Assembly: GCA_035221665.1 (NCBI GenBank)
Contig: CM069164.1
Coordinates: forward strand, 14,570,001 to 14,634,000
Origin: Okamejei kenojei
Lineage: Eukaryota
Length of the DNA stretch: 64,000 bases
Direction: 5' to 3'
The number at the start of each line of letters is the position of its first letter. The first letter of the stretch is position 1. The notes below the pieces were generated by a model that saw only the letters and a list, made by a program, of their open reading frames with translations, was not told where the DNA came from and did no database searches. The translations under genes were made by a program, and so were the position numbers. Below, in pieces: positions 1 through 64,000 of this stretch.

Positions 1-1755
1 AAGATTTGGTGTACATATCAATTGAAAACAAGCTAATCTCTCAACCTTTGCACAAAATAGAGAAATAGTTTGTTAAAACGCCTGCTGCAATTTGACAACA
101 TGTTGCATCCGGAATTATCCTTTCTGTTGTAATTTAGAAATAATTATGAGTGAATTACAACATGTCCATATGTGTTTGAATGTTATATATCTTCCCTCCC
201 ATCCTGTCTGTTTTCGTCTGCGACCCTCACTTGTAAATAGTTGGTGCAAACCTGTAAAAGTTTTTTATTAACCTTGTGTCTGACTTCCACTTGAGTTTAC
301 TCTTGACCTTTCAGCTTCCCACCAGGAAGCCAAAAACTTGACCTCTCTCTTGTCCCCAGCTCTCTGCCCAAGAGCTGCCTTGCATTGTAAATAATCTAGC
401 GGTCCTCATGTTGACTTCCTGGGCAGCTGCATCCTTCTGACCTCTTAACATCACACCCCAACCCTCACTCTCACAAATGTGACAACGGAGCCTATTGTCC
501 CAAAGTGAGACCGAACAAGGGCAGAAGCTTCAACTGTGTTGAAATCACATTTTCAGAATATGCTCTCTGGGACTTAAGCCCTTGAGAACCAAACTTTACT
601 TAATCACAGCATCTTAAAGTAAATGACCTGAAATTCCATAGGTGTGACAGAATATCATATTCAAGGAAAAACTTACTAATACAAATTTAGAATGCTTCCT
701 CACAGATTTATGGAATGTCACTAGCCTGGAGAAACTTAGCTACATATGGAATCCACGTAATTCAGTGACCTTGCTCTCTAGTCTAATCTGTGTATGAAAC
801 TATTTAAAATTTGTCTGAACTGATTTTTACTAGGACATTCATCATTGAAAGGAAGTGCTTATGTCGATAAATCCTCATTATATAAAGCAAAGTTTTCATT
901 GTGCCACACATGATCAATCAACTAACAGATAAATTGCAGATGTAGTCTTATTATTGATGATACTTTCTAACGGTTAAACATTTTTCCTATTAAAGCCCAC
1001 ATGGAAAATTCATGAAATTAAATTTAGAGACTCATGAACTTTTATATGAGACCCTTTATCATAACTAACTTTTTCTGAGAGCTATAAAAATGATATTAAA
1101 GAATTAAACTGAGGCGATCATCAACTTGACAATAATATTTTATGTTTTTAAATTTCATTGTCTACAGAGGTGATGGGATTTGAATTTATCTGATTTATCT
1201 AGTCTGGATTTCTACTGAATCACCACAAAATGTATTCCTGAGGTGAGACAGGAAGATGGGATTCAGTGACTCCAGTCATAGAGTGACACAGGACGGAAGC
1301 AGGCCCTTCTGCACAACTTTATATTACGATCAAGGTGCCTTTCTGAGCCATTTGCCTGCCTTTGGCCCGCATCCCCACCAAACCTTTCCTATACATTAAC
1401 CTGTCTAAGTGTCTTTTAAACATTGCAATTGTATCTGCCTCTACTACTTCCCCTTCCTTGCACCCCATACCTCAGGGTGAAAACTTTGCCCCTGAGCTCA
1501 ATTCTCTCCCCTCTCACCTTAATCCTATGTCCTCTACTTATTACACTACCCTACCCTGGAAAAACAACAGATCATTCATCTTATTTGCGCTCTTCATGAT
1601 TTTATAAACCTGTATAAGGTCGCCCCTCAGCCTCCATCGCTGTATAGATCTGGATTAAGCTGGGGGCAGGAAAATCTATGACTTGAGAGGTAATGGTTTT
1701 AGCCTTCAGCTATTCCAGTGCTGCGGTGAGGAATTACTCTCCCTCTCATTCACAG

Positions 1756-1956
1756 GAAACTGACGTTCTTCAGTGTCTTTGTGTTTGGATTGTGATGTCC
1801 TCTGATAATGTGACCATCTCTGAAGTTACAAAACACCTCGATGATTCGGTGGAGTACCACGAGTGGAATCTCCATGATCTGTCGCTGATGTGGAAGGTGC
1901 TGTTGGGAAGAAGGAAAAGTAAACAACTTGTCCGAGGATTTCAACTTTTTCAGAAG
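1756..1956 (+). CDS. SPG11: Spatacsin exon (equivalent to human exon 26), 201 bp
   Basis: cacag|GAAACT...CAGAAG|gtagtg. Encodes ETDVLQCLCVWIVMSSDNVT...HEWNLHDLSLMWKVLLGRRKSKQLVRGFQLFQK, matching remembered spatacsin CLCVWIITS...RGFQLFFK. Confidence 0.93.
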
Positions 1957-2904
1957 GTAGTGGGTGATGCATATATTTTATTGGAAATAAAAATGTAAAA
2001 TGTTGGAAATACTCAGTAGTTTAGACAGTGTCTGTGGAGAAAGAAATGGGCTGAATATTTGAAGGTGATTACCTTTCATCATAATAGGTCGATGACATTT
2101 GTTATAGCAAAATGCCATTGATCTAGAACATTAGCTCTGCTTCTCCATAGATGCTATTAGGTGTTTCCAGCATTTTCTGGTTTATTTTTGATCTACATGA
2201 TTTTACATGGTTTTCAATGTAAATTCATCTGGAATATCTTAGCCAGGATATATGAAAAGTTTATCAAAGCAAAGAAAGACAGCCTAGTGGGTCTCCATGC
2301 TGCTTCAGAGACTTTGCCAACCACCTGAATGATCATTTATTTAGTTCTGTTGGGATAGCTGACTTTACTGAGCAAAGTGGATCATTTGAAATTACAAAAG
2401 AAAATATTGCAGACTGCTGGAAATTGGAAATAAAGGTCTATTGATAATATGTAATAAAAAGGAGCATGATGAAGATGCGACAGAAAATCTGTCACATCCG
2501 ATTGCAGAAACTACACATTGCTGAAACAATATCTCTGAATCAGAAACTCTGAGTTCTGTTGTGCTAAGAGATGTTGAAATTCCCAAGACAGTATTTGCAG
2601 ACGAGAACACTTTGACCAACTTTCCTCCCTTGGTCAATATCGTCAAAATGATGGATAATTTGTTCATTTATCTTGTTGCTTACTTTGTGAGTTTGCAGAC
2701 TGTCTACAATGTTATGCATAAACCAGTTGCCCTATAACATTTTCACTGCTAGTATTGTACATCAGTTTTGTAGACAAAAATATATTGCTTGAACTAACTG
2801 AACTGAACAAGTAGCTGAACTTGACACCCAATGCTATAAATTTCAGACATTAATAAAAGAGTGTCTTTTATCCCTAGTACTTTAACGTGATTTTTTTTTT
2901 GAAG

Positions 2905-3012
2905 GACTGTCCCTGGGTCTGCATGCTGGAGATGTATAAACTTTGCACAGAACACAAAAATTACCAAGAAGCAACATTGAAAATTCAGGAATTCCAAAAA
3001 TGTCTTCTGTCT
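2905..3012 (+). CDS. SPG11: Spatacsin exon (~exon 27), 108 bp
   Basis: Poly-T then gaag|GACTGT...CTGTCT|gtgagt. Encodes DCPWVCMLEMYKLCTEHKNYQEATLKIQEFQKCLLS; phase 0/0. Not shown in this frame in the ORF track. Confidence 0.92.
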
Positions 3013-3087
3013 GTGAGTCTACAATCTATCATTCTGTGACAGTTAACCTGCCTTGTCTTAAAGCAGAACAGAACATAAGCTCCAATA

Positions 3088-3397
3088 AAGGCCCTGTCCC
3101 ACTTTCCCGAGTTACTCACGAACTCTCCCGAGTTTTCCCCTTGATTTGAACTCGGGGAATGTCGGTAGTGAATCCATGGGAGTCCGTAGATGTTTCGCAG
3201 CAGCTCGTAATGCCAGCCGTAGGAACCCGGGTATCAGGTAAGTTGGGACGTTTTTTCAACATGTTGAAAAATGTCCACGAGTTTAAAAAAATAGCCCGAG
3301 TACCTATGAACGGCTATTACTGTAATTCTCCGAGTTTGAATCAAGGGGAAAACTCGGGAGAGTTCGTGAGTAACTCGGGAAAGTGGGACAGGGACTT
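3088..3397. mobile_element. MITE with ~70-bp terminal inverted repeats, TA-flanked
   Basis: TA|AAGGCCCTGTCCCACTTTCCCGAG...CTCGGGAAAGTGGGACAGGGACTT|TA; no coding capacity. Confidence 0.88.
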
Positions 3398-5024
3398 TAG
3401 TCAGAGATGCACACTTTGTGTTTTCCCATGTGTAATATAAGTATGACTGTATGGCAAATCAAATTACTCGTATGTTGCAAAACATACTTGGTTGATAAAG
3501 TTAGTTTGAGTATGTGGGACTTGGGTGCTGTGCCCATCTACACTCAAGTCCTACACACAAGAAAACACAAAATGTGCATCTCTGACATATCTAGAAATTT
3601 GGGAATAAAACCACAAACCATTAAACATCTGTCCAATGGGTTTTTTTTTTACTATCTCATGATCTTATCTCTTAAACTTGTAAAGAGCAATTCATAACTT
3701 TATATGAATTTGAATCGTGCTCTGGCAAACTACAGCTTTAAAATTGCTTAGCAGTGCAAATAACTTCCGTTTACATGCATACACGTGCAAAACTACTTGT
3801 GTGAGGATTATATTTTATTTGCGTGCCTGCCATTCAACCTTGCTGTTTATCAATAATTCAACCAGGTCAAAGGCAAAAAAAAAACTCTTGCCCAGATGTA
3901 AGATTAGTGGATGCAGTTGTTGCAATTTGGCTAAATAAGATTTAATCAGTAAAATCTCCTAAGCATGTCTTAATCATGGAAAATCTCCAAGAAATAGAAT
4001 TAAGGGCACTGAGGCTTATTAAAATCAACGGAGCGATTAATATATCACAAATCAATAGATGTTCCATCTCGATAGGGAGTTGAACTAATTGAAGAACTCT
4101 TTCAAAGAGGAAGTACAAAATGTGCCGAATAGTATCCTGTAGGATGTTTCATTAAAAAGTGAATGTTCGTTGAGAGTTGCTGCCGGTCTTTCCCACAAGA
4201 TATGATACAGCAACATTGGGTTGTATTCTTTGTGCATTTCTTGATTTCACCATATGCTGATCTTGTTCTGACGTGCCCAGGCCCTAATAACTCAAAGGTC
4301 AATATTTAAAAATTCCCCTTTCAGCAAGGTATCATGTCCTGTAGGAATGGGGGAGCTGTTTGATTTTAGTGGGTGGAAACAATGCAAAATCAGGCAAGGT
4401 TATCTTTTTACTCCTTCAGTGGAAGCAGGTCAGAGCCTCACCAGATGTAACTAGTATATCATTAAGGTCCATCGCAAGTGTTTTGCTTCGGTAAGTAGAG
4501 TATATTAAAATATGGGGTATTTCTACAAGTAAAAATATTTTGGGGTGAGGTCTTTTATTATAACCTATTTAAGGTAATTTTGTCCCGCTTAATTTATCAT
4601 CTTCATTTCACCAGTCTATAATTTTCTTTTATTAAAAAAAATAATCTAATAACTTTACTCTTCTCTGCCCCTATCCTTTACCACCATCTTCGTAATACTC
4701 CTGTGCAAAGAATGACTAACAGCATTTACTTGAAACTTAAGGTGGAATTATGATGATAGCTAAAAGCTGCAAAAAGCCATTTACAGGAAACCTGGTGTCA
4801 GAGTTTATTGGACTTTGTGTCTTTATTGTGGCCCAATGACCCAATTTCTTATTGATTGTATTTGACTCAAAAGAGTATATCATAGTACTATAACTGAATG
4901 GTCTTATATGACCAAAATAAATGATTTTCTAGGAGTCCATATTAAATGGAAAGATGTTTATTGACCTTGCTATTTGATCATTTGATGTCAATGAGAATGT
5001 ATAGCATACACCCATATGTGTTTA

Positions 5025-5318
5025 GGCACAGTAGCTCAGCAGTAGGGTTCCTGCTTTACAGCGCTAGAGACCCGGGTTCGATCCTGAGTACAGATGCTGT
5101 CTGTACACAGTTTGTACGGTCTCCCTGTGATTACATGGGTTTTCTCTCGGTGCTCCAGTTTCATCCCACATTCCAAAAGCGTGCAGGTTTGTGGGTTAAT
5201 TGGCTTCTGTAAATTCTCCCTGGAGTGTAGGATAGAACTAGTGTACGGGTGATTGTTGGTCAGTGCGGACTCAGTGGACTGAAGGGCCCGTTTCCACGCT
5301 GTATCTCTGAACTAAAGT
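5025..5318 (+). mobile_element. HE1/V-SINE-like tRNA-derived SINE
   Basis: A/B box-like head (GGCACAGTAGCTCAGC...GGTTCGATCC), V-domain-like gggttttctc..gtgctccagtttc..cccaca, and CR1-type 3' tail. Confidence 0.85.
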
Positions 5319-5419
5319 AAATCCATAATCCTATCTTCAAAGGAGCAATTTGCACCTGTGGTTGAATAGGCTGTGAAATCTCTAAAGATTAAATAACCTT
5401 TTAAAAAAAACATTCATAG

Positions 5420-5700
5420 ACTGTTGGCAGTGTTATCAAGGCCAACATTTGGTGTTGTTCACCAATTGTCCTTGAGACATCGATGAGTGAATCGATTGCT
5501 GGGCCATCTCAGCGGGTAGTTACGAATGACCTATATTGGTGTGGCATTGAGGTGAGGATCAGACGTTGAGGGCAGAGCGATTTCCTATCCCAAAGAACAT
5601 TAGTGAAGCAGATGGGTATTGGCAACAATGCAGTGGTTGCATGGTCACCTTTAACCAATACCAGTTTTTATTTAATTAACTGTACTTGATTTCCTTGTCT
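5420..5700 (-). repeat. Old interspersed SINE-like repeat (copies at ~55930-56230 in the same orientation and ~43930-44110 in the opposite orientation)
   Basis: Shared aaagaacat(t/g)agt.aa.cag and gcagttaagagtcaacc-type blocks between the copies. Confidence 0.45.
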
Positions 5701-6805
5701 GCTTGGTGGTGATTATTAGTCTCCCAATCGAATAATTATGATCATTTATTATTTTCCACTTCTGAAAACAATGCGTAAAGGTTAGTTTTACTCATGCAGC
5801 CTCATTAAATTAAGGCACAAACAACCGCAGATGCTGGAAGGGGAGGAATCTCAACCCGAAATGTCGAATGTCCATTTTTCTCAACAGATGCTGCCTGATC
5901 TGCTGATTTCCACCTGCAGACTTTTAGTTCCAAGTTCATTAAATGGGGGTCTTTGTAACTTCAATGTTTTGGAGTCAACATTTTAAAACTGTAATGATGT
6001 TTGACAGTCAGATTAAGTTAGAGGCAAAAATCAATTTTCCTGGGGATTGTAATTACTGAAATAATGGAATCTGTCTAGCAATTTAGAGCTTTTCCAATAA
6101 CTTGCAATGTAATAAACTCAGTGTTACTATAATTGTTTTCGAATGATGTTAAGTCTCCCTCTGCCCTTTTTTACTCATTGGACCCTGTCACTTGGACGGA
6201 AAGTTAGAGTAATTTACAGGGATTCAGGATGTTTTCAGATAGTTTCCCTTTGTCAATCGTAGACTTACAACAAAGAAACACATTCTTCGGCCCAACTCGT
6301 CCATGCCAACCAAGATGGCCCATCTAAGATGGTCCCATTTACCAATATTTTGCCTCTCCCACTAATATGTTCCATTTCCTATCCATGCACCTGCCGAAAT
6401 ATCTTTTAAATGTTGTTATTATACCTGTCGCAACTACTTCTGGCAACTCGTTCTATATACCCCCTATATGTGTGAAAAAGTTGCAATAAGGTATCTATTA
6501 AATAAATCTTCCTCCTCTCACCTTAAACCTATGCCCTCTAATTCATGATTCCCTTTACCCAAGAAAGCTACGGCACGAAACGTCACCCATTTCTTCTCTC
6601 CAGAGATGCTGCCTGTATTGTGCGTGGGAGCTTGGGTGCGTACCGCAAACACTGAGATGGTAATAAATAAACCGTCTGCCCCCGCGGCCGGGGTGAATCA
6701 CCCTGGTGTGGGTGTCAAAGTCGGGGGGGAATCAACCTGGTGTGGACGTTAGGGTCCGATGGCTGTGCATGGCGGTCAGTGACTGTGGGACGCTCCCGTG
6801 GGTGG

Positions 6806-7169
6806 AGACGGAGGAGAGAGAGAAGGGGAGAGGGAGAAGGGAGAGAGAGTGGGGGGGGGGGAAGAGAGATGGGGGGGAGAGAGAGAAGAGGGGAGAGAGA
6901 GAGAAGAGGCTACAGAGAGAAGGGAGAGAGGGGGGGGGAGACGGGAGCGTGGGGTTCATTTTCCCACACAAGCCATAGGTGACTGGGCAATCTGAACCCA
7001 AGCACCAAGTTAAAAGCGGCCGAAGGTGTGCATTGCTCGGGACAGCTCCCACCCTCCCACGGCCACCCTCTGTGGGCTGCGGGTCGGGTGGAGCGGAGGT
7101 TGGGGGCAATGTTCATGCCTTCACAGTGATGTGATGGACGCGGGGGTCTGGACCAATCGCTGACAAGTC

Positions 7170-7203
<34 letters not shown>
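6806..7203. repeat. Polypurine (GA/G-run) tract 6806-6940 and C31 homopolymer 7173-7203
   Basis: Directly visible; accounts for the overlapping spurious ORFs here. Confidence 0.9.
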
Positions 7204-7205
<2 letters not shown>

Positions 7206-7257
7206 CAACGCCAAGTCCGTTATTGGACTTTTCTGTTGAGCGGCTGTTGGTCCGTTG

Positions 7258-7495
7258 GCCTGTAGGCGCCGCCGCCTTTCGGGTAGGTGGCGTATCGACT
7301 GAGCGGCCATTCGGTAAGTTTGCTTTTAGGCGACACAGCCTTTCGGTTCGTAGGCGTTTAGGCGTTCCATCCTTTCGATTAATAGGCATTTCGTATTCGG
7401 ACTATTTCGGTTCATTCGCGTTTCAGCCTCGTTTCTATTCGGTGCTTTGGCTTCTTTGCTTCGGCCTCTTGTCCGTTGGCACCGTGTCCGGTACC
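7258..7495. repeat. Degenerate 16-bp-period array in a CpG-rich block
   Basis: Eight consecutive 16-mers at 7258-7385 start with a GCnTTT(C/A)GG-like motif; spacing loosens to 15-16 bp up to GTGTCCGGTACC. Confidence 0.75.
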
Positions 7496-7589
7496 AGTGA
7501 ATAGATTATTGAGGGCTGTTACTGCGATAGGAGCAATGAAGGGGATTCATTAAAGCTGTGAAAGGCAGGTCAGAAATCTGAAAACTGCA

Positions 7590-8320
7590 GAAGAATGGTG
7601 GAAATGCCCAGTAGCTCAGGCAGGGCCAGAGGAGAGGGAGAAATCAAGTTAAGATTATAAATGGGTAATCTTGCAGCAAAGCAGACGAGTGTTAAATTTA
7701 GCATTGAGTCGCAAAGGTTTCAGCTTGCCGAGGCAGAAGTTGAAGTGCTGATTCTCAGACTTGCATTGGGATTTGTGGTAACAGTGTAGCACATGGAAGA
7801 TAGGTCAGGGTAGAGAATTAAAATGACAGGCAACTGGAAGTTCAGGGCCACTCTTATGGGCTGAATGCAGTCACTCTGCATAATGGTGATCTAATCTGCA
7901 TTTGGGTACATCAGTGGAGATGAGATCACACAATCAGTGCAAGTTTGAAGAAAGGCAAATTCTTCTGCACCTGAAACTTCCCAGATTGGGTCACCGAATG
8001 GTGGATCAAGACAACGTCAAGAGACAGATGCTGCATCTCCTCTGATTGCATTGGGCCGAGCTATGAGGTGGAATGGTAGATATAGAAGAGCAGACCAGGC
8101 AGTTGTGAAGGGCATAGTCCTTCAGTGCTGAATGGGAAAATAAGTGGGAAAGTGGCGTGGTGGTGAATCCCATTGAAGGTGGCAGAAATTGTGAAGGATG
8201 ATCTGTTGAACATGGAGCCTGGTGAGGTGGAAGATGAGGTTGAGAAGAATCCTATCTCTGATCAGGCAGGAAGAGATGCATTGTGAGAAGAGATGCAGGA
8301 AATAGATGGGGTACATTGCC
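7590..8320 (-). mobile_element. Old degenerate Penelope-like fragment
   Basis: ORF 8122..8316 (DRILLNLIFHLTRLHVQQIILHNFCHLQWD) resembles the PLE RT-endonuclease linker. Boundaries approximate. Confidence 0.6.
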
Positions 8321-9279
8321 CATGGGCCTGTCAGCTGAGAGAGGCCATTGTCACTAATGGGTATCTGTGGTTCTCAGAAAGAAATTTAATGGTGGGGGGA
8401 TTGCAGGAAGAATTGGCGTCAAGCTATAACAATTGAACTTTATGTTTAAATATCAATGCAGCCTCATTGAATTTGGCAGCATTAACTGAAGAATAGCAAC
8501 TGAATGGAAAAACTCTCTCTTTCTTTCCCCATCCCCTTTCTCATATCAAATTACATGACAAGGAAGCAATTGTTCACTCTGAGCACTTCATAAATTGTTC
8601 TAAATATGTTTTCCATGTCTTAAAGGCTCCTAAGAGATCCATGAGATATCAACTTTCCTGTTGTTCACTTGCTGGCCCATTCTGGGTCTGATCTGGTGTT
8701 TCAAAGAGTGTAGGATAACCATTTAAGTTAGGAAATGTATTAGACTCAGCCGTTTCAACAAGAGGGCCACGTTTGTAAATTTGATCCAGCAGAAATTCTA
8801 TTAATGCACGTACATTCGAAGCATTTGTAATTTTCTTAGTTTGCAATATTCAATACGGGGTCCTTCATAGGTTCACAAGTCATAGGAGCAGAGTTAGGCC
8901 ATTCAGCCCATCAAATCCACTCCACCAATCAATCACGGCTGATCTATTGGTTCCCTTTCAACCCCATTCTCCTGCCTTCTCCCCATATCCCGTGACACCC
9001 TTGAGCACATTAACATGAGTTCTTTGTATGATTGAGTATTGCCTAACAATACAAAGGATTGCAGGGTGATAGTCAATGTTGGTGTTTTGTTTGAATGGTG
9101 CGTAACTCGAACATCATCCCTGTCAAAGCTGCAGTACATTTAAAAAGGTGCAAAGATTCCTCGATGTCAAAAAGTCACCCTCAGAATTTCCCAACGACAT
9201 GGCCCCAATATAAACATAATTTAACTCTATACAATTCAGTGCAGACAAGTAGTTTGAGGTATATTTTTAAGTGCTGCAT

Positions 9280-11115
9280 CAATAGACAATAGGTGCAGGA
9301 GTAGGCCATTTGGCCCTTTGAGACAGAACCGCCATTCAATGTGATCATGGCTGATCATCCCCAATCAGTACACCGTTCCTGCCTTCTCCCCATATCCCCT
9401 GACTCCACTATTTATAAGAGCACTATCTAGCTCTCTCCTGAAAGCATCCAGAGAATCTGCCTCCACCGCTCTCTGAGGCAGAGAATTCCACAGTCTCACC
9501 ACTCTCTGTGAGAAAAAGTGTTTCCTCGTCTCCATTCTAAATGGCTTACTCCTTATTCTTAAACTGTGGCCCCTGGTTCTGGACTCCCCCAACATCGGGA
9601 ACATGTTTCCTGCCTCTAGCGTGTCCAAGCCCTTAACAATCTTATATGTTTCAATGAGATTCCCTCTCATCCTTCTAAACTCCAGAGTGTACAAGCCCAG
9701 CTGCTCCATTCTCTCAGCATATGACAGTCCCGCCATCCCGGGAATTAACCTTGTAAACCTACTCTGCACTCCCTCAATAACAAGAATGTCCTTCCTCAAA
9801 TTAGGGGACCAAAACTGCACACAATACTCCAGGTGTGGTCTCACTAGGGCTCTGTACAACTGCAGAAGGACCTCTTTTCTCCTATATTTGATTCTTGTTA
9901 TAAAGTCCAACATCTGTGTTGGGTCCACTGTTGTTTGTCATGTACATCAATGATCTGGATGATGGGGTGGAAAATTGGATAAGTAAGTATGCAGATGATA
10001 CTAAGATAGGTGGCAATTGTGGATAATGAAGTAGATTTTCAAAGTCTACAGAGAGATTTGGGCCATTTGGAAAAGTGGGCTGAAAGATGGCAGATGGAGT
10101 TTAATGCTGATAAGTGTGATGTGCTACATCTTGGCAGGACAAATCAAAATAGGACGTACATGGTAAATGGTAGGGAATTGAGGAATGCTGTGGAACAGAG
10201 AGATCTAGGAATAACTGTGCATAGTTCCCTGAAGGTGGAATCGCATGTAGATAGGGTGGTAAAGAAAGCCTTTGGTGTGCTGGCCTTTATAAATCAGAGC
10301 ATTGAATATAGGAGTAGGGAAGTAATGTTAAAATTGTACAAGGCATTGGTAAGACCAATTCTGGAGTATGGTGTACAATTTTGGTTGCCTAATTATAGGA
10401 AGGATGTCAACAAAATAGAGAGAGTACAGAGGAGATTTACTAGAATGTTGCCTGGGTTCCAGCAACTATGTTACAGAGAAAGGTTGAACAAGTTAGGTCT
10501 TTATTCTTTGGAGCGCAGAAGGTTAAGAGGGGACTTGATTGAGGTCTTTAAAATGGTGAAAAGGGATAGACAGAGTTGACGTGGATAAGCTTTTCCCATT
10601 GAGGGTAGGGAAGATTCAAACAAGAGGGCATGACATGAGAATTAAGGGACAGAAGTTTAGGAGTAACATGAGGGGGAACTTCTTTACTCAGAGGGTGGTG
10701 GCTGTGAGGAATCAGTTTCCAGCAGAAGTGGTGGAGGCAGGATCGATTTTAACATTTAAAAGTAAAGTGGATAGGTATATGGACGGGAAGGGAATGGAGG
10801 AGTATGGTCTGAGTGCAGGTAGATGGGACTAGGGGAAAACAAATGGTTGGCACGGACTGGAAGGGCCGAGAGGGCCTGTTTCCGTGCTGTAATTGTTATA
10901 CGGTTATATGGTTATATGCCGCTCGCTTTCTTCACTGCCTGCTGTACCTGCATGCTTACTTTCATAGACTGATGTACAAGGACCCTCAGATCCCATTGTA
11001 CTTCCCCTTTTCCCAACTTGACGCCATTTAGATAGTAATCTGCCTTCCTGTTTTTGCTACCAAAGTGGATAACCTCACATTTATCCGCATTAAACTTAAT
11101 CTGCCATGCGTCCAC
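9280..11115 (-). mobile_element. CR1 LINE 3' part, split into 9280-9913 and 10918-11115 by the + strand CR1
   Basis: ORFs 9365..9928 (LYRALVRPHLEYCVQFW) and 10912..11115 (WQIKFNADKCEV) are collinear across the insert. Confidence 0.93.
9915..10917 (+). mobile_element. 5'-truncated CR1 LINE of the same young subfamily as 62711-64000
   Basis: Near-identical on inspection to 63269-64000; ORFs 10010..10579 and 10581..10832; (ATGGTTAT)n-type tail. Confidence 0.95.
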
Positions 11116-11487
11116 ACTACTATTTGTTTTTATCTGTCGGTGTGAGGGATTTTTGAAAGATTGTTATATAATGGCACTTAGCCTTTCAAAGAAAGGATAC
11201 TTGCGTAGTTAAACTTGGTTTGTTTTATTTAGCATTTGAAAATTTTTTCACCAAACAGGAAAGCTCTGCCAAATTTCATGTGTAGTAAATCATTTATTCC
11301 ATGCCAAGTAGTGGGTGAGTAGATTATCAGTGATGCAGCAAGATCCACATTACATTTAACTGCTCACAGAGCTACAACGTGGCTGTTTCTGCTCAAGCAT
11401 TAGAATATTTGACAAAGGATTCTGAAGCTGGGTTATGGAATACAGTGAAGTTCCCTTTAAGGGGAGCATAGGTTTTCTTTTAAACTG

Positions 11488-11587
11488 AAGATAGACACAA
11501 AATGCTGGAGTAACTCAGCGGGCCAGGCTGCAGCATCTCTGGAGAAAAGGAATAGGTGCCATTTTGGGTTGAGATCCTTCTTCAGAC
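11488..11587 (-). mobile_element. 100-bp Penelope-derived mini-element with degenerate hammerhead and 13-bp TSD
   Basis: TSD TTCTTTTAAACTG at 11475-11487 and 11588-11600; element starts GTCTGAAGAAGG on the minus strand. Confidence 0.85.
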
Positions 11588-12302
11588 TTCTTTTAAACTG
11601 GTGGATTCACTCAAAGGTTAAGGAACAATGTTAAAATATTACCAGATGCATGGCCTGGCTGATTTCCAGATCATCCTCATAATAACCCCAGCTTCATGCC
11701 ATCTGTGATGACACGGTTTTCATTCCGGGCTCCTTTCCAGAATAAACAACAGCAGAAAAATGGTCAGAGAAGCTGGTTTTAATTTTATATCCAGTGAAAC
11801 TCATTACCAGATCAGTTTCCATATCAACACTGGGTTCTCGTTTCAGCACTTAGGGCTCCTCAGTTGGCATGTTGGCATTTGAGATGCACAAGTGTCATGT
11901 CTGCCTCTGAATTCTGCAAATTCCTGGCATTGTTCTAGAACTCTCCAGAAGCTGCCTCACGAGTGAGATCTTGGAGACTAGATAAAGACCATCACTCCTA
12001 TTGGCGTAACCATATCCAACTTCATATCCATTGTAACGTCATCTGCAAAACTATTATCAGCAGACTGGCGTTTGCCATCAATCAGGGAATTGTACACAGT
12101 AAATTCAACATGAACTACGAGAGAAAAAGAGAGGTTGATGTTCAACATTTCACTCATCTATCATTTCACTTCTCAGCCTCCTTTGCTTCAGCAAAAACAG
12201 ATTCAGCCTCACCTTAGATCTCAAGCTCTCCAATCCAGGCAATATCCTTGTGAATCTTTTCTGCATCCCCTTTAGCATAATCATAACTTTGCCATAGTGT
12301 GG

Positions 12303-12435
12303 NNNNNNNNNNNNNNNNNNNNNNNNNNNNNNNNNNNNNNNNNNNNNNNNNNNNNNNNNNNNNNNNNNNNNNNNNNNNNNNNNNNNNNNNNNNNNNNNNN
12401 NNNNNNNNNNNNNNNNNNNNNNNNNNNNNNNNNNN
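12303..12435. other. Assembly gap (133 N)
   Basis: N run inside a CR1 fragment. Confidence 1.
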
Positions 12436-14544
12436 CTGAACCAATGAAGTGTGCCATACACTTTCTTCACCTTCTTCCTACGCCGCCTTCACATCCCTGC
12501 GTACCCTAAAATCTCATTGTTCAACAACATTCCCCAGGGCTCTGCCGTCAGGTGCGAATGTCTAGCACAAGTTTAACTTCCCAAAGCATTTGACAGAGTT
12601 AAAACCATCGACCATTCTCTTACTATTTTTCCTGTTGACCTATACTCTCTTGAAACCTGAAGCAACCTTCTTCACAGTCTGGTTTGTTTGCAAATTTACA
12701 TGCCCTCTACTTTCTCTTACAAATAATGAATACAGATGACAATCAATTATTGTTTAATAAAATGGCCTGGGGAGGAAAGAAAGAAGAGACAAACAAAATT
12801 CTTACATCAAATTCAACATGGTTTCTCTGTTTCCACCATTCAACACGCAACAAATTCCAGATACTAATTGTTCACAGCACAATATAAGCTTTCTACATTT
12901 TGTCTCTGGTTCACTTTGCACACACCTTCCTGACCTGACAAATATATTGCCCTTCCATCTTGGTCACTGTGTCTAAATCCTGAAATTCCCCTCCCGATAG
13001 CATCAAGACATATCTTCACCAGAAAGACCACAGCAGTTCAAAATAATGGCTCATTAAAATCTGTTCAAAGTTGAAATTGTTGATGGTTTCCCTTTTTGAG
13101 TGTAATCCCCTCTTGGTTTTGACTGAAACCATCTAATCTCTTGTGCTTTAAGGAGAACAATCCCAATTTTTCTGTCGATTTTAATCCTTCATCCATGGAA
13201 CTAGTCCAATGATTTTTCTCTGCATCCGCTCCAAGGTCTTGACATCTTCATGATGTGGTGATTGGATAGATTCCAAAGGGGAATAAAGTGCAGAGAGATA
13301 ATAATAATATATCTTATTGTCATTACACATAAGTGCAACGAGATTTGGTTAGATGGGGAAAGAACAATGTGGGGGACTATTTGGTTTGTCAGGCAAATGG
13401 CTTCTTGTGTGCTTAATGGTTCCATGATATCCACTTGCGGCCTTGCCATGACCCAGATCCCCACAGATGTTGTGTAACCATCTTGAACTTCTGTTTCAGA
13501 TAGTAGACTGCAGAATCTAACAATGGATGGCGCTGGTTTGATAACTTACCATCCGTTAATAGTATATCCTATACGGTGAATTGCCATTTTACAGCATAGT
13601 CAGTGGGTTATCACCTTTTTGAAGGGAAGTACAGAAGATGAGGCAGATATTGAGCTTTATTTGGTGCAGTGTTAATTTGGCGCCTGGTATATTTTTACAC
13701 AGCTGTTTGTCACCAAGTTGGGAAATGACCTTGCAAAGTCCATAGATATTTTGCAGCGAAATAGAATTATAGATTGTTTCCTAGAGACAACTGATGTTAA
13801 AATGTTAAAGTACAATTCAGCCAGAATTATATTGGATGTCATTTTTAGTCACAATGTGTAATCTTTTATTATATCTCCAACAGCACAGAAGGAAACTATT
13901 TGAAGCATCAGATCCATGCCAGTTCCCAGGGCAATCATTAATCCCATTGCTCTTTTCGTCATCTCCCTCTATCCTGCAACTTGCATGCTTTTCATATGCC
14001 CATTGTCTCCCTATTAACTCTTTGTGTAAATAGCATATACCAAGGTATAATTTACAACGGCCAGTTTACCTACAAACATACCTTTTGGATGTGGGAGGAA
14101 GCTGTATAACTCAGAAGAAAGCCACATAGTTATGGAGGGGACATGCAAACTCCACTTAGACAGCACCCAAGGCCAGCATGGAAACCGGGTCCCTGGAACG
14201 GTGAGGCAGCAGCTTTATTACCTGCTGCGACATCTCACTCTCAGGACTAAACTAGATTATGTGCTGAATAACAAGGCTGCATTGATCACATTGTCTATAT
14301 ACAGTACATTCCATATGTTAGCCTAGAATTTGGTCTGTTGATATGAAGGAACATTAAGCAGTTGTGGTACAACAGACCTTGTGGGCGTCCGGCTGAAAAT
14401 TGTGATAATGCGTGATAATCCAAGACCACCAGAAGCCTATAGTTTAGCAAAAGTCATAACAAAATCAGAATGATTCTGAGTGTCTTAAAATATTCCAGAT
14501 GTACAGAACTTGATTCTTACCAGTCTTTATTTTCCTTACCACAG

Positions 14545-14707
14545 CTGAAGGCTGCAGATTTACCAGACACGAAAATTCCAGTGGAGTGGATGGAGTCACA
14601 GGCTAGTCTGCTGCTGAAGCTGATGATGCAACAATGTCCAACACAGTATGAACTTGGAAAGCTGTTGCAGTTACTGGCTGATGTGGACTACACCTTTGTA
14701 TCTAATG
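14545..14707 (+). CDS. SPG11: Spatacsin exon (~exon 28), 163 bp
   Basis: acag|CTGAAG...TCTAATG|gtaaag. Encodes LKAADLPDTKIPVEWMESQASLLLKLMMQQCPTQYELGKLLQLL... Confidence 0.95.
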
Positions 14708-17700
14708 GTAAAGATGTTTGCAAATCGAGATCTTTATTAACATAGTGCTTTTTCCCCAACCTTTGCATGCCTTCAAGCACATCACATATACTCAAAGATC
14801 AAGTCACTAGGGATGGGGAATTCTCAATGTTGGGAATCCTTTGAGCGGAGTTTCTACTCGTGTCACTCTCAGGTGGCTGACCACATTTCTAGACTCTGCA
14901 GCAGATCAGCCTCTCAGCATTTGCTTGAAGAACTTTATACTTCAAGTAGATTGCTTGTCATTCTCTGTACAAAAGGTTGTAGGCCCAGTCCAATTCTCTC
15001 TCTTCATCAGCTAATTCCCTCTGCCTAGGAAGGTCTATTAGATTCTAACATTTAGGAACAATATGACCCATAACACTCCATGCTATTTTTTCTCTCGACA
15101 ATTGTTAGCTTCCTGACCCATGTCCTACATTACAAACAGTTCACATGCAAGTTGCGTGTCAAAATGAAGAGCATTTTCTTCCATGAAATCTCCTGTACTG
15201 CCTTAGGTTCCTTACAAAATAAAATGACAATCAGGTGCTTCCTCTTATGTCGGGTAAGAACAGAGCAAGCTACAAACCATCTGCGAACTCTAGTTGTGCA
15301 CCCACACCAAACGGAATCGTTTTGACAAAAGGTTGGGGGCAAGTCACCACCATAGACAATGAAGAATTTGGTTGTCAATAAATAGGAAGCTGTATATAAT
15401 CCTAATACCATGAAGGCTCCAATATTCCTTTTATCTGAGGGATATTTGGTTGATTCACATTTCAAACACCTTGTGAAATACATCACAATATATCTGTTCC
15501 ATAAAAATGTGTCCTCATATATCCCTCATTTTTCTAAACAGTCTCAGTGTTAGAGCTTCTAAACTGCTCTCTTGCCTTTTAGATGTGTTTCAGGCTCCCT
15601 CAAGTGTGATAGCGACTTCAGTCAGATCTTTTTGTAAATGACAGGTTAGAAGACTGTGCCAGGATCATTTTCAGTGGGAATCCGGGATCAGCATTTGATT
15701 TGTAATTGCCTGACACTTTTCAACACTCCCTGTCATGACCCTTGTACCTAGCCGTTAAACAAATGTCTAGGACGGCTTCACTGTGCTTGTGAATAAAATC
15801 TGGTATCAAATGGAAAAATGCAAGGTAATGAAATCAGCACACAGCTCCCAGATCAGCACACAGCTCCCAGATCAGTTTACATCTGAAGGAGCAGGATGGC
15901 ATATGGTTTGCATTATTTGTAAAAGCTTTGATTCCTGAGCAAGGAAATTAATTTCATACAGGATAAACCAGAATATAATCATATGGAAGCAATTTTCTGT
16001 TTGCCATGAATCATACAGGAAGGTGATGGCTTACTGTAACCTCTCTATTCAGCAAATAGGGTATCATTTAAAATGATGTCAAAGATGTTTATTCTACCTT
16101 TTATAGAAGAACAAAGAGCTTGCAAACCAAGTTTCTGCTGAAAGGGAACCCTTGATGATTAGATTCATCTTTTCTTTGGTTTGTTAGCGGAAGAAAAGTC
16201 CCCATTTGAAACTTTTCAGAAATGTGAAATCCTTTTTGAATAAATCACTGGTAACAAAATGAAACTCCACAGAACGTTTTCCTTGCATTCTGCTAATGAA
16301 TGGAACAGCCAGTGTTTGCAGCTCGATAATATTCGACATAAATACTCATGACTGTTCAAATCTGACTGATTTTTGGACATCCTTGACTAATTTGTCTATT
16401 TTAGCAATAGAAGTTATATTTAAGCAGAAACTGCAAGTAATTTAAACAGGAGAAATTGATAACGATGTTGAGTTGCAGTGTGAACAACCACTGTGACTAC
16501 ACAATGCTAGAGAGGACCATGCTATGCTAATCTTCACACACCGTCAGTAGATGGCAGGCTTGCTGTAACCATTAGCCCAGCCCAGGAACAAATTCATCCA
16601 TTCTGTGGAGGACCAACATTAACTGGCTGGGTGCTGGATTCAGGCATTTCTGGGATAAAGTGGGGGATTAGAGAGGGATCAAGACATGGAGCGCGTGTGT
16701 GGCAGGAGCGGCACATGATTCTGATGCAGAGGCAAGAAGAGATTCTGCTGATGTTTTAAGTAGCTTTACAAAAATTACCCCTTGTGATCTCCAGTGGTGC
16801 CATTTAACAGCCAATAATGGTTAGATCAGTGCAAAACATGAATTTACTGGGTGTCTTAGCTTGTGTAGTGGTCAGCAAGGCAGAGATATCCTTAATCTTC
16901 AATCACAGGTCGATACTCGATCCCATTGATGGTGATGTCTGTGTTACTGCCGCACAACGGTCACAGAAACTGTGCCTGAAAATCAGGCAAAACACTCACC
17001 AATTGTTGCCCTCATATGACTATACGAACATCACATTTATTTTCACATTGTTACAATGAAGGAGTTCTGGAACATTTTTTTTATAGATATCTCTGATATT
17101 CTCATGGTTGGGTAACCCTAACACCGTCATATGGCATTTTTTCCTTTTCTGTTAACTTTTTTTTTTCAATTTCACCTCCATTGAAGAAATTGAAACGACA
17201 ATGTTTGTGAGCCCACCTTGCAGAAAAAAGCAACTGGCGTCTGACAAAGGGTCCCAGCTCAAAACATCACCTGTCCATGTACTCTAGAGGTGCTGCCTAA
17301 CCCGTTGAGCTACTCCAGCACTTTGTGTCCTCGTGGCACCTTGAGGCTTTGTTAAAGTCACATTGTCAATCCCAGCATCTCCACCAGTTGCCCCGTATTA
17401 ACTTTGTGTGAAACTTCAGCAGTACATTTTGTTATTAGATAAATGCAGTTCATTGTTTTTTTTAATGCAGCATTTGTCTCAGGCGGATATAACAATAACA
17501 TTAAGCTAAATAATTTTGATATTAATTTGTACTGTATAAAAGGATATTTTTAATTGAAAAAAAAAACCCCTTCCTGCATTGTTGGACGTCATCGTGTCCG
17601 CAGGATATTGATAAATGATGAAGACTTTGTACCAGTTTTGTAGGTTGTACCAAACCCCCAAAAATAAATAGTTACCTCAAAGTTTATTCCACATTTTTGT

Positions 17701-17822
17701 CTTACATTCCTCAGGATAATGGAACTTTGTTACTTGAGAGCAAATATTCCAATTGAATTTTGAAATGTTCACATCTAGTTTATGTTGCAATGCATAATTG
17801 AAGGTTTGTCTTTCATAATTAG

Positions 17823-18037
17823 GTCCGGATTTCCAAAAACTGAGCCAACTTGCTCATCTCCTGCAGGAAACATCAATCTCCATCGATCACTCGCTCTTCT
17901 CTGACTGCAGTGTGGAAACCCTACAGTATGTGTGTGGGAATATTCTGAACCAATTGCAGAAGAAAGGACTCTTTGTTCTCGCAAGGCAGGTGGCAGATCT
18001 TGCTGAGCTGGCGGTGGACAGCTTGCTTGTTGATGAG
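17823..18037 (+). CDS. SPG11: Spatacsin exon (~exon 29), 215 bp
   Basis: ttag|GTCCGGAT...GATGAG|gtgatg. Encodes (G)PDFQKLSQLAHLLQETSISIDH...LARQVADLAELAVDSLLVDE. Confidence 0.93.
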
Positions 18038-18613
18038 GTGATGTTTTTGTTCATTTAGTTTGATCATAGGACAAACCTATAAATTAGGTTTAATATGCCT
18101 TGGTTTTGGTCATATTAATTGTTTTCTCAGTAGAGGGTATTGATGGAACGAGAGCTGTTCATAGATTTAATTCTGATTGGAAAGTTCCTTAGATTAGAAC
18201 CAGAAATAAATGATTGTATTTCAGGACAATACAAAGTGCTTTACAGTATTGCTTGAAATGTAGCCACTGTTCTAAAATGGAGCATATGGTTGACATTCTA
18301 TGCACTGCAAGTCGCGACAAATACCAATTGGATAGCAACCATATTTAATAACACTGTGAGAGGGATATATATTGGCCTGGATGTTGAGGAGAGTTGCCCT
18401 ACTCCTCAAAATAATGCCATTTTTTGACTACGGGAGAGGGCCTTGCTTTTATCTACCAACTGGTTAACAGCATTCCTGACTCTACCGTAGGTTTCACTGA
18501 TTTGATTGAGTATTGAGAGGTAACCAAGAAGATTGATGAAGATAGATGTTATCTGTATGGACTGTAGTAAGACTTTTGACAAAGTCTCACATGGCAGGCT
18601 AGTCCAGAGGGTA

Positions 18614-19354
18614 ATGGGCCTGTCCCACTCAGGCGCTATTTAGGCAACTGCAGGAGATTATGCAGTCGCCACATGTTTGCGGGTGGTTGCTGGGGAGTCG
18701 CCTTCATGGTTGTGAGGAGTTCCCGCATTCTGGGATCTAGTCGTGGCCTCCTTATAGTCGCCGCGAATTGCTCAACATGTTGAAAAATTAGTGGTGACTA
18801 GAATGAAGCCGACATGGAGAGTAGCGAGAATTCTCTATCCGTAGGTAGGTCGGCAGGAGATCCTAGTGGGTTGCCAGGAGGTTGAATCTTCACGTAGGTT
18901 GTAGCCGGTGCTAACCGGTAAATTTCATTGGCTCATTGGGGGGAAAAAACGTAAGCAGTAGTTTTCAGAACCAAGGATAACCTACCGATAATGTTGAATG
19001 TCCGCCAAGCTTCACAGCCGTGTATCTCTGGCTTCTTAAAAGTTGTCTCCACTCCTTCTCCCTCCTATTTTAAAGGACTTACCGTACACTGTGCTTTAGC
19101 GATCTGAATTACAGCGTCAACCTTCCTGTTCATCGCTGTGTGTGTCTGTATCACTTTGGCTTTGCTCTGTGTGAATTTCACTCAGTCAGCGCTCCCCCCC
19201 CCTTGCCCTGTCTTCCATTTGTATAACGGACTGGTGAAGGAAGTGATGTGTGTGTGTGTGTGTGTGTTCCACTCTGACAGTCGCCGTTCCAGTTGCCAGT
19301 TTTTCAAGCGACTGCCGGTAACTTGACAGTCGCCTGAAAAATGGACAGGCCCAT
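18614..19354. mobile_element. Related non-autonomous DNA transposon nested in a CR1 fragment
   Basis: TA|ATGGGCCTGTCC...GGACAGGCCCAT|TA; CR1-like sequence on both sides; shares TCAACATGTTGAAAAAT with the 3088 MITE. Confidence 0.8.
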
Positions 19355-19724
19355 TAGGGTACAAGGCATGAAAGGCATTGGTTGGGTGATAGCAGGTACA
19401 GTGTAGTGGTGCGTGCATGCTTTTCCAAGTGAAAATATGTAACATGGTGTACCACAGGATTGTGCTGCAACTTTCGTTGGTTATAATATGCACAAATGAC
19501 TTGGATCAGAATGTAGGGCTTATGGTTACTAGGTTTTCAGAAGACACAAAAATTGGGATATAGATAACAAAGAAGGCTATGTACAGATACAATGGGACAT
19601 AATCAGCTGGAAAGTTGGACAGCGGAATGGTCAAAAACGTTCTTACAACCATCAGGTTGAACCAACCTGTACAACCTTAATCTTACCTCAACAGTGGAAC
19701 AATATGGACCACCTCTATAATGAA

Positions 19725-19840
19725 GCTGGACACAAAATGCTGGAGTAACTCAGGGGGTGAAGCAGCATCTCTGGAGAGAAGGAATGGGTGACAATTCGGG
19801 TTGATACCCTTCTGCAGACCTGAAACGTCACCCATTCCTT
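19725..19840. repeat. Further Penelope 3'-repeat fragments or fold-backs (also ~1995-2180, 5820-5925, 6575-6615, 17238-17330, 20826-21010, 25025-25560, 28957-29050, 32490-32580, 38245-38320, 39105-39230, 40290-40530, 60110-60285, 61075-61130)
   Basis: Recurrent ctggagtaactcagcggg..cagcatctctggaga / agatgctgcc..gctgagtt..ccagca sequence with decayed CTGAnGA...GAAA cores. Boundaries approximate. Confidence 0.7.
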
Positions 19841-19978
19841 GATCGGTGGTGGTCGGCATGATCTCGATGGGCGGAAGGGCCTTTTTCCATGCTTATTCTC
19901 TAAGCTAACTGAACAAACGAAAATAGTAAATTCCATATTGTGTTTCGATCCATTATTTAATTTCTTCTTCTCTTACAG

Positions 19979-20738
19979 GTGTCTCAGGAGTTACAAGATT
20001 TGAAACGACGTGGTCAGTGGCGAAGGAAGGAGACGAGAATAAATTTTTGGAAAAAGTGCCACGATTGTTTCAAAAAGAATTTGATCTCCAATGTAGTTGC
20101 CTCTGAATTCTTCCTGTCCCAGGCCAATAATAAGCTGTCCACTAAGTCGCAGTCACCATTACCTTTGAAAGAACAGCTTCTGGATATTCAGGAAAAATGC
20201 ATGTTGCTGATGATAGCCGGCTATTGGTTGTCAAGCAGCACCCCACCACTCTTGGAACAGCTGGAGGAGGTGGAGAAGAGGATTTGGTTATGCCACATCA
20301 GTCAGCAGACTTTGCTGATGTCCACAGCTTCAAGGTGTTCATGGCAGGTTTCGATCTGCGGCGAAATTACCTTTGAAGATGCCACCAAAGAGTTCCTGTT
20401 CTCAAATCTGCCGGCTCTGAACTCATCAAAGTACCTCAGGCTGGAAGGATTTCCAAACAAGGACTTGGCGTCCAAATGTAGGCTAGGAGCAGCAGAGAAA
20501 GAGGCCCTTAATATTTTGATTGGCAATTTATTAGATGGAGGATACATCCATGAAGCCAGTAGAGTCTGTAGATACTTTGAATTTTATAACCAGGACTTAT
20601 CACTAGTTCTCCACTGTAGAGCTTTAGCTTCAGGAGAAGCACAAACAACTGATTTCCACCCTACAATCAAGATTCTTTTGACTACAGATGTTGCTTTGAA
20701 TGGAGAGATGAGACACCATCGAAAAAGGACACCAAGCT
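19979..20738 (+). CDS. SPG11: Spatacsin large exon (~exon 30), 760 bp
   Basis: ttacag|GTGTCT...CCAAGCT|gtaagt. Contains RINFWKKC, LEEVEKRIWLC and IHEASRVCRYFEFYNQDLSLVLHCRALASGEA. ORF 19979..20872 reads past the donor into the intron. Confidence 0.97.
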
Positions 20739-21881
20739 GTAAGTTGGTTTATTTGTCATTGTTACAACTCCTTCAGGAGGCCATTTGGCCTACAGTGTTT
20801 GTACCAGGATCTTTGAAAGGGCAGACACAAGAGACTGCAAATCAGCACAATCTACTGGAAGAACTCGACTGATTTAGCAGCAAATGTGGAGGGACAGGAA
20901 TGGCGGACATCTTGCTTCTAGACCCCTGAAGCAGGGTCTTGACTCAAAAAGACATCTACCCCTTTGCCTCCACAGATGCTGCTTGTTGAGATTCTTCAGC
21001 AGTTTGTTTTTCACTCTTTGAAAGAAGTGTCGGAATTTAGTAACTTAATTCCAAGCTTTTTGTCCTAACCTGGTGCGTTTCAAATATTATTTCACAAAAT
21101 GATCTGTTAGTGTGGTCCAGGACCAAACTTCTCAATAACAAAGCAACTGGAAGAGAGTGCTTGCAGACAGTCCAGTAGCAAATCCGATTCATGGTGTTCA
21201 GAAATGGCCATCAATGTGCTGGACTTCACTAGGCATTTGGGATGTTTGAGATAAATGGTGTGGAGGTAAAAGATGTGGGAATGGAAGAGAAGATGATCTC
21301 ATTCCTGTTGATGTCAATTTATGCCCCATCAATAATGTCTTAACAGCTTATAATAGCTTCTCCCATATCACGGACTCTTCAACAAGAGTTTAAGACTCTG
21401 ACAATTCATTCTGTTTATTTTCTTCAGTTTGTATTGATGTAACAACGAGCTTGCAACAGTGTGCTTATTTGTCATGTTAAGAGGCCTCTTAAAATGCAAA
21501 GTTGATAGAGATAGTAAAGGGAGCATTGACTACAGCATAAATCATTCCAATGTTAATTGTTAATTCTAAATGCAATGTAATCCTTCCTCTCCTCATTGGT
21601 GTCAGGACAGTTAATGTTCATCATTGTGAGAACTAACTCTGTCCAACGGGTAATGTTCCTGTCATTGAGCGTGGAATAATTATCACAATGTGAATGGTTT
21701 CACAGATAGTCAATAACTGTGTGTGGAAGAGTTTGGATGTCTAGAAGTATAAGAACTCTGCTGAAGTTTGGGAGTACTGGTTCATTTCATATTCAAGTAG
21801 CACACAAGAAGTGAACAACATTTGTGTGAATGAGGTAAAATTAGTTGGGGTAATTGGACTTGAATGTAATTAACCACCATA

Positions 21882-22173
21882 GGGCGGCAGAGTTGCTGCC
21901 TTACAGCGCCAGGGACCCGGGTTCGATCCTGACTATGAGTGAGTATCTGTACAGAGTTTGTAAGTTCTCCCCATGACCTGCGTGGGTTTGTCCAAGATCT
22001 TTGGTTTCCTCCTGCACTCCAAAGACGTACAGGTTTGTAACTTAATTGGCTTGGTATAACTGTAAATTAGTCTCTAGTGTGTGCAGGGTAATGATAATGT
22101 GCGGGGGATCACTGGTCGGCGCGAACTCGGTGGGCCGAAGGGCTTATTTCCGTGCTGTATCACTAAACTAAAC
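21882..22173 (+). mobile_element. HE1/V-SINE-like SINE (other copies ~14030-14228 -, 30850-30940 -, 35980-36110 +, 50666-50950 -, 61700-61840 -, 62005-62215 +)
   Basis: Collinear with 5025-5318; GGGTTCGATCC B box; (CTAAA)n tail. Confidence 0.85.
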
Positions 22174-22559
22174 CATTTTAAACCATCCATTCTGTTCACC
22201 TCTGATGGTGGCAAGGCTGGTGATAAGGTTATTAAGATGGCATTTGGGTTACTTTCCACAGTTGGCTGAGCTATAAAATAAATCGAGGTAATGCTAGAAC
22301 TGTATAAAAATAGGCCACCACTTTATCACCCATACAATCCAGGGTTAACACAATGCAGGAAGGATGCAAGTGCTTGAAAAAGCTGATGTGCACTGATTAT
22401 ATCTTAATTGACAAACTTTCATTACACCGAGAGATTGCCTTTGCTGTGGTTATTTACTATGGAATAAAGGCAGCCGAGAGGAATTTAAAATGAAAAAGAG
22501 GAACTTAGTTTGGTCCTTCCTATTCACATTATTTCTTTGAGCAGAGCTGTCCATAATCT

Positions 22560-23220
22560 GGAGACATAGACCAGGGCTGCATTCAAACATGGGCGCAAGC
22601 AATGGCCTTCATTAACCAGGGATTGTACAATCATTTATCTTTGGCATTCAGTCCCCTTACTATCACAGAGTTCCCAATCATCAAAATATTTTATGTTACC
22701 AGCTAAATATATGCCACAGTTACAAGAGCAGGTTGGGTATGTTGCAGAAAATGATTTGCATCCTGACATCCCAAAACCTTCCTACCATCCAGAAGGTTTA
22801 GGTTAGGTATATGATGAAACATTCTGAACTTGCCTAGATGAGTTCAGTGCCAACAACACAACAGAGGCTTGAGTTTTTCCAGGACAAAGCAACATACTTA
22901 AATGATTTACAAAATGCACCAGAGTTACTAACCAAGACTATTCCTAAAGCACCTCTTAAGTTCGGACCACTGCTACAAATGGTGTGGGCAGTAGGTGCAG
23001 GAGAACCCCTCCACTTACACGGTTCGTCTTCAACACACCTGATATCAAGAAAAAATGGCCCTTCATTCATAGTCACCAGCTCCAAATCCAAGAACTCCAT
23101 ACATTGGGGTGGGTACTGAGGGAACCCTGACAGAAGACGTGCAGCCATTCATGGAGGTGGCTTATCATCACTTTCTCATCACCAGTTAGTGGTGGGGAGT
23201 AAATACCAGTAATATCCCCA
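22560..23220 (+). mobile_element. Old CR1/L2-type LINE 3' remnant
   Basis: ccaggacaaagca...gtaggtgcaggagaaccc...tccaaatccaagaactcc resembles shark LINE 3' ends and accounts for ORF 22838..23119. Confidence 0.5.
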
Positions 23221-23895
23221 CACTATAAATAAATAAATAGATAAATAAAGCGCACATGAAGTATTTAAGCAAGCATTTGATGTGCTGTAATTTACAAGAC
23301 TATGAACTGAAAACTGGGAATTGATTTGATAACTCTTGGTAAATTGTTGTGGCTGAACAGTCTCTTCTACATAAATGTAAAGGACTTTGAGGCATCAGAA
23401 ATGGAAATGCAAAGAAAACCGTTGAGTAGCTTCTGTTGCAAATTTGATCGGTTTACAACATAACCTGCAAGAAAGAGTTTTCCTAACTTGACTACTTTCC
23501 TGCTTTTGGAAATATCAGATAGTTGCCATAAAAATAGAGAGAGGTGGTGAACTCTGTCCTTTTATAGTTTAGATTAAGATGTATTCTTTGCCATGACAAT
23601 TGCTGCTTTCCATCCAATAATTGCTCAGGAGAGTATTATTAATCTATTGGAGAAAATAGTAATTGCATATTGTTTTGTACATTTTCTTTATTTAATCTGA
23701 GTATTAACTTTGTATACTTTGTTGCCAAATGGTTACATCAAGTGACACTGAGTTCTAGATGTGGGCTCTACCGGATTTTACGCATTAAAATCACGTTCTC
23801 ATGTCTTTTACTGCACAATCAATAAGTAATCAAATTTTTGTTGCACAATCAATAAGCAATCATGTTTTTCTTTCCTTATTTGATTCTGCTGACAG

Positions 23896-24044
23896 TGAGC
23901 AATGCAGCCTCATCATTTGTTCAGTGCCAGGAAGACAACGTTTTTAAAGACCAGGTTGTTAAGGATGTGCAAATTCTCATTAACAAGAGCCACCATGGAA
24001 AGAGTTATTGCCATCAGATTCTTAGTTTATATGAGCTCTCAAAG
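23896..24044 (+). CDS. SPG11: Spatacsin exon (~exon 31), 149 bp
   Basis: gacag|TGAGC...TCAAAG|gtactg. Encodes ...QVVKDVQILINKSHHGKSYCHQILSLYELSK; phase 1 start fits exon 30. Confidence 0.9.
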
Positions 24045-25196
24045 GTACTGCATTACATTTTTCTTACAATTCATGTAACAATCTGGTAACAAATATTACC
24101 ACTGTTCTTAAATTATATGTAGCTAAAAGTAAATCACTGCTAATCAGTGATAAGAAAGAAATGTCTTACTCAATTAGTCCAAATAGATGCCCAGAAATGG
24201 GAGAAGTGATATAAAGTAGGATTGTGTTCTCTAATAATGGTATCATTCCAATCCCTGCTGTTATCCACATTGTGCACTTGATCATTGCCAAAGTGCTGAT
24301 GTGTGAGCAGTAATCAGTCACATTGCTACAAATCACTTGTGCAACTGATGATCATTTACTATCTCAGTTCAAATGCACTGTGCATTCATCTTGGGGATCC
24401 ATTATTTTACTCCATTCTGTTAGTATTTACAGTTATCTTAAAGCAAACTTTCTTAATTTGCAGCATTTGTGCTAAAGTGGATGTTTACAAGAAACGGACG
24501 CTGCACTAATGTCAATGTGATGTTTTTTTTGTAATCCAGTGCAATCCTAATCTGCCTTCTGTCTTGTGAAGCCCTGTTCACTTTAGTGTTAATATTCTGG
24601 CAACAAACACTGCAGTTCATACTGGGCTGTACTGTATTATAGGTCAGGGGTTCAATGCATAATAGCATCATTTATGCTTTTGTCCTCTGACTCCAATTAC
24701 TGAGGCATCATTTGGGAACATTGAGAATTATATACCCTGAAAAAAAATGCTGAAGAATAGACCAAAAGGTAAACAGTAGAGGGATAAATCTGGAAGACAC
24801 TTAGTGATCATCTCCCCAGCAGGAAATATTAGGATTATGAATGATTCTTTGTGAATGTGGAAGGGAACAAGGTTCCAGAGAATACATGCAAGGCTTTCTA
24901 AACTTCCAGAGAAGGTAACTAGAATCATCGCTTCTTACAGCACAGACGATTCCTGTTCAAAACATTATTATTCATAATCTGAAGCTCTCCCTCCTTGTGA
25001 TTGCCAACTGTCTGACTGACTTAGAAACAGAAAATGCGGCAATACAAAAAAATGCAGAAACATCCACCAAGTTAGGTAGTAGCATCTGTGGAAAGTGGAA
25101 CAGCTAACATTTCAGGTCTTTCATCAGAACTGGTAAAGGGAAAAAAATAACGCCTTTCAGAGAAGACGAGGGAGGGATTGGCAAACTAAGAAACAT

Positions 25197-25325
25197 GAGT
25201 CTGAAGAAGGGTCTCGGCCCGAAACGTCGCCTATCTCCTTCGCTCCTTAGATGCTGCTGCACCCGCTGAGTTTCTCCAGCTTTTTGTGTACCCTCGATTC
25301 TCCAGCATCTGCAGTTCCTTCTTTA
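25197..25325 (+). mobile_element. 129-bp non-coding Penelope-derived mini-element with hammerhead motif and 14-bp TSD
   Basis: TSD AAACTAAGAAACAT at 25183-25196 and 25326-25339; core at 25201-25228. Confidence 0.9.
25201..25228 (+). ncRNA. Minimal hammerhead motif, sense in SPG11 intron 31
   Basis: CTGAAGA-A-GGGT[CTCG]GCCC-GAAA-CGTC; the A-to-G variant keeps stem II paired as a U.G wobble. Confidence 0.6.
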
Positions 25326-25964
25326 AAACTAAGAAACATAGTCTACTTCTTATTCATAGTCTAAAATGAGCTGCATTTGCTCATTTGGTCTCACCCTATC
25401 TTAGAATTCCCTTTGTTCTGTGCATCCTACCCCTTCTTGTCTATTATTTCCTCATTCTGATTAAGAGTCCAGGCCTGAGATATTAATTGTTTTTCATTCC
25501 ATAGATTTTGACCGACCTGGATTTTTCCAGCATATACTGTTTTATTTCATATTTTCATAATCCATTTTTTTTTTCTTTTCTAACTTGTTCCTTTGGCATT
25601 TCAGCAGATCTCCTCCCTTAATGTTGTCATTTCTTAGAGCTGTTCCTGGCTCTCTTTACTTTCCGCTGTTCACAATTCCCCTTTCCAATTCTCTACTGTA
25701 CAACATAGCCAAGTCAAGCAGCAGTATTTTACATTTCACACATCAGTGAAAAGTGGTCATTCCGTGTGTGCCTTGTTGCAATAGCTCACCAAGGTGTTTT
25801 GTAATATTAAACCACCAATTATAAGTTTTGTTGGGGCATCCTGATCCATAATTTCACTTGGCTTTTTGAATAAATTATTTCACATCATTAATGAACTGGT
25901 GAAATAAAAAATCACTGAAGAAAAAATTCCGTAGTCACATATTTTTTATTTTCTTACTCTAAAG

Positions 25965-26163
25965 GAGCTCGGCTTTTCCTTCAATGATATCTCAACTCAG
26001 GATTCTGACACAGTTCTGAGGGAAGTGTTATCGTCACAACAGCCGGACCGTTATAAAAAGGCCCAGGCATTTATCACCACGCAAGGACTGAAAGCAGAGG
26101 CAGTTGCAGCTCTCGTGGCAGATGTAGTGGTTCAGGCCCTGCTGTCTTCAACACAATCTAAAG
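25965..26163 (+). CDS. SPG11: Spatacsin exon (~exon 32), 199 bp
   Basis: aaag|GAGCTC...TCTAAAG|gtaaac. Encodes ELGFSFNDISTQDSDTVLREVLSSQQPDRYKKAQAFITTQGLKAEAVAALVA... Confidence 0.95.
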
Positions 26164-26385
26164 GTAAACATTCTGCGATGCTATTTACTGGGTGCCTTGT
26201 ATAGACCTGAGTGCAATTTGTGTATGGAATCCAGAACTCTCAGCAGTGGCTAAAATTCCAGAGTACAAGTTAATTCATTGATAACTCCCAGGGAAAACGT
26301 TAGACTGATTGACGAATAAAGGTCCTCATGTCTGGAAGTTGTATTTTTAATCTGATTCATGACTTCAAAATAAGTTAATTTAAGT

Positions 26386-26514
26386 TTTAAAGAAGGAACT
26401 GCAGATGCTGGAGAATCGAGGGTACACAAAAAGCTGGAGAAACTCAGCGGGTGCAGCAGCATCTAAGGAGCGAAGGAGATAGGCGACGTTTCGGGTCGAG
26501 ACCCTTCTTCAGAC
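26386..26514 (-). mobile_element. 129-bp Penelope-derived mini-element with hammerhead motif and 13-bp TSD
   Basis: TSD AGTTAATTTAAGT at 26373-26385 and 26515-26527; reverse complement of the 25197 copy with one internal mismatch seen. Confidence 0.9.
26485..26512 (-). ncRNA. Minimal hammerhead motif, antisense to SPG11
   Basis: Plus strand GACGTTTCGGGTCGAGACCCTTCTTCAG is the reverse complement of the intact core. Confidence 0.6.
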
Positions 26515-27699
26515 AGTTAATTTAAGTGTTTACATTGGTGAGGAAACGGCAGAGGTAACATCAAACTATTTCATACTTATAAACCACTGCTACAATAATA
26601 TTGGATCTAAAAAGAAAAATTGCAAATGCCAGAAATATGAAATTGAAGTACACTTGGAGGAATGAGAGCTTCTGAAGGAGGGGTCAGCTTTATGTTTCTT
26701 GTGGAGTCCGTCAATTCAGTGTCAGCTCTTTTGGAACGTGTCACCTTATATTAGACTATTGTATTTACTCTATAATTGTATTAAGCACAGGGAGCAAGGG
26801 ATGTGGTGATTATCCTGATTTTGAATGGTATCTCGGGTGATACCTAGCTGGATAATGACAGGAGCAGGATTGAACCCAACCTGATTGTGTTCCAGGCATC
26901 TCGCATGCAATAGTCAATTTTCCACTGAGGTTTCGAGTTGGTCTGTGCCTGAATAATCAGTTAAAAGTCTGACATTCCTTGAACTTTATCCCAGCAAAAG
27001 CCACAGCATTCCAAAAAGAAAATGGGAAAATGGTGCAAACTTAATTAAATCGAGGTGCACATTGCCAGATTTTTATGGGTCCAGAAATAAGTTGCTGATA
27101 TAACTCTTGCCGTCTATATCTGATGCTGTTCCAAAGGATATGTTAATATGCCTTCATAACTGGTCTGAGGACATTTAGTTTTGAAACTATGTTTGCAAAG
27201 TCACATCTGTGTCTTACCCAGTGAGGTCATTATTAAGATACCTGTATCAGATTAAAGTTAAGTTATAAGCTAAACCAGTAAAAATATTGCCAAATTCACT
27301 CGTACGAAGAAATAATTTCTGATTTCAGTTTCATGTCTCTTGGGTTTTTTACATAAGCGGCACGAAAATCTACCCGAACTACAGATTCCTCGAACACACT
27401 GACTGGTGAAAGAACCAAGCCTCCTTTTGTATGAATCTGAAAAAGATTATATCATGAAGTTGATTGTCTATTTGTGGAATTTGTTGAGTTTGTGACATTT
27501 ACCAAGATTAGGGCTGTTCATGGTTCTGTGGTTAAATGGTGCCAAAGTGGTGTATTGAGCATGAGGTGCAGACAAGATAGGACAGGATGTGCTCAATAAA
27601 TTAGGTTAGTTTATTGCCACACGTAACCGAGGTATAGTGAAAAGCTTTTTTCTGGGGGGAGAAAATCCTCCTGGAGAATTGTAGTACACCATTGGATGC

Positions 27700-28280
27700 A
27701 AGTATTTAGTTAAACGAAAGTGGCAACACAAGTAGACAGGGTGCTGTTTTCTTTCGTCTGTTGGTAGGGTAGTATTTTGAGTAACATGTACAGTTCGGGG
27801 TCATTCTGCTATTGGAAAAATGTCATTAAAATGGAACAGATGCAAAAAAGATTTACAAGGATATTACTGGGTCTGAAGGGTTTGAGTTATGAGACGATGC
27901 TGGCTAGGTTAGGACTTTTTTTGCCAAGAGCATATGAGGCTGAGAGGTGATCTTGTGGGAGTTTATAAAGTCAAGAGAGGCATAGATAGGTGAATAACCA
28001 CAGTCTTTTCCCAGGGTATGGGAATCTAAAATTAGAGGACATGGGTTTAAGGTGAGAGGGGAAAGATTTTAAAAGAAACCTGCAGGACAGCTTTTCCACA
28101 CTGTGTGTGTGTTTGGAGGGGTTTGCCAAAGTGGCAGAGGGAGGTACAATTGTGTCATTTAAAAGATACTTGAACATGTACTGGCAGAGCAAAGGTTTAG
28201 AGGGATATAGGCAATTGCAGGCAAGAAGGTTAGGCTTTGCTGAGTTGGGCTGATTGTGCTGTATAGCTCTTTGATTCCAT
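27700..28280 (+). mobile_element. Degenerate CR1 3' fragment (similar fragments at ~1275-1645 -, 6260-6560 -, 8868-9010 -, 12100-12700 -, 18490-19630 +, 31340-32750 +, 34480-35200 -, 57645-58000 +)
   Basis: Recognisable CR1 3' sequence (aggctgagaggtgatctt, ctaaaattagaggacatgggtttaaggtgagaggg). Boundaries approximate. Confidence 0.7.
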
Positions 28281-29189
28281 GAAATGTCTTCGTAGCTCTC
28301 CCCCTTATATTCTTCTACTCTTTACGTCTTTCAATCTTGATGACAATGGCAAATAAATTCAAACTGGTACTTTTTTGATAAAAGGCTCTGGCACATAATA
28401 AAGGATAAATGAAACCTCTGTAACTTAGCCTGAGTCTGCTATCATGACTACACAAGCTGAATATGTTAGAATCTTTAAACCTGAAACTGCAGGTGATTTG
28501 GTCTAATTTCTGGTACCATTCAGTGTCAAAATATCAAACAGATGCAAGGTTGTTCACAGTTTTCTCACTGCCTGCCTAAGTGGACAAAGAGCATTCAGGA
28601 TGGTGTGAGAAGCTCAATATATTGGGAGCATACTTGAAGGCTGACTGCAACACGTCACAAATTACCCACCCAAGAGTTATATTGGCAGATAGCTGGGAGA
28701 AGTTGGTCACCCTGCACTCAAGAGTAAAACTGCCCACTGTTGCCGGGTAAGTCTAAATATAGTTCCACGTGGACTGTCTTGGATTGAGTTTAGAATCAAA
28801 TGCCAGATAGTTTAGTGATGATAACTGCAATAGTTAGGGGCGACTTTGGGTTCTCCAAACTGATTTAATCTTGGCCTTTTCACCCATGGGAGAGAATTAT
28901 CACCAATTGGACTAGCGTGGATTCTGACATAAACAACTGAGAAGCAATGTTCTTAAGATAGACATAAAACGCTGGAGTAACTCAGTGGGACAGGCAGTAT
29001 CTCTGGAGAGAAGGAATGGGTGATGTTCCGACTCACGACCCTTCTATAGACCCAACCTGTTGGTGAAATTACAGCTGTTTAAAGGTGTTTCTGCACTTAG
29101 AACCATCATGGAACACTTGGTGAGCAGGTTTGGATCAGGTTTGGATTCGCCAACATGACAGTTGTCCTATTAATTGTCTTTTCACACAG

Positions 29190-29333
29190 GGCTGGGAATG
29201 ACGCAGATCTATAGTCTTCTTGATGGGAAAGAGGCCTTTCTTCAGCTGGCTAAACTGTGCCAAGACCCAATCCTTGTTGGCACGAAGCTACTGGATAAAA
29301 TCTCATCCATTTCCAATGGGGAGTTGGAGTGCA
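29190..29333 (+). CDS. SPG11: Spatacsin exon (~exon 33), 144 bp
   Basis: cacag|GGCTGG...GAGTGCA|gtaagt. Encodes ...EAFLQLAKLCQDPILVGTKLLDKISSISNGELEC. Confidence 0.94.
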
Positions 29334-30194
29334 GTAAGTAATTGGAAATTCAAAAGCTCTACTGAATGGCTATGATGAAGTAATAGTACAAAGTAACAAG
29401 GAGGGTGAAAAAACTGCTTTATGTTACAATTTAAACCAGTCTTTCCTGTCAACCAAATATTGTCTATTACTCATTTTTGGCAATGGTCCTGAAACTATCT
29501 CCAAAGGTAACGCCGAGCAGATCCTAAGTTAGCTGCTGTTTTGTTTGGCCATAGCTTTGAGATGAGGAATAATTATTTATCTTTGTGGTAACTTACTTGC
29601 CCCTGAATTGGATGTGTAAAGCTTAAACCCTGATCTAGGATGTCATGGTGAGTGTAGACTAATGATGCTGAATACTGTCTGAACATTCAAGAGCGGGATA
29701 GCTCACCTGAACCAACCAACCTTAAGTTTGAGCAGTTGGATTCCAAAGTGCCTTTCATTAACTGAATTTGGCTCGTATCGTTCCAAACCTTTCGTATCCA
29801 TGAACCTCTCCATATACCTTTTAAACATTGTAAATGTACCTACCTCTACCACCTCAGGTGGCGCATCCCATATACCCACCACGCTAGTGCGAAAAACGTG
29901 CTCAGATTCCCTTTAAATCTTTCCCTCCTCACGTACCCTCCGTTGTACAATCAACCATGGCCCTTTGAAAACTCCCCAATGAGTTCCACTCCTCTGATCC
30001 TCTCGTTATCCTACAATCTTCCTCCCATTTAGTCACTTAACCATTTCCATTTTAAAATCTCTTAATATTCAGCAGATATATTTAATGTCTGTAAATGTGA
30101 TTATCCCCCCCCCCCCAGCTCGTTAATGCATTGTAGGTGCCCTTTGTTGCAGCTTACTCAGCAGGAAGTACTTGCTCAGTTGATTACACTAATT

Positions 30195-30300
30195 CATGCT
30201 GCTGTGTCAGAAGGTTGAGGGTTTGAGTCTCGCTCCGGAGATCTGAGCACATATTCAGCCTGAGGCTCCCAGTGCTGAGGACACCTGTACTGTTAGGGGT
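30195..30300 (+). mobile_element. Old Deu-domain (SacSINE1-like) SINE head; related minus-strand remnants at ~18220-18470 and ~46925-47080
   Basis: gtcagaaggttgagggtttgagtc..ctccggagatctgagcacatattcagcctga..cccagtg resembles the remembered shark Deu-SINE consensus. Confidence 0.5.
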
Positions 30301-30635
30301 TGGACAGGCAGGAAGATTGTTCCCGATGTTGGGGAAGTCCACGACAAGGGGTCACAGCTTAAGGATAAGGGGGAAATCCTTTAAGACTGAGATGAGAAGG
30401 ACTTTTTTCACACAGAGTGGTGAGTTTCTGGAACTCTCTGCCACAGAGGGTAGTTGAGGCCAGTTCATTGGCTATATTTAAGAGGGAGTTAGATGTGGCC
30501 CTTGTGGCTAAGGGGATCAGGGGGTCTGGAGAGAAGGCAGGTAAGGGATACTGAGTTGGATGATCAGCCATGATCATATTGAATGGTGGTGCAGGCTCGA
30601 ACGGCCGACTCCTGCACCTAGTTTCTATGTTTCTA
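30301..30635 (+). mobile_element. CR1 3' end with 10-bp target-site duplication
   Basis: TGTTAGGGGT at 30291-30300 and 30636-30645; TRGHSLRIRG peptide; (CTATGTTT)n tail. Confidence 0.9.
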
Positions 30636-31124
30636 TGTTAGGGGTGCTGGAAACCAAGATTCATTAGCCCTTCAGAAGATAGAAGGAAGCTTGCACAATC
30701 TGACAAAAACCTTTCCTTCTCTGAAACACTATCCATAATTAAACTAGTGGAATATATACTGTGTAAATGAGTACCATGGAACTTTATTAATAGTGGCGAA
30801 TTTTTTTTTGAAAATGTATGAGAGAATTTTTATTTGATTGTTGAAAGATACAGCATGGAAACAGGCTCTGCAATCTCCGCATAGACAATACTCAAAGTCA
30901 GGATCGAACTCGGGTTTCTGACCCTGTGAGGCAGCAGCTCCATATTTAAAGTTGGATTTTTGTAAGTCAGGTCATTCATAACCCAGGGAATCCCGGTATT
31001 TAATTTCCTATACAGCATTTGGGAATATCAAAGATTAATAAATAGTTTAAATGCCATTTAATGTTAGTGATGAAAGGATCTGTTGTTTGTTTGTTGACTT
31101 CTGACTCCTCCATCATTCCTCAAG

Positions 31125-31258
31125 CTGTGGAACTGCTGATTCTGGCCCATGATTGCTTCAGCCTGACGTGCCACATGGAGGGGATTAGTCGAGTATTGCA
31201 AGCTGCTCGCCATCTCAGTCACAAACACCTGGCTCCCAATGAAGAGTACAGTCTCATG
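31125..31258 (+). CDS. SPG11: Spatacsin exon (~exon 34), 134 bp
   Basis: caag|CTGTGG...CTCATG|gtacag. Encodes VELLILAHDCFSLTCHMEGISRVLQAARHLSHKHLAPNEEYSLM. Confidence 0.96.
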
Positions 31259-32166
31259 GTACAGTAAAACCCTTGTGTATAACTAGGTAGACTCCAAAAG
31301 GCCATTTGATGTGTTATTTTCTGTTTGCTATGAATGTTGTAGCGCAGGGACTGGTACTAGGGCTTCAAGAATGTATAAAGAATTTGGATGAAGGCATCAG
31401 AGGTATGTTTTCGAATTTGCTAAAAAACCTAAAGACAAGTAGGTTCTGAAGAGGCCATAAGAAGGCTACACAGGTATAAAGGTAAGCTAATCAAACGTGC
31501 AAGATCTAGCGTGTGAAATATAATTTGGGAAAGTGACATTTTTTGTTTTGATAGGAATATTAAAATATAAAATTAACAAGTTATCTAAATGGTGAGCAAT
31601 CGCAGATGTCTGAAATGCAGTCGCTGTGCATGATTCATATAGAGATGATATGAAGACATAACAGGAACTAAGAAAGCTAACAGAATGTTAATTGTGAAAG
31701 GAAATGAATCCAACTGTAAGGAGGTTATGCTTCACTTATATGAGGTATTGGTGTGACCACATCTGGGATACAGTGTACCATTTTAATCTTATTTAAGGAG
31801 GGATGTTAACAGCATCAAAAGCAGTTCAGAGAAAGTTTATTCAGCTAGAATGGGCTGGCTGACATGAGGAAAGTTGAGCAGGCAGGCTACGATCGTGTCT
31901 GCTTGAGTTTAAAGACAAAGCGAGGAGAATTGTAGCATGTAAGATCCTTCCAGACACAAGACACTGCAATTGCTGGAATCTGAAGCAACATGCAAACTGT
32001 TGGAGGAACTCAGCAGATCAAGCAGCATCTGTGGAAGGAAAGGAAGTGTTAACAGTTCAAGTCACCTCTGCATCAGAGCCAAACTCTTGAAATAAAAGGG
32101 AGATCCTTTCTCTGAGGCCTAAGAATGATATTCCTCAAAGGGCAGTGGAAGTAGAGATTATGAGTA

Positions 32167-32680
32167 CAGACGCTCCCCGACTTACACCATAGCGACTTAT
32201 GTAAACTAGCATAGTAAACTGCATAATAAATTCTGTACTCAGTCCCTCATGCAATCAAGGCAGTTTGTAATTTCCACAACACTATATGATCACTCGAGTG
32301 TAGATCGGCAAAAAAAGCCGGCAATGGTAGCAGTGTTTGCCAAGACAGCCGCGTGCTGCAGGAAGTGCCCCAACGGTAAGATGGAACTCAAGCCAGCAAC
32401 AGGGATGGTGCTTATCCACAAAGCCGTGCAGGGCAGAAAGTGCCCCGCTCAGCCGGATGCTGCTGAGGCAGTTAATACTCTCAGTGATGGATGCAAAGTG
32501 GTGGAGTAACTCAATGGATCAGGCAGCATCTCTTGAGAATACAAACAGGCAATGTTTCGGGTCACGACCCTTCAGGCTCAGTGAGTTATTTCAGGATGGG
32601 GATGGTGATTCTGACAGGTAAAATCTGATTTACGTAAAGCTTCACGGATCGTAACCCTTACATAAGTCTGAAAGTGCCTG
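32167..32680. mobile_element. Tc1/mariner (Tigger/pogo-like) MITE inside a CR1 remnant
   Basis: TA|CAGACGCTCCCCGACTTA...TAAGTCTGAAAGTGCCTG|TA; imperfect TIRs and TA duplication. Confidence 0.7.
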
Positions 32681-33787
32681 TACTTTTAAGGCAACGGTAG
32701 ATACATTCTTAAAAACTACAGGGATGGAAAGTTACTGTGGGTAGAAGAGAACTGCTTCCAATTATTATGTTCCTATGAATTAATTGATGTCGTCTTCTTT
32801 CTAATTGCAGGAAAAGAATTGTCACACAAAAGCAATAAGTTATTTTCTTTTGGCAGGTCGATAGGGAAATGTTTGGAGAATGGGACTAAAGGCTTGCAAT
32901 ATTGATATTCAATTCTTTTACGCTAAAAATCTTACGACTTGATAATTGAACATAGAATGAGGGCATTCAGTTCTTTGCTCTATGAGCCCTCTGTTTTAAT
33001 CCCATCTCCCTCTTCGTAACACTACAATTTTACTCTAATCTTTCCAATTTATTTTGCGTTGCAAATTCCCAATAACGAATGGTGACAGTTTCTATCGCTG
33101 GATGAGAATGTGGGTCTAGTAATGTAACCAATTTGCTATCCTACTCTGTGAGGTGTGTGCCTTCATGCATAGAGAAATCTTTTGCATCACACATGCTAAT
33201 ATTAAGTGTTCTGCCACATAAATCCCAAAGTTAGCCATCTTAGATCACGGACTTGGCTCCTTAGTCATTTTGCAGGTCCACATACATTTCAAAGAGCTGT
33301 TGCTTAGCCAACCAATAAATGTTTAATTCATTCTTGAGCACAAACTCAACTAATCTTACTGCAAATGTAAATGAACTGGAAAATCAGCATAAAACTGCTA
33401 AAACTGGAAATTTGAAACAAAAAGAGTTCAGGCTATTTGTTCAGGTAAAGGTTTAAAATGAATTTGACATTTAACCATATCAGAAATTGTAGGTTTACTG
33501 CTTGTATTTAACAGTTGCATGCTAATTTAATGTACACATATTTCAAATTGAAAATGCTCAAGCCAGTCATGTAGCCTCTGTTGAAATAATGGTTCACTTG
33601 TTGATCTTTCATCGGAATAAATGTGAAATATTGGAACTGGAATTCTTAAAGATAAGAAAATATTATCTGCCATGTCTCTTTGTAGTATCACATTACTGAA
33701 TCCGCTTTCTTTCCAAGCCTCTACAAATTGTAATTAAAGTATCGTGAACACACTGTAAAGAATTAACCAGACACCATGTCTCTGTAG

Positions 33788-33895
33788 GTACGGTTGGTCA
33801 CTGGCATCGGGCGATACAACGACATGACCTATATATTCGACCTGCTCCACGAGAATCATAGGTTTGAAATGCTGTTGAGGAAAAATGTTCTGTCG
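33788..33895 (+). CDS. SPG11: Spatacsin exon (~exon 35), 108 bp
   Basis: tgtag|GTACGG...CTGTCG|gtgagt. Encodes VRLVTGIGRYNDMTYIFDLLHENHRFEMLLRKNVLS. Confidence 0.96.
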
Positions 33896-35398
33896 GTGAG
33901 TGCAATGGACAAGGGGTTAGACCTGTTTCACCTTTCCTCGTATTTTCCATCTGAACACTGGGAGGACTGGGACAGTGTCATTATTAACAGAGTTAATTAT
34001 TTAACATATTGTTGGTGTCTACATGTGATTTATAAAAACATTGTTTAAACAAGCCAGTTTTGTTTACTAAGCAATGTAATGTAACACTGGTGTTAGAACA
34101 TAGATGTTATCCTTCATGAGAAATTAAGCCAAAATTCAGTTTGCCTGTTTAATAGTAATAGAAAGTTGATGGGCCTCATAATCAAGAATATTATCAGTTT
34201 TAAAAAGTACTTTCCATGGGGCTGTGGATGCCATTGACAGCGTCTCCTTCTCCAGACCATTCCTCATTTCCTTGAGGCCACTGATTCAACTGTAAAGTAT
34301 GGGACTGGTCAAAAATACCTCTTCATTACATCATTTGACCAGTTGAATCCTTGCTGCTTTTGTAAGCCGATACTGGCCTCAAATTACCACATTTACCAAA
34401 TCCATTTCCCATTATTCTGGAGTGTATTTCATCTTAGCTTCTGGACTATGAGTACTGACACCAACACCACAGGGCACACCCATAGAGTCATAGTGTTATA
34501 CAGTTTGGAAACAGTCCCTTCGACCCAACTTGTCTACATTGATAGGGGTATCAAACTAAACTATTCCAATGTATGGTTTGTTGTATTGTATATAATTTGT
34601 CTAGATACCACTAAAACAAAGTTTTTCACTGTACCTCGGTGCACAAGGAAAATATACTAAGACCATTTTGTCCCTATCCCTGAAAACCTTTCCTATCCAT
34701 GTACCTGGCCAAATGTTTTTAAATGTTGTGATTGCACCCAATGCCACTTCCTCCTTTGGCAGATCATTCCACATATCCACTTCCCTGTGTGGAAAAACGT
34801 GCTCCTCAGGCCCTCTTTAAATCTTTCCCTTCTCACCTTAAATCTATTCCCTTCTCTACTCTGAGACCATGACCATTCACTTCATCTATGCCCCTCATGT
34901 TATAAACTTCTATGATCAACCTCAGTCCAAGGCAAGTAGTTCCAGCCTACCAATCTCTCTTAATAACTCAAGCCTTCCAGTCCCTGCAACATCCTTGGGA
35001 ATTTTCACATAATCTTCATAAATCATAGGAGTAGAATTAAGCCATTCAGCCTATCGAGCCTGCTCCGCCATTCGATCATGGCTGATCAATTTTTCCCCCT
35101 CAACTTGAATCTCCTCTTCTCCCTGTAACCTATGATGCCCTTGCTAATCAAGAATCTATCAATCTCTGCTTTAGAGAAAATGACTTGGCCTCCACAGCCA
35201 TCTGAGGCTGTGCCCTCTGGTCGTAGACTCTCCCACACCTTTACATACAAAATGCACACTACAGATCAGGAGTTTGTTGTGTGGGGTTCCAGATTGTTAA
35301 CCTTTGTTGTTTCTCCAAGAATCATTCCTCAACTTTGCTAATCTTCCAGATAGTTTCCTTACAGTGATTTTGGGCAGTTTTCTTTTACTGAAACACAG

Positions 35399-35567
35399 AA
35401 TGGAAATCTGAAAACGGCTCTTCTGGACTACATCAAGCGCTGTTTGCCCGGTGACAGTGAGAAGCACAACATGGTGGCCTTCTGCTTCAGCATGTGTCGT
35501 GAAATTGGGGAAAATCACGAGGGTGCAGCCAGGGTCCAGCTGAAAATCATAGAATCACAACCGTGGG
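35399..35567 (+). CDS. SPG11: Spatacsin exon (~exon 36), 169 bp
   Basis: cacag|AATGGA...CCGTGGG|gtgagt. Encodes NGNLKTALLDYIKRCLPGDSEKHNMVAFCFSMCREIGENHEGAARVQLKIIESQPW. Confidence 0.96.
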
Positions 35568-36853
35568 GTGAGTATCTGCTGTAGGAACTGCCGTATTTTG
35601 CAATTCAGAAAAAAGAGGGATTGAATATGAACTTTTGTCCTAATATTAGCTTGTAATTGTACCAATTATAATTTGACTTCCCACCAAAAGCTCCCCAAAA
35701 CAAAATCTTCCGTGTAAACCTGAACTATTGAAAGGTTATAATTTCCTTTATAATGAAATGTGACTCAGCTTTATTAATGAAGTGGAAAAGGATTTGTCAC
35801 CAAACGGAAGCATGTTTGTTAAGGATGTCCAATCCTCCATCTGTGAACAACCTGCTTTCCGACCACTGAAGAAACTTGACTATGAGAGTTTAATGTGTGC
35901 CAACTGTTGCTTATGCAGCAACAACGAGCGCAACCTGAGAACCTTCCGAACCAGGTCAATTAGTGCAGTGGCTGGTCTGGAGGCGCAGCAGTTAGTACTA
36001 CTGCCTCACAGCATCAGAGTCCCGATTCTGATGCTGTCTGTATGGAGTTTGTACATTCTCCCCGTGACCACATGGGTTTCCTCCCGATTTGCTGGTAGGT
36101 TAATTAACAACTGAATTGTGTAGTGTAGTTAAGACATTTAAATGACAAGTGGACGAGTACATGGACAGGGAAGGTTTAGAGGCATAGGGGGCAGGAGCAG
36201 GCAAATGGGACTAGCTTGGGTGGACATCCTGGTCAGCACGGACGAGTTGTGCCGAAGAGCCTGTCTCAGTGTTGAATGACTCTGTTTAAAAAGAATCAAA
36301 GGGGCATTAATGAGCATGTGCTAGTGAATACGTTGGTGAAATAAGGAGTGGGATATATCACTGAGGGGTTTGGTCAACCTGCAAGCCAGCATGGACTCGT
36401 GGGCCAAATGGCCTCCTACAGTATTGAAACAAATAAATAAATAACTCTCAATATCAGACACAGCTATTTTCCATGATCTGGTACTAAATCATAAACCATC
36501 TTAAAATATAATGAGAAAAATACAAGTGATAATGAATTAAAGCATAACTTCTGGACCAGCTGATTCCAACAGATTTTTCTTGTGAAAACCAGATTATAAG
36601 TCATGAGCTTAGCTCTCTCCACTAATGATATAATTCTAATGTGTTTTGACAAAATTAATATGATATAAAACTGGAAAATTTCACAAGTCTGAATCGCATT
36701 TACAGCTGTGTTTGAAAATATAGTCAGTGGACCGTTTAACAAGCTGACTGTGGTTCATTTTCTGCAAAATTTGCTTTATCCTAGTTGCAGCTGCAAACAT
36801 ATTTTCCAATGATGTTTCAGAACCTCCTTATGTAATCTTGAGTTTTGTTTATT

Positions 36854-37235
36854 TACTAGACTAAGTGGGACCCGTTGGGTCCCTGTCACACAGGAGGCTT
36901 AGTCCCGCAATGCAATATTCCACCACTCGCCCATAGCCCCCAACTACACAGGCACAGCTCATTTCCCCTCATCCCTAGCACTCTCTCCCCCTCCTCTTCA
37001 CCCTCCCTCTTCTTTCCCCTCCCCTCCCCAATCCCTCCCTCACCTCTCTCCCTCTCCTTTCCCCTACCTACAGTCACTCCCTCCCTCACTCCATAACTCC
37101 TCTCCCTATCCCTCCCCCACTGCCCTCCTATCCCTCTATTCTGACGAAAAATTGTAGCCCTATTGCGTACCATTTTTGCGCATAGAAAAAACGCGTAAAC
37201 CGGAAGAGCACAAGATCAGAGTTTTAGTTATGTAT
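36854..37235 (+). mobile_element. Helentron/DINE-1-like non-autonomous rolling-circle element
   Basis: Starts TACTAG after a T-run; perfect hairpin GGGACCC-GTT-GGGTCCC at 36867-36883; CT-rich low-complexity interior; AAAAATTGTAGCCCTA block; TAGAT-type end resumes after a LINE insert. Family call is by architecture only. Confidence 0.55.
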
Positions 37236-37453
37236 CAGCCACAAAGACAGATGTGTACAGCAATTCATTCTTCCCACGCACTATTAAAGCATGGAATAAT
37301 CTCCACCAAACCACGGTTGCCCAGCCAGATGCAACTAAATTTAAAGTGGCACTTTCTTCCCAATAACCCTCTCTGGCTAAACCCCTCCCTTCATCACCTC
37401 CAGTTTAAATTCCAGTTGGAATATTTTGGAGGATCAAGTAACCAAGAACCAAG
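37236..37453 (+). mobile_element. Short LINE 3' end with (AACCAAG)n tail, distinct from the dominant CR1 families
   Basis: Translates to TDVYSNSFFPRTIKAWNNL; a second tail copy lies on the minus strand at ~60687-60745. Confidence 0.7.
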
Positions 37454-37558
37454 ATAGATAGCTATGGATAGATTACGCCCTGTGACATTTTTTATAGATT
37501 TTGAAATTGTCCAAGGTGTATGACCTAAAACTATCAAACTGCTCTTTTCACGTTTCAG

Positions 37559-37635
37559 AAGTGACTCCTGAGTTGAATAAATCTTTGGTGAAGATTCTGA
37601 GCTTCCTCAAAGATGCTGCTGAGAGCTATGCAAAG
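37559..37635 (+). CDS. SPG11: Spatacsin exon (~exon 37), 77 bp
   Basis: ttcag|AAGTG...GCAAAG|gtaaat. Encodes (E)VTPELNKSLVKILSFLKDAAESYAK. Confidence 0.93.
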
Positions 37636-39532
37636 GTAAATGCCTTGATACTTGGGGCTTATTCTCAAATATTACCAGTGATACAAAATGTTTTTTTGTA
37701 TAGGTGTATTACGTTAAAAAAAATGTCATCATGAATTGCTTTTGAATGCAGAAACTTCAAACTCATATTTTCAGCAAACACCAAAGAAATGATACAAAAA
37801 AAGAGCCCACAGAGCCCAGCAATTAGTTTTTTTGGTATAATTTATTTGGTGGGTCAAGTAGCATATGTGGAGGCAAAAGCTGTTAGTTGACATTTCAAGT
37901 CAAAACCCTGCATTTGGACCGAGAGGGAAGAAAGATTGTCAGTACATGTAAGAATGAAGGGAGGGGGGGGGGGGGGGGGGGGACACAAGAGTCTGTTAGA
38001 TGATATGTGGAACCTGTGGAGAGAGAGTGATGGGTAGATGGAACTAGATGGAAGTCTGGCCTCAGTATATTGTTTGCTGGAGTGTAAGGAGTGGATATGA
38101 AAGTGAGAGAACATAGAACCTGTGTGGACAGGTGATTGATGGTCGGTGTGTACTTGGTTGGCCGAAAGGCCTGTTTCCATGCTGTATCTCTAGCCTGTAC
38201 CTCTCGCCTGTACTACTCTATGTATTGGCAATCTTTCCTCCTCCTCAGTCCTGATGCAGGGTCTCAGCCTGAAACATCAATTTACACCGTTTGCATCCAG
38301 AGATATTGCTAGATCTTTTTTTGTTGCATCTCTTTTGTTATCAAATTGTATTGATTGAAGGAAGATATTGACCAGCACACCAGAGGAAGATATTTATGTT
38401 CCAATAAAGCTGCAGACTCCGTAAGTGTTTACCCAACAGGTTGAATGTCACATTCCAATTACAAGATGTGTAGCCTGGAAACGCCTTTGCTTTGCTTAAA
38501 ATTTGCCACAGTACAGGATGGATTCTGTGTCAATATATTGTACAGGCTGCTTTCAATGTGATGGTCGTGTCTGTAATTGAGTGCTCTTGCTGTTCAGTGC
38601 TGGATTTAGTTGTGATTCCTGCCAGTCTCGAGATTTGGAGAGAACAATTTACTGTGCTTCAATTAAAGTTGATTGGTTCTGACACGTATGTGAGAATATT
38701 TCAGGGTGTTTTCTCTGTTTTGTCAGTGCATTACAAAAGGTTTGTTCCAGATGAAGCTCCACTTTCAGTTCTCCTGATAATATTTGGAATTGATGGCAAA
38801 TCCTTACATATTCCTTGGATACTTATGTTTATTTTGTTTCTTGGAGATCATTATATCAAGATTTTAATGTACAAGGTGCTTCATGGGCATATTATTGAAA
38901 TAAATATATATATAACTCCTCCCGCCGATATCTCACCCATCGGGCTTACATTTCACTCCTCTCTCCTTCCTTGCCCCCTTACCATCATCCGCCTTTATCC
39001 ACCTATCTGCCAATAAACCCCCCCCCCCTCACCTGTATCCACCTTCCAGTTGCCTGGGTGTGTCCTGCCCCGCCTCTTTTCCAGCATACTCCCCCACATT
39101 ACAATCAGTCTTGACGAAAGGTCCCGACCCAAAACATTACCTGTCAATGTACTCAGAGATGCTGCTTACAATTTACCATTTACCCCAGCAATTTGTGTTT
39201 TTATAAACCAGCATCTGCAGTTCCTTGTGTCTCTATATAAATGTAAGGCTTTTTATATGTCTTTTGGCAGAATTCAAATAGAATCAGGAAAGCATTGGTT
39301 GTTAGTTTTAGACTTGCTAATTCAGCCTCTATCTTTTAACCTCCTTGCTGTTTCTCTAGAAATTGTCACCTAACAAAACTTAAAATTTGTAGCCATTATA
39401 GTCTATATGTCATTTAACTCACTGAATTTCCAAAGCAAGCGAATCGTATAATTATAATTCATGATAATTCACAAACCTCTTTCTGCATTAACTCTTTGAA
39501 GATGCAAATTACATTAAGCTCCTGTTACTAAT

Positions 39533-39963
39533 TTGCATTGCCAGAGTGAGCAACACCGCAAGTTGGAGGAACAGCACCTCATATTCTGCTTGGAAAGTCT
39601 GCATCCTTTGGGCTTGAACATTGAATTTTCTCAATTCTGTTTACCCTTGCTGTCTCCTCCCCTTCCCACCTCTCCCTCAGCCCCTGGCATTCCCTCTCTC
39701 TCTCTGTTGCTCTCCCACCCTAGTCGCACCAGCTTCTCATTTTCACACCACAAACAGCTTACAATGGCTTGCTCCCTTTATCATCGATACTTTTTTGCAT
39801 ATCTTTCATTCATTGTTCTTTCTCTCCACATCACCGTCTATATCTCTCGTTTCCCTGATCCCTGACCAGTCTGAAGAAGGGTCTCGACCCGAAACGTCAC
39901 CTATCTCCTTCGCTCCTTAGATGCTGCTGCACCCGCTGAGTTTCTCCAGCCTTTTGTGTACCC
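39533..39963 (+). mobile_element. Penelope-like element 3' fragment with intact hammerhead core
   Basis: ORF 39533 (HCQSEQHRKLEEQHLIFCLESLHPLGLNIEF); CTGAAGA at 39871, GAAACGTC at 39891-39898. Confidence 0.88.
39871..39898 (+). ncRNA. Minimal hammerhead motif, sense in SPG11 intron 37
   Basis: Core identical to the 59263 copy. Confidence 0.6.
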
Positions 39964-39974
39964 GTGTAATTATA

Positions 39975-41110
39975 GTTGGCATGTTTGCAGATAGCATTAA
40001 AGTAGTGGTAAGATAGTGTGGGTGGTTATCAAGAATTACAGCGGGATCTTGATCAGCTGGGCAATTGCCTGAGGAATGGTACTTTGTATGAAATATTTCA
40101 TTTTGGTAAGTCAAACCAGGGCAGGATCTTCACAGTGAATGGTAAGGCCCTGGGGAGTGTTGTCAAGCAAAGGGATCTAGAATAACTACATAGTTCCTTG
40201 AAAGTGGCATCATAGACAGATAGGGAGGTGAAGAAGAGTTTTGGGACACTGGCTTCATCAGTCAGGGAATTGAGTACATTAGTTGGGACAAAAGCAAAGT
40301 GCTGGAGGAATTCAGAAGTTCACACAGCATCTATGGAGAGAATAGACAGGCGACATTTCAGGTTGGGACTCGACTTAAGACTGGAGTTTAGCTGGATTCC
40401 AGTCTGAAGAAGGGTCTCAACCCAAACCATTGTCTGTCCATCCCCTCCACAGATGCTGCCTGACCTGCTAAGTTCCTCCAGCAGTTTATTTTTGTCCAGG
40501 ATTCCAGCATCTGCAGTTTCCTGTATCTCCATAGAAGTTGGGACACTATTACAGTTGTGCAAGACATTGGTGAGGCCACATATGGAATATTGTGTTCAGT
40601 TTTGGCAACCTTGTTATTAGATAGATGCCATTAAGCTGGAGGTAGTGCAGAAAAGAATCTCAAGGGCCTGAGATTCATGAAAGGTTGACCTATCCATATC
40701 CTCTAGAGATGCTGCCTGACCCACTGTATTATTCCTTAGTGCGCTGAACTTATACACGTGTATAAAATCATGAGGAAATATGGTGAATAATATTCCCAAG
40801 GTAGGGGAATCAAGAACAAACGCATAGATTTAGGGTGAGAAGAAAGTTTTAATAAGGACCTCGGGGCCAATATTTACATACAGAAGATAGTGCAGCTCTG
40901 GAACAAGCTGAAAGAGGAACTAATTGATGCAGGTACAATAACATTTAGTTTAGTTTAGGGATACCACATGGAAACAGGCCATGTGAGTCCACACAAACCA
41001 TCGATCACCTGTTAAAAGAATTTGGATCAGGTACATGGATAGGAAAGGGTCAGAGCGATATGGGGCATCTTGTTCAGCAATAGCAATTTGGGCCAAAGGG
41101 CTGTATGATT
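39975..41110 (+). mobile_element. Degenerate CR1 interrupted by Penelope-derived mini-elements
   Basis: CR1-like phrases (ttggtgaggccacatatggaatattgtgttcagttttgg) with inserts at ~40290-40530 and ~40680-40730. Boundaries approximate. Confidence 0.75.
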
Positions 41111-41560
41111 ATGTGACATGAAAGTGCTCTACAGCTTGAATACTGTTGTGAAATGTTGACGGATATGTTTTAGTTAGCTCCATGCTTTGTTCCAGAATAA
41201 ATGTGTAAAAAAATTTTATTTTGATTTATAGCAAGGTTTGTTGAGGTCTATACTCTTAGGTTAAAACCAATGCAAATAAAAGAATTATTTATACTCATCC
41301 CACCCACATAAAGCCATTTAGAGGAAGTATAGATTTATCTGCTGAAGTAGACGGGGAGTGCTCAAATAAAGATTGTTGCTATCTTGTTGTTAGGTATGTG
41401 ATCCTTAATGTTCTGGAACCAAGTTGTTGAGTATGATGGTGCCAACCCAAATTATAACTTGTCCCTTAGTTAATAACTCTGTGGTAATGGGGCTTATGCT
41501 GTCATGTTAAGTCACTGGTTTTCACTGAGTTTCAATACTTGCTAACCTTCCTGTTTCTAG

Positions 41561-41716
41561 GACTCGTGTATCCGCCGAGCCTCTCAGTGTGTGAAGCTAG
41601 CCAAACTGGTGACCCTCCAGCTCCACTTCTTAAACAGCAACCAGGATGTGCAGTTAATTAATCTGCAGAGAAATGACTTGATGACTTGTATCCTCTCCTT
41701 ACCAAAGTTCTATCAG
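41561..41716 (+). CDS. SPG11: Spatacsin exon (~exon 38), 156 bp
   Basis: tctag|GACTCG...TATCAG|gtactg. Encodes DSCIRRASQCVKLAKLVTLQLHFLNSNQDVQLINL...ILSLPKFYQ. Confidence 0.96.
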
Positions 41717-43203
41717 GTACTGTGAATAATTGTTTAGTTACATTAGCTGCATGGATCAATTTAGCTCACTTTAGTTACAGGTTGGCAGAGTGGCTGAACA
41801 CGTTAACGGGTTTGCTCCCCCCCCCCCCTATCTATATCTATCTACCTCGACAGAAAAATTAACAATGAATATCCACAGAAGCCCCAAAACTCTCCGGCCA
41901 TCTTGACTACATATTGTAAGGATTCCATTTATTTCTCTAAGTTTCAGTCTCTCTCAAATTGCCTTCAATTACAAGACTTTCCATACCTTTTTAGCTTAGC
42001 CATAAAGTGTAGCTCAGCTATTCCTGCACTTCAGCTCCCATTCCCTCTTCTTGACAGAGCGTGGATACAGTTCCCCTGATTCTTACAACGGCCATTCATT
42101 CACTCCATTGGCCTTGGTAAGTCACAAGTTGTGCTGGCTTCAACACCACCAGACATATTTGATCTGCGCAGCTCCATCATTGAGACACACCAACCACTTC
42201 CCTTACCATGTCACTTTGTCATTCAACCTCAGGAGATGTTCCTTTACTTCATCCCTTCCGACCAGAAATCAGTGTTTTCTGATGGTGTATGGTCCTACAC
42301 AGGGGCCATTGTGTGTTCTTCCAAGTGAAGAAATGATATATTTCCAATTTTGTTTCTAGTTCAGATTTCCAGCAATGGTTCTTACTTTAAGCTGTTCTTT
42401 TAATTCTGATCTTTTTGTTTCAATTCAGGTAAAGTTGTTGCTGATTTTGCTCCCTTCATCAAGGTTGTGCACAGCACCAGCTTTCCAATTGTGATATGGA
42501 TCAGACAATTAGCTGAGGTTGGGGAGAAATCCAAAGGCTAAAATTGTCTGCGGAGACTAGTGTTTTCTGATGGTGTACACTATTAAATGACAACTTTTTT
42601 GCTCTTCACCTTGGTCACAAACCATAGGTTTGGGAAAGGACGAGAGAGCAGTCCCGAGCTATCTACCTCGTTGAAGACCCTCGGACTATCTTTAATTGGA
42701 CTTTACCTTGCACTAAATGTTATTCCATTTATCATGTATCAGTACACTGGACGGCTTGATTGTAATCATGTATCGTCTTTCCGCTGACCGAAAGCTTTTT
42801 ATTGTACCTCGCTACACATGACAATAAATGAAGTAGCTATGGTGAGTAACTGCAATTTGTAGATGGTACACACCATAGCCACTGTAAACCTGTGGTGAAG
42901 GCAAGAATGTTTAAAAACCCAGGAAAATGTTGAGCTTCCAGCTACACTCATCCAGATAATTAGATTGAGATTACCTGGGGACGGAAAGTCCAGAACAAAA
43001 AAAATGTTGTAGTAACATATTGGAATTCTATGCAATTAACTATCTTGTGAGAAATCAGCATTACTGACAACTCAACCATTAAACTAGTTTATAGACATAT
43101 ACATTCCTATTATAAGCCCCAAAGTCCATTGAGTTTCTTGGTCAATGATAATATTTACCTTAACTGCAGAACTCATTCAATTCATTCTCTTTTTCCTTTC
43201 TAG

Positions 43204-43355
43204 GCTTCCATAGTTGCAGAGGCATATGACTTTGTACCCGATTGGGCAGAAGTTCTTTACCAGCATGTGATTGTTTGTGGTGATTTTGCTTATCTAGAGG
43301 AGTTTAAACAACAGCACCAGCTACAGCACAGCCTGTTTGAGGAAATTTCCACTAA
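43204..43355 (+). CDS. SPG11: Spatacsin exon (~exon 39), 152 bp
   Basis: tctag|GCTTCC...ACTAA|gtaagt. Encodes ASIVAEAYDFVPDWAEVLYQHVIVCGDFAYLEEFKQQ...LFEEIST. Confidence 0.96.
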
Positions 43356-44370
43356 GTAAGTATTATTGATACAAAAAGTTTTAACTATTATTGGACTACC
43401 TCATGTTGGTTGGCTTGGATGATTTAGGCTGAAGGCTCAGTTTCCATGATATATTATTCGTACAGCTATTGGTTGGGAAGGGAGAATTGAGACAAAACCT
43501 AAAGATACACAAATGATTTATTTGTAAGAGAAAAGTTTTTATTTGCTCATTGACAATTGTTTCTAAGGATCTAAATAAAATAAGAAGGTTGGCGTTATTT
43601 TCAGAGCTGATGTAAAGAGTACTGAACCGTGAGAGTAAAATTTGGAAATCAGTATTTTCACTGTTTGAGTAGACTGGAATTAAAGTTTTTAGATGTGTAA
43701 ATTAAATGTCTTTTATTGTGGGGCATCATTCCTTCTGCCTGACTATATAATGAATGCTTGGACATCTCAGACTCCCTGAAAATCATGCTTGTTAGTGACA
43801 GCTGCCCATGTCACTGACTGGAAGGTAGTCATTCCACTGGGTAACCAGCAGGTTCTGTGGGAGGAGAAATGTAATCTTGATTTCTGGTGTAAGAATATCC
43901 AGTGATATCAAAGGAGGAATATTTAAAAGCAGCCAGTCAGGTAATGTAAACAACCAACAGATTGTAAAATTTCACCTGGTTCTGATATCCTTCAAGGAAG
44001 AATTTTGGCCCCCTCTCTTCAGTCTGGCTCATGAGTGAATCCAGACCCATGGTCCTCTTAACTATTCCGTTATTTCAGGGTCAATTAGAGATAGGTAACA
44101 CACCAAGCTGGTGTCCTATTATTGAAGAAATACAAAAATATGGCCCATAATCTTGTTTTTGAGCATGGGAAAGAGAAAATATTATAAATTTGCCAGTCGA
44201 TGTTCACACCACACTGATATAAATTATCACAGAAAGTAACAAGAATAAGATTTGTGAAGCCAAACTGAATTCCAGTTATAAAGATGTTTGAAAAGAGAAT
44301 CCATGCAGTAAATAAAAATATTTCCTTGTACAAGATTGGAAAATGGGATGTCTTTTTTTAATACTTCCAG

Positions 44371-44551
44371 ATTTAAACAGCAAAAGGGAAATGCTGGAGC
44401 AAGTCAAAATCTGAAGCGGTTACTGCAGTACTGTGAAGATGTCTACCTGTTTTATAAAATGGCTTATGAACACAATTTCACAGACATTGCAAACAAGCTC
44501 CTTAAAGAACCCCAGACAAGATGTTACCTAAAAGACATGATTGCCAGCTAA
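44371..44551 (+). CDS. SPG11: Spatacsin terminal coding exon (~exon 40) to TAA stop
   Basis: ttccag|ATTTAAA...AGCTAA. Encodes FKQQKG...NLKRLLQYCEDVYLFYKMAYEHNF...LLKEPQTRCYLKDMIAS*. Confidence 0.96.
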
Positions 44552-44674
44552 GTATTTATGCTCTAAGTTTTCAGTTTGGGTTGAAGCTCAATACATATAA
44601 ATAGTCTGTTCAGATTGTAAAAAAATGTAATTATGTAAATATGTTTCGCTTTTGAGTTGACCAATATTTCACTG

Positions 44675-44868
44675 GTAGACACAAAAAGCTGGAGTAACTC
44701 AGCGGGACAGGCAGCATCTCTGGAGAGAAGGAATGGGTGACGTTTCTTGTTGAGACACTTTTTCAGACCTTCTCTCCCGAGATGCTGCCTGTCCCGCTGA
44801 GTTATTCCAGCGTTTTGTGTCTATATCTTCGGTTTAAACCAGCATCTGCAGTTCCTTCTTACACATTA
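44675..44868. mobile_element. Fold-back Penelope-derived mini-element in the SPG11 3' UTR with 12-bp TSD
   Basis: TSD AATATTTCACTG at 44663-44674 and 44869-44880; inverted arms at 44676-44731 and 44768-44823. Confidence 0.88.
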
Positions 44869-47741
44869 AATATTTCACTGATGTTTAGTACAATGCTTAT
44901 TTACATTCAGACTAAAAGCAACTATGTCTTGGTGAATGAATAGTACGGACCCAGTGTACATATACAGCTGCTACTTGGAAATAGCAGTTGAGCAAAGTGC
45001 AGTACAGGGTAGAGTTTCTGAATGGTATTAGAGTGACTACCATGCAATTATCCTTCATATGTAAATTAAAGCCCAAGAACATGCTGGCACTGAATACAAT
45101 GGCTGAAATAAAACAATGATTTTTTTTTTGTCTACATGTTTTTGCTGCCTGCATCCATTCACTGGTCTGTACCATCATCACAGGTCTGTAACAATTGCAC
45201 TGAATACTCAGAAAGTAGCCATAATTACCAACTTCTAGCACCTGGCCAGAATGCATGATTTAAGATTACTAAAGCATGTATGACAGTAATACAAACCTCT
45301 CATAGTAGCACCATCTCATCTATACATATCTAGGCTAGGGTCTGGAAACAAAGGCAGGTAGAAGGACCCATGGGATTTGAACCTTGAACCAGCAGGATAT
45401 TTAATGAATAGGGCTGCCAATTTTATGTGACAGGTAAAGCATGGTTGGGAAAGGTTTCTTTAATTGTACACAGCCCCTGCAAGGGTGGTGTCATGCAGAC
45501 TTTTACAGACTATAATTTACCAGAATACAAGGAAAGTAGTATAGTGGAAGAAAATGGGATTGACCTACCTACAGCTGGTACTGACTTGTGGTGGCTGAAT
45601 GGCCATTTAACCATACTGTTATCACTAGCAGTTTCAGATCAAGCCTTGCAGGAATGATATTTCAATATAGTGTCTTGGATGACCACTTGTTCTCCTGGAG
45701 GTAAATAATTAGCAGTTAATATCCCATATATAAGGCAAAACCATTCTAGTATAGTACAATTCTGATCTCACAGGAGTGAAATCAAAGATGGGTAAAATTA
45801 GAAAAGCAGTCCTCTTTAAATAAAAAAAGTTATAACAAATGGGAATGTATGCTGCAATCTTTGTAAAGCACAACCAGGTCTGGTTTATATTTTCTGAAGG
45901 GCACGAGAAACAATGCAGAAAATGATATTATATTCATTTATTTTCCTGAAACATAGCAAGTGTCCAATTATGTTTACATGTAGTAAAGCCTTCCTGACTA
46001 ATCAACAACAGATAAGATTAATGTAAAAATAAATTACTCATCTGTTGTACTGTTCAATGGATAGTGGGAAGTTATGTTTCGTATAATAAATTTGGGACAG
46101 GTAGAGAGGTCAATACAAGAGCTACTGTTAGCTGTTTGTGTTCAAGACTGCAAAATGCAAACATTGCTAATTAAAATAATACCAAGGAATTTTGAAAATA
46201 ATGCATAATTTCCCATTACGAAGAAATTATACTAGGTTGCAAAAGCACCTCATGATCATTGTAGAATCTATGTAAAGTGCAGTTAAAATGAATAAACTGA
46301 ACATTTACTGCACTGATGTCACTTAATACCCACTTCCAACCCATTACAAAAGACCGGCCAGAGTTACAGCTGGTAAGCAGCACATGCCTTCAACACTGTG
46401 CAAGAGAGTTTATCCCACAACTCTAGAGTGGAATATGTAAAAATAAAGGCCACATTTCACACTGCAGCATTTTCATTGAAGTTTCTGCATTCAGTTCCAT
46501 TAGTGCAAGTCGCTGGCATGAAGATTTCATGTAATTTCCCCTATTGTTAGCATCTTTGATTCAAAACCCTTTCACAAGGGTCTACTTTCTGCTATCTCAT
46601 GCTTTCAACAAAAATGCTTAAAGCCAAATGCCAGGTCTCTGATAGGACCAATTAAATAGGCAGCATCGAAACAAGGCAAGTAAGTTTCCCTGACTTGCCT
46701 AAAGCCAGACTTCAAAGTATAATCCCATTTAAAAAAAAGTGGCATCAGTCCAGTCTGTCAACCAGTCAGTCATTCCTCGCCACAAGCTAAGCCAGCAAAG
46801 TGGGCGTTGTTGCAACTAGATTTTGTCCACACCAGTCATACATTAAGTGAGAACACCTAGGCCAATGGGTGAACTCTCCCCATAACCCCAGCCGCACAAT
46901 ATTTTACCCCTGAAATAAGAGTATGGTTTTTATATAGCACCTCTCACAAACTCAAGATGGAACAAGGTGCTTTACAGCCAATTAAGTACTCTTTGTAGTC
47001 ACTGTTTTAATGCAAGAAATGCAGCAGTTAATCTGTAACCGGCAAGCTCCCACAAACAGCAATTTGATGAAAAGATCATTATTTTAAAGTGATGGTGGAA
47101 GAGCAAAGAGAGTAAATGGAAATGTTATATTCTTTAAAGTCTTCAATTTCCCAAGGAGGCGGGGCAAAAAAAGAAACACCATAAGGAGATCACATGGCTC
47201 TTGCCTATTAGCCCAATTCAGAGTAAGCATGGAGCATTGCGGGCATGTTCTCTTAAGGCAGACTGACTCGGAAACCAAAAGACACAATGTCAGAAAATCA
47301 GGTTCTCTAGTTGGACTGTTTTAGTTTCTGAGAGAGAAAACACTGGCAAAATTTAAGAACTTCTAAAAATAGTAATCCGACTCTGCAATTCTACAGTATC
47401 ACAATAAACGTGATATTAGGTCAGTTCAGGTCACAATATAGATGCTGAGGCATTGACACTGCAAGGCTCCATATTTTTTTCCAAATATATAGCTCTCTTC
47501 CCCACCCACCCCAAATCCATGCAGGTACTTTCTCCACAGTGCTATGTGAGTGTTGTCACTGACAGTAACGATGCGTAATTATGGTACCAGTAGTAAAACC
47601 TGTTGATGTTATTATGGGGCATCCAGTGTCCTGGCTAGTTCCATAACAACGCAAGGGTTCTGTGCAGCTCAAGGACAAACCAGCAACAGGAGATTGTCTA
47701 CAAAAAACATGCTGGAAGAAGCCTGGGTCATGAGGACAGGA

Positions 47742-47858
47742 TCACATGAAGTCATCGTACTCCTGCGCGTAATCATAGTCATCAAGATCATCTCTCAGGT
47801 TTGCCTTAAATCCACCCGCGAGGACAGGGGCCTTTTTCTTCTTCTTGGCTTTGGTTTG
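47742..47858 (-). CDS. EIF3J: eIF3 subunit J terminal coding exon (~exon 8)
   Basis: Minus strand tttag|CAAACC...ATGTGA. Encodes QTKAKKKKKAPVLAGGFKANLRDDLDDYDYAQEYDDFM*, the typical eIF3j C-terminus. Confidence 0.96.
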   Translation of the reverse strand, partial: QTKAKKKKKAPVLAGGFKANLRDDLDDYDYAQEYDDFM

Positions 47859-48227
47859 CTAAAGGGTTGAAACAAAAATAGTCAGCCTTCCTCACCAGAA
47901 GATTTGAAAGGAGTTTATTTGTGTGTAAATCTTCTACAACAACCTGTACCTTCAATATCAAAAAATCTCAAAGTTATTCATATGATTGTTATTGAACAAA
48001 ATACTAACATCAAATCAAAGGACAGGTGGCCAAATGCTTTGTGAATTAAGCAAGTCTTAAAGGACATTGGCATTCCAGGTCTAAAGGCTCAGAGTTCGAT
48101 GTACAAGTACTGATAGTAAACCGTGAAAAATCATTTCAGAAGTAATGGCTCCCAAAAGTCAGTGAACCAGTATTAATGATAATGGTCCCAAAAATAATTT
48201 GTATTACTTTAAAGTTTTTTCTCTGTG

Positions 48228-48745
48228 ACATAGAAAATTAAGTGCAGGAGGAGGCCATTCGGCCCTTCGAGCCAGCACTGCCATTCATTGTGATCATGGC
48301 TGATCGTCCCCAATCAATAACCTGTGCCTGCCTTTTCCCCATATCCCTTGATTCCACTAGCCCCTAGAGCCCTATCGAACTCTCTCTTAAATCCATCCAG
48401 TGATTTGGCCACTGCCCTCTGTGGCAGGGAATTCCATAAATTCACAACTCTCTGGGTGAAAATGTTTTTTCTCACCTAAATTTTAAATTGCCTCCCCTTT
48501 ATTCTAAGACTGTGGCCCCTGGTTCTGGACTTGCCCAACATTGGGGACATTTTTCCTGCATCTAGCTTGTCCAGTTCTTTTATAAATTAATGTTTCTATA
48601 AGATTCCCCCTTATCCTTCTAAACTCCAGTGAATACAAGCATAATCTTTTCAATCTTTCCTCATATGACAGTCCCGCCATCCCAGGGATCAATCTTTTGA
48701 ACCTACGCTGCACTACCTCAATCACAAGGATGTCCTTCCTCAAAT
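48228..48745 (-). mobile_element. CR1 3' fragment in the last EIF3J intron
   Basis: ORF 48504..48743 (RKDILVIEVVQRRF...YSLEFRRIRGNLIE); same 3' UTR as the 9280 copy. Confidence 0.9.
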
Positions 48746-49427
48746 TATCTCATTAAAACATATACAAAATAAGTCAGGATTTATACAAACCAGCACAATA
48801 TCATTTACTTACAGGTATAAAGTTAAAGCTAGAGGGCATAAATTTAGGGTAAAGCATTAGAGACTTCACAGGTATCCCTTGCAGAACGTTTTCACTCAGA
48901 GTGGTTGAAATCTGGACACACCGCCTAAGTGGGTGATGGAAGCAAGTTCTCGCACAGCATTTATCTGAATGAACATTTATATTCCAAAGTTATAGGCTGC
49001 AGACTTTGCTGATCGAACTTTGCCACCCACATGAACAATATTATGGATGCAGGGCGAGTGTTGGTAAGGGAATGGTGAGTGAGTAATGTACCACTTACAG
49101 AGGTGAATTGGATGGAAACATCTCACAGGTGAAATGTTGCCCAGCTTTGGGTTAATGTTTCTTCCAAAATATTGCAATTCCAACATATCAGGACTCTCTC
49201 AGTATTGCATATGGAACAACCAGAATTTTAAGATAAAATGTTTGGCAGGATGTTTATCTTGATCTCTCTGACTTAGTGGCGACTCTACACTAAGCCACAC
49301 CTACTTTTTGATTGTGACCTGAATAAGTTCAGAATCTCTGTGCCTGTTTAAAAACTCAATACTACTTTATCTGCCTCCTGGCTCCGATATGAGGTGGGGA
49401 AAATTGAGATGCCGAGGATCTTCTTAC

Positions 49428-49501
49428 CTTTTCTTGTTTAAGTTTTTCAGAACACAGTGACGTCAAAGAGTTGTTCAGCTTTTTCAAGTCGTCAGCTTCC
49501 A
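49428..49501 (-). CDS. EIF3J: eIF3j exon (~exon 7), 74 bp
   Basis: ttcag|TGGAAG...GAAAAG|gtaag. Encodes (L)EADDLKKLNNSLTSLCSEKLKQEK. Confidence 0.95.
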
Positions 49502-49872
49502 CTGAAAAAAAAGTCAGAGCTGAAATCCTGCAACCTCAAACACACATGGGCCCAGTAGTAAACAGCAAAATTTTAACACCCAAAAATACTACCCTGGAGA
49601 TGGAACCCATCAGACAAATGCCTCTGGACTCTGCATAAACTAAACACGAACAGAATCCAATTCCCCTGTTTGATTATGCAAGGAATCCTGTATGAAGATT
49701 ACGTCCAAATGTACCTTGGAGGCAGATCAATTTTTGATAACACAAGAGCTCAATGTTAGACTCTGAAATCCTACAAGACTATTAGAAGACCATTCCAGCA
49801 TGATTACTAATTTTTGACAATGCCAAAATATATAAACCAACAAAAATGTCTACACCCACATAATCAACTTAC

Positions 49873-50037
49873 ATGAAATGCTAATGTCTGTGAGTAAGGT
49901 TTCCAAGAAGTCCACATAATGTATAGATTTTTCAAACTGTGTAATCTTTTCCTTCAAAAGTTTCCCAAATTCTGTAAAGTCTTCTCTAGTAGATGGGCAC
50001 ATGGAGTCAATTCCAAACTGCTTTACACTGTTCATGC
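49873..50037 (-). CDS. EIF3J: eIF3j exon (~exon 6), 165 bp
   Basis: ccag|GCATG...ATTTCAT|gtaagt. Encodes GMNSVKQFGIDSMCPSTREDFTEFGKLLKEKITQFEKSIHYVDFLETLLTDISIS. Confidence 0.96.
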
Positions 50038-51507
50038 CTGGAGGAAGGTAACGTGAAACAAAAATTATATTACTTTGGACGTCTCAAAATTCCAGTTTCT
50101 CACACCCCAATGCATCTTTCACAACATAAACAGTCTTTCATGTGATTCAGTAAATGTCATCAATAAGAAAGAGAAAAATCTGCGATAATAGAGTTAAGAT
50201 CTCCTATAGTAGAGAGGCAAAGTTCTGCAGCAAAGACTTTATGCACTTAGATTATACCTCTCCCCCTAAGTAATGCATTATCAAAGTCCTCCTCACAATT
50301 CTTGGTTTTCCGCCCAACATACCTTATGTGTAAGGCAGTCCCAAGATTACCAAGCCTGAATACTTCAACTACAAAAATTAGAAGTTTCTCAGTTCCAGTG
50401 ATTCAAGGCTACAGTGTAACTCCCACATTAGCAGGGGAAAAAAGGAGACCAATCATGGCTTCAGCGCGTACTAAAATATTTACAGCCAATTGTTTATTTG
50501 TGGAGCACAGCATCCAGTAGGCAAAGTCTCAAAAACAACAATTTATAAATCAATGTGTTCTTTTTGTTGCTCGCTGGTGGATAAATATTTGCCAGGGCTC
50601 AGGGAAACTGCTCTGATCTTCCTCAAGTTCATCTTTCTTCCCATAAAATGGAGATTTACTTTATTGTTTAGTTTAGATATACAGTATGGGACAGGCTCCT
50701 TGGCCCACCAAGTATACGCCTACATGCACACTAGTTATATTATCCACTCTCTCATCCACTCCCTGCACATTAAGGGCAATTTTACGGAGCCAATTAACCT
50801 ACACACTCGCCTTTGGGATGTGGAAGGGAACTTGAGCGCCTGGAGGAAACGCACGTGGTCACTCCATAGAGTGATTCCACATAATGCCAGAGGTCAGGAA
50901 TGAACCAGGTCTCTGATACTGTGAAGCAGCAGCTCTACCAGCTGTGCCACTCTTTCTACTAAAATCATATTCTACTAAATTGCTTGAAAGATGAAGATTC
51001 AACTAGAGGACATTTTATTATGATATGGAACCTTGGAGTCAGCACCAAAACTGGGTTCACAATGAGCAGGAATCAGTCATATTATTAACTAGGTCTTTAT
51101 TTTGGACTACACCTGCATTACTGCTTGGAAACAGTTACAATCCTAACTCAAAACAATGACATTACATACATCTCTTAATATTGTTCTGCTTCATAAGACG
51201 CCTTCACCATTTCATCAAATCAAAAAAACACAATTACAAATTATTTAAAATTTTGCCATATAAAAAAAATCAATTATTTGCCAGGACTATGCAGCTGACA
51301 GCAAGACATGTAACATTTATCTGGAGTATTACAAGAATGTTTCAGTGCCCAAGGTGGCCATCAATCACAGGATGCAGCACGTTCTCCACCTTGTATTCAA
51401 TGCTCTGTAGACTTCAACATTATATTCCTTAGTCAATTCCAAAACAACGTCTTTCTCCGTCATCACACAACGATGAGCAATGAGGAAGCCGAGAGACAGG
51501 GATACAA

Positions 51508-52280
51508 GACCATGAGACAGGAGCAAAATTAGGCCATTCAGCCAAGTGAGTCTACTGTGCCATTCAATCATGACTGATGTATTTTTCCCCCATTAACCCC
51601 GTTCTCCTGCTTTGTCCCCTTAACCTTTGACACCCTTGCTAATCAAGAATCTATCCTGTGCTTTCAAAATACCCAATGACTAGGCCTCCACAGACACCTG
51701 TGGCAATAAACACAGATTCACCGCCTTATGGCTAAATGAATTCCTCATCTCTATGCTGAAGGTACATCCTTCTATTCAGAGGCTGGACCCTCTGATTCTA
51801 GACCTTCCCATTACTGGAAACATCCTGTCCATGTCCACTCTATTTAGGCCTTTCATTATCTGGTAGGTTTCAATGAAATCCCATTGCATCTAAACTCAAA
51901 TGAGTACAGGCCCAGCTTCAAACGATCTGCATTAACTCGATCATCCCCGGATCACTCTCGTACACCTCCTTTGGACCCTCTCCAAAGCCAGCTCACCCTT
52001 TCTCAGATATGGAGCCCAAAACTGTTCACAATATTCCAAATGTGGCCTCACCAGCACCTGATAAAGCCTTGACATTACATCAATGTGTTTATATTCTAGT
52101 CCCCTAAAAATAAATGCAGACATTGTATTTACCTTCCTTATCACACTCAACCTGTAAATTAACCTTTTGGGAACGCTGCACCAGCAATCCCAAGTCCATT
52201 TGCACCTTCGATTTTTGAATCCTCTCACCATTTAGAAAGTATCCGTATCTTTATTCCTTCTACCAAAGTGCAAAGTCCAC
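51508..52280 (-). mobile_element. Degenerate CR1 fragment
   Basis: ORF 51941..52231 (LYQVLVRPHLEYCEQFWAPYLRK). Boundaries approximate. Confidence 0.85.
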
Positions 52281-55200
52281 TAACAATCTCTATCCATGCT
52301 AGAACCTTGCCTCTACTACCATCTTATTATAAGCCTCACATACGGAACCTAATCAAAGGGCTTCTAAAATATGCCCTCAGGGAGAGCAGGATAAGATGAA
52401 ATGGAGCAGTTAATCTATACAGCTTTTCATAAATGTTTTCAGATCAATTGAAGATTATCAACACCACTTGATTTAATCATTGACACTATCATTGAAGTCC
52501 TGCACCTTCAGCCACAATCAATTCAATTCAAGGGTACTTTACACCACTCACTGCAACAAATAGGAAAGGAGCCAAGGCTCAGATGCCATGGATCAGATCA
52601 TCAATGGAGATGTGAAATCCGTGAAAAAGAGTCCCCCAGGTCCCACAATATATATTTTATAAAGCTGTTTACCTCGGATCACAAACTCAACAGTGAAGCA
52701 AATCATGTCCTACACACTTGATTCAAAAAACAAATGTAACTTCAGAGTTTCCCTTTATGTAAAAGTTCCTTAATTTAAGACCAGATTTATCCTGACCATA
52801 TGTAATATTCCAGGACTGGAATTGACCACAGAGCTTCTTTTGCTAAATTCTAAAGCACAATTCTCCTCCCAGCCAGACTGTCCACACACGACCCCAACCC
52901 TCACTGGGAAATAATGGCACAAACCTACAAGCCACAACACATAACAAAATAATGTAAAAAATCCTCCCACATGCAATCTAGAGCACAATAAAAAAACGGT
53001 CTCAAAGAGAAATCTGAATGCAGCCAACTGTAAGATTGGAACTGGCTAATCTTCATTTGCAGTGGGTATTGATGTAACACCTATTGTTACATTTTGAAAA
53101 ATTTCTGGTAAACTGGAGTAGGAACTAATAGCCAATTCCCACCAGTGTAATATAAGTATTTAGCTACATTCTGAACTCTTAAGTCATCCATTAGTTGCCA
53201 ATATTAATCCCTCAACTGATTGCCCAGATGGTTTATACCTGTGAGCATTGAAATTGGAGATCAGGTTGGAGCAGTAGAACTACTTATGGTGGTGCACAAG
53301 AGCCCAGAATGTAATATTACATAAAGCAAAGCTCAAAGTGAGCACACGCCAGTCATACAATGTGGCTCACTGTCCTTCTGAATTAACCAATGGTCAAAAT
53401 ACCATGAAAATAGGTGATATTTTCACCAGGAATTTAAAGAATTACAAAGAAGAGAGTTTATTTCAAGAACTAATCTGGCTACCATTATTCCTTCCACTGT
53501 CTTTTAGACATTCCTTGGTATAGCTGTCAAATATCAAGGCCAGCTTTGTACAATACACTTTGCTCCCCACAATTCCCACGGAAATGTTGTGAGATTACTG
53601 AAATTTCAAAGGCCATATTACCTCTTCTGCAAAAGACCTGGCCTCAATTCCTGATCTTTAAACCTCTATTTTTAATTTTCTTATGTCTGTCTAGATTGAA
53701 GCTTTAATTTAAAAGCAATAAAAATATTTTCCCACTGATCTCATTCATTTTCACAGCAAAGCTTGTCGGTCTTTTTTTTTAAACCATCTCAGCACAAATA
53801 TTAACAGCACAGATAACCCTTATTCATAATTTTCAACTCGGAAGGCACCAAAATTTGGTGTTCACTCCCATGGACTCTAGAAATGCCACAACACCTTGGG
53901 CCATCATAGCTGAAACATGTTTATATATCCTTCCAACAATCTGGAATGGAAAGGAAAACATAAAATAATCAGGAGCTTTTGGTAATATTTTACACCAATA
54001 GTATTGCTGACCCAATTAATGTCACATTCTGAGAATGCACCCAATTAATTGCTGTAATTTCTACATGGTGAAACCAAAATGTATAAAAATGGCCTTTAAT
54101 AAAATCTGACAATGTGCACTTTAACCACGTGATTTTTTTTCTATTACAAATCTGAAATTGTAGAGTACTGAGGCAAATAAATGAGTGATTGGTCTTTATC
54201 CCGAACATTATGGAGGGCACTGTAGCTGCAGCGCTCTACACTGGAATTTGCACAGAATTTGAATAAACTTTCAAAATGGATTTAAATAGCAATTCGAGAA
54301 CTGTAGCAAAAGTTCCAGGCTTTATTGTAAGTGTTGTGATCCTTCATCTTTCAGAAAGACCTACAAACTAATGCTGAAAAACAGCTAACTATTCTGGACA
54401 TACGTAAATAACTGCTAACTTCAGAAAATGCAGAAAGTGCGACACTGAATGTTAAAGGCAAGGCCTTCTATTTTTAAAATGTGCTTAAATGATTGAATGG
54501 AGTGCAGCTAGATAACTCTGGACCAGAAAAATCAGAACGGGCAGATCCTGCTGTGCTTGTGAAATGGGATTACTCACATGAGGTAAAAGCAATAGAAAAT
54601 CATTTTTTCTGCATATTGAACCACTCAAATGTCCAAGTCTAAGACTAAGTGCAAACAGAAATAATAAAATGTCCTGACTTCAAACATCCATGCAGCTTTA
54701 GCTGTGGCGTTTCAGCCCCATCTATAGCAAAAAAACAGAACTGCACCAAGTTTTACTCCAATTGCTTCTATGAATTTCTTGATCATCACCCCCCACCCCC
54801 CCCCCCCAGGAAGCTATTCAATGCATTGCATCTCTGCCAGTTCTTTAAAAGTAATTTAAATAGTTCCACGCCCTGTCCCTTATTCCAAAACCTTCCAAAT
54901 TTATTTCATAGCTTAAATTTAAATGTGCAATTAACATGACAGCCAGTGGAAGGATGTCAAGCGATCATCCCGATGATGGGAGTAAATTTCTGTTCTGGGA
55001 TCCACCAGGACAATCCGTTCTCAGCCAATAAGCTGTTCCTTCTAACACTCTTCAGTAGGTGCAAGGCTTTGTTAATTAATTTTTCCATTTTATGGGCTGC
55101 TCTTCAGCTACAAAGTCCTCCACATCCATCAAATATGGGAAACACTATCAGAATAGCTCCACAAGGATTGCAGTAGTTCAAGGTAGCAGCTCACACATAA

Positions 55201-55686
55201 ATTCCCTGGGATAATTATGGATGAACAGAAAACCCCAGCCACGCCAGAGACATCGGTCTGTTACAAATGAAAACAGGTAAGGCACTTCCACTGCAAATTA
55301 GTTGGCTTAATTTCAATAACAGCCTATTGATAAAATCTCTTAATTCCCTGGCTAGCATTAATTAATTCCATGTTGACCAGGGATTAGTGTTGGGAAGTTC
55401 TTGGTCAGTTTAGCTGAGTTAAACAAATCAAACGGCCTTCAGACTCACACTTTCTGGAACTGTTAACAACACTTTGCCACAGAGCATGAAAAACAAGGTG
55501 ATTGTGCCCAGGGGAGTTCTAGCAGCTATTTACTGAAAATCAATTGAAATCAGAGCCCAATAATTTCAGAAAATGCTGGGCACACATGCAGTGCCACACT
55601 ATCACCTTGGATACTCTATCAACAAGAAACTCTCCAAATAATGCTGTATCCGAATTTAATTTAAAGAACATTCATTGCCAGCTTAC

Positions 55687-55801
55687 CAAATGTGTCCTTC
55701 GCAACTTCCAAGTCTGCCTGCTCCTGTAGCTTCGCTAGTCGAAGTTTCTCTGCTAGTTGTTCCTCTGTCGAGAGCTCTGATGGTTCCTGCGCTTTTAACG
55801 A
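55687..55801 (-). CDS. EIF3J: eIF3j exon (~exon 5), 115 bp
   Basis: ttaag|TCGTTA...TTTG|gtaagc. Encodes SLKAQEPSELSTEEQLAEKLRLAKLQEQADLEVAKDTF. Confidence 0.95.
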
Positions 55802-57036
55802 CTTAAAAGAAATGTTAGACTGCTGCAGTATGACGTGCCTACAGTACCTCTCAGTAACATCAAAATACCACACCTGTAAATGTTTACTTTTCCTATTCCT
55901 CATTATTTCACAAATTCTATATTAATTTATTCTCAAGACATGGCATTGCCTATTCCTGACTAGGTTAAGGAGGAAATGGATCACCTTCCTGAACTGCCTA
56001 AGGTCTAAACAATGCAATGTTATGCCAGGGGCAGTTAAGAGTCAACCAAGTTGATGTTGAGCTGGAGTTGCATACAGATCCATACTGGGCAACTTCCTAA
56101 AGAACATGAGTAACCAGCTAGGTTTTGGAACAATCCATTCCCCTCAGTCACTTTGAGAACTGCTTTATAATTAATTTGTACCAAGTTGTCAAACTGCCAC
56201 TCTGTGATTTGAATTCACATTCAGTAACTAGTCTACTAGAAAAGGCGGCTCAGAAAGGTGTGTACCAATTTTCCTGGGGTGAATCATCTTCCTTATAGGC
56301 GAGTATGGACTTTTGATTCATTGAGATAGGGAATTCATGAAAATACCATAAAACTCCTTGTGCAACAACTCCTATCCAAACAGTGATCCAATCAAACCGA
56401 ATACCAAATATTCCAAGGACTGAATGCAGAAGAGAGCATGTCTAGTCAGCTGTGTTAAAAACCATGCTACTCCTTAATGGATTGTTCCATTAGAAATCCC
56501 CATGTTCACCAGCATCAGAGATAATGGTGCAACATGTTTGCATTCACCGTCTCTGTTAAAAATGTGAGAGCAAATTTTAAAGAAATATAATGAGCCAATG
56601 AATGATCTTAAAACAGGGATTGAGTTGTGACTTTGAAGTCTGACATAAATATCAATATGTGGGATGTTTGCCTGAGGTCAGATAACATATCATCCTTATA
56701 AAAAACAAATGTAAAACAAAATACTGGCAGAAATGTGATAAAACAAACCACCCATTCTCCTCAAATGCCATCTTTTACTTCTTCAATAAGATTACAATGA
56801 ATATTTACTGTTGCAGTTAAAACTCCTTTTGCATTTCCAAATTTCCAAGGGAGGGTTCAGTAGATGTGTAAATCCTGACTGCTTTGTGTTTAGTCCTGAA
56901 TTTTGGTCAGTGCTGACTGCTAGAGCATTTCACTGTCACATTTATAATCTATAATGGGATTCAATTCTCCCGCATGGGCCCTCTACTGGCTGAAGAGATG
57001 CTCATAGGAATTTCCCCATGAAAATAAGCAACTTAC

Positions 57037-57134
57037 ATTTTTTAGAGCTGCGATTTTCTTCTTCAGTTGCTTCTCTTTTTCCTCTTTCTCTTTAATCCTG
57101 TCACTTAATTTCTTCTTTTCTGAAACCTTGCCTT
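57037..57134 (-). CDS. EIF3J: eIF3j exon (~exon 4), 98 bp
   Basis: acag|AAGGC...AAAAAT|gtaagt. Encodes (E)GKVSEKKKLSDRIKEKEEKEKQLKKKIAALKN. Confidence 0.92.
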
Positions 57135-58097
57135 CTGTATTAAAAATTCCAGAAAGATTAGCACCCCAGCTGGTGACATGGTTTATATCATTTTATCAGT
57201 TATAAATAAAAATGATGCATTTAGTTTGCCATTCCGATCTGACCTGCAATATCCAACGTAATGTTTTCATTTGTCTGATGTGGGTTTAGTGGATGGAGTT
57301 CTATTTCCATTTTTTATTAAGTTTTTGTTTATTTGTCACGTGTATCAATGTATAGTGAAAAGCTTCCTTTTGCATCTCATATCAAATCAGATAACACTAT
57401 ACATAAATACAATCAAGCCAAACAAAAAGTAAATGAGTAGAGTGATTGGAAAGGTACAAAGTGCAGAAATATAATTATCATTATAGAGCATCAGTTTCAG
57501 AGTCGAAGTCCAATGTCCACAATGAGATAGAAGGGAATAGAACTGTACCCTAGCTTATGGAAGGATCATTAAAAGGGGAAGGATCAAAAACAGGGAACAT
57601 TAAAAGGGGAAGGATCTTTGTTGTTTATATTATATAAAAATGGCTTGAATGAGAACATCGTGATTGGTAAGTATGCACATGACACAAAAATTGGTGGAAC
57701 CATAGTCAACGATGGTGGTCTAAGGGCACAGTGGGATACAGATCAGCTGGATAGTTGGGTGGAGCGGGGCAGCTGGAAATGAATCCAAACAAGTATGAAG
57801 TAATACATTTGGGAAGTCACTGCGTGGCAGGATATATAGAGTAAATGGCAGGGAGATTAGGGGCAATGATGTACAGAGACCTTGCGGTGAAAGTCCATAG
57901 CTCACTGAAAGTGGCGATATAGGTGGATGGGGGCGCTATGCTTTACAGCATAGGACATGACATCGAGTATGAGAGTTGGTTCATTATGTTGCAACATTGT
58001 TCAGGCATAAGACATAGAACAGTACAGCACAAGAACAGGCCCTTTGGTCCACAGTGTCTGTGCCAAACATAATGCTAAGACCACCACTTAACCAAGC

Positions 58098-58526
58098 ATA
58101 GGCTCGGCGATCATTTCACTGAACACCTCCACTCAGTCCGCCTTAACCTACCTGATCTCCCGGTTGCTCAGCACTTTAACTGCCCCTCCCTTTCTGACCT
58201 TTCTGTCCTGGGCCTCCTCCATGGTCAGAGAGAGGCTCAGCGCAAATTGGAGGAACAGCACTTCATATTTCACTTGGGTAGCTTACACCCCTGCGGTATG
58301 AACATTGATTTCTCTAACTTCAAATAGCCCTAGTTTTCCCCTCTCTCCACCCCTCCCCCTTCCCAGTTCTCCCACCAGTCTTACTGTCTTTGACTATATT
58401 CTATCTCTGTCCCGCCCACTCCTGACATCAGTCTGAAGATGTGTCTCAACCCGAAATGTCACCCATTCCTTCTCTCCAGCGATGCTACCTGTCCCGCTTA
58501 AGTTACTCAAGCATTTTATGTCTACC
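58098..58526 (+). mobile_element. Penelope-like element 3' fragment
   Basis: ggctcggcgatcatttcactgaacacctcc...ggaggaacagcacttcatattt, then a degenerate hammerhead at ~58433-58460. Confidence 0.85.
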
Positions 58527-58796
58527 ATCACCTATCTACCTGCACATAACCCATATCACTCCATCCCCTGCATATCCATATGCCTTTCGAAAGTCTTTTA
58601 AATACCACCAATATATCTGCTTTAACCACCACACCCTGTAGCGTCTCCACCCTCTGTAAAAAAACATCCCACACATCTTTTAAACTTTGTCCCAATAACC
58701 TTAAAGCTGCTCTCTGTAGTATTTAATTTTTCCATCCTGGGAAAAGATTCTGACTGCCTATCCTATCTATGCCTCTCATATTTTTTATTTGTTTCT

Positions 58797-59352
58797 ATCA
58801 TGAATCATAGGTCATTTGCTGTACCCATTGTTCAAGATGTGGACTCTTGTACACCGGCGAGACCAAACGTAGACTGGGCAATCGTTTCGGTGAACACCTT
58901 CGCTCAGTCCACCTGGATCAACCTGATCTCCCGATTGCTAAACACATCAATTCTCCTTCCCATTCCAACACTGCCCTTTCTATCCTAGGTCTTCTCCATT
59001 GTCAGAGTGAGGCTAAACGCACATTGGAGGAACAACATCTCATATTTTGTTTGGGCAGCTTACAGCCCAATGGTATGACTTTGATTTCTCTAACTTCAAG
59101 TAACCCCGGCATTCCCTCTCTCCATCCTTCTCCCACCCATCACACCAGTTTCTCATTTTCACCCAACAAACAGCCTACATTTCATTTATCATCGTTACTT
59201 TTTTGCATATTTTTCATTCTTTATCTCTACATCAGCATCTACATCCCTTTCCCCTTAGTAGTCTGAAGAAGGGTCTCGACCCGAAACGTCACCCATTCCT
59301 TCTCTCCAGAGATGCTGCCTCACCCGCTGAGTTGCTACAGCTTTTTGTGTCT
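58797..59352 (+). mobile_element. Penelope-like element 3' fragment: GIY-YIG endonuclease C-terminal part plus 3' repeat with hammerhead motif
   Basis: ORF 58847..59266 (YTGETKRRLGNRFGEHL...PIAKHINSPSH...EEQHLIFCLGSLQPNGM) followed by CTGAAGA...GAAACGTC at 59263-59290. Confidence 0.9.
59263..59290 (+). ncRNA. Minimal type-I hammerhead ribozyme motif (antisense to EIF3J)
   Basis: CTGAAGA-A-GGGT[CTCG]ACCC-GAAA-CGTC. Core and stem II intact, loopless palindromic ACGT stem III, stem I only about 2 bp. Activity untested. Confidence 0.6.
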
Positions 59353-59385
59353 CCCTTAGAATTATAAAGCAATCTTCATTTTTAC

Positions 59386-59428
59386 CTGTCTTAAGTGACT
59401 TCTTTTCATCCTCATCATCCCAGTTGTC
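59386..59428 (-). CDS. EIF3J: eIF3j exon (~exon 3), 43 bp; exons 1-2 not found in the window
   Basis: catag|GACAAC...ACAG|gtaaa. Encodes DNWDDEDEKKSLKT, containing the conserved acidic DNWDD motif. Confidence 0.92.
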
Positions 59429-60334
59429 CTATGGAAACAAAAACAATTTAAATGACCATTTGTTGATGTAAAAACTTCCATCTATAAATGTAGCAAATTG
59501 TCCCAAATGTTCCACTGAAGGTGTAACAAGTAAAATGAGATTGATTACTCCAAAAGAAATTTAATTTAGGGCTTTGTGCCCTCTTGTTCTACAAAGAGTA
59601 AATATCTTTGTGAAAATGTATCATGAAGAAACATCAAATCATTTAAATCCTCGTACCTTATCAGATATTAATCAGAAGATATCAGCTGAAACCCTGGATG
59701 ACCATGAGCTGGTCTCAGGATAGCCACGAGCTGGGAATAGAAGGAACAGATTGTTCCTGTTTTTTCTCTATTTGCTTCAGTGACCTCTGGCAGTAAACTG
59801 TCTGTGAGAACAGTAATCAGGCCACAATCAGATTCCACTGAAGCCTTGGGATATTTGGTGGCTTAGTTTACACAGAAAATAATACGCTGGTGAAATACTA
59901 AAAGGCTTCCCAATCAGCAAAACAATTGCACAATGTGTTTGAACCACCACTGGGAGGTTGATATTAACTACAAAAAGAATGCACAGAATTTCAAAATCCA
60001 ACTTGGGATTGGCTATATTGAATTCATTCATTTAGGATCTAATGTTTTCATCCCATTAATTTCATGACAATAACTTTTCTTTAATTGCCATGTTGAAAAT
60101 CTGAAATTAAAACAGAAAATGTTGGAAACGCTCTGCAGGTCAAGCAGCATCTGTGGAAGGATAAACTGATTTAATGTTTCAAGTGATTCATCCATTCTGC
60201 TGAAGAGACCTTGACCTGAAATATTAAATGTGATGGCGGCCAGATCTCCCACAAATGCAGCCTGGCCCACTCAGTTTTTCCAGTTTTAATTTCAGCCCCC
60301 TATTAAATCACAATTGCCTGCAAATCCCTGCAAG

Positions 60335-60660
60335 TGACACTATAATTCCAGACACCATTTTGCCCGGCTTGGCAAGTACCCGGAACACCTATCGTTCAAC
60401 TCTGAGCAGGCGCCCCTCTCTATCTCTCTCTGTCACTCTCTGTCTCCGCCCGCCATCAGTGTCCGGGCCGGCAGTTCTCTACTCTCCGTCCGCTCCTCAT
60501 CCGCCAGCATGGCCTGCACATCATCGGCCGCCATGCACATGCGCACTGCCACGACAACTGTTTGGCGCTGGGCACTTTCTCCCTCTCTTTGCATTGTGGG
60601 AGATCTGGCCGCCATTGCTGTCTGGTCGCCACCTCGCGGCGACTGCTGAAAACCAACGCA
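60335..60660 (-). promoter_or_regulatory. CpG-rich patch with YY1, NRF1 and ZNF143-like motifs, candidate promoter
   Basis: Three CCGCCAT (ATGGCGG on the minus strand), GCACATGCGCAC, GCATTGTGGGA and ACTATAATTCCAGA within ~320 bp of an otherwise CpG-poor region. Confidence 0.45.
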
Positions 60661-60749
60661 GAATCACTCCCTGGAGCTGGAGTAACTCTTGCTTCTTGGT
60701 TTCCTGGTCCTCCAAAAATATTCCAAATGGAATTTAAACTGGAGTGGAC

Positions 60750-60955
60750 CCTCCACCACCAAACTCTGAAAAATAACAACCTATTGCACTTTATCTGTTT
60801 ATTTATTGTGTATATATATGGTCTATGGTATATAGACACACTGAACTTTTATCTCCCGTTCTGTATTATGTTTACATATTCTGTTGTGCTGCAGTAAGCA
60901 AGAATTTCATTGTCCTATCTGGGACACATGACAATAAAACTCTCTTGACTTGGAC
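60750..60955 (+). repeat. LINE 3' tail, with a partial inverted copy at ~61256-61350
   Basis: atgtttacatattctgttgtgctgcag..aataaaactctcttgacttg versus caagtcaagagtgttttatt..gcagcacaacagaatatgtaaacat. Confidence 0.65.
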
Positions 60956-61382
60956 TTAAGCAAAAAAGGGTTCTTGGGGAAAAAAGAGCTACCTTAAATT
61001 TAGTTGCATCTGATTGGGTAACTATGGTAGCGGGAAGACTATTCCATGCTTTAATTGTGCGGGGGAACTCCATGGAGCAGCCAGCATCACTGGATAGAAG
61101 AAATTGGGTGACGTTTCGGGTAGAGACCCTTTAGATTTCCTCTGGTTTTAGTGTTTTTAGTTTAATTTAAAGATACAGCATGGAAACAGGCCCTTTGACC
61201 CACCGAGTCCACGCCGACCACCCGTACACTAGTTCTATCCCACACATTTGCGATGCAAGTCAAGAGTGTTTTATTCTCTCACGTCCCAGTTAGAACAATT
61301 AAATCCTTACTTGCAGCAGCACAACAGAATATGTAAACATAGTACTCTGTAAACAATGTTATAAACAAGAAAACAAAAGTGT

Positions 61383-61531
61383 NNNNNNNNNNNNNNNNNN
61401 NNNNNNNNNNNNNNNNNNNNNNNNNNNNNNNNNNNNNNNNNNNNNNNNNNNNNNNNNNNNNNNNNNNNNNNNNNNNNNNNNNNNNNNNNNNNNNNNNNNN
61501 NNNNNNNNNNNNNNNNNNNNNNNNNNNNNNN
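61383..61531. other. Assembly gap (149 N)
   Basis: N run. Confidence 1.
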
Positions 61532-62218
61532 TTAATAAAGTTCTATCGTATAGTATTGTGTGTGTAGGAAGGAACTGCAGATGCTGGTTTAAACTGAAGA
61601 TGGACACAAAAAGATGTAGTCACTCAACAAGTCAGACAGAATCTCTGGAGAAAAGGAAAATATTACGTTTTGGGTTGTGTCTGAAAAAGGTTCCTGCACA
61701 CCTTTGGAATGTGGAAGGAAACAAGAGCACCCGGAGAAAACCCATTCGATCAAAGGGAAAAGGAGCAAACTCCATAGACAGCACCCATATTCAGGTTCAA
61801 TTCCAAGCTTCTGGCATTATTAGGCAGCTACTTTATGGCCAATGTATTGCCCCATGTCTTGAACTGAATTAAAACATACAGTAGCTGTAAAGGGGGACAT
61901 AGCGTCACTTAGAGATTTAAGACTGAAAATGGATAGTTTCTTTTTTTTTTTAAGGAACCAAAGTTATCAATGTATTTTTTTTGGGTGTTGGAAAACAAAT
62001 TATAGTGGCACAGCTGGTGGACTTGCTGCCTCACACGTCAGAGATCTGTGTTCGATCCTGTCCTTAGGCGCTGTCTGTGTTGAATTTCCTTATTCTCCCT
62101 GCAAACGTGTGGGTTTCCTCTCACATCCCAAAGACGCATTGGCTTTGGAGGTTGTCTCTGTAAAATTGCCCCTAATGTGTAGGGAGTAGGTGAGGATAAC
62201 AGAACTTGTGTGAATGGG

Positions 62219-62710
62219 TAGACAAAAATGCTGGAGAAACTCAATGGGCGAGGCAGCATCTATGGAGTGAATGAAATAGGCGACATTATGGGTCGAGACC
62301 CTTCTTCAGACTGATGTGAGGGGGGGGGGGGGGGGCGGGAAGAAGAAAGGAAGAGGCTGAGACAGTGGGCTGAGGGAGAGCTAGGAAGGGGAGGAGAAAG
62401 CAGGGACTACCTGAAATTGGAGGTCAATGTTCATACCACTGGGATGTAAACTGCCCAAGCAAAATATGAGGTGTTGCTCCTCCAATTTACGGTGGGCCTC
62501 ACTCTGGCCATGGAGGAGGCCCAGGACAGAAAGGTCAGATTCAGAATAGGAAGGGGAGTTGAAGTGCTGAGCCACCGGGAGATCAGATTGGTTATTGCAA
62601 ACCGAGCGGAGGTGTCGGGCGAAGTGATCGCCAAGCCTACGTTTGGTCTCAAAATCTAGAGCAGCTGACACCTAGAGCAGCTGATGCAATAGATGAGGTT
62701 GGAGGAGGTG
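62219..62710 (-). mobile_element. Penelope-like element 3' fragment abutting the CR1
   Basis: ORF 62381..62671 (ETKRRLGDHFARHLRSV...LPVAQHFNSPS...EEQHLIFCLGSLHPSGMNID). Confidence 0.9.
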
Positions 62711-64000
62711 GATATTCCCTAGGACATTGAGGGAAGTTAGTGTAGAAATAGCAGGAGCTATGACAGAAATATTTCAAATGTCATTAGAAACGGGAATAGT
62801 GCCGGAGGATTGGCGTACTGCGCATGTTGTTCCATTGTTTAAAAAGGGTTCAAAGAATAAACCTAGCAATTATAGACCTATTAGTTTGACGTCAGTGGTG
62901 GGCAAATTAATGGAAAGGATACTTAGAGATAATATATATAAGCATCTGGATAAACAGGGTCTGATCAGGAACAGTCAACATGGATTTGTGCCTGGAAGGT
63001 CATGTTTGACAAACCTTCTTGAATTTTTTGAAGTGGTAACTAGGGAAATTGATGAGGGTAAAGCAGTGGATGTTGTCTATATGGATTTCAGTAAGGCCTT
63101 TGACAAGGTTCCCCATGGAAGGTTGGTTAAGAAGGTTCAATCTTTGGGTGTTAATGGCGGAGTAGCAAGATGGATTCAACAGTGGCTGAATGGGAGATGT
63201 CAGAGAGTAATGGTGGATGGCTGTTTGTCAGGTTGGAAGCCGGTGACCAGTGGGGTGCCTCAGGGATGTGTGTTGGGTCCACTGTTGTTTGTCATGTATA
63301 TCAATGATCTGGATGATGGGGTGGAAAATTGGATAAGTAAGTATGCAGATGATACTAAGATAGGTGGTGTTGTGGATAATGAAGTAGATTTTCAAAGTCT
63401 ACAGAGAGATTTGGGCCATTTGGAAAAGTGGGCTGAAAGATGGCAGATGGAGTTTAATGCTGATAAGTGTGAAGTGCTACATCTTGGCAGGACAAATCAA
63501 AATAGGACGTACATGGTAAATGGTAGGGAATTGAGGAATGCTGTGGAACAGAGGGATCTAGGAATAACTGTGCATAGTTCCCTGAAGGTGGAATCGCATG
63601 TAGATAGGGTGGTAAAGAAAGCCTTTGGTGTGCTGGCCTTTATAAATCAGAGCATTGAATATAGGAGTAGGGAAGTAATGTTAAAATTGTACAAGGCATT
63701 GGTAAGACCAATTCTGGAGTATGGTGTACAATTTTGGTCGCCTAGTTATAGGAAGGATGTCAACAAAATAGAGAGAGTACAGAGGAGATTTACTAGAATG
63801 TTGCCAGGGTTCCAGCAACTATGTTACAGAGAAAGGTTGAACAAGTTAGGTCTTTATTCTTTGGAGCGCAGAAGGTTAAGGGGGGACTTGATTGAGGTCT
63901 TTAAAATGATGAAAGGGATAGACAGAGTTGACGTGGATACGTTTTTTCCCATTGAGGGTAGGGAAGATTCAAACAAGAGGGCATGACATGAGAATTAAGG
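62711..64000 (+). mobile_element. Young CR1-clade LINE, ORF2 reverse transcriptase region, 5'-truncated, runs off the window
   Basis: ORF 62727..63986 (419 aa) with NYRPISLTS, QHGF, DFSKAFDKV, GVPQG, YADD and RRRLRGDLIE motifs; apparent frameshift near 63945. Confidence 0.96.

Follow-up and report, generated by a model that had tools for sequence, protein, structure and literature searches.

Short hammerhead-bearing inserts in a skate genome, apparently end-module stubs of a Neptune-type Penelope-like element, share a preferred 5' boundary

Introduction

How Penelope-like elements (PLEs) regenerate their tandem ends and which template they copy are still open questions. No mechanism for pLTR regeneration was evident according to PMC2377424, and the later steps of the internal-initiation model were left unvalidated (PMC11167929). 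A CX2-5CxxC linker before the GIY-YIG domain is, according to the parts of PMC8557442 drawn on here, a feature of the Neptune and Nematis clades that is absent in Penelope and Poseidon. Single hammerhead motifs from truncated PLEs (PMC4209133), the optional tail, and the occurrence of this tail on one of two inverted arms have already been published. Here we describe hammerhead-bearing inserts in a 64,000-nucleotide stretch of contig CM069164.1 of the skate Okamejei kenojei (the window), together with the many copies of the same sequence module elsewhere in the genome.

Results

Inserts in the window

Positions in the module are numbered with 0 as the C of CTGAAGA. The four non-coding inserts listed by an initial annotation of this DNA are all present, each bounded by an exact direct repeat of 12–14 bp (Table 1); when the same repeat search was run at 3000 random window positions, repeats of at least 12 bp were found at five (0.17%), some of these probably being genuine inserts. 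The annotation had three inserts starting 2–4 nt from CTGAAGA; this boundary stands but the count does not, all four having an arm that starts at -2 to -4, and the 25197 insert has one extra G ahead of its start. The inserts at 25197 and 26386 are young copies, in keeping with the proposed recent activity, as they match a full-length copy's 5' repeat at 99.2% identity, and only these two have an intact hammerhead core; those at 11488 and 44675 match the other compared repeat copies at 81–90% identity and carry core substitutions. TTAAA is indeed found at all four 3' junctions, but it is mostly the element's own tail end plus 1–2 target bases, and in the 11488 insert it is target microhomology. 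About 20 more, older module copies lie elsewhere in the window.

Table 1. Coordinates of module-derived features in the window
Feature	Position	Strand	Details
Single-arm stub	11488..11587	-	Start -2, untailed-site end, older lineage, hammerhead core altered
13-bp TSD of the 11488 insert	11475-11487 left, 11588-11600 right		Exact repeat
Single-arm stub with 35-nt tail	25197..25325	+	Start -3, young lineage, intact core
14-bp TSD of the 25197 insert	25183-25196 left, 25326-25339 right		Exact repeat
Minimal type I hammerhead motif	25201..25228	+	Predicted cut after 25228
Single-arm stub with tail	26386..26514	-	Start -2; matches the 5' repeat of L112, a full-length copy, at 128/129 positions
13-bp TSD of the 26386 insert	26373-26385 left, 26515-26527 right		Exact repeat
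5'-truncated PLE: end of endonuclease frame, pyrimidine-rich 3' UTR, module	39536..39963	+	93% identical to full-length L109
Untailed arm of two-armed head-to-head insert	44675..44768	-	Start -2
Tailed arm of two-armed head-to-head insert	44769..44868	+	5'-shortened to about +36
12-bp TSD of the 44675-44868 insert	44663-44674 left, 44869-44880 right		Exact repeat
Older 5'-truncated PLE: endonuclease fragment and module (58425-58530)	58091..58530	+	Absent from the initial annotation
5'-truncated PLE: GIY-YIG fragment and module	58855..59356	+	Weak GIY-YIG match, E 0.041
5'-truncated PLE, sister lineage: endonuclease fragment (62367-62710) and module (62216-62317)	62216..62710	-

Using the hammerhead descriptor features of PMC4209133, we identified in the 25197 insert the core, a bulged A, a 4-bp helix II with a tetraloop, a palindromic helix III and a helix I of 2 bp. 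Helix II pairs in 91–96% of 387 contexts; the changes are one-sided only and, because these copies share ancestry, the pairing is not evidence of covariation. An Rfam search with the unit returned no family at the gathering score.

The parent element

Judging from their sequence, the inserts represent the end module, which carries the hammerhead, of a Neptune-type PLE. The module is present at both ends of full-length copies, as in L109, which has a repeat at 2612-2790, an open frame of 1190 codons, a second repeat extending to 6725 and an 11-bp TSD; the PLE origin given in the initial annotation is supported. This single ORF combines a reverse transcriptase (RVT_1, E 4.5e-4) with a C-terminal GIY-YIG endonuclease (E 2.7e-3), both profile matches scoring below the curated Pfam cut-offs; a DKG motif is visible in the protein, and a PDB sequence search with the RT-EN part gave no match at E 1. 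The CX4CxxC linker of the L109 protein points to the Neptune or Nematis clade, and a "Poseidon-like" label was set aside in favor of Neptune-type. Also as in EN+ PLEs, we found pLTR direct repeats, partial tandems and inverted arms, an optional tail of 30–40 bp, and a minimal hammerhead in the pLTR with its core present. The module forms the 3' repeat of the three GIY-YIG fragments for which this had been proposed (39536, 58855 and 62216), and of a fourth at 58091. One lineage alone has 37,532 exact 40-mer matches genome-wide, and the genome holds >56,000 module copies.

A preferred 5' boundary

Exact pattern matches were counted genome-wide at successive starts, giving 30,035 from +5, 13,052 from -8 and 11,374 from -21. 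Retention is therefore 43.5% across the 13 bases that span the boundary and 87.1% across the next 13, from which it follows that about 50% of copies stop at the boundary. In a sample of 100 arms, 55 start at -7..+4 (two of these being sister-lineage upstream sequence with no truncation), and the start points of the 33 longer arms are scattered; a more 3' anchor again placed 55 of 100 starts at the boundary (about five sister-lineage). These samples are the first matches on one contig and include some pairs or duplicates. The boundary is not sharp but spread over about 12 nt. The preferred 5' boundary thus holds genome-wide, about half of the copies starting within a 13-base spot, and insertion in separate events with TSDs is supported as well. 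Our searches of the open-access literature turned up neither a report of the fixed boundary nor one of this element from cartilaginous fish.

The base preceding the boundary was considered as a trace of the RNA end. AGTCTG is preceded by a non-native base in 3,580 copies, and this base is A in 42, G in 36 and T in 22 of the first 100; with G just mildly enriched, we did not accept a cap-derived G as demonstrating a start site. An untemplated A before -1 is frequent among 1,650 copies, but T and C occur too, and several of the A cases are target microhomology.

Hammerhead cleavage was also rejected as the cause of the boundary, in agreement with the initial annotation, as starts do not pile up at the predicted cut site: none of the 100 arms starts at +19..+30, and with the more 3' anchor four of 100 start at +27..+33, one of which is an artefact. 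A small cluster of partner arms lies at +29..+31, for which we have no explanation.

3' ends, paired arms and targets

The 3' ends of the sampled arms are bimodal, at about +92 and +127 (35 bases apart), and a stub accordingly covers either the module's first 95 bases or its first 130. Two-armed inserts nearly always pair a tailed with an untailed arm (21 of 22 clear events, p = 5.5e-6 against 50%). A single RNA may have served both arms: their variants agree in 15 of the 19 events that could be scored (mean of 8.3 after shuffling), but differ in 3 to 4. TSD lengths peak at 13–14 bp, and TSDs are 61% AT compared to 53% in the loci. The TT/AAA target priming that had been proposed can be discarded: TTAAA or TTTAA occurs in one of 43 distinct TSDs of 11–16 bp, and TTAAA lies within 12 nt of none of 62 untailed ends.

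Discussion

Origin of the stubs

We consider it probable that the stubs derive from internally primed cDNA that ran off a fixed RNA 5' end just before the hammerhead. The element's own protein likely nicks the target, with reverse transcription starting at one of two internal RNA sites; the strands would be nicked about 13 bp apart, each nick priming at its own site with the help of a few bases of microhomology, and the two cDNAs would then be joined head to head, or one alone joined to the target. The one-site-per-arm rule favours priming from both nicks over self-priming. The fixed RNA end may be a transcription start at an initiator-like YCAGT, and long copies would come from templates with upstream sequence, whether reached by a jump from the RNA's 5' end or supplied by tandem read-through. 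An internal promoter has a precedent in Penelope of Drosophila virilis, whose pLTR contains a TATA-less one (PMC2377424). The stubs themselves would be dead ends, since they are without the sequence beyond +130 that a related lizard element needs in vitro. The rare joined copies have their join point at -5..-1, and in three of them (L255, L257 and L261) the upstream unit starts anew at -3..-1, as would be expected at a physical RNA end; L224, a further candidate, proved instead to have a deletion at the ORF start. Against the start-site model, it is an intron and not the start site that ends at helix I in D. virilis, transcription there starting about 120 nt upstream (PMC4209133, PMC2377424).

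A conserved splice acceptor at the boundary is the main rival to a transcription start, and one that we judge unlikely on balance. Under this reading the boundary would be set by a working acceptor, made up of a YAG at -4..-2 with a branch-like motif and a pyrimidine tract. Splicing factors on the RNA would block cDNA synthesis there, or incompletely spliced RNA would supply the ends at which it stops. With a donor-like site at +161, the module would become an exon of 162 nt, and the entire ORF would be intronic. The resemblance to a textbook acceptor is considerable: YAG occurs in 41 of 57 distinct upstream 16-mers and a branch-like CTRAY in 21 of them versus 1 of 63 controls (the sequences being related by descent), the acceptor features are kept across lineages, and the donor-like site, which lies on the start codon, scores 7 of 9, the best near the module, with none in the 3' UTR. 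Moreover, three events (four arms, including both arms of one inverted insert, and one event differing by 2 mismatches) link +160 to -1, the register expected of splicing, and the D. virilis intron that ends at helix I also speaks for this reading. However, a control search (128 matches, 100 listed, 50 of these examined) identified among those examined at least eight further element-derived joins in other registers, at +158 to +167, one of them a stub flanked by a TSD of its own; this weakened the exact junction as proof of splicing, and a 2-base microhomology also yields the exact register. Joins of the boundary to the start-codon region number about ten against >56,000 copies, in 171 contexts no shared element-derived exon was seen ahead of the boundary, one self-insertion excepted, and in other lineages, in which the branch-like A is further upstream, starts are still near -2 (36 copies, by eye).

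A broader proposal that would draw on both run-off and splicing is likewise unlikely. PLEs would replicate via a strong-stop-like intermediate: with both nicks primed at two fixed sites close to the 5' end of the RNA, the protein would run off this end and need an end-to-end jump to another RNA to copy the ORF, and failed jumps would leave the tens of thousands of stubs; the module would in addition be a 162-nt exon with its donor on the start codon, and (back-)splicing would produce ORF-free hammerhead RNAs which, retro-copied as dimers, would seed animal retrozymes.

It is improbable that the boundary marks a stall, either of a 5'-to-3' exonuclease or of the reverse transcriptase, at a folded, protein-bound hammerhead on a longer RNA. 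The ragged boundary does fall on the 5' strand of helix I (positions -2 and -1), and a lizard hammerhead folds productively only with protein (PMC11167929); yet the polymerase would reach the fold from its 3' side, and in-fold starts are few and mostly in partner arms, while the predicted stability of the 162-nt module is ordinary (z -0.15; -1.78 for the 129-nt unit).

The least probable reading is that of the initial annotation, a non-autonomous mini-family resembling retrozymes or SINEs that would propagate itself from its own masters, trans-mobilised and primed at TT/AAA: despite many stand-alone stubs (38 of 100 arms, 19 of these with TSDs of at least 11 bp), short RNAs ending at +158..+167 that the joined copies imply as possible templates, and the proposal that retrozymes are pLTR-derived (bioRxiv 10.64898/2026.07.22.740005), the same variants occur in short as in long copies, and such a family, or a separate class, is therefore not supported. 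At the three sites examined there were no stub-specific variants (TT in 45/68 short and 23/32 long copies, AA in 13/68 and 8/32), and tails are alike in frequency (9/38 short, 6/28 ORF-linked). Neither diagnostic variants of its own nor a uniform 5' end, marks of an independent family, were seen, the 5' junctions being ragged. Nor did we find the target motif, a start pile-up at the cut site or, in the loci examined, tandem unit arrays beyond rare dimers, and untailed stubs cannot template tailed ones.

The stubs are best read as by-products of a known, very abundant element and a record of its copying, not as a new class. Tens of thousands of young copies amount to in vivo footprints (the fixed stop point, the one-site-per-arm rule and the rare end-to-end joins) that make PLE copying testable.

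Comparison with known systems

Non-LTR retrozymes (PMC7229834; bioRxiv 10.64898/2026.07.22.740005) are likewise small, non-coding and pLTR-related, carry a type I hammerhead and occur as monomers as well, but they are tandem repeats that the ribozyme processes into circles, whereas the skate copies are single or inverted, TSD-flanked and end off the cut site, with one direct dimer (L034) among the 100 sampled arms. The minimal type I hammerheads of metazoan PLEs (PMC4209133) share with the skate motif the core, the bulged base after A9, G10.1-C11.1 and the palindromic helix III. Helix I is as short as that of D. virilis, against 4–5 bp in others, and helix II has 4 bp with a tetraloop. The same study ascribed thousands of single hammerhead motifs to truncated PLEs; insertion boundaries were not analysed there.

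EN+ PLEs of the Neptune type, as far as the portions of PMC8557442 and PMC3846280 used here describe them, have the same single ORF with RT, C-terminal GIY-YIG and CX4CxxC linker, and the same pLTRs, 5' truncation, inverted arms, TSDs, solo pLTRs and optional 30–40 bp tail on one arm. Truncation is variable in those portions, which do not report half of the copies starting in one 13-nt window. They also describe rotifer solo pLTRs that have no TSDs or else border captured DNA, in contrast to the TSD-bearing skate stubs, and microsatellite targets, of which our sample holds one case (L035).

Similar in its inferred copying is Poseidon of the lizard Anolis carolinensis (PMC11167929), in which two internal start sites bound the 30–40 nt tail, both target strands are nicked and extended without need of hammerhead cleavage, and targets are AT-rich. 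The Poseidon ORF starts at helix II and has these sites inside it, whereas the skate sites lie in a 165-nt 5' UTR. Poseidon protein in vitro had no start-site difference between strands and used no homology at the start site; each skate arm, by contrast, uses one site, and its junctions show short microhomology.

The window inserts and their parent element

The four inserts are real and of a known kind: they are stubs, short stand-alone copies of the hammerhead-bearing end repeat (module) of a Neptune-type Penelope-like element (PLE), and are of use for the mechanistic footprints that they carry, namely a fixed start, a rule of one site per arm (module copy), and rare joins. All four lie where the initial annotation had placed them, between exact direct repeats (see table); when the search was repeated at 3000 random positions of the window, repeats of at least 12 bp turned up at 5. 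Three had been said to start within 2–4 nt of the CTGAAGA core; taking its C as position 0, the distance was borne out (−2 to −4), while the number grew to an arm of all four. Inserts 2 and 3 share 99.2% identity with the 5' repeat of L112, a locus with both repeats, and inserts 1 and 4 share 81–90% with the copies compared. Rfam returned no match to the inserts. Among ~20 further module copies in the window, four form the 3' repeat of endonuclease fragments; three such fragments had been noticed before. Two LINE-type fragments in the window are presumably CR1-like, and an open frame resembles what we take to be a spatacsin (SPG11) exon; if this identity is right, the inserts sit within or next to SPG11.

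A protein search of the same genome gave 16,424 candidates, of which 150 were scored; 20 loci with long frames were examined. L109 is full length: its 1190-codon open frame lies between a 5' and a 3' repeat, and the copy is bounded by an 11-bp target site duplication (TSD); the first 130 nt of the 165-nt 5' UTR are the module. Pfam found RT and GIY-YIG domains in its protein, both below curated cut-offs, and the endonuclease is preceded by a CX4CxxC linker, a feature ascribed in PMC8557442 to Neptune and Nematis but not to Penelope/Poseidon. On this linker motif the parent is classed as a Neptune-type PLE. Across 2.76 Gb, one 40-mer has 37,532 exact occurrences and a 33-mer has 56,997.

Table. 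Coordinates of inserts, joins and other features
Feature	Location	Observation
Insert 1	window 11488-11587	13-bp direct repeat
Insert 2	window 25197-25325	14-bp direct repeat
Insert 3	window 26386-26514	13-bp direct repeat
Insert 4	window 44675-44868	12-bp direct repeat; head-to-head arms, one untailed, one tailed
Older two-armed insert	window 40295-40518	tailed and untailed arm; no clear TSD
Open frame	window 19961-20872 (+)	no Pfam match
LINE-type reverse transcriptase fragment	window 62697-63986 (+)	RVT_1, E 1e-36
LINE-type reverse transcriptase fragment	window 9365-10579	
Join, +160 (donor-like, on start codon) to −1 (acceptor)	L217, G000:C3:2.61 Mb	
Same join	L218/L219, C16:47.18 Mb	on both arms of the insert
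Same join	L223, C12:69.47 Mb	
Boundary joined to +158..+167, other registers	L235, L255, L256, L257, L260, L261, L262	L255, L261: near-complete head-to-tail dimers, unit ~165 nt
TSD-flanked stubs in the element's own 5' or 3' UTR	L258, L112 (6455-6548), L043	L258: additional join to +215 via a short A run
Short unit in tandem array	L055:1176-1893	from mid-module; lacks hammerhead core

A preferred 5' boundary

The proposed preferred 5' boundary holds, and random truncation, named beforehand as the outcome that would refute it, is contradicted by genome-wide counts and two samples. Exact counts were 30,035 from +5, 13,052 from −8 and 11,374 from −21; the boundary is crossed by 43.5% and the next 13 nt by 87.1%, and therefore about half of the copies stop there. 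Sample 1 (the first 100 matches on contig C1, some being partner arms or segmental duplicates) comprised 38 stubs, 34 arms of inverted inserts and 28 long copies; 55 of the 100 start at −7 to +4 (two of these have sister-lineage upstream sequence and so are no truncations), 12 at +6 to +18, 8 at −8 to −63, and 25 at scattered points further upstream. In sample 2 (100 arms, anchored at +47) the boundary again accounts for 55 starts, ~5 of them sister-lineage, with 14 at +5 to +18, 1 at +20, 4 at +27 to +33 (one artefact, three partner arms) and 2 further 3'. Similar starts occur in other lineages (36 copies met incidentally and judged by eye). Self-cleavage had been discounted as the cause, rightly, for no sample 1 start (0/100) falls at +19 to +30, against a hammerhead cut predicted after +27; this is in line with cleavage being dispensable in a lizard element (PMC11167929).

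Partner arms of inverted inserts at L016, L040, L056 and L062 begin at +29 to +31, directly after the predicted cut, a number too small for judgement. At L048 and L076 sister-lineage upstream sequence precedes a young-lineage module, switching at the boundary, either as a separate lineage or through inter-lineage template switching.

What sets the boundary

Judging from sequence, the boundary is probably the end of an RNA at its start site. The cDNA would run off this physical end, and end-to-end jumps, of the kind that R2-type enzymes make, would be rare. Such run-off fits the other-register joins, in three of which the upstream unit again begins at −3 to −1; the joins to +158..+167 imply short RNAs ending near the start codon. 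The boundary reads as what we take to be an initiator, YCAGT. Against a start site, a cap-derived G does not predominate (42 A, 36 G and 22 T among the first 100 of 3,580 copies). The promoter of Drosophila virilis Penelope is internal (PMC2377424).

That splicing sets the boundary seems unlikely, although several motifs point to it. Of 57 distinct upstream 16-mers, which are related sequences, 41 have an acceptor-like YAG and 21 a branch-like CTRAY, the latter versus 1 of 63 control 16-mers; a donor-like site lies at +161 on the start codon. The D. virilis layout, with the start 46 nt ahead of an intron of 75 nt that stops at helix I (PMC2377424, PMC4209133), also favours splicing. An exact exon-junction search found 3 arms from 2 events and a looser one a third event; this evidence is weakened because a control search gave at least 8 more element-derived joins in other registers at +158 to +167 (128 matches, 100 listed, 50 read), one being a stub with its own TSD inserted into a 5' UTR. 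The +160/−1 joins may stem from RNA that was spliced or circular, or from a jump involving 2-base microhomology. A stall at the boundary appears improbable. Least probable of all is that the stubs propagate as their own family, and the separate mini-retroelement class once proposed is not upheld: short and long copies have variants in common at like frequencies and equal tail shares, and the ragged 5' junctions show microhomology and small insertions.

3' ends and target duplications

The 3' ends are bimodal (+88 to +100, untailed; +119 to +127, tailed), the optional tail corresponding to the span between two RT start sites (PMC11167929). A tailed arm is matched with an untailed one in 21 of the 24 inverted events, while 1 event is two-tailed and another 2 are ambiguous (p = 5.5e-6, tested against 50%); inverted pairs with a tail on a single arm are known from PMC3846280 and PMC8557442. 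Each nick would prime at its own site. TSDs were called for 75 of the 100 arms of sample 1 (66 distinct, 24 of these of 13–14 bp), calls of 7–8 bp being close to the chance rate of 10.7%. The suggested TT/AAA target motif fails, as it is found in 1/43 TSDs and 0/62 untailed ends; of 24 bases that follow the tail's TTAA, 11 are A and 11 are C. Identical two-armed inserts with identical flanks recur in several places (L143, L145, L149, L157, L158; and L016, L081, L133), and were thus multiplied inside a larger repeat.

Comparison with known systems

In the main texts of the open-access literature, we found no description of the fixed boundary or of this element in cartilaginous fish. Because the lizard element requires sequence past its second start site (PMC11167929), the stubs would by analogy be dead ends. 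The L109 protein (L109:2827-6360) has a proline-rich stretch of ~300 residues between its N-terminus and the RT, which brings it to ~1180 aa, longer than the 830–840 aa frames of rotifer PLEs (PMC3846280).
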